DNA of 64,000 nt from Antedon mediterranea (Eukaryota > Animalia > Echinodermata), in the NCBI RefSeq assembly GCF_964355755.1, contig NC_092670.1, positions 9,352,201 to 9,416,200 on the forward strand. Reading direction: 5' to 3'. The notes beneath the pieces were generated by a model that had not been told where the DNA came from, searched no databases, and saw nothing but the letters and a program-made list of their open reading frames with translations. Numbering within the stretch: position 1 is the first letter of the stretch; each line of letters opens with the position of its first letter. Shown here one piece after another: positions 1 to 64,000 of this stretch. The position numbers and the translations under genes are program-made.

Positions 1-29
1 CAGTTATGTTTTGATTTACTTGACAATGA

Positions 30-270
30 GGCCGACTCGCTTCTAGCTGGTGATGGAACTCTTCTCGGATAAGGATTATAAACAGTAGTGTGCATTTTAA
101 AGAACCCAGTTCATTATTCGAGAAGAGTAGGGGTTACTCCGGTGAACTGGTTCACAAAATAGCCCCTGCTGTATCAGAGGGATTATCACAGGACAGTGAT
201 TAATTTACTAATGGTAATCATTGGTGAAATTACATAAAGACATAACAAAATATAAATAAAAAATAATACT
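30..270 (+). mobile_element. Deu-domain SINE fragment (central domain and A-rich tail)
   Basis: cttctcggataaggattataaacagtag...tttaaagaacccagttcattattcgagaagagtagggttactccggtg is homologous to the SINE at 18214-18517 and resembles the Deu domain as recalled. An A-rich tail lies at ~240-270. Boundaries are approximate. Confidence 0.6.
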
Positions 271-396
271 AAATATAGTTGGCTATAGGCGGTGAATGGT
301 TTAGTTTCACCCCACGTTGATATCTAAAATGCATGGCTTGGATTGATGATGATGAATGAATGGTATACCTGGCGGACTTGGCTTGGCCATACTTAC

Positions 397-3300
397 TACG
401 TTGGACTTGATCCCCAGCACCCGGCTCATCAATAGGTTCATCAATTTCATTATCCTCTTCATCACCAGTTATATCAGAATTTTGTGGTGAACATGAAATT
501 GCTAGAGTTTCGTCTAAAATATAAAGTCCACAATATTTTAATTAAATGCATTTAAAATGAGCATATATTATGATATTGATTTGTGATATTACAAAATGGA
601 GACAATTGAAAGCCTCGACCAAATATTTACACGCGCCTCTCACTGTATCAATCGCAGTTGAAATACAGTTATGCGTAATAAAAATGTTTAGGCTTATACT
701 ATCATTATTATTAGTATTGTTACCGTCGTTGTTGTTGTTTTAATGTATTACTATTCTAGGTCTATAGTGTTGCTTAAGGCCCATTTACACTAGGGTGATA
801 ACGATCGACGATAATAGATAGACATTGATTTTTGTTTGGATAAAACGAAAGAAATTAGAACAGTTTCTTTCTAGAACTATAGGATAATCATGTATGCTGT
901 ATTTAATAAAAATATTATTTTTGAAAATCCAATCAAATGACGTCATGATCAATAAAAACAATAAAATCGTTGTATTGTAACAATATTATTGCTCTTACTA
1001 ATCATGACGTCATTTGATTGGACGTGTGGAAATGTTATTTTCATCAAAGGCAGCATAGATGATAATCCTACAGTTCTAAGATGAAAACTTTTAAAAATTC
1101 TTTTGTTTTATGTATGAAAAATGCATAGGCCTATTTATCTTTTTATTGTCGATCGTTATCGCCCTAGTGTAAATGGGCCTTTAAAGGTCTCTTGACCTTA
1201 ATTGGCTTTCTTCTGCATCATATTTTGCTAATTAATTTAATACTAATCTGTATTAATATGTTTGATGCATTGTGAAATAGAAACGTCTGCGTTCAAACAT
1301 AAACGGCTAAACAGTTTATTTGGCGCATGCTTATATATATAATTGGTTCTTGGTGCTACACCACGGACCCTCAGTGACGTTGGGATTATTGTGTTGTCCC
1401 TGCGCCAAGTGAATCATGTTAAAACCGCACTGATGAAGGGCTAGTGTTGCCCGAAAGCTCTGCTAACTTTTCTGGCTGTTTACTTTATCGTTTTGATTTA
1501 GCTTTTCGCTTTTTTTTTGTATCTCCATTGAGATCCAGCCACTGCAAAAAGCAATAATGTACACGTTTAACATAAATCCAAAGGCTTAAACTCTATAACA
1601 TTATCTCGAAATAAATGAATCTGAATGCTTACTGCATGCATCTATGCACCAGGATTATACTGGGAAGGTTTTAAATTGCATTTGCAGATTTGCTGTATCT
1701 GCTGTGAGTAGCCAAAACAATTGTTTCCCAATGGAAAACGTCCTGCCGCAACTCAACGACGCAACGTAAGAACGTACTGTGCTCTTCCATCACTTTGCAT
1801 TCAACCACCCACCACCGGTTCCTTCCTGTGACACAGGTATGTTCTTACAGCACATACGTTGCGTCCTAGTGGGAACATGCTTTAATGTAAAATCTTCTCT
1901 GGATTACGCAAGTCGTATTATCCACAGATTTCTTCTGTATTGCATTGTGAACTGTTATCTAGCTAAAATACGTATACGGTACATTATACAATTCTTACCA
2001 CGCAGGTGTTCTGCAAACATCACTGAAAAAATAATGATAGAAATATGTATATATTATATACCGGTGTAGCCTATAGATTTTAATTCGTCACTTTGACATC
2101 TTCATTAATAGTGAGCTTTCGATTTACAACAACCAAACTACGTCATGTTATATAATTTAATTGTGCGCATGCTGAGATAGTGTGTGTGCCCTAGGTCCCC
2201 CACTCGGACACAGGTTTGATGGTTTCTTGGCGGCGACCAACGACACATCGATTGATTGATGGTCGTCGCAAATGTATTTATTTAACAACATCTTTTTATA
2301 GGATAACACTATCAGGTAACCTGTTTTGCATTGTGGTCCTGTTTTAAATACAAAATAAATTGGGGTGGAGGGGGAATGTAGTTTTGTGAGAAAAAAATGA
2401 GATCGATATCTAGCTTGGAATGAAGAATATTTAACTTCAGTTGGTAGGTTATTCCATATTTTTGCGCCTGCAACTTTGAACGACGAGTTCATCTTAATAT
2501 TGGTAGGCCTAGGCCTATAGTAGGGTATTGTTATAATAACAAAATATAATTGATCATGAAAAATGAATATTATGAGTTTTCAGTAACAACATAGTCTATA
2601 GTTATAATGAATGAATGACAAATTGAAATTCTTTTTATAATCTATGAATGAAAGAAAAGATTTGAACTTCATGTTAATATTTTAACCTAGGCCTGCTGCG
2701 TGCATGTTGCCCTTTCTTCACGAGTATGAAAAGTTCTAATATAGTCTTCTATTTGGCCTATTGTTTTGTGAATCAAGGCAATATGAGGTACTTACATGCT
2801 TTACCGCATGGTGCTATAACAAAGAAAATAAGAAAAAAAATCAATATACAGTATGTTCAGTTGGCCTTTTAACAACATTCAGACTTATGGCTTAAAGGTA
2901 GCTCATTTCTAAACCTTTGCAACTTTTTTAAAAAGTGGTGCAACAGAACTTTTTTTTTGTGATTTTTCCATTTTTCTCTGTATACTAGGTCATACAGTAA
3001 TACCAAATATCGTTTTTTTGACTTATTTCAGTTATGATTACAAAAACAATGGCTGACTGGGTTTATGTTCTATTGAACATAGTGTCTCTAATTCAGTTTC
3101 TGATGACAAATTGCGCAGTTGAAACGAACTGGTTTTTGTTTGTAGGCCTACATAATAGCAAAATGATTTTAAAAAACTGAGTTAACATCCCGGGAAGAAT
3201 GACCCCACCCAGGTTGTAGACCTAGGCCCACTAATAAATTATACTACACTCTACTATAAATAACTTACAGTCAATGTTTTCAATATCGTTACCCAGTGAA

Positions 3301-4282
3301 TCTGAAAATGTGAAGTACACATATGTTAGTGAACACAAAATTCCTCGTCTATGTATAACGCTTAAACTATATACAGGACACAGTTTAATTTTCCTACCAG
3401 AAATGTTTTATTTTTTTTGTCAAGACTAATTGCACTGCATAACAAGTGAATGTTAGTTTGGTGTAATAGGTAGGCCTATGCATAGGCCTATAGCTTCCTA
3501 TGGTTGAAACCCTGGTTCAATTCTGCAGAAGCAATAACATAAACAAAAACTTAACCTCCGGGCGGATATAAACCTTCTGTGATGGAAGTAAAGTGTGCGG
3601 TCTATATAATATGACTGATCATGAGCAAATTAAACATTTGTTTATAACATGATGTAGGACAAACAATCTACTGTATAACACAATAATATATTTGTGTATA
3701 TATTTCGTAAGGTATTGTGGGTAGAGCCAATTATCGGCGCCATTTTTTGTCTTGGAGTAGTGCGCTCTCAAATGTGAAGCCTGTTCTATACTGTATAGGA
3801 GAAGGTCTGGATTAACATGCATCCGGAATTTTCGGCCAAGAGAGACTTTTTAGTCCAGCACGTTTCGTATTCGTGTACCAGAGATCTCTAATAGTTTTAA
3901 TAGGCATATATTAAAATAGTTTACTTTTCTAGCTTAGAATAGCTGGCAGAATGACCTTATAAATCCAAGCATCGTCTTTTTATACAGTGGCCTTGAAAGT
4001 AACATGGTTTAAACTATCTTAAGCTCTGTCTACACCCCAAATATGGTGGTGATATGCCCAAATATGGTAGTGATATGAAATAATCAAGTCCATTTTTTTG
4101 TCACATAAAGTTTGACAGTGTAGACAGAGCTTTAGGTTTAATCATGAAGGACAGAGTGCACTTACCAAAGGGTGTGTGCAAAATTGCTTCAACGATAGCT
4201 TCGACAGGACAAGTGAAGATCGTAGCATTTGTGACCGGGCCTGCCAGACAAGGGTGATATGCACCATTCGAAGTGGTAACCA
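397..4282 (-). CDS. Candidate internal exons of an unidentified minus-strand gene (4166-4282, 3556-3601, 3269-3301, 397-513)
   Basis: Each segment is open and bounded by an AG acceptor and a GTAAG/GTTAAG donor on the minus strand. The last three join in phase as TAHFTSITEGLYPPG-DSLGNDIENID-YETLAISCSPQNSDITGDEEDNEIDEPIDEPGAGDQVQR. No family recognised; the gene would continue off the left edge. Confidence 0.35.
777..1180. mobile_element. PIF/Harbinger-like foldback MITE
   Basis: TIR AGGCCCATTTACACTAGGG...CCCTAGTGTAAATGGGCCT with TTA on both flanks (774-776, 1181-1183). The interior is also inverted-repeated. Confidence 0.8.
1427..1463 (+). ncRNA. Minimal type I hammerhead ribozyme, Penelope-like-element type
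   Basis: GCA-CTGATGA-A-GGGC-tagtgtt-GCCC-GAAA-GCTC-TGC: intact core, 4-bp stem II, palindromic AGCT stem III, 3-bp stem I. Predicted cleavage after C1460. Confidence 0.75.
1722..1880. mobile_element. Degenerate MITE (family with GGTTCCCACTAG...CTAGTGGGAACC ends)
   Basis: tgtttcccaatggaaaacg...cgttgcgtcctagtgggaacatgc; same family as 10443-10768 and 15190-15352. Confidence 0.55.
4021..4132. mobile_element. Short MITE (AAGCTCTGTCTACAC TIR, Harbinger-like)
   Basis: 15-bp TIR aagctctgtctacac / gtgtagacagagctt. The same family occurs at 20039-21386, with an internal piece at ~10795-10860. Confidence 0.7.
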
Positions 4283-4583
4283 CTGTGAAATATGGGTATT
4301 AAAGATTGATTAAGAATATATTAAAAAAAATGTTTTCTCTTTTGTGGCGCAAACACCACTTTTATTCACATTCATATTATCTCATGTCATTACATAAAAT
4401 CATATTATTTAACATATTTTTGTTAATTCCAAATCTCGTTACAATTATTCATCAGTAACATTTTTACATTTTTGAAATTCCGTATTACCTCCCTTTTTCA
4501 TTAATTTTCTTATATTTTTCTAATGCTTGTTTCTTTATCGTTATATGTTTCACATGCAATGTTATATAGCATATTGCTTTTAA

Positions 4584-4868
4584 ATGATCTCCATAAAGAT
4601 TTACCCACTGGATTATTTAATGCTCAATGGCGGTTTTTCAAACTGGCAAGGAATAACTTACGGAGTTCCTCAGGGGACGAAACTGAGTCCCTTAATTTTT
4701 CAAGTAATGGTTAACAATTCGCTTAGAGACTTCCCAAATCGGTGGAAGTATGTGGATGATTTGTCAATACGTGAAGTTCACAACAAGAAAACCCCGCCTA
4801 ATGTTCAAGATCAATTAAACGAACTATCACAATGGACCAAAGACAATAATATGATAATTAATATTTGA
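4584..4868 (+). pseudogene. Non-LTR retrotransposon reverse-transcriptase fragment
   Basis: GVPQGTKLSPLIF...KYVDDLS RT motifs in a 94-codon frame; an isolated fragment. Confidence 0.8.
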
Positions 4869-6488
4869 TATGTTTATTTTATATTGACACTGTTGATTCG
4901 TCTATTTGTTATTTAAATATTTTTATATAGTTTATTTTATATCATTGTTGTTACAATTTGCAGATTACTTGCGCAATTTAATACGTTGCTTGCGCAATTT
5001 GAAACACAATGTTTCAATTCAAATTGCGCAAGGATTTTTTTTGCGCAATTTCAAATTGCGCAAATCTTTCAAATCGCGCATAACAGCAATACTAAAAGAT
5101 TCAACAACTCATGTTTCCCAGCCCTGTGTAGACTAATTAATAAACCAAAATAAACACATTTCGGGCATAAGAACAACAATAATAATAATAAGTATTAAGT
5201 ACTTTCATCAGTTTTTTCCATGTTTAATATCTCCTTTTTAAAATACTTTTTTTAACTTTTAATGTTGTAAATTTTGATGTTTGAAAGCTTGTACCAATGT
5301 TATATGTAAATCTCTTGCAATTCAGTTTTATTTTATATATACTGCAAAGAGAAATATTGAATAAAAGCAGAATGAATGAATGCTGAGAATATTTTTATTC
5401 TATAAATATATGTAATTATTTATAGAAATATCCAAACTTTAAATCTGTCTAATACGGTACCATGCGTCCCATTTATTAAGAATATGATTTAAGAATACCT
5501 TGAAGATGCGTCCAAAAAATAATATCTTACTCAGAGCTAGCTATTTTCTAAAACATTTTTTTATAATTTTGCGCAACGCTTGGAAAGTCGTATCAAATCT
5601 GTGCGGAGCTTACCACTGGCAAAATCCGATCGCCGCCTAATATCAACATTTACAAGATGGAAGAGGCGGATTGATCAAATCAAATCAAATCTTTATTCGT
5701 TCCAAATATAAAAAATGTACATGGAAAAATTGTTTTCCTCGACAGAAAAATATGATAAAAACATTCACAATTACATCATACATAGAACAAAATTACAATT
5801 TAAAAACATTAATTAAAACATCCATCAATTGTAAAACTTTAAAATATATATTGCATGTGCACTGATCTAACAATCTTTGAGTTAAAAATATGAGTTGAAT
5901 TTGGTACAAAAGACAGTCGGTGATGAAGACCCAAACAGAAGACTAGAACAACTGTTCGTATCCGTTGAATGAAGAGAACATTTTGTTTTTTAATATAATT
6001 TTCCATTACATGATTCCTGTACAAGGATAACAGTTGGAATCGAGGTTAAACAAGAAATAATACATTAAAAAAAATAAAATCGGCATGGAAAGTGCCATCT
6101 ACACTGCTGTAGTATTTTTGCTTACTGCAGGCATTCGTTTTGGTACCATTCCATGGTTTCCACACATCAAATTATCATGAGTAAAGACATAAATGTTTTC
6201 TGCATTTATTTTTTTTTTCATACTTACTTATATAATTTGAAGCTTAAATATGGCGTTTACCTTTCTCCTTATATAACTAATTCTTATATATTGTTTGTGA
6301 GGGTCTGATTGAGACAAGTTTTTTTTTTAACTTCTAAATCAGATCCTAACCAAACAAAAAAAAAAATTAAGGGGAAAATGTTAAAATGTATGTATGTGGA
6401 ATTTTGGTTGAATAAATATTACGAAACTAAAAACTAAAAAAAAAAAGAAACTAAAATATCAACCAAAAAATGTGCTCCAATTTGTCAA

Positions 6489-6646
6489 TTTTTATTTTAT
6501 TTTATTTTATTTTATTCAGTCAAAACCAACAGCGATAAATACCGCCACTAACAAGTTTGAAACATAAAACAATACAACATCAACAACGGTTAACAATAAA
6601 ATACAGATAAAATATATATATAGGCCTATATAACATAGACCGGCAT
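6489..6646 (-). mobile_element. Severely 5'-truncated 3' end of the LINE family at 57468-60011
   Basis: Near-identical to 57468-57625 (caaaaccaacagcgataaataccgccactaac...), including the (TTTTA)n tail. Confidence 0.85.
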
Positions 6647-6894
6647 TCCCCAATGGTTTAGGGAAAGTTAACCACGTGTTTTGTCGCTTGAATCTTGAAT
6701 CTTTCTTATTTCATGACCTCAAATAAATCTTTATTAATTTATAACCATTCTTGTAATTGTCTGTTATATTGTTATTGAAATCTATTCTAAGTGGTGTACG
6801 ACAATAATTCCTCAGTAGGCTTTCATAGAAAAATTCTGTAATACAGCATGTCATTTGTATCACATGTGGTGTTTGCATGTATCATGTAAGGTTG

Positions 6895-6895
<1 letters not shown>

Positions 6896-6955
<60 letters not shown>
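6896..6955. repeat. (TTAG)n microsatellite
   Basis: About 15 tandem TTAG units. Confidence 0.95.
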
Positions 6956-6956
<1 letters not shown>

Positions 6957-7625
6957 AACGTTCCAATTCTTAAGCTCGGAATTTTATTAGTAGTTCGAGC
7001 ACTTTGACGTAATTTTAATTTCTAAACCGAACTCTGTGATAAAATCAAGGCTTGACTAAATCGAGACGGATTTTATAATTTAATTTGAATAGTTCGAAAT
7101 AGCACCTTTTGAAACAAAACAAAACTACGGTTTACGGTCGCATGGTTTAAAATACTAGGCAATACGTAATTTGTGAAACACATGTGACGCTTTATTACGG
7201 AACTTTCCTATGATACTGTGAAAATCTTGATAGAGCAATCTGGAGATACTCACCGGCAGCAAACACTAACAAGGCATGTAGAATCATTGTAAATGCTGGA
7301 TGCTGTAATTATCCTTAAAAATAAAATTAAAAAAATCGAAGTTTAATTTATAATCTTCCGATCTTCCTTATATTTTAAACCCATCAAAATCTTTAAATTA
7401 AGCTATTGACAGAAAAATCATCATCTCATGGTCTCTTCCAAGTTGTTCGGAAGGGCTCTCCTTTTCAGAGCTATGATGCAATTTGTAAGTAATACAAATA
7501 TATAAATAACATAGATGATAAATGATGCATTTTATTACGTTTGACGTAATAACATGAAAAGGAATAAAAGTGGGTGAATCTCACAAAAGAAAAAAAACTC
7601 ATTATCACCTGTCATTTAGCTGTAT

Positions 7626-7661
<36 letters not shown>

Positions 7662-10442
7662 CCCATATTTAATTTAATGCGGGTGATCCATCCATCTAGC
7701 AATTGCTGATCATTAGGGACCATCAGAAGTTCACAAGACAAACATATACACAAGATGCTCTACATAAACAAAGTTTTATTACAAGTCTTTGGGAGTAGCA
7801 ACTCTCTATATTTACTCCATTCCTAAATATAAACATAGCCGACATTGAAGAATGAAACACAATAACTTACCTTATCTATGCTCGTGCTAACCTGTCAGAT
7901 GTTGATCAACAAATGAATACTTTTACAATCGAACGTAATATTCATATCTATCTGTATTGATCAAACGAAGTTAAAGCTGATAAAAAACATGACGTATTGG
8001 TGTTAATATATTGATTAGTTATTGGCATATTGATTAGGTATGCAGCTCATCAATAGATCAAGGGTTTCATAATATAGATTTTTATCACGTGATTGATCGC
8101 TGGAATTCATATTCACAATTACCAAATCAGACTGATTTCACCTTTTACACGACATTTACACAATAATAGGCCTATTAATAGAACCATATTTTATCAAAAT
8201 AAAAGAATGAAAATTACTAATCAATGTTATGAATAAGGAATGCAGTAGTTTTCACTAGAAAGTGTAATATTTAATCTGCAGTAAGGTAAATAATACCGTA
8301 CAGAATAATATTTATAGGCATCGAATTAAAAGTTTTAAACAGCCATAAGAACCAATATCAAACTATACAAGATTTACCCCTAATGGAGGTAGAATTTCTA
8401 TATATTTTTTCCTAAACCAACTACCATATTAGTGGTTGAGAGATTGATAATAAATTAATATAATAAACTGATGAAAAAAGCACATCATCTATCGGAAATA
8501 TCGGAACGGAGGTACAAAAATAAGCTATCACACAAGCGCGTCGGGTAACGTGTAGGCCTACATAAATATAGTGAGTTGTTATAGCTTATGCTAAAAGAAC
8601 TTAACTACAACTTTTCTGGCTACATTCCTAGATCACGAATAATGAAATCAACAATGTTAAATCAATATTTTGTTATTGAACAGATTAATATGTTGACAAA
8701 CCCGCCCCCGTAATCCACTAATACAATGCATGGGAAAATTTTGCTTTCATCGATTAATCGTTAAAGATTAGTCCAGATTAAAAGATTATCGATCGATGAT
8801 CCCCCCGTCATATTGTTATCACCCTCACGGAAGTGATACACCGGAAAACAGATACCCTGGTAAAAACCACCTCAATATTAAGGGTCTTCCACACCAGCCC
8901 TGTTCCGTTCTGGCTCGGCTCCAGTTCAGGTTTTCCTTTTTCACCACGCCACGCGGCCGCCGGCTACACGCATCGATTGCCGCATAGCCGTGGTGAAACG
9001 AAAGATTAAGATGCAATTTTATTTGCCGGAGCGAGCTGAACCGGTGGTAATCAAGAATAATTGATGCATTCATGAAAATTAAAGAAATGCAGACTTAACA
9101 TAATATGTAAACATACATAGTATGTAAACAGTACACACAAAATAAAACGAGAAATGAAAAATAACTAAACATTCCTTTGATCTTATGGTTGGCTGCGACA
9201 AATCCATAGTCGCTGTTACGAATTCTGTGACCATGTTTTATGGTGTTTATTTTTATTTTTTTATTTATTCGGATATAAAACTTACAACAAGTAGTCGCAA
9301 GGCTAAAAAAATACTGCACAATTTACTTACATAACAATAAAAAGGATGTAATAAAAATGAAATAAAAGGTACAAAAATATCACTCTGTCTCTTTGGCTCA
9401 TGAACTATTGTTTAGCATATTAATTATTGTAGGGATGGGTGAATTTTTTAATCTTTCAGTTCTCGGTTTGAATTGTTGATATTGACCTTGCCATTGCTTC
9501 GGAGCACATGAGGAATACTACGGATAGGGGGAGCAAATAACTGAACTTGTCCGAGTTCGACAGCTTCTTGCCAAAAGTCAGTATTAGATTATCACGTCTG
9601 ACTTTTAGCAAATGTAAATTTAAAAAATCTAAAACTAATTTATATAAAATGGTAATTGAGGCCTAGAATGTTACATTTTCTGTTTTATTATGACACTTCA
9701 ATTTATTTTTTTATTTTATTTCATTTATTTTAATATATCCACAAATCACAGAAAAGAAACTGAATTGCTTGCGATTTACATAACAATAAAAATTGCACAG
9801 ATCAATATAGGCCTACACATATAAAGACAAAAACAAATTAACCAATTAGATATCAAAAATATATTGGCCTACACATATAAAGACAAAAACAAATTAACCA
9901 ATTAGATATAAAAAATATATTGCTGAAAAATTATTTTTAAATTACTAATTATAAAAATTACGGTACGGATATGCACTTATAAATATATATATATATAAAA
10001 AAACTCATTAACAAAATAAAAATATGGGATTGCACTATTATGATAACGGCTGACTTTGGCTAATGGCTAAACATTTTTTGGGGATTTCGAAGAACCATAT
10101 TGTGAGCTGTGTTATTTCTATTGAACCACCATGAAAAGCGATCGTCTTTTGCGCAAGTTTCGGCAAGTTTAAGGCACAGCTTTGTTCTACGTTCTGATAA
10201 GGTTAGGAGGAATGCTCTCTTCTGTATTTTCTCAATAGCATTGCTCTGTTCGTTAGTTATAGGCCTACCTGAGCAATGCTCAACTGATTTTTTACGAACA
10301 TGACGTTCTAATAGATATGTTTATTTTATCACAATAGAGACAATATGTGCGTTATGAAACAAATAATTATATTCGTGCAATGGAACAAATAATTTCATTC
10401 GATGAATAATGAATCATTCCTTTGTAAATAGCCGTAGTTAAT

Positions 10443-10768
10443 GCTTGGTTCCACTATAGAAACGCGACGCAAGGGATGTAAGCGCAACCAAATTTACCAT
10501 TTATAATTCGAACTGTTGCTTATCGTTGGTAAACTCACTTGCGTTGCGTTTTACATCCATGCGTTGCGTTTCACATCCATGCGTTGCGTTTCACATCCAT
10601 GCGTTGCGTTTAACATCCATGCGTTGCGTTTCACATCCATGCGTTGCGTTTCACATGCATGCGTTGCGTTTCACATGCATGCGTTGCTTTTCACATGCAT
10701 GCGTTGCGTTTCACATGCATGCGTTGCGTTTCACATGCATGCATGCGTTGCGTTTCTAGTGGAGCCAA
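10443..10768. mobile_element. MITE with an internal 20-bp tandem array (GCGTTGCGTTTCACATSCAT)n
   Basis: Ends gcttggttccacta / tagtggagccaa; about 10 copies of the 20-mer at 10541-10755. Confidence 0.75.
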
Positions 10769-11899
10769 TCATTTACGGCAATACTAGTTTCAGTGTGCCC
10801 AAATATGGTAGTGATATGACGTCATCATATATCCATATATGGGCACATCATATGTTTTTGTAACACAAAAATGACTTAACGCTATTGCAACAGTACTATA
10901 ACGAAAGTTTTAAATAAAGGACCAACTGCCAGTTGTTAAGGCCAAATTACACAGCGGTCTGTGTAAATTGGACTTCTGTGCACATTTTGTGATGTATAGG
11001 CCTATTTTTGTTCGAGCGCCACAAGCACCATACTGGTTGCCTTTATTATTTATATCCTTATTGTTTTTTTGTTGTTATGTCAATGACCTGCAACAAATTA
11101 AGTTACTAATTACTTCTACTGGGGGCCTAACTTTTTGAAAAGGCGTGAATCACTTGGGTTCTTGTGGGCCAGCAATTTAGAAACTTAAGTGCAAGGACGC
11201 CTGGCGTCGGGCGACACCCACAACGTACTTATATAGCAACAAAGGCCAAGGAAACGAGAAAATGTAACTAGAAATTAATATGATTCATATTCTGAAGTTT
11301 GATGCTACAGCATCAGAAATAACGCACGTTCTGTGACGTCAAGTGATTATGAAACAGTGATTTTCATGGAAAGCTGAACTGAAGTGAGAACTCATATTCT
11401 GCAACACATAGCCTTAATTAGAATAAAATCGCAAACAAATTTGAAAAAAAAATTATAACTAGTGTAGTCCATATTAGCTAAAGTACGGATAGGATTATCG
11501 CACAAATAAACTGGTTGATGATTATAGCGACAGTCAGTGAGTAGGCAAATTATGTACAAAATACGGTAACATTTTTAGAAGCTCTGGGATAGTGGGATAA
11601 CTGTAATTGGAAACAAGCTACAATGAGGTGAGCCAGGGACAAGACTAAACTATTAAGGTCTCCTTATCAGCTTTATCATATAATAATAAGCGATGGATCA
11701 TTATTCGCTTGTGAATTGGTCAATTTGCATCGCGTCCTAGTTTAAACTTAAGGACGAAGTGGTGGTTAACGCCACAAAAGAGAAAAAAAACTTAAGGACG
11801 AAGTTCTTAACGGCGTAACTTACGCTCAATTAATATAGCGTTCTGAAACAACGTTTAGGTAAAACAATTCCAGTTGACATTATGTCAGTCAGTTACAGA

Positions 11900-12240
11900 T
11901 TAATTGTCCAGTGACCGGGTGTGGTCTTTAGAGTCGATTAGCAACATTTCACAAATTTCTTCCACATTTGCCAACATCTGTGTTTACGTTTCTGAGCAAG
12001 ATTTTTCATTCCATAATTATTCGGTGATGTTATCTTATTTTTGTCTGATTCTTCTTGTTTTTTTTTACAGTCGTCATGCAATCTTCGATCGTCTGATGAT
12101 ATTATGCATTGTTTCTATAGCCTAGTCTGTAGTATCTCCTTTCCAGGGCCTGGAGTTTTCGTTGTCCAGGTTTCGCATGCATCACGATTGAGACAGTCAT
12201 TGTGCAGAGTAATCTGATATTGTTCAGGCTAATGCTTTTG
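11900..12240 (-). pseudogene. Decayed RTE-like LINE 3' coding fragment
   Basis: The minus strand gives ..CETWT.. then ..RKLQALERRYYR.. in shifted frames, typical of RTE ORF C-termini. Heavily decayed; boundaries approximate. Confidence 0.5.
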
Positions 12241-13999
12241 TATCTTCAATAATGTTTGGTTTTACGACAGCAACGGTTGCGCAAATTAAGGGCTGGCAAG
12301 CCAATATAAAAATCCGTAATAAACATTTGAGTCAATAAGAAAAAAAACAATAATGATAATAAACACAACTTACTATGACCTGTCAATCTAATTTACACGT
12401 GTTTTTGACATTGAATTCGCGTTACTATTGAAGAAGGAAATTCATGGAAATCGAATATTTCCCGCAGTTCTATTAAATAATTACAGAACTTCCGCGCAGA
12501 CTTACCTAGCGCCTACAGTGTTGTTATCAAACGCATTTTGTTGAGATGAGGGTTCGCAAACAATAAAATAAATAAAACGGACAAAAAGATCATTTAAGCG
12601 CTCAAAACTGAGTGAAACACTTGGGCAGGTTGCAGAGAGTGACAGAGGGCGTGCTACTTAATGTTTAAACACATATTGAAGATACAGATAACTCGAGATT
12701 TTGATCAGCTTTCGTGACATCACCCATCACTAATCAATAGGCATGATCTGTTGTTATTAGGTATTTAAAAAAAATCAGGATGATATGATAAATTAGAAAT
12801 TGTGGATATTATCATCATACAAACAAACATACGGTATGCATACAAAGTGATAGACTTGTGGTCAATGCTTTGCAAGTATCTTGCTAAACATCGAAACATG
12901 TCGTCGTCGGATCTATCTCACTTCAGAACTCGGAACGGAAATCAGCAAAGTCTAAATAATCTGTGACTGAGCAAAAAGGATGGTTCGTGCTGTGCCTTTC
13001 TAAATGTCAGTAATACCGCATGCTAAATTCAAAATTACTTAGGTCTATATGTCATGTCAAATAGGCCTACTACATGATAAATCCAATGCTATAGGGGCCT
13101 ATGTATGAAATGCCGCATGATAAAATCATCATCATCATCATTTTACTTTTATTTGGGATACGCACGTCCATAGGTACAAAATTATTTGTATCACATAAAA
13201 ACGTCAAACACACACACACACACACAAAGACACCGGTATCAGATCATCTCAGGATCTCCATCATTTTGTTATGGAGCCTGGTTGATTCAAATGATGATAC
13301 CATAATACATTCTATCATTTCGTTTTTGCTAGCAGACATTCTATGTAACAATGAAAAGACAGATTTCCTTTGATATTCCCCAAAATAATAACAAACGTGT
13401 CACTAGCACTGCAGTGTCTAGGCATATGTGTCAAACTGCATGATATTTCAAAAGATGCCATGCTTCGGCATATTTCAAAAATACCGCATGATAAATTCAG
13501 AAGATTCAACGCTTGTGAACCGCATTATAACAAAACATTTCCTTCAATTTGTAAAAACAGTAATTCGCGCCTTTTAGATTATTTCTTCGTCGTTGAGTTT
13601 GTTATTCTTTAACAAGTTTCTTTCAGTTCCAAAGGAAGTTCCAAAATAAATTAAATCAGTGAATTAAATTATTACGGGGGAGAATGATTCATCCTTAAAG
13701 AATAGAAAACTGACTGTCCGGTATCTAAAATCTGAGGATTAATAAGCTTTCCCAAGCGACGGAAGCCTCATCATACTGTGTATGAAAGCATAGCCTAAGA
13801 ACTTTGACAGTCACGCCACCAAGTCATCTGCTTTTCATAGTGGAGATGAGTATTCTGTTTTTCATCCAACCCTCTGTAATCGGAGCCCTTCTAATCATCA
13901 TGGTCTTATTTCTCATCAAAGAGTATTGCTATTTATTATTAAATTTTTTTGTATACCGTAATTGATTGACATTTTGATTTTATTAAATAATTACATTAA

Positions 14000-14690
14000 A
14001 TGACCATCCAACTGTCATTTAACATTTAACTAGTCTTTAACATTAAACCTAGTTAACACCTACTAACTACCTATTACCTATATGTAACTGTTAAGTTGAA
14101 ACATATTTAATTTTAAAATAAATGTATACCCATAAAAATATGTTGGGAACATTGATTGAAAAAAATACAATGTTATTAGCAAAATAATTAAAAAGAAAAT
14201 GTGTTAAAAGAGAAGTGTAAAAAAATGAATACAAAATAATATATAAATATGGAAATAAAAGTGGGACAAACAAACTTACCTGGTTGTTTAACAGTTAACT
14301 ACTGTATTCGTTAACTTTTAACTAGTGAAATATTTGATTAACAGTTAATGTCATTAGACAGTTCGGCCTAACTTTTTGTAATAGTTACTTGTCGTTTAAA
14401 ACTATACTAGTCGTTTAACAGTTAATTAGTTGTTTAAACAGTAATTAACTAGTTGTTTAATAGTTAACTATTTTAACAATATTATACGAGTAAACAACAA
14501 TTTAACTAGTTTTCTAACACTAGTCATTTAACAGGTAGTTGTTTAACAGTTTTAAACTAGTCATTTAACAGCTAGGTGTTTAACAGTTAACTAGTCATTT
14601 AACAGCAATTAACCAGTCGTTAGGTTTTTAGTGGTTTAACAGTAAACTACCACCCTAGTCGTCCAACAGTTAAAAGTTGGTTTAAACTTG
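14000..14690. repeat. Degenerate array of TTAACAG/TTAACTAG/GTTAAC motifs, probably a non-autonomous transposon interior
   Basis: Dozens of short semi-palindromic ttaac motifs in both orientations. Confidence 0.5.
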
Positions 14691-15189
14691 CTGTGTTTTA
14701 TTTTTCAAAATTGAATTTTCAACTAAATACAAAATCTAGCCTATTATTGTTTTCATTATTATGGATGATCTGAAACACGAAATGTCCAACTAAGAGTGAA
14801 TGTAGTATAGTAGGCCTACATTATGTGTTTATAATTTACCCGTTATTCAAACATAGAAATGTAATGGCTAAACAAATTTGAAATGAATAAATACAATTAC
14901 ATAAATGTCTACGATTTTGATTGAAATAAATTATGTTAACCTTGTCAAAAGTACTGTACTCTATAAGTGACAGTTGATGATTGATTGATTACATTGCATT
15001 TGTAAAAATTAATTATCAATAAACAGGTTTTATAATTCAGATATTTTGGCAGGTTATCAAGTAACATAATGACTAAACATTTTCCTGACGTATAGCAAAT
15101 CAGCAAATCCACCACGGTATATTATGTTCAGTCAAAATCATCAAATTCCATACAGCACATTTGTGCACACATATGGCGACTATACCATA

Positions 15190-15352
15190 AGCTTTGGTTC
15201 CCACTAGAGACGTAACGCAAAGACGTAAGCGCAACGCAAAGTGAGTTGAACAACCACAAGCGATGGATCTCCGAAATGTCGCTTGTGAATGGTCAACTCG
15301 CTTGAGTTGCGTACTACGTGCTTGCGTTGCGTTTCTAGTGGGAACCAAAGCT
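15190..15352. mobile_element. MITE (AGCTTTGGTTCCCACTAGA TIR)
   Basis: Long TIR agctttggttcccactagagacgtaacgcaa / ttgcgttgcgtttctagtgggaaccaaagct. Confidence 0.85.
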
Positions 15353-16996
15353 ATGGCTCTACTAACCAGTGGGACTAGGCTTAACCTTCTAGGATAGAGC
15401 CAAAACATGATATAAATGGGTTTTTCTTTTGTATCAAACCGTGATTATAATATTAGAATATAATGCGTGTGAAACAACATTAGCGTAGTAGTAATTAACC
15501 CGTTCGACAATCAGCAACATGCAGTCATAGTGAATTTATGTTGTTCACACACGGTCTCATCACAGAATATTTGTAAATGTTCCAATTATTGTAGTTGTCG
15601 ATCGCGAATCAAATCACAATTAACTCATTATCAGAAACAGACCGCTCAGTAAAATAAGTGTTCAATAAAAGACAACGCCTTGTTTTGATTTTTAGTATTC
15701 AAGCGTCCGTAGAGACTTACTCACTCAATTTCCCCGAAGAGTTAAGTTATCGTTATTGAATATACAAAGATGCGTCAACAAAGGGAAACATTTAGTTTGA
15801 TGCTTTGCTTAACAAACAAAGCAAGTTTTCAGATGCGTTTTTAATGAAGACATTCCAATAGCACAATTGCATTATAATTATCCCGTATAGAACACGCGTT
15901 CCGTTCCCAATTTGAGTTCATCGGATACACCCGTATCGTGCCCGGTCCAAAAAAAAAACTCGCACGCACGCGAGTGTACGTCATACACAAATGACCTGAT
16001 TCTATTGCACTTTGAAAAGCTGTTTAAATTAAAGATCAATTTCCAGTTGGAATTCTGAACGAATCTTTTTTGGAGAATTAAAGTAAGGTCATGTCTGGGA
16101 ACAAGAATTACGAAAGATTGCACGGAAAGAATATCGCTGGTTTTGAAAATTACGAGGCACTGCGTTAAATTTGTTGAAAAATTCTTTCAATTTTAAATTA
16201 TAACGCGATGATGGCTATGGTTCCCAAAGTACATTAAGATCAGAAAGTATATAAACGAACTGCCACGGCATCTGGTGCGGTTCTGTATATGACAGTGGGT
16301 GCTTAAACTTCCGCGGCGCCTAATTTCTATAACAAAAATGATGCTATGATAATATTTTATTTAAAAAATCAACAAGGAGCAAACAAAAAATATATTTTGA
16401 TGATTTAAAGCACTCATAATACTGCGACTTAATGACGCAGATGAATTAATAATACACATCCTTTTGGGCAGACAAACGGGTTATTCCATGGTCCCGTCGA
16501 ATAGCCCCTCGAGCGGCCTTGTACATTATATTTAGCCCACGCATACAATTATCACTTCAGTAGGCCTACCGAGTTTGTTTTTAATCTATATGTATCTGGT
16601 TTTATCCCATGGGTACCTCATGGTTTGTATTTAATCAAATAATTATTTTCTAGGTAAATGCCAAGGTCGACAAAAAAAAATTATATTTTCTACTTTGGAA
16701 ATAAAATATCGTTCAATCATGAAGCTAATTGTTTAGCTCCATGGTCCAATGCATCCTTCACACTAATTAGTAATGGTTTAGGAATCTGACTGGTTCTAAT
16801 TGTTAAATAGGTACAAAAAACATAAAAACAAAATTATTGCACCACTGGTCAAATGCTATTTAATAGTAGTTTATAGATTAACGTAAGTGTTTTCTTCCGG
16901 TAGAGGATTCCGGAACATAATGAGGGAGGTATAAAAATAATTGCATACTGTATTACTATAATAATTATAGTAGTTTTATGTATTTGAATATTATTC

Positions 16997-17149
16997 AAAT
17001 CGGAGGACGGAAAGGTTCATTTTATTACAACCGTATTTGAATATTTGATTATTGGTTTTCATTTTAAACATTTCAAATTAATAGAATCCTCAGACAATGT
17101 AATGTTCAAATACGGTTGTAATAAAATGAACCTTTCCGTCCTCCGATTT
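16997..17149. repeat. Perfect 45-bp inverted repeat (hairpin) upstream of RBM48
   Basis: 16997-17041 aaatcggaggacggaaaggttcattttattacaaccgtatttgaa is the exact reverse complement of 17105-17149. Confidence 0.9.
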
Positions 17150-17706
17150 TGATGAAATTAAAAAGGATTGTTCAGCAACATATTTTTGTTGCTAATTAAT
17201 CATCGGCGCAGACATATAAATAGAGCAATAAGACTGCGCATACGATTGAGTATGTTTTGTTGTTGACACTGATTTTAAAAATGAATAGTTGATTTCTATA
17301 GAGGGCAGTGGCAATAGACAGTGTGTTCAAAAAGCTGTTTTCTGATTTAGTGCTGTTGCAACGGCTGTTGCAATTCCTTGTAGCCTAGGCCTAATTACTT
17401 CTTGCCTTTTGAGCGCACACTTTAAAAGCGTGTAAATTTAAATCAATCAATAAATTAAACTTGAAACGTTTTTTTTTTATTTGTTATTTTATTACATATT
17501 TTTTTTAATTTTTGAACACTACACACATACAGCGTTATAAATTTTTCGATTTAAAAAAAGCTAAGGCCGCGCCAAGCACTTTATATTCATTTTTGCTGCC
17601 GTTTTATTTATTAAACTATATTGCGCCCTCTATACCTACTATGGATCGGATCTCGGAGAAAGCGATTGTGTTGTAAATTAAAAAGAGGAAAAAAATAAAC
17701 AAAAAC

Positions 17707-20700
17707 ATGTCGACTTTGCCAAAAAAGCACCATGAACGTAGTAAAATTGCAGTAGATCGTCCTAAGTATAGAGAAGGCAACCGTGATCGAGCTGTCAAAG
17801 TAATAATCGGATCGATCCTTATAATCCATATCAAATTTAGAATTCCATGTAGGGGCCTATGCAATCGTCTCTGTCTGACTCTGTATGTACGTGTGTGCAT
17901 GATGCTGTAGGGCTAGCCTAGGCCTAGAGGCCCTATAGGTAGAGGCTAGTTAGTAGGCCTCTACTAGTCTAGGCCTGGCCTAGCCTAGGCCTACACAGTA
18001 CGCTAGCTAGGCTAGGCCTATATATGACGGATAGGCCTAGCTAGATAAAGAAGAAGCCGACCGAGCCGAGGCTTTTCCAGCTAACTAGGCCCTACTAGCT
18101 TAGCCTAACCTAGGCTAGAATAGAGAGAAAAGAGTGTGACCCGCTTCTACAATACTAGTTAGTAGTACACTAACTTGACTGGTCTAGCCTAGCTGGTAGA
18201 CTAACTTGACTAGTCTGGAGTGAGTGGCCGAGCGGTTAAGACAGTGGAACCGTAATTACGTAGCCATAACATCGGCAGGGTTCGGGGCTCACTCATTCGT
18301 CACTCCATGGTTCTGGTGGTAGAACGAGTCTTCTCTGATAAGGACTATAAACTGTAGGTCCAGTGTACACAACTAGCTCGTGTGCACTTTAAAGAACCTA
18401 GTACATCTTTCGAGACGAGTAGGGGGTTACCCTGGTGTATTAGTACATCACAGCCACTGATCAACAACTGGGCCATCTGGGAAGAGGTCACCTAGTATAA
18501 AAATAAACAAACAAACCAGGAGGCCTAGCTAGGTTTGGCTACCAACAAGGTTATATATACTACTACTACTAGCCTACCACCTAGAACTAGGGAGGGCTCC
18601 ATCATCTAGGCTAGGCAGGTCCTCCTACATTAATATGCCTAGCTAGCTCAGTTAATATAAAGGCGCTGAATATATTAATTAATATATTAATAAGAGGATT
18701 TTTTCTGTTCCTACAAAATGTTTTTCATTTCAGGTATTTACTATCAACAAAGAATCAGTGTATCTTTTGATACAAGGTGTACCTGACGTAAAGATCACCA
18801 GAGAGTTATTAGAACTGTGTTCTCTCTATGGTACAATAGATGAGTATCGAATACTAGACGATTACCCAACAGAACAATTTACCAAAGTATATTGGATAAA
18901 ATACCAACAACTTCAAGCAGCGAGGTACTGTGCTGTACAGTTAAGGGGAAATTATCAGTCAGGTGGGCAGGGGAACATATGATTGAGGACCATAGATTTT
19001 TGGTCCCAGTTTTATGGGCCAGGGTTAGGTGCAGCCGGGCTTGTGAAAAGTGTTTGATAAGCCGTGCCCATTTAAATATCCCTGAATAGACTTCCATAAA
19101 TGTAATAAGAAGCTCCCTATCTATTCAAATATCCTCCCCCCCCCCCCCCACCCACCCACCCCCACTTTCTAACTATTTTGTAGACTAAAACAAATGCTTT
19201 AAATACCAGAGTTGCAAAGCGTAAACTTGATGACCAATCATTCTATGGTGGTGTACTTCATGTTTGCTATGCTCCAGAGTATGAAACGGTGTCTGATACA
19301 CGACTAAAGTTACAAGAGCGAAGAAAGACTATTGCAAGAAGGACACGCCAAATCCAACTAGAAGGTTAGAAATTTACTAAATATTTATATATAAATCCAA
19401 AGGCAAATTACTGAAAATTATGACAATGCTGTGGGTATCAGTGGCTGTATCTCAATGGAGATACAAAATAAAATATGCAATAGCTAAATGAAAACGATAA
19501 AGTAAATCTGCCAGAAATATTAGCAGAGCTTTCAGGCAACACTAGCCCTTTATCAGTGCAAGTATAAATATTACTTACTTTTCTTATTTGTGCTCCATTA
19601 GAAATCAATTTACCAAAAGCATTAGCCGCTCTCTCCAAGACTCCCTCTAATTACTGAGACCATTTGGGTGGACCCAGCTGAACAGTTTCCTTCAAATTTT
19701 CCCTCCAATTAAAGACCACGTTTTAAATGATAAAATAAAATTTATGAATTTTTAGGGAAGGTGGACAGAAGAACAGACAAACCAACCTGATTACATTTAC
19801 CCTTACCCTTCAGGGAGCAAGATATTTGATTTTTAATTTTATGTAGTTAAGTTCTTCTGGGGCCCCAGACATTTCATGTTATGGTGACTCTGTTGCCTTT
19901 GGGGTCCCAGGACATGATTTCGAATAAATAAATAAAATGAAATAACTATTCTCACATTTAATTTCCCTCTGAATTTAAAGACCACTTCTAGTGCCTGTCT
20001 TTAGTTATAGAGATTCTAATTAAAATTAAAGACCACTAAAGCTCTGTCTACACTATCAAACTTGATGTGACAAAAAATGTGATGTGCCCATATATGGACA
20101 CAATGGTGTCATATCACTACCATATTTGGACACATCACATTCAGGGATGTCACCACGCTGGTCGGCGCTGGTCGGCCCCGACCAGCACTCAACATTTCCG
20201 ACCAGGATTCACAGGCTGCCGACCACCACTATTATTTATTAATAATTACGATATTTATATTAGGCCTAGGCCTAACTAAAATTCGTACTAAAACATTTTA
20301 CCTAGCACATCGTTAATAACAGACAAGCTAGCCTCATATAGATAAGACAAAAGACTACAGCAAATGTTTCCGTGGTTACGTACGTTACTTTATTTGTAAC
20401 ACAATACCAGGCCTACTCTGCCCTGGTATTCATTGTTACAGCTTGTGAGTCATGGCGAACAACAAGCAGCTAGCACAGTGTACAAGTTTAAAGTTCACAT
20501 AGCGACCATTCAAGCGTTTTATTTTGCACAGATTAAAAATACAAACAAGTACGCAGTAATTAAAAAAATGTACAACTACATAGACCCAAACAAAATCATT
20601 TTTAATTGCTGAATGTTTTGTCACCCTGCTTTAATTATATTATGTTACTAGGTAGTTTTACATTTTTTTACTCTACGAACTATTAAAAAAAAATAAAAAA

Positions 20701-23695
20701 ACATGCGCATGGTTCAGCAGTGAGACCGGGCAAGTTCGTTCGTTTATGATCGCCGAGCATGGTACAATAATTACACGTCCCTGGGATAACTTCAGGTTGC
20801 TGAACTTCAGTTAACCCATAAACACGTGTCTGTTCTTGCCGGCCATGCACTACATGCTTGCCGCACAGTTGTGAAACAAAAAATCCGGAATTCACGAATA
20901 CGCTCAAAAACTCTCGCGCAAAAGAACACGAACATTATATCGAGCAACAAGTAGTAAGGTCTAGGCTAATAATTTATCTACAGTATTTGATTGGGGATAA
21001 TAGGCCTAAATAAGGAAGCGCCAGTTTTTGTGGAATTCAGATTTTGGGGCATCTATCTAAGCCTTGGCTAGGCCTAGTGGTCGTAGTGTCTACAAGGCTA
21101 GGCCTAAGCCTGACGCGATCTATTGCTATTCATTTCGTAAGCGTTTTTTTGTTTTCGCGAATAATAACGGCGACTCCCCGGTGGTACAAGGTTAGGCCTA
21201 GACCTGACGCAATTTGTTGTTATTTATTTTCATAATTCTTTATGTTTCGCTAAAATAACGACAAACCCCCCCCCCCCCCCCCCCGGGATGAACACCGGGG
21301 TTATTTTAGCGACCGGCACTCCAAAAAGCTGGTGACATCCCTGATATTGTTTGTCACATCAAGTTTGATAGTCTACCTAGAGCTTAAAACGTGGGTCCCA
21401 AAAGTGGTCTTTAATTGGAGGGAGACCTATCTGGTAAAATGATGCTGTTGACTACTTCTCGATTATACCATAAATCTTCTAATTGTAACCCTGGGTTATT
21501 ATTCTTTGATTGTTTTTTAGGGAGGGTTACTATTAGAAGAAGGGTTACTATTAGAGTAGTGGGTTACTATTACTAATTTTGAAAATAGTAACCCACCCCA
21601 ACATTTCCAGTCAGCAAATCATAGCAACATTATAAAACAGTACGAATAAACAAATTTGTTTGAACTTTATTTTATAAACTCAAAAACACTCAACCCTCCC
21701 CCACTCCCAAGATCAACATGCATTGTCTCCTTATTTTCAAATACGGCTGCATCATAAACGACCAGTCTTCATAATGTCATTTTGCCAATAGTTTTTTGAC
21801 TCTATTATTAACCCCCATGGGTTACTATTAGAGTAGTGGGTTATTATTATAGATTGGCTTATAAGGTGGGTTACTATTAGAAGGGTGGTTACTAATAGAG
21901 TGTGGGTTACTATTAGAGTGTGGGTTACTATTAGAGTGTGGGTTGTTATTAGATTTACGGTATCATCGATTTGTCAATGTTTTATTTATAGATGCTCATA
22001 CTTCTAATGATGGACATCAAAATGACGAGCAGATACTTAGCACGTCTAAAAGTCAGCCATCAGGTTTAATACAAGATGAAAAAGAAGTCTCAAAAAGGAA
22101 TGAAATATCATCTGATAGTCAAATTTACACTAAAGATAAACAAACATATGACAGTTTTCCTCCAGCGTTGCCAGATCCACCAAAGCAACTACCATTTGAA
22201 AAATGGAAACGTTCAAAATATGATGGCGATCAACCACCATTACCAAGTGCTCACTCTACGCTACCCCCTCAGTTCAATCCATATCCTGCAGGGTATAGAC
22301 ACCCTGGCCCACCACAATCGCGTTGGCCTAGACTTAGAAAAAAAACGCAATACACTGATGACTATTATCGGCCTTCAGGCCAATTTAAAGAGCATTTACA
22401 AGAAGAGGCTAGGCATCCAAAGCTATCAAAAGAGGTAAATCTCATTAAATCATGTCTCAATTTAGAACAATACAGGGATTATTGTCCATCTCAAAGGCCT
22501 AGGCACCGAGAACAATTTGACTTTAGGCATCACAAACCACCAAGGCAATTTCAAAATAGCATGCATACTGTTGCATCAATTTCTGATTCCCAACATGTAA
22601 ACACAAAGAAGAATCAAGATGGTATAAAGTTTGTCCCACCAAGTGTAACAAGAAAACGTACATCATCTCAAGCTAATTTAAATACTACACCAAATGAGTG
22701 CGAGAAGAGAGTATACGAAGGGCAAATGACGTCACCCTCAAAACCAGGAATTACGTTATACAGACAAGGCAATAATTCAGTTGAGTATGAACAGCCACCA
22801 GGGCCAAAACAGATATCCACGGAAAGCTGCTCATTTAGAAGGACAGTTGAAAGTATTAGAAGTAAAATGAAAATGGTAAGTTCACAGTGGCGCAACAGCT
22901 ATGAGTGCTCACTGGCTAAATCCAGTGGCCTCGGAGCTTATGGTGGTCCCTGAGCAGTGCCCAGAGGAAAAAACAGGCATTAAAATATGTCTAAGGCTAA
23001 AAACGGCCAAGGCCCCTCCAGTGTTGGAGGGCCATTGTAGTCCAGGGGCTTCAGGTCTCTGCGTTACACCACTGTCATTTTGTAAATACAGTAGAACCAA
23101 CCCTCTTAGGACACGCCTATTAAGAGGACACCTTCGAAGGGCAAAACAATGGCCAACCCTATTAAGGGGACACCTTCGAAGGGCAAAAAAATGGCCAACC
23201 CTATTAAGGGGACACCTTCTAAGGGCAAAACAATGGCCAACCCTATTAAGGGGACACCTTCGAAAGGCAAAAAAATGGCCAACCCTATTAAGGGGACACC
23301 TTCTAAGGGCAAAACAATGGCCAACCCTATTAAGGGGACACCTCGAAGGGCAAAACAATGGCCAATCCTATTAAGGGGACACCTTTGAAGGGCAAAACAA
23401 TGGCCAACCCTATTAAGGGGATTCTATTTTATCAAGTAAATTCAAATAAATTTATTTGCCAATATCTAGATATTACGATACTAATATTCAGTCACAAGTG
23501 GTTCTTGATTTAAAGAGTTAAACTATGACCTCTTGTCAATTCAATGCTTGAAAACCTTTTTAGATTTTTATACTTTCAAAATATCATTTTTACAGATTTC
23601 TTTATTTTCTTTGGTAGGTTTCAAAAGTACCACACTTACCTGAAGCATCAACAGTGCCACCAGCTATTTCAAGTACAGAACGAATACGCATTTGA
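17707..23695 (+). CDS. RBM48: RNA-binding protein 48 (RRM, minor-spliceosome factor); join(17707..17799,18734..18924,19210..19364,21992..22875,23618..23695), 466 aa
   Basis: The spliced protein reads RPKYREGNRDRAVK|VFTINKESVYLLIQGVP...LCSLYGTIDEYRILDDYPTEQFTKVYWIKY..AAR|VAKRKLDDQSFYGGVLHVCYAPEYETVSDTRLKLQER and ends ERIRI*, matching RBM48 signature motifs. All four introns are GT-AG with consistent phases (0,2,1,0); total 1401 nt. Confidence 0.92.
18214..18517 (+). mobile_element. tRNA-derived Deu-type SINE in RBM48 intron 1
   Basis: A-box tggccgagcgg, B-box-like gggttcggggc, Deu-like core (tctgataaggactataaac..ggtcc..ttaaagaacc..ttcgagacgagtagggggttaccctggtgt) and an (AAAC)n tail. Confidence 0.8.
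18734..18924 (+). CDS. RBM48: RBM48 exon 2 (RRM)
   Basis: tttcag|GTATTT ... GCGAG|gtactg; encodes YLLIQGVP..YGTIDEY..YP.EQFT.VY.IKY. Confidence 0.92.
19210..19364 (+). CDS. RBM48: RBM48 exon 3
   Basis: ccag|A GTT GCA AAG ... GAA G|gttaga; encodes AKRKLDDQSFYGGVLHVCYAPEYE. Confidence 0.92.
20039..21386. mobile_element. AAGCTCTGTCTACAC-family MITE interrupted by a hAT-like element
   Basis: The left arm 20039-20141 and right arm 21344-21386 (gtcacatcaagtttgatagt..agagctt) are inverted repeats of each other. Confidence 0.7.
20142..21343. mobile_element. Non-autonomous hAT-like DNA transposon
   Basis: 14-bp perfect TIR CAGGGATGTCACCA / TGGTGACATCCCTG; no clean TSD; no coding capacity. Confidence 0.7.
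21468..21960. mobile_element. Tc1/mariner/pogo-like MITE with subterminal GGGTTACTATTAGAG repeats
   Basis: TA|CCATAAATC..CTAAT..AACCC ... GGGTTGTTATTAGATTTACGG|TA, with multiple ~18-bp subterminal repeats. Confidence 0.7.
21992..22875 (+). CDS. RBM48: RBM48 exon 4 (low-complexity C-terminal region)
   Basis: tatag|AT GCT ... AAA ATG|gtaagt, inside ORF 21943-22953; phase-compatible with exons 3 and 5. Confidence 0.8.
23089..23421. repeat. 42-bp minisatellite (~7 copies) behind a TA-CAGTAGAACC pogo-like terminus, in RBM48 intron 4
   Basis: Unit ctattaaggggacaccttcgaagggcaaaacaatggccaacc; it explains the spurious repetitive ORFs at 22901-23388. Confidence 0.85.
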
Positions 23696-23949
23696 CATAC
23701 GTACAATATTCTCAACAATTTATGTTTATCCTTTTTTTTTATGGATTTAATATATCAATCGATCTGTATTTTACAAAATAGATTAAAAAACATTAAAAAA
23801 TTATTTCTACGTGTACTGTACATGTATTTCTATACAGCATGTCGAAAAATTAAAATGAAATTGCATGGAAATTGATTTTTTTTTAATTTAAAAAAATCCA
23901 TCTACAATTATTTATTAAATAGTACATATTATATATTTAGATTTATTTA

Positions 23950-25777
23950 TTTTTTGACATAACTAGTTACTATAGCTCTATAAGATGATAACACAATATT
24001 TGTGCATATATGACAATATTATCGCATAATTATTGAATTTTAAAAAGTGTATATTTTGACCATTTTTCGAAAAAGGCCAAATTTCGACCCTTTAGTTTTT
24101 GACATAACTAGTTACTATAGCTCTATAAGATGATGATAACACAATATATGCGCATATATGGCAATATTATCGCATAATTATTGAATTTTAAAAAGTAGAT
24201 ATCTTGGCCATTTTTCGAAAATATCCCTTATGTACAGGGAAATTTTATAAAAATAGCCAATTTTCGACCATTTTATTTTTTGACATAAATGTTTACTATT
24301 GCATAATAAACATGCGCAGAGTCGAATAATGGGTTCTGCGCATGTTTATTATGCTTTAGTAACCATTCATGTCAAAAAATAAAAGTGTCGAAAATTGGCT
24401 ATTTTTCGAAAATTTCCCTGTAACTATAGGACAGGGATTTTTTCCAAAAATTGCCAACTTTCGCATAATAAACATGCGCAGAGTCGAATAATGGGTTCTG
24501 CGCTTGTCAATTATGCTATACTAACAAGTTATTTGGCGATTTTTTTACAAAATCCCTTTTATTTTTTGACATAAATGGTTACTATAGCATAATAAACATG
24601 CGCAGAGTCCAATAATGGGTTCTGCGCATGTCAATTATGATATAGTAACCAGTTATATCAAAAAATAAAATGGTCGAAATTTGGCCATTTTTGGAAAAAA
24701 TCACTGTACTATATTACAGGGAAATTTTCGATAAAGAGCCAATTTTCGACCCTTTTATTTTTGACATAAATGATTACTATAGCATAATAAACATGCGCAG
24801 AGTCGAATGATGGGTTCTGCGCATGTCAATTATGCTATAGTAACCTGTTATGTCAGATAATAAAATGTTCGAAAATTATTTTTAGACATAAATGCTTACT
24901 ATCACATAATAAACATGCGCAGAGTCGAATAATGGGTTCTGCGCATGTCAATTATGCTATAGTAACCAGTTATGTCAGATAATATATGCGCAGAGTCGAA
25001 TAATGGGTTCTGCAGATGTCAATTATGCTATAGTAACCAGTTATGTCAAAAAATAAAATTGTCGAAAATTATTTTTAAACATAAATGTTTACTATTGCAT
25101 AATAAACATGCGCAGAGTCCAATAATGGGTTCTGCGCATGTCAATTATGATATAGTAACCAGTTATATCAAAAAATAAAATGGTCGAAATTTGGCCATTT
25201 TTGGAAAAAATCACTGTACTATATTACAGGGAAATTTTCGAAAAAGAGCCAATTTTCGACCCTTTTATTTTTGACATAAATGATTACTATAGCATAATAA
25301 ACATGCGCAGAGTCGAATGATGGGTTCTGTGCATGTCAATTATGCTATAGTAACCAGTTATGTCAGAAAATAAAATAGTCGAAAATTATTTTTAGACATA
25401 AATGTTTACTATCGCATAATAAACATGCGCAGAGTCGAATAATGGGTTCTGCGCATGTCAATTATGATATAGTAACCAGTTATATCAAAAAATAAAATGG
25501 TCGAAATGTGGCCATTTTTGGAAAAAAATCCCTGTACTGTAGTACAGGGAAATTTTCGAAAAAGAGCCAATTTTCGACCCTTTTATTTGTTGACATAAAT
25601 GATTACTATAGCATAATAAACATGCGCAGAGTCGAATGATGGGTTCTGCGCATGTCAATTATGCTATAGTAACCAGTTATGTCAGAAAATAAAATAGTCG
25701 AAAATTATTTTTAGACATAAATGTTTACTATCGCATAATAAACATGCGCAGAGTCGAATAATGGGTTCTGTGCATGT
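23950..25777. repeat. Palindromic satellite, left block (122-bp and ~189-bp units)
   Basis: Repeated core tactatagcataataaacatgcgcagagtcgaataatgggttctgcgcatgtcaattatgctatagta. Long units add ..tccctgtactatagtacaggga.. Confidence 0.95.
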
Positions 25778-26647
25778 AGGGTACAACTCAATCTTCTCAC
25801 TCGAAACGGTAAAGAACGCAAAAATAAATGGACAAGAAATGGACAGAGCCATGTGGGGTCATTAAAACTGAATTGGACTGGGTCATTAGATAATGAGGAA
25901 ACTAGACAATTGGCCAATGGGACCCAAGAATCTAGGAGGTTGTTTTGAATACCGGCATACTAAAAACTGTCAATTTTAGGGGTTTATCACATGATCGATG
26001 TATTAAATGAATAAAAATATTAAATAATAGAATAATAAGACTTAAATTTTTTGTTAAAAGTTGAGAAAGTCGACATTTTTTTCATCCAATTTTCGAAAAA
26101 TCCTTGTACTACAGTACATGAATTTTGTTTTTTAAAACACGGTAAATTCGACTACAATATGTATGTTGTATTAATCGTTAGTTCTTTTAATATGACGAGA
26201 CGTTTTTTGTTGTGTTTTTAGGGTGTGAACAATTGTCAATCAAAATTGTATATATATGTTAAATACTATGTAACTATTTAAAAAACCCACCCTGACTTCT
26301 GATTGGCCAACCATATTCCAAGTAGTTTGTCAGTCAGCCTTTTTCAAAAATGTAGACAAAATTACCGTTAGCTTTGTCTGGGGCTTTTTTTCTAGGCCAC
26401 ATGGTATCATAGGATATGTGTAACTGTAAGAGGAGTAACTGAAGGTTACTGGATAATAACCTCTATAGTATGAGTTATTATCAAAATATATTATTAGAAT
26501 TGGTGGAATGAATTATTTGATTCACATCAAAATGAATTGTAGTGGAATTGCTCTTGAAATAAATATAAAATAGTTGAGAATTTACACTACTAAGGAAATA
26601 GTCTTGACAAGAATATAGAATTCACCATTTAATGTACACTCAACTGC

Positions 26648-26825
26648 AAAAGTTTCCCCCTCTGCTTTTTTTGTAAGGGCTTGGGACCTTCAAATACAAA
26701 GTGCAATGAATGATATAATGTAAATTATAATGTAATAATTAAAACTGAATGTAATTTATAAAAATTACAAAATAATTTACAACATTAATCATTGCTCTTT
26801 GGATTTGGCAGCATTAAAAACTTTT
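26648..26825 (-). ncRNA. Twister ribozyme (type P1) in the transposase 3' UTR, copy 1
   Basis: Minus strand: AAAAGUUUU-U^AA-UGCU-GC-C[long P3]G-AAGG-UCCCAAGC-CCUU-ACAAAAAA-AGCA-GAGGG-GGAAACUUUU. P1, P2, P4 and both pseudoknot pairings are satisfied. Predicted cut between 26816 and 26815. Confidence 0.9.
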
Positions 26826-27011
26826 TTTTTTTATTATTATTATTAACTTTACTGCACATTCAGAATACCATTAGATATGGTGGCCCAATGGCCAAATTGC
26901 ATAAAATACAAATATTTTGTAAAGAGTGAATATAAAATCACAGAACAAATAAAAATTGAAGATATACGAAACAGTATAAAAACTATCCATGGCTACAACA
27001 ATCATTTGGAA

Positions 27012-30000
27012 TCATTCTTTTTGCTGCTTTTTTTTCCTCTCTTGACGAAGGCGACGGATGGCAACCATAGCCGATTTCCATTCTTTAAAAGTCACATCAG
27101 ATGTTGCAGCACAATACCAATTTCCATAGTACTGAGTGTGGTTCTTATTTAATCTTGGTTGCTTACACTTTGAGCACACAATCGCAGACGTTCTTGGTTT
27201 GTATATTTTGATCGGTTTCCCTTCCGATATGTCTTTAGCCACTCGTTTTCTGTACAAGAGGGTAGTTCTAGGAATACGAGTACTGCTAGCCTCAGGGACT
27301 GATGGTGGTGGTCTGTTTCTTAGAGTCGCTAGGCCGGAAGTGTTTTTCGGTAGGACAAATGTGAAAGATGGAGCGCTTGTATGAACGTTTAGCACCGCTG
27401 GCTTGGTTAAAGGTTCAAGTAGGGTTTTATCAGAGACAAGTTTGGGTATTGTTGCCGAGATGCCAGATTCCAACACTTGCCGCTCTTGCTTCTTTGACGT
27501 TCTGTTGTACCTGTTGAAAATAAATCAAACACAGTATTTAAAAACTTTAATGTATTTACTGTAGCGTAAAATAACAATCAATAACAAGTAAAAACTCACC
27601 ACTGGATGAGTGTCGTACGATTTATCTCCATCAACTGAAGCTTAGCAAACAACATCAGGTGTCCATTCGATAGCACTTTCCGACGAATGTTCTTGTAGCC
27701 TTTGGTAATGAGCGGCCAGCGCTGGAAACGTTTACCTTCGATAGATACGGTAGATGGATACGCTTCACATAGTTTTGTAATAATGCACTCCATATATCGA
27801 TTGCAGTCCGGCCACTGAGCTGGCCCGGTGTTCTGACCTAAGAAGCATCTTTTAAAAAAAAAACCAAAGAAACAAGTTAGATTTAAGACACATAATGCAA
27901 CAAAGTAAAAAAACGCTGGAAACTGCCTTACCGTCGAGTGCTTTCGACACCAGGTATTACGGAAGTAGTTTTACTTTTCTTGAACCTGCCTTTCGTCAGG
28001 TAATCTTGATGCCGTGCTTTGCGCTTAATGGTTTTGTCATAAGCATCCAGGTTGTTCCACAACTTTGCGACATGTTCAGCATGACTTTGACTTATCACTC
28101 CACTGTCTTCCTTAAACTGCATAAGGTAGTCTGCCAGGGCTTCAACTTTGGCGTAGCCTGGAATGTTGTCCGGTCCAGTGGAATCCTCAAGTTCCTAAAT
28201 TGTAAAATATGAAAACAAAATATATAATCAGACTCGTGCATTGTATTTCAAAACAGAAACAAAATTTGTGAGGTAGAAGCTAATGATACAAATTTAACTC
28301 ACTGTGTCAAAAAGGGCTGCTTTTCCTTCACCATCATCATCATTATCGTCACATGAAGGCAAGGGCTCCAGCTGGGGTGGTGAGGGTTCTTTAGCATTTC
28401 GAGGTTTAAAACAACGCTTAGGTGGTTTGTAGTCTGGTTGAGTCTTGTCATCATACCCTTCATCAACATCAAAAGTGTAAATTTCTTCATCAAAGTCTTC
28501 ATCATAAATGGTATCTGTTTTGACAGGAAATTGAGTTTCGAGCACTTTGTTCGACTGGTTGTACAGGTACTCCACTCCGATGAGTTCTCCAGTGTACTTG
28601 TTTGGAATGATAAAACTTTTGTACACTTTTTTGCCAATCACTTGCTCTGCCAGTATGTTGAGAGCATGCTGATGCAGTCCACTATATGTACTGGAGATGG
28701 GTCCTCCAGACTGGGTAGCGGCTAGTGCACGGTTTGCATTCCATCGAACAAGTCCATCCATCAGGTAAGCTTGGAAATGTAAGTCGCTAGCACGCTCACC
28801 TGAGAAAAAAATAAAACATCCATAATAATGAAATAATACAAAAATCTGTAGATCGGTTTGAAGATTTGGTAGATACCAAATAAAAAGTAATACTGTACCT
28901 GGAATAAACCTGTTAAGGTGAAGATGAAACGATTCCAAAGAAGTGGAGCCTCTTGCGCAACGATATACTGGCAAGGTAACTCCACCCTTAAGCATCTCAC
29001 TGGTTTTTGTGTAGAGCGGGATGCCTTCTGGATCCTGGATGCAGGCGATGTGTCGCTCTTGTGAGCTCCAGATATCCCAGGTCTGTTCAGAGTCTAAGAG
29101 TGGGACGCCCATTGTGTCACGGCCTTCTTCACCATCGAGGGAAGTCAGCAGCTCTCGGATTAGGTTGGCAGTCTCGCGAGTCCCTCGTGTTGTCCTGCGA
29201 CAATGTAAAGCATACTCCTTCTTGCTGATGTTTTTCAATATGATGTCGTCTGTTGGGTTGGAATGCTTCTTGCTTGCAATGAGCTGTTCACGCTTGGCGA
29301 GCTTCAGACGTTCAACATCGTCAGCGCTCCACTCAAAAATGCAAGCGGAAAGACGTTTGAGAAATATCGGATACAACTGATGTGATTCTGTTGAACAAGC
29401 TGCAGCAATTCTCCTCATGAAGTGCCAGATGTCCAGACGAATTTTCATGTCAGGCCAGGCGCTGAACATCTTCCTTATGCTTGAATGACCGCAGCAGTCA
29501 CGGTCGACGTAGAGAATCTCGGGAGGAGGTACGCCTGCCAAAGCATATCGGTTAATGATGCCGTTTGTCATGTTGTTTAAGCCACATCCTTCTGCAGCAG
29601 TCAGGACTGTAATGAGCACCTGGCCGTACTCATTTCCGACGTTTGTTGCCCACACTCCTGTTCCACATGCACGACCGGCTAGCTTCCTTACAATCTGCAA
29701 AAAAACCCAAACAAATTTATTAGGAAGAAAGCTTCCCCACAATCTGCAAAAAAAAAAAAATTCAAATAATTAAAAGTAAATTGCAGAAATAGTATTGTTT
29801 ATAAATTATTTACCCTTTTGGTCGAGTCAATCTTCAACACTCTTCCGAACGTCGATGTGATAGAAGCCTTGAGTTCGTCGATTCTTCCCATTACTTCGTT
29901 GCAGTAGATGGTAAGGAACCATTGGACAGAGGGAACAGGAATCATTTTAGACACCTCATCAAATTTAGAAGCAGCAATGACATAATCATCACGAGAACCA

Positions 30001-30082
30001 CAGAACTTCTTGCAATTTTCTAAGTAGAGAGCCACTCTCTCATTCCACCGCCTTGTGTGTTGTTCTAAGACTTGTTGGCGAA
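27012..30082 (-). pseudogene. Dada-type DDE transposase, 3' two-thirds only
   Basis: Spliced exons with LKIDSTK, LYVDRDCC, LDIWHFMRR and RGSTSLESFH. The 5' exons are missing, and the last exon has a 33-bp in-frame deletion relative to copy 2. Confidence 0.85.
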
Positions 30083-30207
30083 TTCATTTCAGTCTTACAT
30101 AGTAATGTGAAAATACAAAGTGTTGTACATTTCGGAGTAAAAATCTAAATATTGCTATCGTAGATGAAAAACTTGTTTCCTGATGCACTGTATGTGACTC
30201 ATCTGTA

Positions 30208-30605
30208 TACAAAGAAAAGAAAACATTGAAAAATTTACGGTAAAAGGCTGGCAGCAGTTTTGCCAAGGAAAAACCGTAAAATACATGGTTATTTTTGGAA
30301 AACCGTAAATTCTTTAACAGTTCACTGTAATTTAATTTACGGGAAACTGTTTTAATACAGTCTACTGTAAATTATTTTAAATTTCAATGTAATTTTGTTT
30401 ACAAAATCCTGTAAATTGAAAATTTTTTTTACAGTATATTGTAGAACAAAATACAATTAACCGTAAAATAAATTACAAACAAATGTTAGTTTTGCGGTTT
30501 TTGACCGTTACACAATTTACAGTTTAACCGTAAATTTTACGGGTTTTCCTTGGCAAAACTGCTGCCAGCTTTTTACCGTAAATTTAACAATTTTTTTTTA
30601 CAGTG
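30208..30605. mobile_element. CACTG-ended (EnSpm/CMC-like) foldback MITE
   Basis: Right end ..ttttttttACAGTG. Arms aaatttacggtaaaaggctggcagcagttttgccaaggaaaa / ttttccttggcaaaactgctgccagctttttaccgtaaattt. The left terminus is degenerate. Confidence 0.7.
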
Positions 30606-31217
30606 TAAGCGTCCAAATCTTCAAGCGGTAAACAACTGCGTACGAAGTCTGCAGTGAAATTACTGTAGCGTGAAAGCTGCGAACACTGCAGTTTGTGCAC
30701 TGAATTAAACTGTATAGTGTACCTCTTATTAAGCTAGGGATTATCATACAGTTTACTAAATATTTAGGGCTAATCATTGGTTGCGGTGTTAAAATTCCTG
30801 GAAACATTTGTGTGAACAAAACTAGATCGAATTGCTGTCATGAGTACTGATTTGTTGGGCCGTGATTTCAGACGCCTAAGTTATCTATCTAGACTTATTT
30901 TTTCGAATAAATGTACGTACCTATCAGATACACTTGTCTTGTGTCGTATAACAAATAAATACTGTAATAGTTACTGAAGTTACTATTACAACCTCGTCAA
31001 TAAAAAAACAAATATGTACTGTATATGTTTATTCACCTATTTTTGAAAACGCATACTATAAAGTTTCCTTTGTCTATAAAATGACGTAATCATCATAATG
31101 CACATTGTTTACAGGAGTAATTAAAAACCAAATTGTAGTTGGAGAAAAGAAACTACGAAGCATGTTTATGTTATGTTGTGTGCCGTTATGTTTTCACCAT
31201 TGACAGCCATTGGAGTA

Positions 31218-31287
31218 GAGCTGTATCATAGAGGTTGGTGTTTGCCTTCCAATCCTAAGGTCCGTGGTTCAATCCTGATTTAGTGCC
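31218..31287 (+). mobile_element. Degenerate tRNA-like (Gly-TCC-like) SINE head
   Basis: ..tgccttccaa..ggttcaatcc B-box; the stems do not close into a cloverleaf. Confidence 0.35.
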
Positions 31288-31294
31288 GCCATAT

Positions 31295-31850
31295 CAGTGG
31301 TGGCGCCAGCGGGGGGGGAAAGCTGCCCCCCCCCCCCCCCCCCCCCCGTCGGGGAGTATTGGCCATATTTGTCGGGGAGAAAAATATGATCATTTCTTTT
31401 CTGGTAAAAAATAAAACCATATTAAGTGTACTACTATATATTTTAAGTAACTGCGGCATTCCATTTTTGACGTACGTACGATATACTGACAGCGAAGTAA
31501 ACAGTATGACGTGGTACGCATTTGTCTGGCGGTGTCTCTTTGTACGAATCTTTCATGGCTCACTGCGGTATACGCGTCGACATATCTGGGCTGTATCATA
31601 TTACATCCAGGGACCAAAATGTTTATTTTTCAGATTCCAGGCGAAAATCGAAAATTCATTTGCAACTACGCATCGACGTACGTTCATACAGGGATAAAGG
31701 TACTAGTTATGTTCTCACGGTTGAGTTTACGAATTGTTTCAATTTACCAATTACCCTTGGTGTACCGCGTATATATGTTCGCTGTCGATTAAAGGCGTTT
31801 GGGTGGGGGTTCGATTGGGAAAAGGAAGCGGTTGGCCCGAACCATAAAAC
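31295..31850. mobile_element. Truncated hAT-like non-autonomous element related to 33998-35824
   Basis: CAGTGGTGGCGCCAGC terminus. The internal ggtacgcatttgtctggcggtgtc.. is homologous to ~35424-35660. No right TIR seen. Confidence 0.55.
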
Positions 31851-31879
31851 AGGGTCTGGTCACGTTTCTTTTCGCGCAT

Positions 31880-32214
31880 AAATCTCGATCTAGGGTAGAT
31901 GGGTGAATAGGGTGTCTAGGGAAAAAAAAGATGCACCAACCGGATTCGACGCACTTGACTCTTTTAATTAAGAAGAGTAGGCTAGAGCTATAGTTGTGTA
32001 AATAGGCCTACATAGTGAAAGAACTATTTATGAATTCAAGAGTTTAAAAAGAAAACGCAATTTAAAATCTTCGGAAAATACCCACAACTGAGTTATTTTT
32101 AAAACACATGCACTCCCACTACCAGCATCACGTTGTCTTAGCTCGCTCCTCGTGTGAATGCTGACGTCATCACTCTCCAAAAATACACCATTTTCCGCCC
32201 TGGTCCGTGCGCAA
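31880..32214 (-). mobile_element. Possible orphan terminus of a further Dada-like element, ending in GCGCAA
   Basis: Ends ..tggtccgtGCGCAA immediately before copy 2 and has TGACGTCA ~45 bp inside, like the CRE-bearing right ends of copies 2 and 3. It is otherwise not alignable to them. Confidence 0.4.
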
Positions 32215-33084
32215 AGGGTACAGCTCAATCTTCTCACTCGAAACGGTAAAGAACGCAAAAATAAATGGACAAGAAATGGACAGAGCCATGTGGGGTCATT
32301 AAAACTGAATTGGACTGGGTCATTAGATAATGAGGAAACTAGACAATTGGCCAATGGGACCCAAGAATCTAGGAGGTTGTTTTGAATACCGGCATACTAA
32401 AAACTGTCAATTTTAGGGGTTTATCACATGATCGATGTATTAAATGAATAAAAATATTAAATAATAGAATAATAAGACTTACATTTTTTGTTAAAAGTTG
32501 AGAAAGTCGACATTTTTTTTATCCAATTTTCGAAAAATCCTTGTACTACAGTACATGAATTTTGTTTTTTAAAACACGGTAAATTCGACTACAATATGTA
32601 TGTTGTATTAATTGTTAGTTCTTTTAATATGACGAGACGTTTTTTGTTGTGTTTTTAGGGTGTGAATAATTGTCAATCAAAATTGTATATATATGTTAAA
32701 TACTATGTAACTATTTAAAAAACCCACCCTGACTTCTGATTGGCCAACCATATTCCAAGTAGTTTGATAAGTTAGCCTTTTTCAAAAATTTAGACAAAAT
32801 TACCGTTAACTTTGTCTGGGGCTTTTTTTCTAGGCCACATGGTATCAAAGATTTGTGTAACTGTAAGAGGAGTAACTGAAGGTTACTGGATAATAACCTC
32901 TATAGTATGAGCTATTATCAAAATATATTATTAGAATTGGTGGAATGAATTATTTGATTCACATCAAAATGAATTGTAGTGGAATTGCTCTTGAAATAAA
33001 TATAAAATAGTTGAGAATTTACACTACTAAGGAAATAGTCTTGACAAGAATATAGAATTCACCATTTAATGTACACTCAACTGC

Positions 33085-33261
33085 AAAAGTTTCCCCTCTG
33101 CTTTTTTTGTAAGGGCTTGGGACCTTCAAATACAAAGTGCAATGAATGATATAATGTAAATTATAATGTAATAATTAAAACTGAATGTAATTTATAAAAA
33201 TTACAAAATAATTTACAACATTAATCATTGCTCTTTGGATTTGGCAGCATTAAAAACTTTT
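33085..33261 (-). ncRNA. Twister ribozyme (type P1) in the transposase 3' UTR, copy 2
   Basis: Same core as copy 1, with a 9-bp P1 AAAAGUUUU/GAAACUUUU. Predicted cut between 33252 and 33251. Confidence 0.92.
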
Positions 33262-33447
33262 TTTTTTTATTATTATTATTAACTTTACTGCACATTCAGA
33301 ATACCATTAGATATGGTGGCCCAATGGCCAAATTGCATAAAATACAAATATTTTGTAAAAAGTGAATATAAAATCACAGAACAAATAAAAATTGAAGATA
33401 TACGAAACAGTATAAAAACTATCCATGGCTACAACAATCATTTGGAA

Positions 33448-36400
33448 TCATTCTTTTTGCTGCTTTTTTTTCCTCTCTTGACGAAGGCGACGGATGGCAA
33501 CCATAGCCGATTTCCATTCTTTAAAAGTCACATCAGATGTTGCAGCACAATACCAATTTCCATAGTACTGAGTGTGGTTCTTATTTAATCTTGATTGCTT
33601 ACACTTTGAGCACACAATCGCAGACGTTCTTGGTTTGTATATTTTGATCGGTTTCCCTTCCGATATGTCTTTAGCCACTCGTTTTCTGTACAAGAGGGTA
33701 GTTCTAGGAATACGAGTACTGCTAGCCTCAGGGACTGACGGTGGTGGTTTTGCTATCTCGCCAGGAACTGGGATCGACGGTCTGTTTCCTAGAGTCGCTA
33801 GGCCGGAAGTGTTTTTTGGTAGGACAAATGTGAAAGATGGAGCGCTTGTATGAACGTTTAGCACCGCTGGCTTGGTTAAAGGTTCAAGTAGGGTTTTATC
33901 AGAGACAAGTTTGGGTATTGTTGCCGAGATGCCAGATTCCAACACTTGCCGCTCTTGCTTCTTTGACGTTCTGTTGTACCTGTTGAAAATAAATCAACAG
34001 GGCCGTAGCCAGGATCTGTCAAGGGGGGGTTCGCACACTAAGTATTTGGGTCACCCCACCCCCATACCTACCCCCCCCCCCCTCCTGGGGTGGGGCCTGA
34101 GGCGAAGCAAATTTTGTTAAATGACACCCCTAGATGGCCGGAAAAGACACTCTCATGCAGCATGCTACCAATGATGAGCAAAACGATCGTACTTTGACTC
34201 GTGGACTATTTAAACGATAACATTTGTTGCCGTATGTTAGATGCGCGTGCTCTGTGCGGAACCGCCGATTGTTAGATCATTTACTCGATATTTTGTTTTG
34301 CGTTCAAGTTCAATGCGAACGTACGTCTAGGAGAAGCCCCAAAAAAAGCACACTGGGTGAAGGAAAATACAATTCTTATTATAGCTCTATCTATAATATT
34401 TATTTACAGCAATTTGTTGAGGAAATTAAATATGCCAATGTAAATAGGTGATATTGATACATTTGAGTACGTATCGGCGAAGCAAATTTTGTTAAATGAC
34501 ACCCCTAGATGGCCGGAAAAGACACTCTCATGCAGCATGCTACCAATGATGAGCAAAACGATCGTACTTTGACTCGTGGACTATTTAAACGATAACATTT
34601 GTTGCCGTATGTTAGATGCGCGTGCTCTGTGCGGAACCGCCGATTGTTAGATCATTTACTCGATATTTTGTTTTGCGTTCAAGTTCAATGCGAACGTACG
34701 TCTAGGAGAAGCCCCGAAAAAAGCACACTGGGTGAAGGCAAATGCAATTCTTATTATAGCTCTATCTATAATATTTATTTACAGCAATTTGTTGAGGAAA
34801 TTAAATATGCCAATGTAAATAGGTGATATTGATACATTTGAGTACGTATCGGCGAAGCAAATTTTGTTAAATGACACCCCTAGATGGCCGGAAAAGACAC
34901 TCTCATGCAGCATGCTACCAATGATGAGCAAAACGATCGTACTTTGACTCGTGGACTATTTAAACGATAACATTTGTTGCCGTATGTTAGATGCGCGTGC
35001 TCTGTGCGGAACCGCCGATTGTTAGATCATTTTACTCGATATTTTGTTTTGCGTTCAAGTTCAATGCGAACGTACGTCTAGGAGAAACCCCAAAAAAAGC
35101 ACACTGGGTGAAGGAAAATGCAATTCTTATTATAGCTCTATCTATAATATTTATTTACAGCAATTTGTTGAGGAAATTAAATATGCCAATGTAAATAGGT
35201 GATATTGATACATTTGAGTACGTATCGGCTGGTGGTCTAGAAAAAAATAATCGGATGCCATAATGTGAACTACAGTACATGATACCATTATAGTGTAAAA
35301 TATTAATATTCACTATAATCCTCTATGATACATTATACTTCATAGCCACACATAAATACTGATGTATGTCGGAAGGCTATATACTTTATGCATGCTGCCT
35401 GACTGCCAGTGATCTAAACAATTGGTACGCAGTTGTCTGGCGGTGTCCTTTCCTTTGTACGAAACGTTCGTCCCCCAGCTCGCTGTGAGACGCGTCAATA
35501 TCATGTTGAATGCAGGGACCAAACATTTATTTTTCAGGTTAAAATCGGCAATTCATTTGCAACTCTTAGAAATTTACAGACTATATCGCTCGAAGTACGC
35601 TCATACAGGGAAGAAGGTACTGTATGAGTTATTCCGAACGAGTTTACGAATTTTTTAATTTACGAACAACTTTTTGTACTGTGGGGCACGTATTTGGACG
35701 ATTTTCGGAGATGAGGGTGAGGTATTGGGCATGTCGGGGATGGGGGTTCGCAGTCGGTTAAGGGGGGTTCGCTGTAAAGGGGGGTTCGCCCGAACCATAA
35801 ACACCCCCCCTGGCTACGGGCCTGATATCAAACACAGTATTTAAAAACTTTAATGTATTTACTGTAGCGTAAAATAACAATCAATAACAAGTAAAAACTC
35901 ACCACTGGATGAGTGTCGTACGATTTATCTCCATCAACTGAAGCTTAGCAAACAACATCAGGTGTCCATTCGACAGCACTTTCCGACGAATGTTCTTGTA
36001 GCCTTTGGTAATGAGCGGCCAGCGCTGGAAACGTTTACCTTCGATAGATACGGTAGATGGATACGCTTCACATAGTTTTGTAATAATGCACTCCATACAT
36101 CGATTGCAGTCCGGCCACTGAGCTGGCCCGGTGTTCTGACCTAAGAAGCATCTTTTTTAAAAAAAACCAAAGAAACAAGTTAGATTTAAGACACATCATG
36201 CAACAAAGTAAAAAACGCTGGAAACTGCCTTACCGTCGAGTGCTTTCGACACCAGGTATTACGGAAGTAGTTTTACTTTTCTTGAACCTGCCTTTCGTCA
36301 GGTAATCTTGATGCCGTGCTTTGCGCTTAATGGTTTTGTCATAAGCATCCAGGTTGTTCCACAACTTTGCGACATGTTCAGCATGACTTTGACTTATCAC

Positions 36401-39400
36401 TCCACTGTCTTCCTTAAACTGCATAAGGTAGTCTGCCAGGGCTTCAACTTTGGCGTAGCCTGGAATGTTGTCCGGTCCAGTGGAATCCTCAAGTTCCTAA
36501 ATTGTAAAATATGAAAACAAAATATATAATCAGACTCGTGCATTGTATTTCAAAACAGAAACAAAATTTGTGAGGTAGAAGCTAATGATACAAATTTAAC
36601 TCACTGTGTCAAAAAGGGCTGCTTTTCCTTCACCATCATCATCATCATTATCGTCACATGAAGGCAAGGGCTCCAGCTGGGGTGGTGAGGGTTCTTTAGC
36701 ATTTCGAGGTTTAAAACAACGCTTAGGTGGTTTGTAGTCTGGTTGAGTCTTGTCATCATACCCTTCATCAACATCAAAAGTGTAAATTTCTTCATCAAAG
36801 TCTTCATCATAAATGGTATCTGTTTTGACAGGAAATTGAGTTTCGAGCACTTTGTTCGACTGGTTGTACAGGTACTCCACTCCGATGAGTTCTCCAGTGT
36901 ACTTGTTTGGAATGATAAAACTTTTGTACACTTTTTTGCCAATCACTTGCTCTGACAGTATGTTGAGAGCATGCTGATGCAGTCCACTATATGTACTGGA
37001 GATGGGTCCTCCAGACTGGGTAGCGGCTAGTGCACGGTTTGCATTCCATCGAACAAGTCCATCCATCAGGTAAGCTTGGAAATGTAAGTCGCTAGAACGC
37101 TCACCTGAGAAAAAAATAAAACATCCATAATAATGAAATAATACAAAAATCTGTAGATCGGTTTGAAGATTTGGTAGATACCAAATAAAAAGTAATACTG
37201 TACCTGGAATAAACCTGTTAAGGTGAAGATGAAACGATTCCAAAGAAGTGGAGCCTCTTGCGCAACGATATACTGGCAAGGTAACTCCACCCTTAAGCAT
37301 CTCACTGGTTTTTGTGTAGAGCGGGATGCCTTCTGGATCCTGGATGCAGGCGATGTGTCGCTCTTGTGAGCTCCAGATATCCCAGGTCTGTTCAGAGTCT
37401 AAGAGTGGGACGCCCATTGTGTCACGGCCTTCTTCACCATCGAGGGAAGTCAGCAGCTCTCGGATTAGGTTGGCAGTCTCGCGAGTCCCTCGTGTTGTCC
37501 TGCGACAATGTAAAGCATACTCCTTCTAGCTGATGTTTTTCAATATGATGTCGTCTGTTGGGTTGGAATGCTTCTTGCTTGCAATGAGCTGTTCACGCTT
37601 GGCGAGCTTCAGAAGTTCAACATCGTCAGCGCTCCACTCAAAAATGCAAGCGGAAAGACGTTTGAGAAATATCGGATACAACTGATGTGATTCTGTTGAA
37701 CAAGCTGCAGCAATTCTCCTCATGAAGTGCCAGATGTCCAGACGAATTTTCATGTCAGGCCAGGCGCTGAACATCTTCCTTATGCTTGAATGACCGCAGC
37801 AGTCACGGTCGACGTAGAGAATCTCGGGAGGAGGTACGCCTGCCAAAGCATATCGGTTAATGATGCCGTTTGTCATGTTGTTTAAGCCACATCCTTCTGC
37901 AGCAGTCAGGACTGTAATGAGCACCTGGCCGTACTCATTTCCGACGTTTGTTGCCCACGCTCCTGTTCCACATGCACGACCGGCTAGCTTCCTTACAATC
38001 TGCAAAAAAACCCAAACAAATTTATTAGGAAGAAAGCTTCCCCACAATCTGCAAAAAAAAAAAAATTCAAATAATTAAAAGTAAATTGCAGAAATAGTAT
38101 TGTTTATAAATTATTTACCCTTTTGGTCGAGTCAATCTTCAACACTCTTCCGAACGTCGATGTGATAGAAGCCTTGAGTTCGTCGATTCTTCCCATTACT
38201 TCGTTGCAGTAGATGGTAAGGAACCATTGGACAGAGGGAACAGGAATCATTTTAGACACCTCATCAAATTTAGAAGCAGCAATGACATAATCATCACGAG
38301 AACCACAGAACTTCTTGCAATTTTCTAAGTAGAGAGCCACTCTCTCATTCCACCGCCTTGTGTGTTGTTCTAAGACTTGTTGGCGAAGCTGTGATGGACT
38401 GTTACCGAGACCGCGGTACTTTAGAAGCTGCAGGACCCGGTTGTCGCAGGCCAAGTGATACGAAAGTACAACAGGAAACTGAAGGCGATGTGCTAAATCA
38501 AGTTGCTTTAAAATGTTTTCACTCCAGCCAATTTGTCTTTGTTTGCAATTAGAGCACCTCAGTTGCTCTGTTGCAAGAAAGTAGTGGCAGTCTAAATCCA
38601 GGACCGGACGAACGATTCCATGGAGGCCGCCTGATGTTAGTGGATAGCTCTTGCATTCTGGCCGAGGGCAGACCAGCTTGACCTGCCAAGTCTTGCGGGG
38701 CAACCAAAGAAGAAGACGATGACCGAAGTAACTGTTGGCCATGGGTATGTTTTTGTTGAGCGGATCCGGTTGAGGTGGATAATACCAAAGTTGTTTGAGT
38801 TTAGTTGAATCCAACTCTGCAGTCCCCTTCTTCGATTTCTTGAATAAGGTTTTTGAAATCCACTGCTGATCGATCTCGGGCAAGTTCTTCTTCCATTTAT
38901 CTGGTATGAGACAATCTGCAAGAAAAACCAAAACAAAATTGTATAATTAATGAAACTACATTATGTAATTTTCATTTTCTAGTTTTAAAAATCAAACAAA
39001 ATAATTAAAATTACACTGAAATAAACTACCTTCACTCTGTTTGATAGTTATTGTAGTGGATGGCATAGTACTAACAGGTTCATAAGATGTATTTGGTTGA
39101 GCTGTAAGACGGAAAATTAAAGAATATTTAGCAGTAAACTACTTTCATTCGCTATCTACAGTATGCTATAAAGCAATGTATTTAAACAACACGATTTTAT
39201 GATTGAGTATAAATGAATGCATAAAAAAAAACGTAAACCCAGCAAGCCTACAACATACACAGGCACTAAAAATGCAAAACCTAAAATTATTAATTTAGAA
39301 AATGCACAAAAAACACAAATATGGAATAAGTCTTACCTGGTGCATATGAGGTTGATGGTTGCAAAGAAGCATCAAAGACATCAGTACCAGAAAGTGTTTC

Positions 39401-39880
39401 ATCTGTGACATCCTCAACCTTTTGTAGCTTAATACCAACAGGTATGTACGATGTCTGTCTAGTTGGGCATTTCCTGCGGCGTTTTATTTCTTTCATTGCT
39501 ATGGCTTCTTTGCCTTCTGGGAAAGACTCCAAGTACCTCTTAAAGTTGAATTTGTTAATACTAAGTGAACTTGTACTTGGAATTTCATTAGCCATTTTAA
39601 TAACAAAACATACTGCATATTCCAGTACATTTTCGACCATCCACTTGAATGTTTGTCCACTGTATTTACAATGCTGAAACTTGTAGCAGCCCAACACATC
39701 ACATTCATCTTTGGTGTTTCCACCCAGCCTGCACACCTCCTTCAAGGCATCTTGCCGTACATCAGGAGTTAGACACTTGCCAGTTGGTCGTTTTCTCAAG
39801 CTGTTAAATACTACAGCAGCAGATGTATCTTCAAGAATTAAGGCACCCTCTTCACTGCGCCGAAAAGTTGGTCTGAACAT
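33448..39880 (-). pseudogene. Dada-type DDE transposase with N-terminal Cys cluster (DUF6729-like); exons 39337-39880, 39030-39101, 38119-38915, 37204-37999, 36605-37104, 36234-36496, 35903-36151, 33448-33979; premature TAG at 37526-37528
   Basis: All splice sites are GT-AG and phase-consistent. Catalytic motifs are D(STK), D(RDCC), DxxH (DIWH) and E(SFH). An AAG>TAG change relative to copy 1 truncates the protein before the catalytic E. Confidence 0.88.
33998..35824. mobile_element. Non-autonomous hAT-like element inserted in the last intron of copy 2, containing 3 x 375-bp tandem units
   Basis: TIR CAGGGCCGTAGCCAGG / CCTGGCTACGGGCCTG (15/16). It is absent from the same intron of copy 1. 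Imperfect AAATCAA/ATATCAA duplication; units start at 34101, 34476 and 34851. Confidence 0.88.
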
Positions 39881-41088
39881 ACTGTACTGTCTATTGAACA
39901 CCTGCAAAACTAAAAAACCTGATCAAAGGCAAAAATATATGTAAGTAAAGTATGTGAAAAAAGAAAATTTTACCCGTATAATGCCACTGTGCACCGTGCA
40001 GTTGTAGTAAATGGCTGTAAATAAAAGAAATCAAATCTAAATAAAATAAAATATCTGTGGGTTAAAATTTCTCAAGTAATAATTAATAGTAGACCAAGAC
40101 TTTAAATGTAAAATATTAATAAAATGAATTACATATAGCATTAAAACATATCTACTAAGAACAAACTATTTTATCTAAATTAAATTAAGAAAATATTACA
40201 TATGAATAATTATGTTTTTTTTTCAATTAAAAAAAACTATATAAAGAATTACAACATAAATTAGAGTAAATTGAATAATCTTTGTTTATTAAACAGTGTA
40301 TGTATCAACTCTTTGATCCCTGAGCACTTCCTTTAATGCAATCAAATTATTTGAGAATCTTATCTAAATCCACAAATACAGTTGATTGCCTAATTAAACG
40401 AATGCTTTAGATCAAAGAGTTGAAGCCTACACTTAATTAAACAATCATTATAATAAAAGTTAAATTGTTTATCTATCAATTAAAAGGGTTGACATGTGAA
40501 CAAGGCTTTAGTCTGTTTCCCATGGATGCTATTCTGATACAGCACACATTTAGTTTTTTATAGTTTAAAATTATGTTTAGGCCTAAAATCTATTACAGGG
40601 TACATAGGCTAGTCTAACTAGTAGTAGGATTGTTAAAATATTAAATAAATTAAACTTTAAAGAATAGCTTAATTACTTTAAACTAAATTTATTTACTATG
40701 GGATGGTTCTACGATAAATACTAATCTAAGCCTAGGCCTAGTCTAAACTACTGTAGTAAGTTTTGAAGAAAAAAAATAACAGAGAGCCCTAAGTAGGTAG
40801 CGTCTTACTAGGGCCTAGCCCTTACAGGCCCATGGTTTGACTTACAATTCATGGCAACCAAAAAAGATCTAGGCCTACCTAGTCCTAGAGGTCTTTCTAT
40901 CTAGCCTACTAGCTAGGCCTAGGCTATATAGTAAAGGCATGCGTTATTGTTAATACTTTATGAAATATATGAAGGCCTATTGGTAATTAGGGGGATAAGT
41001 AATAATAGCAAATGCATTTTACCAAACACAGAGCAGACTACCGCCAACAAGAATTAGCGTCGGCACCCATACAAACACATTTGCTAGG

Positions 41089-43317
41089 CCATGGCATAGT
41101 TTCTACGCCGTGGTTAGGATTCCGGCACCGGAACTCAACTGCCCAGCGTTAGGGAATCCGACACGCTATTGCGCATGCCCAGATCGAGGTAATCGGCGAC
41201 TCTATACCAAAGATTGTATAGCGGCGCGCGATTTTTTTTTCCGTACGAGAGTTCCTCCATCGGTTCGTTTCGGACTCAATCGACTCTTCGGTAAGCCACC
41301 GATGCGTGACAGCAACCACAAGACAAAACGTGAGCAGCTTTTTTGCACGAGTGACAGATTTATACATACTAGAGGCCTAATACTATACTCACTGTAAATA
41401 TAATAATAAATATTAATAGTAGTACTGAACGTCATTGTAATAATAATAATATGCCTAGAATTTTAATAATGTAATACTGTATAGGCAGCCACAAACCAAT
41501 GTATGTACCATCAGATTCACAAACAGTAACACACACACAGCAGCAGCACTTTGTTGGTCGTCACAAGCAAGGCCTAGCTAGCCTAGCCCTACGTACGTGT
41601 GCTTCAATGTAGTACATTTCCATCTACTGTACTATTTTTTATTTTAATAAAATGAAGTAGTAGGTTAGAAATTATATGTACAAAAGTAACACTAGCAGAT
41701 GTTTTTATCAAGAAAATTACAATTTTCTTCAGGTTTTTAAGTGTAACATTTGAAAAATTGTATACAGGCCTAGTATTTAGTAACATGTATTCTTGTAAGT
41801 TGATGTATAGAAACACATGCTTGCTTATAAATATAATAATTGATGATAGTATCACATATAATTATAAGCTTCCTGGAAAATGTGTTATTATTAAATGTAT
41901 TTGTACTATTGCAGTCGTGTCAGTAACGTAATTGAATGTTTTTTACTTTGCATGTATTTTTTATGATTTTCCAAATTACATATACACATAATAAACAATA
42001 ATATTAGTTGTAGGTCTATAACTTAATTAAAACTCCAAAATTGCCTATTATTAAAAGTCTGAACTTCTTTTTTTCAAGATTGGGGATAATTAATACGTAC
42101 ACCTTTAACGTAAAATTTCCATTACCTTACAATATAAATATTAATTTAATAATATTATTTTAAAAGGTATAAAAAACATACACTGTGCATAGGAATTCCT
42201 TAATACCTTGCATATAGGCTTACACAAGCTTGGCTAGGCTAGCTACAGGCTAGCTACAATACCATAAACGATAAAAGAGCCTCTCTACTCGTTCGTGACA
42301 AAAGGTCGTTGGAACAACTTCAAAAAATAATATCTGATACGACCTACTATTGGGTCGTAGACCTAAATATCTCCAATATGCTATTGGGTTCTTAATGTAA
42401 TTACTAAGTAGGCCTAGTATTTATTAATTAATGTCATCAAAACACGTATTAGTGTAGATTCATTTTACTATTGTGAGAGCCTGTGTGAAAGTAAGCTCGC
42501 GGTTTGTAAATGTAAATTGTATTATGTTGTCACGCATCAGTGAGCTGACTTTACCGAATACCGAAGAGAGTCGATTGAGTCCGAAACGAACCGATGGAGG
42601 AACTCTCGTACGGAAAAAAAAATCGCTAGCGGCGCTATTATAATCTTTGTCTATACTTTTCAACAGCGATGGATCATTTCATAGCTACTAGCCTAGATGC
42701 CTATAATACGGGATCCACTAATCTAGGATAGGGCTACCAGTTAGACGTGACCAGTGGGGCCTATTTATTTTGTAATTAAAAAGTGGTTGCTTCATTCATA
42801 TATAAACTTCATATCATTATGAATTATATAATTACATGACTAGTTTATGATTTTTCATAACGCATTATACTGTATACGGTACATAACAACATGCAATCAC
42901 AAGTTGATTTGTTGACGGCAGCAACCGCGTGGATGTGAAAAAACTGTTCGGGAAGTCAGGGTCGCAACGCTAAAAACAGCATTACGATTCTTAGATAGAT
43001 ACTGATACTTATTAATATCATTATGATTATTTTAACGCGTGGCGTAGTATTATTTTAATTATTAATTCATTCATTCATGTATGGCATAGGCCAAGTTTCA
43101 TCCATCGCTCTCTCCCCCGCGCAACGACTATCTAGGCTACAGTAAATCCCTATAACACTCCGACTCTCGGCGGTGGTGTGGTGTGTGTGTGGCAAGCAGC
43201 TATAATTCACTTCCCAGAGCTCTGGGCATGCGCAATAGCGTGTCGGATTCCCTAACGGTGGGCAGTTGAGTTCCGGTGCCGGAATCCTAACCACGGCGTA
43301 GTTTCTATTGACTATGG
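41089..43317. mobile_element. Non-autonomous TIR element (~95-bp TIRs) in a 5' intron of copy 2
   Basis: ctacgccgtggttaggattccggcaccggaactcaactgccca..gcgcatgcccaga is inverted at 43221-43301. CTAGG lies on both flanks (41084-41088, 43318-43322). Confidence 0.8.
41203..42655. mobile_element. Second TIR element nested inside 41089-43317
   Basis: ~110-bp inverted arms (cgattttttttccgtacgagagttcctccatcggttcgtttcggactcaatcgactc), with TATA at both extremities. Confidence 0.7.
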
Positions 43318-43559
43318 CTAGGCCTAGGCCAAACAAGTTATCAACACTTTAAATGCCGATTTCAAGCATGAAATCAATTTCGCTCTTACCTTTAATGCAA
43401 GTACACGTTCGAGTTGAATACAGCTACTACCAGAATTCGCCTTGAAATTAATAATAATAAGTCTAGAGGATTTGTAAAAAGATGTTGTCGCATGTAAGTC
43501 TCTGGACAAAATCTCATCATTGTTTGTGTTGTGAAAAACTTGTTGAAGTCACATATTAA

Positions 43560-43700
43560 TTACGTCACTTTTCAGTGTTCTGATTGGTCAAAATGACAAA
43601 TTTGGAACAATTTTTCTAATGCTCTGATTACGTCACTTTTCAGTGCTCTGATTGTTCAACTTTTGGAACGCTTTCCGCTGCTCTGATTGGTCAATCAGTT
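43560..43700 (-). promoter_or_regulatory. Putative Pol II promoter of copy 2 (CCAAT boxes and CRE-like TGACGTAA)
   Basis: Repeated tgattggtca and ttacgtca upstream of a non-coding first exon (donor near 43389); conserved in copy 3. Confidence 0.6.
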
Positions 43701-44359
43701 GTTCAATTCATTGTCCAATTCTACAGCACATATTGGGTTATTTGTAGCGCAAATCCACGGCCCGATCTTCTCTGTCAAAAAAACAAAAAAACGCAAAAGA
43801 AATTGGAACGGTCCGCGTGGGGTCATTAAAAAGTCGTGTGGGGTAATTAAATTTTCATGAATAAACATGAGCAATGTCTGTGAGGGGCCCCGTTGCAGGG
43901 AAATGCTCGAAAATAATTCCCTGTTAGCTAAACTTTAAGAAAAGTTTTTACTTTTGAAAAAAAGAGAGGGCGGGCTTTACACTGCTTTTGCTAATAATTC
44001 TTTTTGATAGGTTTATTGTGTAACAGGATTTATTTATTTAAACAACAAAACATACCCTGTGTACTACGGTACAAAGATTTTTTGTTGGAAAAATGTGTTG
44101 TAACTAGGATTTTTTAATATAATCAACAAAAATCATACAGTTATTATTAATAATTATTTATTTTTATTTAAGAAAAGTTTTAACATTTAAAAAAATATAT
44201 ATATATATATACTATACACTGCTTTTATTAATTGTTTGGTAGGAATATTATGTAACCAGGATTTATTTAAACAACAAAACATACCCTGTACTATAGTACA
44301 AAGATTTTTTGTTGAAAATGTGTTGTAACATACAGTATTTATTAATTTATTTTTATTCT

Positions 44360-44645
44360 AAAAAGTTTTCCCTCTGCTTTTTTGTAAGGGCTTGGGACCT
44401 TCAAATACAAAGAGCAATGATTTGAGAGTAAATTATTGTTAATCATTTAAAAGGTAATTATTTTCCCTCTGCTTTTTTGTAAGGGCTTGGGACCTTCAAA
44501 TACAAAGAGCAATGATTTGAGAGTAAATTATTGTTAATCATTTAAAAGGTAATTATAATAATAAACTTTAATTATTTTCTTACAAATTACAGAATTCACT
44601 ACTTTAATCATTGCTCTTTGCATTCGGCAGCATTAAAAACTTTTT
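44360..44645 (-). ncRNA. Twister ribozyme (type P1) in the transposase 3' UTR, copy 3, with duplicated 3' half
   Basis: UAAUGCUGCC..GAAGGUCCCAAGCCCUUACAAAAAAGCAGAGGG core with a ~20-bp P3 stem. A 95-bp tandem duplication supplies two 3' halves. Predicted cut between 44635 and 44634. Confidence 0.9.
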
Positions 44646-44924
44646 TTTAGTGTCGTGCAGTGACTGGACATCAATTCCGCAGAATCAATTCCAAGTTTTG
44701 ATGGCATTTCCTCCACCAAGGGTATTACAGACACGATATACCCAAATTCGGGTGTACGGGGGACACCCATTCCAGGTTTTTATACACCGCCCAGTATTCG
44801 GTGTTGGCGATAGCTGGCTGTACTGTCCGACACCCGAAGATGCCACGCCACAGTAGCAACAAAGTTGGCCAGACACTCGGCTAAATTCTGTCACATACAC
44901 ACACTATTTCCGCAAAGTCAGAAT

Positions 44925-47900
44925 TTATTTCTTCTGCTGTTTACGGAGGCGACGTTGAGCAGCCATAGCAGTTTTCCACTCTTCCATGGTTTGATTTGAC
45001 TTAGCAGCACAATACCAAGTCCCGTAATACTGAGCGTGGTTTTCCATCAGTCTCGGTTGTTTGCACTGAGAACACACACTCACTGATGTTCTTGGCTTGT
45101 AGCGTTTTACTTGTTTACCTTCAGCTATTCTGTTCGCTGCTTGTTTCCTGTAGTAGGCGACGCTTCTAGGTATCGGTGTCTCTACAGGAAGGCTGCTGCT
45201 GCTACTGGCTGCAGGGGCAGATGACGTAGAAGGTAGTGGTGGTATTGCCATCTTACCCGGTGGAACTGGAATTGACGTTTTGTTCCTTACTGTCGCTTGC
45301 CCAACAGTGCTCTCTGGCAGGACAAATGTGAATGATGGAGCGATCGTCGACGTGTATAGCACTGCTGGCTTGATCAAAGGTTCGGGCAAGGCTCTAGAGG
45401 TGACAAGCTTGGGTTTGATTGCAGATATGCCAGATTCCAAGACTTGCCGCTCTTGCTTCTTCGATGTTCTGTTGTACCTGTTGAAAATAAGCAAAATAAT
45501 TGAAAATGAGATTGTATTTATAGCAAAAACACCACCACCACCACAGAAACAGAAAGTAAGAAACTTACCACTGTATCAGTGTGGTACGGTTTATTTCCAT
45601 CAACTGAAGCGGAGCAAACGACGAAAGGTGTCCGTTCGTTAGCACTTTGCGACGGATGTTCTTGTAACCCTTGACGATGAGGGGCCAGCGCTGCGATCGG
45701 TTGCCTCCGACTGAGATGACGGTAGATGGGTAGGCTTCACACAGTTTTGTTATAAGGCACTCCATGTACCGATTGCAGTCTGGCCATTGGGCTGGTCCGG
45801 TGTTTTGACCCAAGAAGCATCTGTAATATTTAAAAAGAATATTGTATTAACATTTGATTACATTAACATCAACTCGCATCCATCACATCAACCAACAAAT
45901 TGAACAAAAAGTAGGAAACTGTCTTACCGTCTAGTGCTTTCGACACCTGGGATTACTGTCGTTTTACTCCTTTTGAACCTGCCCTTGGACAGGTAATCTT
46001 GATGTCGTGATTGGCGTTTGATGATTTTGTCAAAAGGGTCGAGGTTGTTCCATAGCTGTGTAATCTGCTCGGCTTGAGTTTTACTTATGACCCCACTGTC
46101 TTCTTTGAACTGGAATAGACAGTCGGCCAGGGCTTCTACCTTTGCATACCCTGAGATGTTGTCCGGTCCTGCAGAATCCTCGAGCTCCTGTAATTGTTTT
46201 GAATGTGAATTTTTTAAATGTTTTCCGTATATTTATGACACTCAAAGGGAAGAGGGAAAAACCAAAAAAAAAGTAAAAGAACAGAACAAACTCATTGTCA
46301 ACAGTCATTCATTAAAAATATTAGGGTTATATAAGAGACAAGTTCCTTAAAAAATGAAGAGACAAACAAAATATATGTATATACACAATATAATAATATT
46401 GATTAAAAAAAAACTACTTACAGTGTCGATAGGAGCTGCGTCTTCTTCAGCATCACTACCATCATGTGATGATGGAGGCTGCTGCGGGATCGGCGAGGGT
46501 TGCCTAACTTCCGGAGGCGCACGATGATGACGTCCACCCAATCGGCGAAGTGATGGAGGTTCGTAGTCCGGTTGAGTTTTGTCATCATACCCTTCGTCAA
46601 CATCGAAAGTGTACACTTCTTCGTCAAAGTCTGCATCGTCACTTTCATCATCTGAAAAGTGAGTTTCGAGTACTTTGTTCGTTTGGTTGTACAAGTACTC
46701 GACTCCGATGAGCTCCCCGGTGTACTTGATCGGAAGGACGAAACTGTTGTACAACTTCTTACCAAACACTTGCTCTGCCAGTGTGTTCAGGCCATGCTGG
46801 TGTAGCCCACTGTATGTGTTGGGATGTGGGGCTCCAGACTGTGTGGCAGCTACTGCCCGATTTGTGTTCCATCGCACAAGTCCATCCATCAGGTAAGCCT
46901 GAAAGTGAACGTCGCTAGCACGCTCACCTGTAAAGCAAAACCAAAAATGATTGTTAAAAAACAATAAGTAGTTCCATCGTACAAGTCCATCCATCAGCTT
47001 GGAAATGAAAATCAACCTGTTAAAAAAAATTATTGTTAAAACAGCAGTTACAGTTTCATCACACAAGTCCATAAATCAGGAGGCTTGGAAATAAAATTGT
47101 CAGCATGCTCACCTGTTAAGTAAAGTGGAAAATAAGTAGATATCAAATAATAATGAATACCTGGAATGAACCTGTTGAGGTGAAGATGGAACGATTCCAA
47201 GGAAGTGGAGCCTCTTGCACAACGGTAGACTGGTAAGGTGACTCCACCCTTGATCATCTCACTGGTTTTAACATAGAGCTGAATGCCTTCTGGGTCCTGA
47301 ATGCAGGCAACGTGTCGCTCTTGCGAGTTCCAGATCTCCCAGGTACGGTCAGAGTCCAAGAGTGGGACGCCCAACGTGTCGCGGCCTTCTTCACCATCGA
47401 GCGAAGTGAGGAGTTCTCGGATCAGGTTAGCTGTCTCCCGAGTTCCTCGTGTAGTTCTGCGACAATGCAAAGCAAACTCCCTCTTGCTGATGTTTTGCAA
47501 GATGATGTCATCTGTCGGGTCGGAGTGAGCTTTGCTGGCGATGAGCTGTCCACGCTTGGCACGCTTCAGGCGCTCAACATCTTCAGCGCTCCACTCAAAA
47601 ATGCAAGCGGATAGACGCTTGAGAAATATTGGGTACAGCTGGTGCGATTCTGTTGCACAGGCTGCAGCAATTTTTCTCATGAAGTGCCAGATGTCCAGGC
47701 GAATATGCATGTCGGGCCAGACGCTGAACATCTTGGTCATGGTTGAACGTCCACAGCAGTCACGATCAACATACAGAATCTCTGCGGGAGGTACGCCAGC
47801 CGAGGCATATCGGTCGATGATGCCTTGGATCATTTTTTCCACACCACATCCTTCTGCAGCAGTCAGGACCGAAATGAGCACCTGGCCGTGCTCATTTCCA

Positions 47901-49083
47901 ACGTTTGTTGCCCATGCCGCTGTTCCAGAAGCGTAGCCGGCTAGCTTTTTGACAATCTGTTAAAAAAAAAAAAAAAGGCTTATATATTTAATAAGTGAAT
48001 AAACAGAAATATTAAATCTTCTTGACCACAAATCTGAGAAGGAAAAAAAATGATTAACAAGTAATGAAAGGAATGTTAAAGCTTCAACACAGCACATCTG
48101 CAGAAAAAAATAGTGAATTGAATAAACAAAACAAGAAATGTAATGTAGAAGACAAAAAATGCATTGTTAATGAAATGGTATGTTTCTACTGTGTTGCTTA
48201 CTTTTTTGGTCGAGTCAATCTTTAACACTCTCCCAAATGTTGACGTGATTGAAGCCTTGAGCTCGTCGATTCTTCGCATTACATCGTTGGAGTAAATGGT
48301 GAGGAACCACTTGACAGAGGGCACTGGGATCATTTCTGATACCTGGTCGAATTTTGGTGCAGTAATAAGACCACTGTCACGAGCATCACAGAACTTCTTG
48401 CAATCTTGCAAATAGAGAGCCACTCTCTCGTTCCACCGTCTTGCATGTTGCTCCAAGACTTGTTGGCGAAGCTGCGAAGGGCTGTTGCCAAATCCGCGGT
48501 ACTTGAGGAGCTGCAGCACCCGGTTGTCGCATGCTAGGCGGTACGAAAGTACAGCGGGGAACTGGAGTCGATGTGGTAAATCAAGTTGTTCCAATATGTT
48601 GTTGCTCCAGCCGATTTGTTTTGCGTGGCAATTAGGGCACTCCAGGTACTCCGTTGCGAGTATGTAGTGGCAGTCTAAGTCCAGGACCAGACGAACGTGT
48701 CTGTAGAGACCGGCAGATGTGAGTGGCCGGTTCTTGCATCCTGGTCGAGTGCAGACTAGCTTGATTAGCCAGATCTTGCGTGGCATCCAAAGAAGGAGAC
48801 GATGGCCGAAGTAGCTTCTGGCTTTTGGTATGTTCTTGCAGAGCAAATCCGGTTTTGGTGGGTCGAACCACATTTGCTTGAGTTTGGTAGAATCCAACTC
48901 TGCAGTCCCCTTCTTTGATTCCTTGAATAAGGCTTTGGAAATCCACTCTTGGTCAATCTCGGACAAAGTCTGTTTCCATCCTTCTGGTACAAGGCAGTCT
49001 GAAATAAAATTTGACACTATAATTTATACAATAAAATCAAATAAATTCTTTAACCAAATTAAATAACATTAAATGGTTAGTCA

Positions 49084-49124
<41 letters not shown>

Positions 49125-49363
49125 TCAGTCAGTCAGTCAGTCAGTCAGTCAGTCAGTCAGTCAGTCAGTCAGTCAGTCAGTCAGTCAGTCAGTCAGTCAG
49201 TCAGTCAGTCAGTCAGCCAGTCAGTCAGTCAGTCAGTCAGTCAGTCAGCCAGCAACTGAATTATACACTATTCATACATTAAACTGAATTGTTGGTTTCA
49301 AAATAAACAAAACATAAATAAATAATTACCTTGCCCCTTTGACCAAGAGACTGTCGTAGGCAT
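44925..49363 (-). CDS. Dada-type DDE transposase, open spliced frame of 1065 aa; exons 49330-49363, 48202-48998, 47161-47956, 46422-46927, 45928-46187, 45569-45820, 44925-45477
   Basis: No stops or frameshifts found by manual splicing. Motifs LKIDSTKK, LYVDRDCC, LDIWHFMRK and RGSTSLESFH; Cys cluster C-x4-C..CPNC; C-terminal CSQC..H..YC. The start codon is inferred because the large first coding exon of copy 2 is missing here. Confidence 0.78.
49078..49250. repeat. (AGTC)n/(AGCC)n microsatellite in a transposase intron
   Basis: About 43 tetramer units. Confidence 0.95.
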
Positions 49364-51869
49364 AGTATTAGCAGGTTCTGTAGATGCACTTGGTTGGGCT
49401 AGGTTAATCAATTTGTCAAAGAAAATTTGTCAAAGAAATGTGTTAACAACATTAATAAATCTACAGAAATACCTGTTCTTTACACAGATAGCAGATAGCA
49501 TTTTTTTATATTAAAACAAAAATACATATAGCAGTATATATAATGCATCAGTAGCCGAATGTTAATAAAGGTGCAGGTAAAGCTTACAGTGAATAATGAA
49601 AAAAAAACAAAACAAAAACATTTTCAGACAAGATGAACACATGACAAAACAAGTATAAATACATAATACATATATGACAAAATAAGTAAACATACATACA
49701 AAACAAAACAAGTATAAATACATGAGAAATGATGTAGTTTTTAATAGGCATAATAGCATGTTGTTTTTAATTTGTTTTTTAATGCAAAAAGTACTTTAAT
49801 GAATAAATCAAAAGAAAATAAAAAACATGGCAAGTAGACAGGGTTTTGTCTAACTACAAGAGATACTGCAAACAAAGCATATTTTCTATTTTGTTTTCTA
49901 CCACATATACTTACCAATGCAAAATGAAAGATTGGTCGCAACATCTCCAAACCTGCAAAACTTAAAAAAAAAACAGATCACGTGCAAAAATGTATGTGAA
50001 CAAAGTAAGTATAAACAAAAGAAATGTTACCGTAAATATTGATGACTCGGTGAAAAGCCAGTTGAAGTGAATGCTAAGTGGTAAAAAGAGAAAATATAGA
50101 TTACTTTTAGAGCTACCACATAATTTATAGCTCTAGCTTAAATGAAAAATTGTAAGTAATTTAAAAATAAACTACTTTCTTTTGTCATTGTTGGTGCACC
50201 ATGAATTTGGGTGCAATAAACTCTGGTAATAATTATTATATGTGTGACCTTGATATAAAAACACATTGAATATTTATTCAATTATTATTATGTTACTAAT
50301 ACTAATTAAATTATTACATAAAGCTACTTCTATTCTAAAACATATTTATAAAAGGTTAATAATTGTATAAATTGATTCTACCTTACAGTCACTAAATTAG
50401 ATATTAGTAATGTTATATAAACTTTGCAGAAAAAAAATGGTGTTTACAAGACTTATGTGATAGTAATTAGAATTAAATTCTAGGGATTATAACTTGATAC
50501 ATGACAGCTGTCTTTGTTTACATACCTTGCCTAGCCTATGCCCAAAGTTTATGAGGTGTAGGTATATAAGACCTTGATATAAAAACACATTGAATATTCA
50601 TTTAATTGTAAAATGTTAATAATACTAATAAAATCATTACATTAAAAGCTACTTCTATTCTAAAACATAATTCTAAAAGGTTAATTAATTGTAGCCTAAA
50701 ATTGATTGTACTTACAGTCACTAAATTAGATGTTAGTAATGTTATATAAACTTTGCAGAAAAAATGGTGTTTACAAGACTTATGTGATAGTAATTAGAAT
50801 TAAATTCTAGGGATTAAGATAACTTAATACAGGACAGCTGTCTTTGTTTATATTCCCAAAAGTTTATGAGGTGTAGTCATGAGATAAGACCTTGAATATT
50901 TAACTAACTGCATTTACTTAATAAACTACATTCAGATATTCAGATAAGATAATATTTATTTAGACAATAATGAATGAATATATACAAAATAGAAAAAAGA
51001 TATTAAAGTGAACACATAGATAGATAAAGCAGTAATTGATAGTCATTATTATCATGGATCCCTTATAGAAGTTAAAAACTTGTCTCGTAGGGACCCACAA
51101 CAAAACACATTACTATAAAAAAATAAATAAACCTAGAATATATAATTATATAATTTAGGATAAAAAATTACAGTATAATAACATAACTAACATCTTCTTT
51201 ATAAAAATTATTTAAATTATATTTCAATAGTTTCATATAAATGAAATAAATTACATTAAAAACAAATTAATAAACAAAAACTAAATAAACAATAACAGGA
51301 GAAGAACACTTTCAGTCTGTCACATATAGACTAGGCCTAACTTCTATCTATTCTAGCCTAGCTAGGCCTCTTTTCCTCCTAGCAGCTAACTAAGAAAAAC
51401 GGCCTATTTTATCATTTTAATTTAATTGAATTTGTAGGCAAACAAAAATATGACAAAAAATACACTAACAGAAAACAATTAACAGAAAACAACGCCCACA
51501 ATGTATTCATTTTTTTTAAATTAACTAATTAAGGCGACGAACTCGGCCGTACTAGGCCTGGGCGCGGCCGACAGCCAGGCCGCGAACGTGCATCGGGACC
51601 GATAACACGTCTCTCGCGGAGCTGATCATATATTTGGCCATACTTTAAACGCCCGTTTTTTGACTAAAATCAATTTTTTTTTCCTACCTTGAATACAAGC
51701 AAACGGTTGCAGGATACTACAGCTTCTAGATGATGACCTCAAATAGGATTGCGCTTAGAAAAACGATTGAATTTAGAGAGCGTTTAGAACGAGATGTTGT
51801 CACAGATAAATCTGATCAAAATCTCAAAGAAAAACCTCGCGGTCCCCTCAATCTCAACTTTCTAGTTGC

Positions 51870-51990
51870 ATTACGTCACTCTTCAGCGCTCCGATAGGTT
51901 AACAATTGAAACACTGACTTTCCATGATCGTGATCTGATTGGTCAATAACCTGTTCAATTTGCCGTGAACGTCTGCGATTGGTTAACAAT
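51870..51990 (-). promoter_or_regulatory. Putative Pol II promoter of copy 3 (CCAAT boxes and CRE-like site)
   Basis: ttacgtcact, tgattggtca and gattggttaa; homologous to 43560-43700. Confidence 0.6.
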
Positions 51991-52043
51991 TGAAACATGA
52001 ATTGAAACAATAAACCTTGCATAATGGGTTAAAGTGAGCGCAA

Positions 52044-55000
52044 TAGTACAGGGAAATTTTCGGAAAAGAGCCAATTTTCGACCCTTTTATTTTTGACATA
52101 AATGATTACTATAGCATAATAAACATGCGCAGAGTCGAATGATGGGTTCTGCGCATGTCAATTATGCTATAGTAACCAGTTATGTCAGAAAATAAAATAG
52201 TCGAAAATTATTTTTAGACATAAATGTTTACTATCGCATAATAAACATGCGCAGAGTCGAATAATGGGTTCTGTGCATGTCAATTATGATTTAGTAACCA
52301 GTTATATCAAAAAATAAAATAGTCGAAAATTATTTTTAGACATAAATGTTTACTATCGCATAATAAAAATGCGCAGAGTCGAATAATGGGTTCTGCGCAT
52401 GTCAATTATGCTATAGTAACCAGTTATGTCAGAAAATAAAATAGTCAAATTATTTTTAGACATAAATGTTTACTATCGCATAATAAACATGCGCAGAGTC
52501 AAATAATGGGTTCTGCGCATGTCAATTATGCTATAGTAACCTGTTATGTCAGATAATAAAATGGTCGAAAATTATTTTTATACATAAATGTTTACTATCG
52601 CATAATAAAGATGCGCAGAGTCGAATAATGGGTTCTGCGCATGTCAATTATGCTATCCAGTTATGTCAGATAATAAAATGGTCAAAAATTATTTTTAGAC
52701 ATAAATGTTTACTATCGCATAATAAACATGCGCAGAGTCGAATAATGGGTTCTGCGCATGTCAATTATGATATAGTAACCAGTTATATCAAAAAATAAAA
52801 TGGTCGAAATTTGGCCATTTTTGGAAAAAATCCCTGTACTATAGTACAGGGAAATTTTCGGAAAAGAGCCAATTTTCGACCCTTTTATTTTTGACATAAA
52901 TGATTACTATAGCATAATAAACATGCGCAGAGTCGAATAATGGGTTCTGCGCATGTCAATTATGCTATAGTAACCAGTTATGTCAGATAATAAAATGGTC
53001 GAAAATTATTTTTAGACATAAATGTTTACTATCGCCTAATAAACATGCGCAGAGTCGAATAATGTGTTCTGCGCATGTCAATTATTCTATAGTAACCAGT
53101 TATGTCATAAAATAAAACTGTCGAAAATTATTTTTAGACCTAAATGTTTACTATTGCATAATAAACATGCGCAGAGTCGAATAATGGACTCTGCGCATGT
53201 CAATTATGATATAGTAACCAGTTATATCAAAAAATGAAATGATCGAAATTTGGCCATTTTTCGAAAAAATCACTGTACTATATTACAGGGAAATTTTCGA
53301 AAAAGAGCCAATTTTCGACCCTTTTATTTTTGACATAAATGATTACTATAGCATAATAAACATGCGCAGAGTCGAATTATGGGTTCTGCGCATGTCAATT
53401 ATGCTATAGTAACCAGTTATGTCAGAAAATAAAATAGTCGAAAATTATTTTTAGACATAAATGTTTACTATCGCATAATAAACATGCGCAGAGTCGAATA
53501 ATGGGTTCTGCGCATGTCAATTGTGATTTAGTAACCAGTTATATCAAAAAATAAAATAGTCGAAAATTATTTTTAGACATAAATCTTTACTATCGCATAA
53601 TCAACATGCGCAGAGTCGAATAATGGGTTCTGCGCATGTCAATTATGCTATAGTAACCAGTTATGTCAGAAAATAAAATAGTCGAAAATTATTTTTAGAC
53701 ATAAATGTTTACTATCGCATAATAAACATGCGCAGAGTCAAATAATGGGTTCTGCGCATGTCAATTATGCTATAGTAAGATAAGATAAGATAATATAAAA
53801 ACAAATATAGCATAAAACCATTCATATAAAAACATCTAAAAAATTACAATATAAAATTATCTTCTTGACTTCCTGTTGTACTGGATGATACCTGTTATGT
53901 CAGATAATAAAATGGTCGAAAATTATTTTTACACATAAATGTTTACTATCGCATAATAAAGATGCGCAGAGTCGAATAATGGGTTCTGCGCATGTCAATT
54001 ATGCTATAGTAACCAGTTATGTCAGATAATAAAATGGTCGAAAAATATTTTTAGACATAAATGTTTACTATCGCATAATAAACATGCGCAGAGTCGAATA
54101 ATGGGTTCTGCGCATGTTAATTATGATATAGTAACCAGTTATATCAAAAAATAAAATGGTCGAAATTTGGCCATTTTTGGAAAAAATCCCTGTACTATAG
54201 TACAGGGAAATTTTCGAAAAAGAGCCAATTTTCGACCTTTTTATTTTTGACATAAATGATTACTATAGCATAATAAACATGCGCAGAGTCGAATGATGGG
54301 TTCTGCGCATGTCAATTATGCTATAGTAATCAGTTATGTCAGATAATAAAATGGTCGAAAATTATTTTAGATATAAATGTTTACTATCGCATAATAAACA
54401 TGCGCAGAGTCAAATAATGGGTTCTGCGCATGTCAATTATGATATAGTAACCAGTTATATCAAAAAATAAAATGGTCGAAATGTGGCCATTTTTGGAAAA
54501 AATCCCTGTACTATAGTACAGGGAAATTTTCGAAAAAGAGCCAATTTTCGACCCTTTTATTTGTTGACATAAATGGTTACCATAGCATAATAAACATGCG
54601 CAGAGTCGAATAATGGGTTCTGCGCATGTCAATTATGCTATAGTAACCAGTTATGTCAGATAATAAAATGGTCGAAAATTATTTTTAGACATAAATGTTT
54701 ACAATCGCATAATAAAGATGCGCAGAGTCGAATAATGGGTTCTGCGCATGTCAATTAAGCTATAGCATACCAGTTATGTCAGATAATAAAATGGTCGAAA
54801 ATTATTTTTAGACATAAATGTTTACTATCGCATAATAAACATGCGCAGAGTCGAATAATGGGTTCTGCGCATGTCAATTATGATATAGTAACCAGTTATA
54901 TCAAAAAATAAAATGGTCGAAATTTGGCCATTTTTGGAAAAAAATCCCTGTACTAAAGTACAGGGAAATTTTCGGAAAAGAACCAATTTTCGACCCTTTT

Positions 55001-57467
55001 ATTTTTTGACATAACTGGTTACTATAGCATGATAAACATGCGCAGAGTCGAATAATGGATTCTGCGCATGTCAATTATGCTATAGTAACCAGTTATGTCA
55101 GGTAATAAAATGTTTACTATTGCATAATAAACATGCGCAGAGTCGAATAATGGGTTCTGCACATGTCAATTATGCTATAGTAACCAGTTATGTCAGATAA
55201 TAAAATTGTCGAAAATTATTTTTAGACAAATGTTTACTATCGCATAATAAACATGCGCAGAATCGAATAATGTGTTCTGCGCATGTCAATTATGCTATAG
55301 TAACCAGTTATGTCAGATAATAAAATGGTCGAAAATTATTTTTAGACATAAATGTTTACTATCGCATAATAAACATGCGCAGAGTCGAATAATTGGTTCT
55401 GCGTATGTCAATTATGATATAGTAACCAGTTATATCAAAAAATAAAATGGTCGAAATTTGGCCATTTTCGGAAAAGAACCAATTTTCGACCCTTTTATTT
55501 TTTGACATAACTGGTTACTATAGCATAATAAACATGCGCAGAGTCGAATAATGGGTTCTGCGCATGTCAATTATGCTATTGTAACCAGTTATGTCAGATA
55601 ATAAAATGTTTACTATTGCATAATAAACATGCGCAGAGTCGAATAATGGGTTCTGCGCATGTCAATTATGCTATAGTAACCAGTTATGTCAGATAATAAA
55701 ATTGTCGAAAATTATTTTTAGACAAATGTTTACTATCGCATAATAAACATGCGCAGAATCGAATAATGTGTTCTGCGCATGTCAATTATGCTATAGTAAC
55801 CAGTTATGTCAGATAATAAAATGGTCGAAAATTGGCCATTTTCGGAAAAGAACCAATTTTCGACCCTTTTATTTTTTGACATAACTGGTTACTATAGCAT
55901 AATAAACATGCGCAGAGTCGAATAATGGGTTCTGCGCATGTCAATTATGCTATTGTAACCAGTTATGTCAGATAATAAAATGTTTACTATTGCATAATAA
56001 ACATGCACAGAGTCGAATAATGGGTTCTGTGCATGTCACTTATGCTATAGTAACCAGTTATGTCAGATAATAAAATGGTCGAAAATTATTTTTAGACATA
56101 AATGTTTACTATCGCCTAATAAACATGCGCAGAGTCGAATAATGTGTTCTGCGCATGTCAATTATTCTATAGTAACCAGTTATGTCATAAAATAAAATTG
56201 TCGAAAATTATTTTTAGACCTAAATGTTTACTATTGCATAATAAACATGCGCAGAGTCGAATAATGGACTCTGCGCATGTCAATTATGATATAGTAACCA
56301 GTTATATCAAAAAATGAAATGGTCGAAATTTGGCCATTTTTCGAAAAAATCACTTTACTATATTACAGGGAAATTTTCGAAAAAGAGCCAATTTTCGACC
56401 CTTTTATTTTTTGACATAAATGGTTACTATAGCATAATAAACATGCGCAGAGTCAAATAATGGGTTCTGCGCATGTCAATTATGCTATAGTAACCAGTTA
56501 TGTCAGATAATAAAATGTTTACTATTGCATAATAAACATGTGCAGAGTCGAATAATGGGTTCTGCACATGTCAATTATGCTATAGTAACCAGTTATGTCA
56601 TAAAATAAAATTGTCGAAAATTATTTTTAGACATAAATGTTTACAATCGCATAATAAACATGCGCAGAGTCGAATAATGGGTTCTGCACATGTCAATTAA
56701 GCTATAGCATACCAGAATATGTCAGATAATAAAATGGTCGAAAATTATTTTTAGACATAAATGTTTACTATCGCATAATAAACATGCGCAGAGTCGAATA
56801 ATGGGTTCTGCGCATGTCAATTATGCTATAGTAACCAGTCATGTCAGATAATAAAATTGTCGAAAATTATTTTTAGACAAATGTTTACTATCGCATAATA
56901 AACATGCGCAGAATCGAATAATGTGGTCTGCGCATGTCAATTATGCTATAGTAACCAGTTATGTCAGATAATAAAATGGTCGAAAATTATTTTTAGACAT
57001 AAATGTTTACTATCGCATAATAAACATGCGCAGAGTCGAATAATTGGTTCTGCGCATGTCAATTATGATATAGTAACCAGTTATATCAAAAAATAAAATG
57101 GTCGAAATGTGGTCATTTTTGGAAAAAATCCCTGTACTATATAGTACAGGGAAATTTTCGAAAAAGAGCCAATTTTCGACCCTTTTATTTGTTGACATAA
57201 ATGGTTACTATAGCATAATAAACATGCGCAGAGTCGAATAATGGGTTCTGCGCATGTCAATTATGCTATAGTAACCAGTTATGTCAGATAATAAAATGGT
57301 CGAAAATTATTTTTAGACATAAATGTTTACAATCGCATAATAAACATTCGCAGAGTCGAATAATGGGTTCTGCGCATGTCAATTAAGCTATAGCATACCA
57401 GTTATGTCAGATAATAAAATGGTCGAAAATTATTTTTAGACATAAATGTTTACTATCGCATAATAAA
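52044..57467. repeat. Palindromic satellite, middle block
   Basis: Dozens of tandem 122-bp, ~189-bp and shorter variant units of the same satellite. Confidence 0.97.
53779..53890 (-). mobile_element. Short retroposed insertion with a (TCTTA)n tail inside the satellite
   Basis: About 110 bp of foreign sequence splits tagtaa|cctgtt and begins gataagataagata. Confidence 0.6.
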
Positions 57468-60011
57468 TTTTATTTTATTTTTTTATTTTATTCAATCAAA
57501 ACCAACAGCGATAAATACCGCCACTAACAGGTTTGAAACATAAAACAATACAACATCAAAAACGGTTAACAATAAAATACAGATAAAATATATATATATA
57601 TATATATAAAACATAGATTGGCATGCCATAAACAATTTCAATTAAACAGGTTATGCAGGCTGTTCAAGAAGTGAACACATCATCGTCCTCTTAAAATAAC
57701 CAAGTCTATCATTAAAAATATCGATATGATTGCTATTTAGATTATTAAATGTATAAGGTAGTCTATGAAAAAGTCCCCTCTTAGTACAGTCGACACGGCT
57801 AAAAGGAATATGCAATAAATGTCTATTTCGTGTACGACCAGGAACATTTAAACTAAATAGTGAAATTAATGAACAGTCATATTTAGAATTTAAAATATTA
57901 TATAAAAAAACCATATCAGATATCGTTCGACGATTGCTGACAGAATCAATGGAAAAGGCAAAATTAACACAGTTATAAGACAGGAATCGAACAAACTTCC
58001 GTTGAACAGTGTCGATTCGACGGGCCTGACATGGAGAAATTGAATTGAAAATTGCGGAACAATATTCAAGGTGAGGACGTATAATAGATTTGTATAAAGA
58101 TAAAAGTGCCCTGCCGTCGTTCATAAACCTACAATTTCTCCATATTAAGCCCATCATTCTATTAGCTTTTGACAACACATGATTAATATGTGAACAAAAA
58201 TTTAATTTACTATCAATAAAAATACCTAAATCTTTCCATACATAAACCATCTCAAGATCATGTCCACTCAGATTATAATTGAAGAGCACAGGCCTTTTTT
58301 TAAGTGTTATAGATAAATATTTGCATTTATTAGCATTAAGTTTTATCCCCCACTTCTCCGTCCATTCCACGAGACCATCCAGATCCTCCTGCAGTGAAAA
58401 AGCATCCTGTGGAGTGGTAATCACTTTAAACAATTTCAGATCGTCAGCAAATAAAAGAGACTCGGAATGATTAAATTTTAAAGGAAGATCGTTGATAAAT
58501 AAATTAAACAAAAGCGGGCCCAGGATCGAGCCCTGCGGAACGCCCGATAACACAGGGAGCCAATCAGATGTCTCTCCCCCAATGACAACACGCTGTTGTC
58601 TATTAGTTAAATAGCTTTTAAACCAACTTAACAGTGAACCGGATAAACCAAATTTTGAAAGTTTAAAAATAAGCAAATCATGGGAAACGGAATCAAAAGC
58701 CTTAGAGAAATCAGTGTAAATCACATCGCACTGCTTCTTGCTGTTAATTGCATCGTATGATGTAGCAAGAAGCAGTGCGAGGTTGGTTTGACATGATCTC
58801 CCAGAGACAAAACCATGCTGCCTAGGACTTAAAGCATTAGCAACATGTGATGACAAACCATCATGCACAATGCGCTCAAAAATCTTAGACATAGTAGGCA
58901 ATAACGAAATAGGACGATAGTTACAGATTAGTTTTTTGGGACCACTCTTGTGAATTTGGACAATATTAGCGTGTTTCCAAGATGAAGGAAAAACCCCAGA
59001 ATTAATAGATAGCTGAAACAATTTGCAAAGCGGATAAGAGAGTGAGGAGGAGGCACCCTTTAAGACAACGTTACTAATCTGATCAATGCCAGTAGCTTTA
59101 TTGATATCAATGTTACTAAGTGCCTTTTCCACAGAATGCTGATTCACAGACAGAGAACTTAAGTTATCCACCGCATAGTCAGGAAGACCTGGATAGTCCC
59201 GGGGAACGTCCGGAGAAGGCTCACTGAAAAAAGAATGAAAATAAGAATTAAATGTGGTAGCTTTATCATAATTAGACTGGAATGAAATGTTATCGTGACT
59301 CATGACAGAAGGAAGATTATTTGACTTGTATTTAGTTTTCATCCAGCTCCAGAATCTTTTACTGTTAGTGACAATTTGCTTAGCCAAAGAGTCCAAGTAA
59401 TCTTTGTACTTTTTATTGCACATTTTTTTTAAAGACGCGCGAGCAAATTTGAAATTACTTTGGGCTAACCGATTATTATTTTTTTTCAGATATCTATAAT
59501 ACTTTTCTTTGAGTTGAAGCGCACTTCTCAACTCATTGTCAAACCACGGAGGAAGCTTTCTGCGCTTTCTAATTTTAGGCACTGTGTCATTGACGGCAGC
59601 ATTTAACAAATTATAAAACATATCCAAAGCTTCATTTAAATCACCTTCAAAATCAATTAAGACACTCCATGGAACACAGTTAAGAGTATTACATAGATTA
59701 TTGACATCAAGTGCTTTAAAATTGTAAATTATACTTTTACGATTCAAATTATCATTACTACAATTAACATCAAAATTTAAACGGAAATCAATTCTCAAAG
59801 ATGAGTGGTCAGATAAAAAAATATCGTTAGCAGTATAGACTTTGTCGGAAATGTTTTTACTACAAATAACAAGATCAAGCATTTTATCCATTCTTGTACA
59901 GTACGTATTGCATTGAAATAGGCCACAGCTAGAAAGCAATACATCAAGTAAGTGTTCTGCCATGGACTGAGCTGGAGCAGAATAAGGGTTGCTACTCCAA
60001 TTAATTTCGGG
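57468..60011 (-). mobile_element. Young 5'-truncated LINE (CR1/L2-group) inserted in the satellite
   Basis: Uninterrupted ORF, 3' UTR and (TAAAA)n tail. The satellite resumes seamlessly (taataaa|cat) with no TSD. Confidence 0.92.
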
Positions 60012-60014
60012 CAT
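57651..60014 (-). CDS. LINE ORF2: end of the APE endonuclease plus complete reverse transcriptase (N-truncated)
   Basis: LDLV..SDH, YRPISLL, DFSKAFD, GVPQGSILGPLLF, FADD and LYKSIIRPHLEYCS. The first 44 codons of ORF 57651-60146 are satellite read-through. Confidence 0.93.
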   Translation of the reverse strand: MPEINWSSNPYSAPAQSMAEHLLDVLLSSCGLFQCNTYCTRMDKMLDLVICSKNISDKVYTANDIFLSDHSSLRIDFRLNFDVNCSNDNLNRKSIIYNFKALDVNNLCNTLNCVPWSVLIDFEGDLNEALDMFYNLLNAAVNDTVPKIRKRRKLPPWFDNELRSALQLKEKYYRYLKKNNNRLAQSNFKFARASLKKMCNKKYKDYLDSLAKQIVTNSKRFWSWMKTKYKSNNLPSVMSHDNISFQSNYDKATTFNSYFHSFFSEPSPDVPRDYPGLPDYAVDNLSSLSVNQHSVEKALSNIDINKATGIDQISNVVLKGASSSLSYPLCKLFQLSINSGVFPSSWKHANIVQIHKSGPKKLICNYRPISLLPTMSKIFERIVHDGLSSHVANALSPRQHGFVSGRSCQTNLALLLATSYDAINSKKQCDVIYTDFSKAFDSVSHDLLIFKLSKFGLSGSLLSWFKSYLTNRQQRVVIGGETSDWLPVLSGVPQGSILGPLLFNLFINDLPLKFNHSESLLFADDLKLFKVITTPQDAFSLQEDLDGLVEWTEKWGIKLNANKCKYLSITLKKRPVLFNYNLSGHDLEMVYVWKDLGIFIDSKLNFCSHINHVLSKANRMMGLIWRNCRFMNDGRALLSLYKSIIRPHLEYCSAIFNSISPCQARRIDTVQRKFVRFLSYNCVNFAFSIDSVSNRRTISDMVFLYNILNSKYDCSLISLFSLNVPGRTRNRHLLHIPFSRVDCTKRGLFHRLPYTFNNLNSNHIDIFNDRLGYFKRTMMCSLLEQPA

Positions 60015-60512
60015 ACGCAGAGTCGAATAATGGGTTCTGCGCATGTCAATTATGATATAGTAACCAGTTATATCAAAAAATAAAATGGTCGAAATTTGGC
60101 CATTTTCGGAAAAGAACCAATTTTCGACCCTTTTATTTTTTGACATAATTGGTTACTATAGCATATTAAACATGCTCAGAGTCGAATAATGGGTTCTGCG
60201 CATGTCAATTATGATATAGTAACCAGTTATATCAAAAAATAAAATGGTCAAAATTTATTTTTAGACATAAATGTTTACTATCATGCGCAGAGTCGAATAA
60301 TGAGTTCTGCGCATGTCAATTATGCTATAGTAACCAGTTATATCGAAAAATAAAAAGGTCGAAAGTTGGCCATTTTTGGAAAAAATCCCTGTACTATTAT
60401 AGTACAGGGACATTTACGAAAAATGGGAAAATTTCTACCCTTTTAGTTTTTGACATAACTAGTTACTATAGCTCTATAACATGATGATAACACAATATAT
60501 GGCAATATTAAT
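60012..60512. repeat. Palindromic satellite, right block
   Basis: Same units. It ends in the tatagctctataa..gataacacaatat variant also seen at 23960-24170. Confidence 0.93.
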
Positions 60513-60524
60513 ATAGCTCTATAA

Positions 60525-62545
60525 AAAAACTTGGTCTACAATTAGAAATGTACTTCATACTACTCCCAGCAAAAGCAACAATGTAAAACGTATTAATTTT
60601 AATGGTACCTTAACTAGCGCTCCAAAGATTATTGCTAATAGCTTCAATGACGTTTTTGTTGACATTGGACCCAAACTTGCCAGTAAAATTCCACATGATC
60701 GCAATATTAGTATTACTGACTATTTACCCAATTCCGTTGCGCAGTCTCTATTTATAAACCCAGTTGATGAAAATGAAATTCTCAAAATTATTTCCTCATT
60801 TGGCAACAACAAAGCTCCTGGTTTAGATGGATTTAATACTTTTGTTATTAAACAATCTGCATATTTTATTTCCAAACCCCTTTGTCATATCTTTAATTCT
60901 TCGATTTCATGCGGTATTTTTCCAGACAAATTAAAGCGCGCTATTGTAACTCCCGTCTTTAAATCAGCAACTACCGCCCTATTTCTATTCTCTCTATTTT
61001 TTCGAAATTATTTGAACGCATTATATATGATCGAACTTATTCCTTTCTTCAAAAGAATAATGTCCTCTTTCAGCATCAGTTTGGATTTAGAAAAGGCTAC
61101 TCCACCTCAATGGCACTTATTGAGCTGACTAACTATATTTTAGATGCTTTTGAAGAAAATAAATTATCCATGGGAATTTTGATTGATTTATCGAAAGCTT
61201 TTGACACCATTGACCACAACATCTTGTTATCTAGGCTTTCTCACTATGGCGTTAGAGGGATTGCACTTGATTTATTCAAGAGCTATCTTCTTGACCGCAC
61301 TCAGTGCACAAAATTCAATAATAATACATCGGATTTCCGATCCATCTCGTGTGGCGTTCCAAAAGGGTCATTGCTTGGCCCTCTATTATTCATAATTTAT
61401 ATTAATGATTTTTATAATTCCTCCATTCTCTCGTCTTTCTTATATGCTGATGACACCACTATTTTATATTCGCATAGTGACATTAATACACTATTTGATG
61501 TTGTTAACAACGAACTTAAGTCCGTTTTAAAATATTTTTCAGCTAATAAACTTTCGGTAAACTTTAAAAAATGCAGTGCTATTATTTTTCACAGTCCTAA
61601 CAAATCCTTCATTCTTGGAAATAACTTAATTTTGTTAAATAATATTAATATTCCGCTCACTGATAGCGTCCAGTTTCTTGGAGTTTTCCTTGACTCTAAA
61701 TTAACATGGAAATGTCATATTGATTCGGTTGCTTCGAAGGTTTAAAAAAATATAGGAATTATCTATAGGCTTTCTCATTATATCCCTTTAACAATTTTGC
61801 GTTTATTATATTGTTCTCTTATTTTGCCCTACCTAAATTATTGCAATATTGTTTGGGCTAATAATTACAAGACATCTATTGATAGACTTATTATTTTACA
61901 AAAAAGGCCATTAGGCTTATTACCCATTCGAATCGTCTTTCTCATACTTCCCCTATTTTTTCCGTACATAATTTTCTTAAATTAGCTGATATCAATCTTT
62001 CTCAACAAATGTCATTTATTTATGACTCTTTGACAGCTGATTCTCCTTCATCTCATCTTTTCAAATTTAATCACGAAGTTCATAATTATAATACTCGTAT
62101 TGCACAAGACCTACATTTGCCAAAACCAAGACTCACTGCCTTTAAACATTCAATCAGATATACTGGTCCCATGAATTGGAATAAAATTCCTTTTCAAATT
62201 AAACATTCGGCTACTAAATTTTTATTTAATAAAACATTCAAATCTTTCCTCATTTCTAAATATTAATGTTTTCCCCTGGTGATGTGTGTACGGGTGTGTC
62301 TGTGCATGTTCTGTTTGTTGATGTCTGTTTGTGTTGTGATTCGTGTCCTGTAAGTTTGTTCTGTACCTGTGTGTTTGTTGTTCTGTCTAACTTATTTATT
62401 ACTTCATTGTGTGGGCTTCCACATCACAGGCTTGCCTTTCGTGGATTGCCATCTTTTTTTCCACATGTTGCAGTTCTTTTTATATAAGGTATTATTTGAT
62501 GTTATCAATATATTAAAAAAATAAAATTATTTATTTATTTATATA
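60525..62545 (+). pseudogene. Decayed 5'-truncated L2/Crack-like LINE (RT with frameshifts and stops)
   Basis: KAPGLDG, DLSKAFDTIDH, GVPKGSLLGPLLF, YADDT and LYCSLILPYLNYC spread over several frames, followed by a 3' UTR and (TTTA)n tail. Confidence 0.9.
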
Positions 62546-62600
62546 TACTAGATGGCACGCTCGCTTCGCTCGCGTACCATCTAGGTCGTGCCCACAGATG
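62546..62600 (+). mobile_element. Possible Helitron/Helentron-type terminus
   Basis: tACTAGATGGcacgctcgcttcgctcgcgtaCCATCTAG hairpin with the cgcttcgctcgcg motif often seen at such ends. The other end was not identified. Confidence 0.35.
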
Positions 62601-63124
62601 GTTCTCGAATACACAGTATTTCCAGCGAGAAAAAAATGGAGATTTCAAATGTACGTACCGCAGGACTATAATACATTGTCGTTTACAGAAACGAATAAAT
62701 ATACACAATGATTTATGTAGTCAACCAAAATTAGCACCCTGGGAATTACTTCCGAGAGAGAAACAAAATGAGTCAAATTTTTTTATTTGGACTCATTTAA
62801 ACAAACCCAATTTGTGTTTTGTATGTAACATTAAGGGTTGAGGGATGGGGGAAGAAGATAGGTACAAAGAGGAAACATTTTAAAATATATTCTTATCCAC
62901 TCAGTAACGAAATATTGTTTTTAATGTTTTATAGGCCTATAAATAATATACCACTAAATACAGTAAAACATTTACGATTTAATACGGTACTTTGTTAAAA
63001 CTCTCACTGTCATAGTCGATTGAAATAGTAAAGTACATGTAACGATACACCACTACGACGTTTATATATTTTTAAATTATTAATTAATACAAACGTTGAG
63101 AAGCAACTGTCAGTAATAACGTTT

Positions 63125-63680
63125 ATTTATTTGTATATTATATGTTTATAATCTAACAGTAGGGCCTACCCACACTCACAGTAATAAAGTTTATTTGTAT
63201 ATATTTTTATATTACATCTAACAGTACCAACACTCACAGTAAGAAATTTGCGATTCAAATTGCGATCAAAAGTGGTTAATACCTTAACAGTATTGTACAG
63301 CATTGCAATACTATTTATGTTTATTCTCCAAGGGGGCCCATAAATCTAAATCTATACCTCTATGGTTAAACCAAATAATTTGGAATGTTTATTTGTATAT
63401 TATATGTTTATAATCTAACAGTAGGGCCTACCCACACTCACAGTAATAAAGTTTATTTGTATATATTTTTATATTACATCTAACAGTACCAACACTCACA
63501 GTAAGAAATTTGCGATTCAAATTGCGATCAAAAGTGGTTTTAACCATTAAAATACCTTAACAGTATTGTACAGCCAGGGAACTCCCTGGTACAGCATTGC
63601 AATACTATTTATGTTTATTCTCCAAGGGGGCCCATAAATCTAAATCTATACCTGTATGGTTAAACCAAATAATTTGGAAT
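63125..63680. repeat. Tandem duplication, two ~260-290-bp units
   Basis: atttgtatattatatgtttataatctaacagtagggcctacccacactc.. recurs at ~63129 and ~63391. Both units end ..ggttaaaccaaataatttggaatgtt. Confidence 0.85.
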
Positions 63681-64000
63681 GTTCCATTCATCACAAATCA
63701 ATACATTTGTAAAAACGTATATTAAATGTATCAAAATAGTATTTTTTAAAGAAAATCAGCCTGTCTTCAACATTATGATGCTGTACTCGAACTGTTCAAC
63801 CGGTTTTCAGCTATTAAAAACAATTATCGTAGGAGGAGATAGGAAAATGCGAAGCCTCCTCGCATTTTTGTGGCGGGTATTTTTCAAGATGGACATCCAT
63901 TAGACAGTGTATACCACGATCGGAAAACACCCCTATTTGGGGCAAATCGTTGAACCTAAATTCGTTTTAATCGTCAATAACTAATTATCTAACTTAATTT

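What the first reader, a model, noticed from the sequence alone, without database searches (positions are those of the whole stretch)
25778..52043. 26-kb head-to-tail train of Dada-like transposons lodged in a satellite, not in a small-RNA gene
Seen: three same-orientation, TIR-less transposase elements (plus a possible fourth remnant) are flanked on both sides by the same satellite. No U6, U1 or intact tRNA sequence lies at either outer junction; after the final GCGCAA comes tagtacaggg, not U6 GGATGACACG. Known: Dada (Kojima and Jurka 2013) is the target-specific DNA transposon superfamily that inserts in U6/U1 snRNA and tRNA genes with 6-7-bp TSDs. Inference: this lineage either uses a satellite as a new multicopy safe-harbour target or was captured by a U6-mimicking off-target site.
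Basis: partly seen in the sequence, partly recalled or inferred. Interest (0 to 1): 0.8.

Follow-up and report, generated by a model that had tools for sequence, protein, structure and literature searches.

The report
Dada transposons retargeted to satellite DNA
Two related Dada DNA transposons, a group known for inserting into small-RNA genes, sit here in tandem inside a palindromic satellite, and the junctions of other copies in the same animal suggest they likely use fixed sites in that satellite as a repeated landing spot in place of U6 genes.

Summary
The elements are Dada transposons, likely from a feather star (99% to proteins labelled Antedon mediterranea). There are two families. A has a truncated copy E1 (25778-30082) and a full copy E2 (32215-43746); B is E3 (43753-52037). 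Only E2-E3 is truly head-to-tail. The 2.1 kb between E1 and E2 is not Dada, so there is no fourth remnant. The window holds no U6, U1 or tRNA gene. Contigs from four runs of one sample show A right ends followed by GTACTA+A (4 of 4 runs), GCGCAT+A (3 of 4), GCGCAA+B (4 of 4) or GCGCAA+satellite centre (1 of 4). No U6 half appears among 12 loose-end rows. GTACTA and GCGCAT are the hexamers at two U6-like sites of the satellite unit, and E3's right end joins one of these sites to the base. So the satellite is likely a real, recurrent target. Limits: one individual; 16-20% of A right-end depth is unresolved; E1's left junction is 2 bp off register; E2's left end sits in a U6 mimic in another repeat. 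The predicted fold is closest to an IS256-family transposase, which suggests (untested) circle intermediates with 6-bp spacers.

The parts
23946..25777 (.). Left satellite array. Palindromic, MITE-like units of about 316-510 bp, each made of terminal inverted arms around 122-bp hairpin subunits; unit centres (cut points) before 24427, 24712, 25222 and 25540
   Evidence: one unit (54198-54513) folds at z = -22
25540..25777 (+). 238 bp directly repeated at 52044-52281 (2 differences). The two copies share a T variant in the second hairpin found in 2 of 8 units checked; possible long duplication at the outer junctions
   Evidence: one other unit pair (25222/53281) is equally close, so this is only suggestive
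25778..30082 (-). E1: truncated family-A Dada. Left end AGG-N11-TCTTCTCAC; 3' exons open for 856 codons; broken at 30082; no GCGCAA at its left junction, which is 2 bp off the satellite GCGCAT register
26048..26180 (.). Decayed copy of the satellite unit junction inside family A (also present in E2, centre near 32539)
   Evidence: 0 of 100 shuffles score as well
30083..32208 (.). Non-Dada mosaic of repeats; its right part is high-depth and ends in a U6-mimic site (12 of the last 14 bases match U6)
32209..32214 (+). GCGCAA at E2's left junction; the empty form of this site continues into other sequence in contigs
   Evidence: table 7 (3 of 4 runs)
32215..43746 (-). E2: full-length family-A Dada. 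Eight modelled exons (39903-33448), about 1,250 aa, one nonsense codon at 37526-37528
33998..35826 (.). MITE-like insertion (CAGGG...CCCTG ends, three 375-bp internal repeats) in E2's last intron; absent from E1
41103..43301 (.). Element with 81-bp inverted ends, holding a second one (41208-42649, about 90-bp inverted ends), in E2's upstream non-coding part
43747..43752 (+). GCGCAA spacer of the only true head-to-tail junction (A right end, B left end)
   Evidence: bridged by one contig in 4 of 4 runs
43753..52037 (-). E3: family-B Dada. Left end carries TCTTCTCTG (43766-43774). Six core exons (48998-44925) open for 1,053 codons with CCCC finger, D261, D329, DxxH, E519 and CCHC finger; lacks the exon for residues 1-187 of its relative P0137
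44277..44320 (.). Copy of the satellite-centre palindrome inside family B (18 of 20 bases match)
   Evidence: 0 of 300 shuffles; 1 of 100 shuffles
52038..52043 (+). GCGCAA at B's right end, standing where the satellite normally has GTACTA
52044..57467 (.). Right satellite array, starting exactly at a unit centre (CCCTGTACTA|TAGTACAGGG)

Best explanation
These are two sister Dada transposon families with U6-type ends, and they likely now insert again and again at two fixed U6-like sites in a high-copy palindromic satellite, which would build head-to-tail trains. Shown: the Dada motifs; the U6-type left ends; B's right end at the satellite centre; an A right end at the same centre in another unit; A-A junctions spaced by the two satellite hexamers GTACTA and GCGCAT. 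Inferred: the transposase reads the upstream half-site (CCCT-G.... or TTCT-GCGCA.). That half-site survives each insertion, so the next copy lands between it and the resident element and leaves the target hexamer as the spacer. GCGCAA at train ends would be an ancestral U6 hexamer carried along with the element, as published for Dada-tA. Specificity looks relaxed, not exclusive, because E2's left end used a U6 mimic in another repeat. The arrangement in this window is likely a composite of at least two loci joined by one-ended transposition or repair. More speculative: copy-out circles with a 6-bp end-to-end spacer, as in IS256-family elements, would explain how the hexamer travels.
For: (four runs, one sample), A right end followed by: GTACTA+A left end in 4 of 4 runs; GCGCAT+A in 3 of 4; GCGCAA+satellite centre in 1 of 4 (25 of 29 bases match the common unit start listed, so a different unit from the window's); GCGCAA+B in 4 of 4. 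None of the 12 loose-end rows is U6. The single contig over B's left end begins in A's right end in 4 of 4 runs. In the satellite unit, GTACTA occurs once per strand, exactly before the cut point, and only 5 hexamers begin with G after CT, among them GTACTA and GCGCAT. Both sites match U6 at 7 of the last 10 bases. Left ends follow the published Dada-U6 pattern and that of 7 of 7 U6-Dada junction loci from metagenomes. Family-A proteins lie on contigs of 8 different lengths among 15 listed members, so the family is dispersed. Tandem junctions that keep the target site are the known mark of double insertion (PMC5932611). The best fold match is ISCth4, an IS256-family transposase (Z 12.5, rmsd 3.8, 277 aligned; next family Z 9.0), whose junctions carry 6-8-bp flank-derived spacers (PMC7780238).
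Against: All four runs are one sample and may be the source of this assembly. Contigs drop rare variants, and depth is not copy number. A 33-bp record with GCGCAA plus two unseen bases holds 16-20% of A right-end depth in two runs and could be U6; 7 records were not shown. No A right end followed by GTACTA and then satellite (a plain target duplication) was seen. E1's left junction is 2 bp off register and matches U6 at only 4 of 10 bases. A left-end flanks were hidden by truncation (494 rows). Both families carry their own GTACTA palindrome, a second possible source of that spacer. A few founder dimers amplified by unequal exchange would give the same junction types.
Confidence: 0.6

Rival explanations
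1. The families still target U6. The satellite junctions come from a few off-target or one-ended events, and those dimers were later multiplied by unequal exchange or segmental duplication.
For: Left ends keep the U6-type subterminal motif; B matches U6 at 11 of 11 bases in inverted orientation. Train ends carry GCGCAA. One-sided non-U6 flanks without a duplication are published for Dada-U6 (PMC3706591 text and Fig S2). 16-20% of A right-end depth is unread. The A-B junction recurs with only 2 substitutions and 1 indel in 179 bases, as amplification of one dimer would give.
Against: No U6 half among 12 loose-end rows, and no separate flank for B's left end in 4 of 4 runs. Two families join the same satellite base in different units. 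Two different satellite hexamers serve as spacers. The 2013 paper found non-U6 flanks never at both ends.
Confidence: 0.25
2. The transposase has a loose consensus (roughly CT-G....) and no real satellite preference; the satellite is hit only because it is abundant and tolerated.
For: At least three site types are used (satellite centre, satellite hairpin, a mimic in another repeat). Satellite depth is over a thousand times that of the lowest-depth bin. One Dada-tV copy in a hAT element is published.
Against: Only two non-GCGCAA spacers were seen, both from the satellite unit. The 42-44 and 22% depth shares of these routes (rough) are more than scattered sites would give.
Confidence: 0.1
3. 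The satellite-bounded arrangement is a mis-assembly of repeats.
For: No contig was shown bridging 25777/25778 or 30082/30083. In 3 of 4 runs the listed contig starting at 30082 continues leftward into other sequence (9,644 pieces hidden).
Against: The A-B junction is bridged in 4 of 4 runs. A satellite-centre junction of the same type exists for family A. E1 and E2 differ by real substitutions and insertions.
Confidence: 0.05

Closest known systems
Dada-U6 (Kojima and Jurka 2013, PMC3706591)
   Same: No terminal inverted repeats; left end GCGCAA-AGG-N11-TCTTCT; GCGCAA hexamer at junctions; spliced DDE transposase with DxxH, CCCC and CCHC fingers; one-sided junctions to non-U6 DNA are known.
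   Different: No U6 at any junction seen here. The right-end CAGAGAAGA repeat is missing. Non-U6 flanks at both outer ends were reported as never seen. Spacers GTACTA and GCGCAT come from a satellite.
Dada-tA and Dada-tY (PMC3706591, PMC8869645)
   Same: Target switch in which an ancestral hexamer (GCGCAA for tA) replaces the target hexamer on one or both sides.
   Different: Their new targets are tRNA genes. Dada-tA proteins carry ELCCYRC where these have TLPVYRC (supplement passages read by eye).
Tandem Dada-U1A/U1B in zebrafish (PMC3706591 Fig S3)
   Same: Two Dada families head-to-tail with a 6-bp target hexamer between them.
   Different: Reported as two cases for U1-targeting families; here tandem junctions appear to be the commonest state of family A.
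Double-insertion tandems of R1 and P elements (PMC5932611)
   Same: A preferred target site is kept inside the tandem junction.
   Different: R1 is a retrotransposon in rDNA, and P uses a loose motif. Neither uses a fixed base in a satellite.
ISCth4 / IS256-family transposase (PMC7780238)
   Same: Closest solved fold. End-to-end junctions with 6-8-bp flank-derived spacers.
   Different: Bacterial, has terminal inverted repeats, prefers A/T-rich DNA without a fixed site. Circles were not tested for Dada here.

Membership tests
Dada superfamily | DDE triad with DxxH after the second D | tested here: met
   E3 model: D261, D329, D353xxH356, E519. D-D spacing is 68, as published for Dada-U6_DR; D-E spacing is 190 against the published 176. 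RNase H-type transposase fold predicted.
Dada superfamily | N-terminal CCCC and C-terminal CCHC zinc fingers | tested here: met
   C-x4-C-x32-C-x2-C (published x4, x34, x2) and C-x2-C-x8-H-x8-C (published x2, x9, x8).
Dada superfamily | Sequence homology to curated Dada transposases | tested here: met
   The stretch RCARGSTSLESFHLHLNRFIPG and the intron right after it recur in Dada families of PMC8869645 Dataset S1 (passages translated by eye). No alignment to Repbase entries was run.
Dada superfamily | No terminal inverted repeats; 6-7-bp hexamer at the junctions | tested here: met
   No end-to-end inverted hit in the self-comparison; GCGCAA on both sides of E2 and of E3. E1's left end lacks it.
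Dada superfamily | Insertion inside a small-RNA gene | tested here: not met
   No U6, U1 or tRNA in the window; none among 12 loose-end rows. Several published Dada families also have no assigned target (Table 1).
Dada-U6 lineage | Left subterminal TCTTCTCTG 14 bases from the hexamer | tested here: met
   B has 9 of 9 bases at 13 bases in the window and 14 in contigs; A has 7 of 9 at 14 bases. Dada-tA ends show a similar motif, so it is not exclusive to U6.
Dada-U6 lineage | Right subterminal CAGAGAAGA | tested here: not met
   A has 5 of 9 bases at that distance and B has no match (read).
Dada-U6 lineage | Copies flanked by U6 halves | tested here: inconclusive
   None seen, but 16-20% of A right-end depth and most A left-end flanks were unread.
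Dada-U6 lineage | Transposase groups with Dada-U6 in a tree | tested here: inconclusive
   Quick tree of 121 rows without curated anchors: A and B are sisters (SH-aLRT 99), join sea-urchin proteins (96) and fall outside the fish clade that bears U6-, tA- and tL-like motifs. Labels were inferred from motifs, and invertebrate Dada-U6 was not identifiable.
IS256-like copy-out/paste-in mechanism | Free circles with an end-spacer-end junction | not testable with these tools
   Only the fold match and chromosomal-looking junctions with 6-bp spacers are in hand.

The most novel reading that the evidence does not exclude
This crinoid Dada lineage has left small-RNA genes altogether and targets, to the base, a palindromic satellite of which both families carry a decayed copy near their left ends, so element and satellite may have evolved together. 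It moves through IS256-like circles whose 6-bp spacer records the previous target, which would explain the published but unexplained hexamer replacement of Dada-tA and Dada-tY.
Probability: 0.25. Interest if true: 0.82.

Novelty: new variant of a known kind. Interest (0 to 1): 0.63.

Why it matters
In the two Dada papers read, every family with defined ends is assigned a small-RNA gene target, apart from stray copies. A DDE transposon that has shifted to a fixed base in a satellite would show how this sequence-specific transposase changes target, which bears on Dada as a site-specific delivery tool. Apparently intact family-A proteins (about 1,250 aa, several copies) and three natural target sites make the recognition rule testable. 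The spacer types also give a direct handle on the open question of how Dada replaces the target hexamer.

Tried and rejected
No whole genome is held for this window, so a genome-wide table of flanks could not be made. A fourth Dada remnant in 30083-32208 was rejected. The 238-bp flanking repeat as a proven long target duplication was not accepted: another unit pair is equally close. The seven metagenome U6-Dada loci gave terminal patterns only; none had a transposase hit (0 of 7), so they could not anchor the tree. The satellite palindrome had 0 matches in viral contigs. Rfam's 17 weak miRNA matches all lie in the satellite hairpins, below the gathering scores. Four look-ups in earlier findings returned nothing. 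The careful tree did not finish, so only the quick tree is used. Pfam gives only DUF6729 for the transposases. A breakpoint from which E2 becomes identical to E1 was looked for and not found: differences run along the whole shared length.

Full report
Anatomy. Self-comparison and gene models give this order: satellite; E1 (25778-30082); 2.1 kb of other repeats; GCGCAA; E2 (32215-43746); GCGCAA; E3 (43753-52037); GCGCAA; satellite. E1 and E2 are one family (A). E1 is cut at 30082. E2 is complete but has one nonsense codon, a 1.8-kb MITE in its last intron and nested inverted-repeat elements upstream of the gene. E3 (family B) is open for 1,053 codons but lacks the exon for residues 1-187 of its relative P0137. 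The 2.1-kb spacer has no Dada protein hit and no likeness to either right end, so the fourth remnant is not real and only E2-E3 is head-to-tail. Rfam and ARAGORN find no U6, U1 or tRNA gene.

Identity. One exon of E3 found 535 relatives among 2,543 candidates; the best 120 were listed. The top hit is 99% identical and labelled Antedon mediterranea, and most carry DUF6729. The host is therefore likely a feather star. The clusters have 16 (A) and 5 (B) members, and the 15 A members listed lie on contigs of 8 different lengths. The motifs match Dada: CCCC finger, D-68-D, DxxH, E, CCHC finger; the D-E distance is 190 against the published 176. The peptide before a shared intron matches published Dada families (read by eye). 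An AlphaFold model of P0001 (pLDDT 81.5) best matches the IS256-family transposase ISCth4 (Foldseek E 8e-5; Z 12.5). The left ends follow the Dada-U6 pattern of Fig S2 and of 7 of 7 U6 junction loci from metagenomes. The right-end repeat is missing, and the quick tree does not place A and B with fish U6-like proteins. I file them as Dada but not as Dada-U6.

The satellite. Units are self-complementary (z = -22) and MITE-like (my inference). They meet at the palindrome CCCTGTACTA|TAGTACAGGG. E3's right GCGCAA is joined exactly at that centre, in the place of GTACTA. The unit has a second U6-like site, GGTTCT-GCGCAT. Each site matches U6 at 7 of the last 10 bases. E1's left end lies 2 bases past the second site, in a copy with a variant base.

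Other copies. Contigs of four runs, all from one sample, were laid on the E2/E3 junction. Of 12 loose-end rows, 4 come from an internal repeat, 4 are GTACTA plus A left end (4 of 4 runs), 3 are GCGCAT plus A left end (3 of 4), 1 is GCGCAA plus a variant satellite centre (1 of 4), and none is U6. One contig per run bridges A into B. Rough depth shares, which the tool warns are not copy numbers: 41-44% of A right-end depth leaves by a route other than GCGCA in three runs, 11-16% goes to B, 22% to GCGCAT-A in one run, and 16-20% is GCGCAA plus two unseen bases in two runs. Seven records were hidden. The two new spacers are the hexamers that insertion at the two satellite sites predicts. Laying on 25690-32270 showed the empty form of E2's left target in 3 of 4 runs: a U6 mimic (12 of 14 bases) inside another high-depth repeat. 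It did not show A's other left flanks or bridges at 25778 and 30083, because the tables were cut.

Mechanism. Shown: junction sequences, motifs and predicted fold. Inferred: the enzyme reads mainly the upstream half-site, which PMC3706591 and PMC8869645 also suggest. That half-site survives insertion, so copies pile up with the target hexamer between them, as in double insertion (PMC5932611). GCGCAA at train ends would be carried from an ancestral U6 site, like the replacement reported for Dada-tA. Against a plain duplication model, no A end followed by GTACTA and then satellite was seen. Copy-out circles with a 6-bp flank-derived spacer, as shown for ISCth4, would account for this, but that is untested. 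E2's left target and E3's right target differ, so this locus is likely a composite made by one-ended transposition or repair. The 238-bp flanking repeat with a shared variant fits this but does not prove it. Both families carry a decayed copy of the satellite junction near their left ends; I cannot say whether it is a binding site, a relic or the source of the satellite.

Literature. PMC3706591: parts 1-3 of 4 of the text and Figs S2-S4 read; its protein alignment file could not be opened. PMC8869645: parts 1-3 of 5, supplement searches, and supplement parts 1 and 107 read. PMC5932611 and PMC7780238: passages only. Searches returned no paper whose listing points to a satellite-targeting or echinoderm Dada, and 'satellite' has 0 occurrences in the 2022 supplement. 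Repbase and subscription reviews were not searched and could hold such a family. Published near-precedents are one-sided non-U6 flanks, tandem Dada-U1 copies and one Dada-tV copy in a hAT element.

Verdict. A new variant of Dada. A satellite target is the best reading (0.6), ahead of U6 targeting with amplified off-target dimers (0.25), a loose consensus (0.1) and mis-assembly (0.05). Interest 0.63.

Noticed in passing
window 57465-60152 (minus) and 6487-6649: An 833-codon reverse-transcriptase ORF (RVT_1, E 2e-35) ends the right satellite array; its (TTTTA)n-like tail at 57465-57627 is 91% identical to 6487-6649. Likely a non-LTR retrotransposon inserted in the satellite, which resumes at 60012-60501.
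   Followed up: partly
window 60517-61745 (plus): A second, broken reverse-transcriptase ORF (RVT_1, E 1e-32) directly after the third satellite patch.
   Followed up: no
window 32190-32214: The empty form of E2's left target continues into sequence that could pair back on it as a G+C-rich hairpin; from memory this resembles the 3' hairpin of Helentron-type elements. Not tested.
   Followed up: partly
window 41208-42649: The inner nested element has CA...TG ends and a 7-bp direct repeat (TCTATAC) on both sides, as P-like MITEs do (label recalled).
   Followed up: no
window 30200-30605: Short element with long inverted arms ending in TACAGTG, like a CACTG-type EnSpm MITE (label recalled); contigs covering it continue leftward into sequence not present here.
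   Followed up: partly
window 31512-31750 and 35423-35666: 67% similar segments in the inter-element spacer and in E2's intronic MITE; related non-autonomous families.
   Followed up: no
window 21865-23421: 362-codon plus-strand ORF without a Pfam match, next to a 42-bp tandem array (7.3 copies).
   Followed up: no
L001-L007: Seven metagenome contigs hold a U6 5' half joined to Dada-U6-like left ends of five different sequences, so more hosts carry Dada-U6; the hosts were not examined.
   Followed up: partly
window 49079-49252 and 50246-50895: An (AGTC/AGCC)n microsatellite and a 330-bp tandem duplication in E3's introns and upstream part.
   Followed up: no
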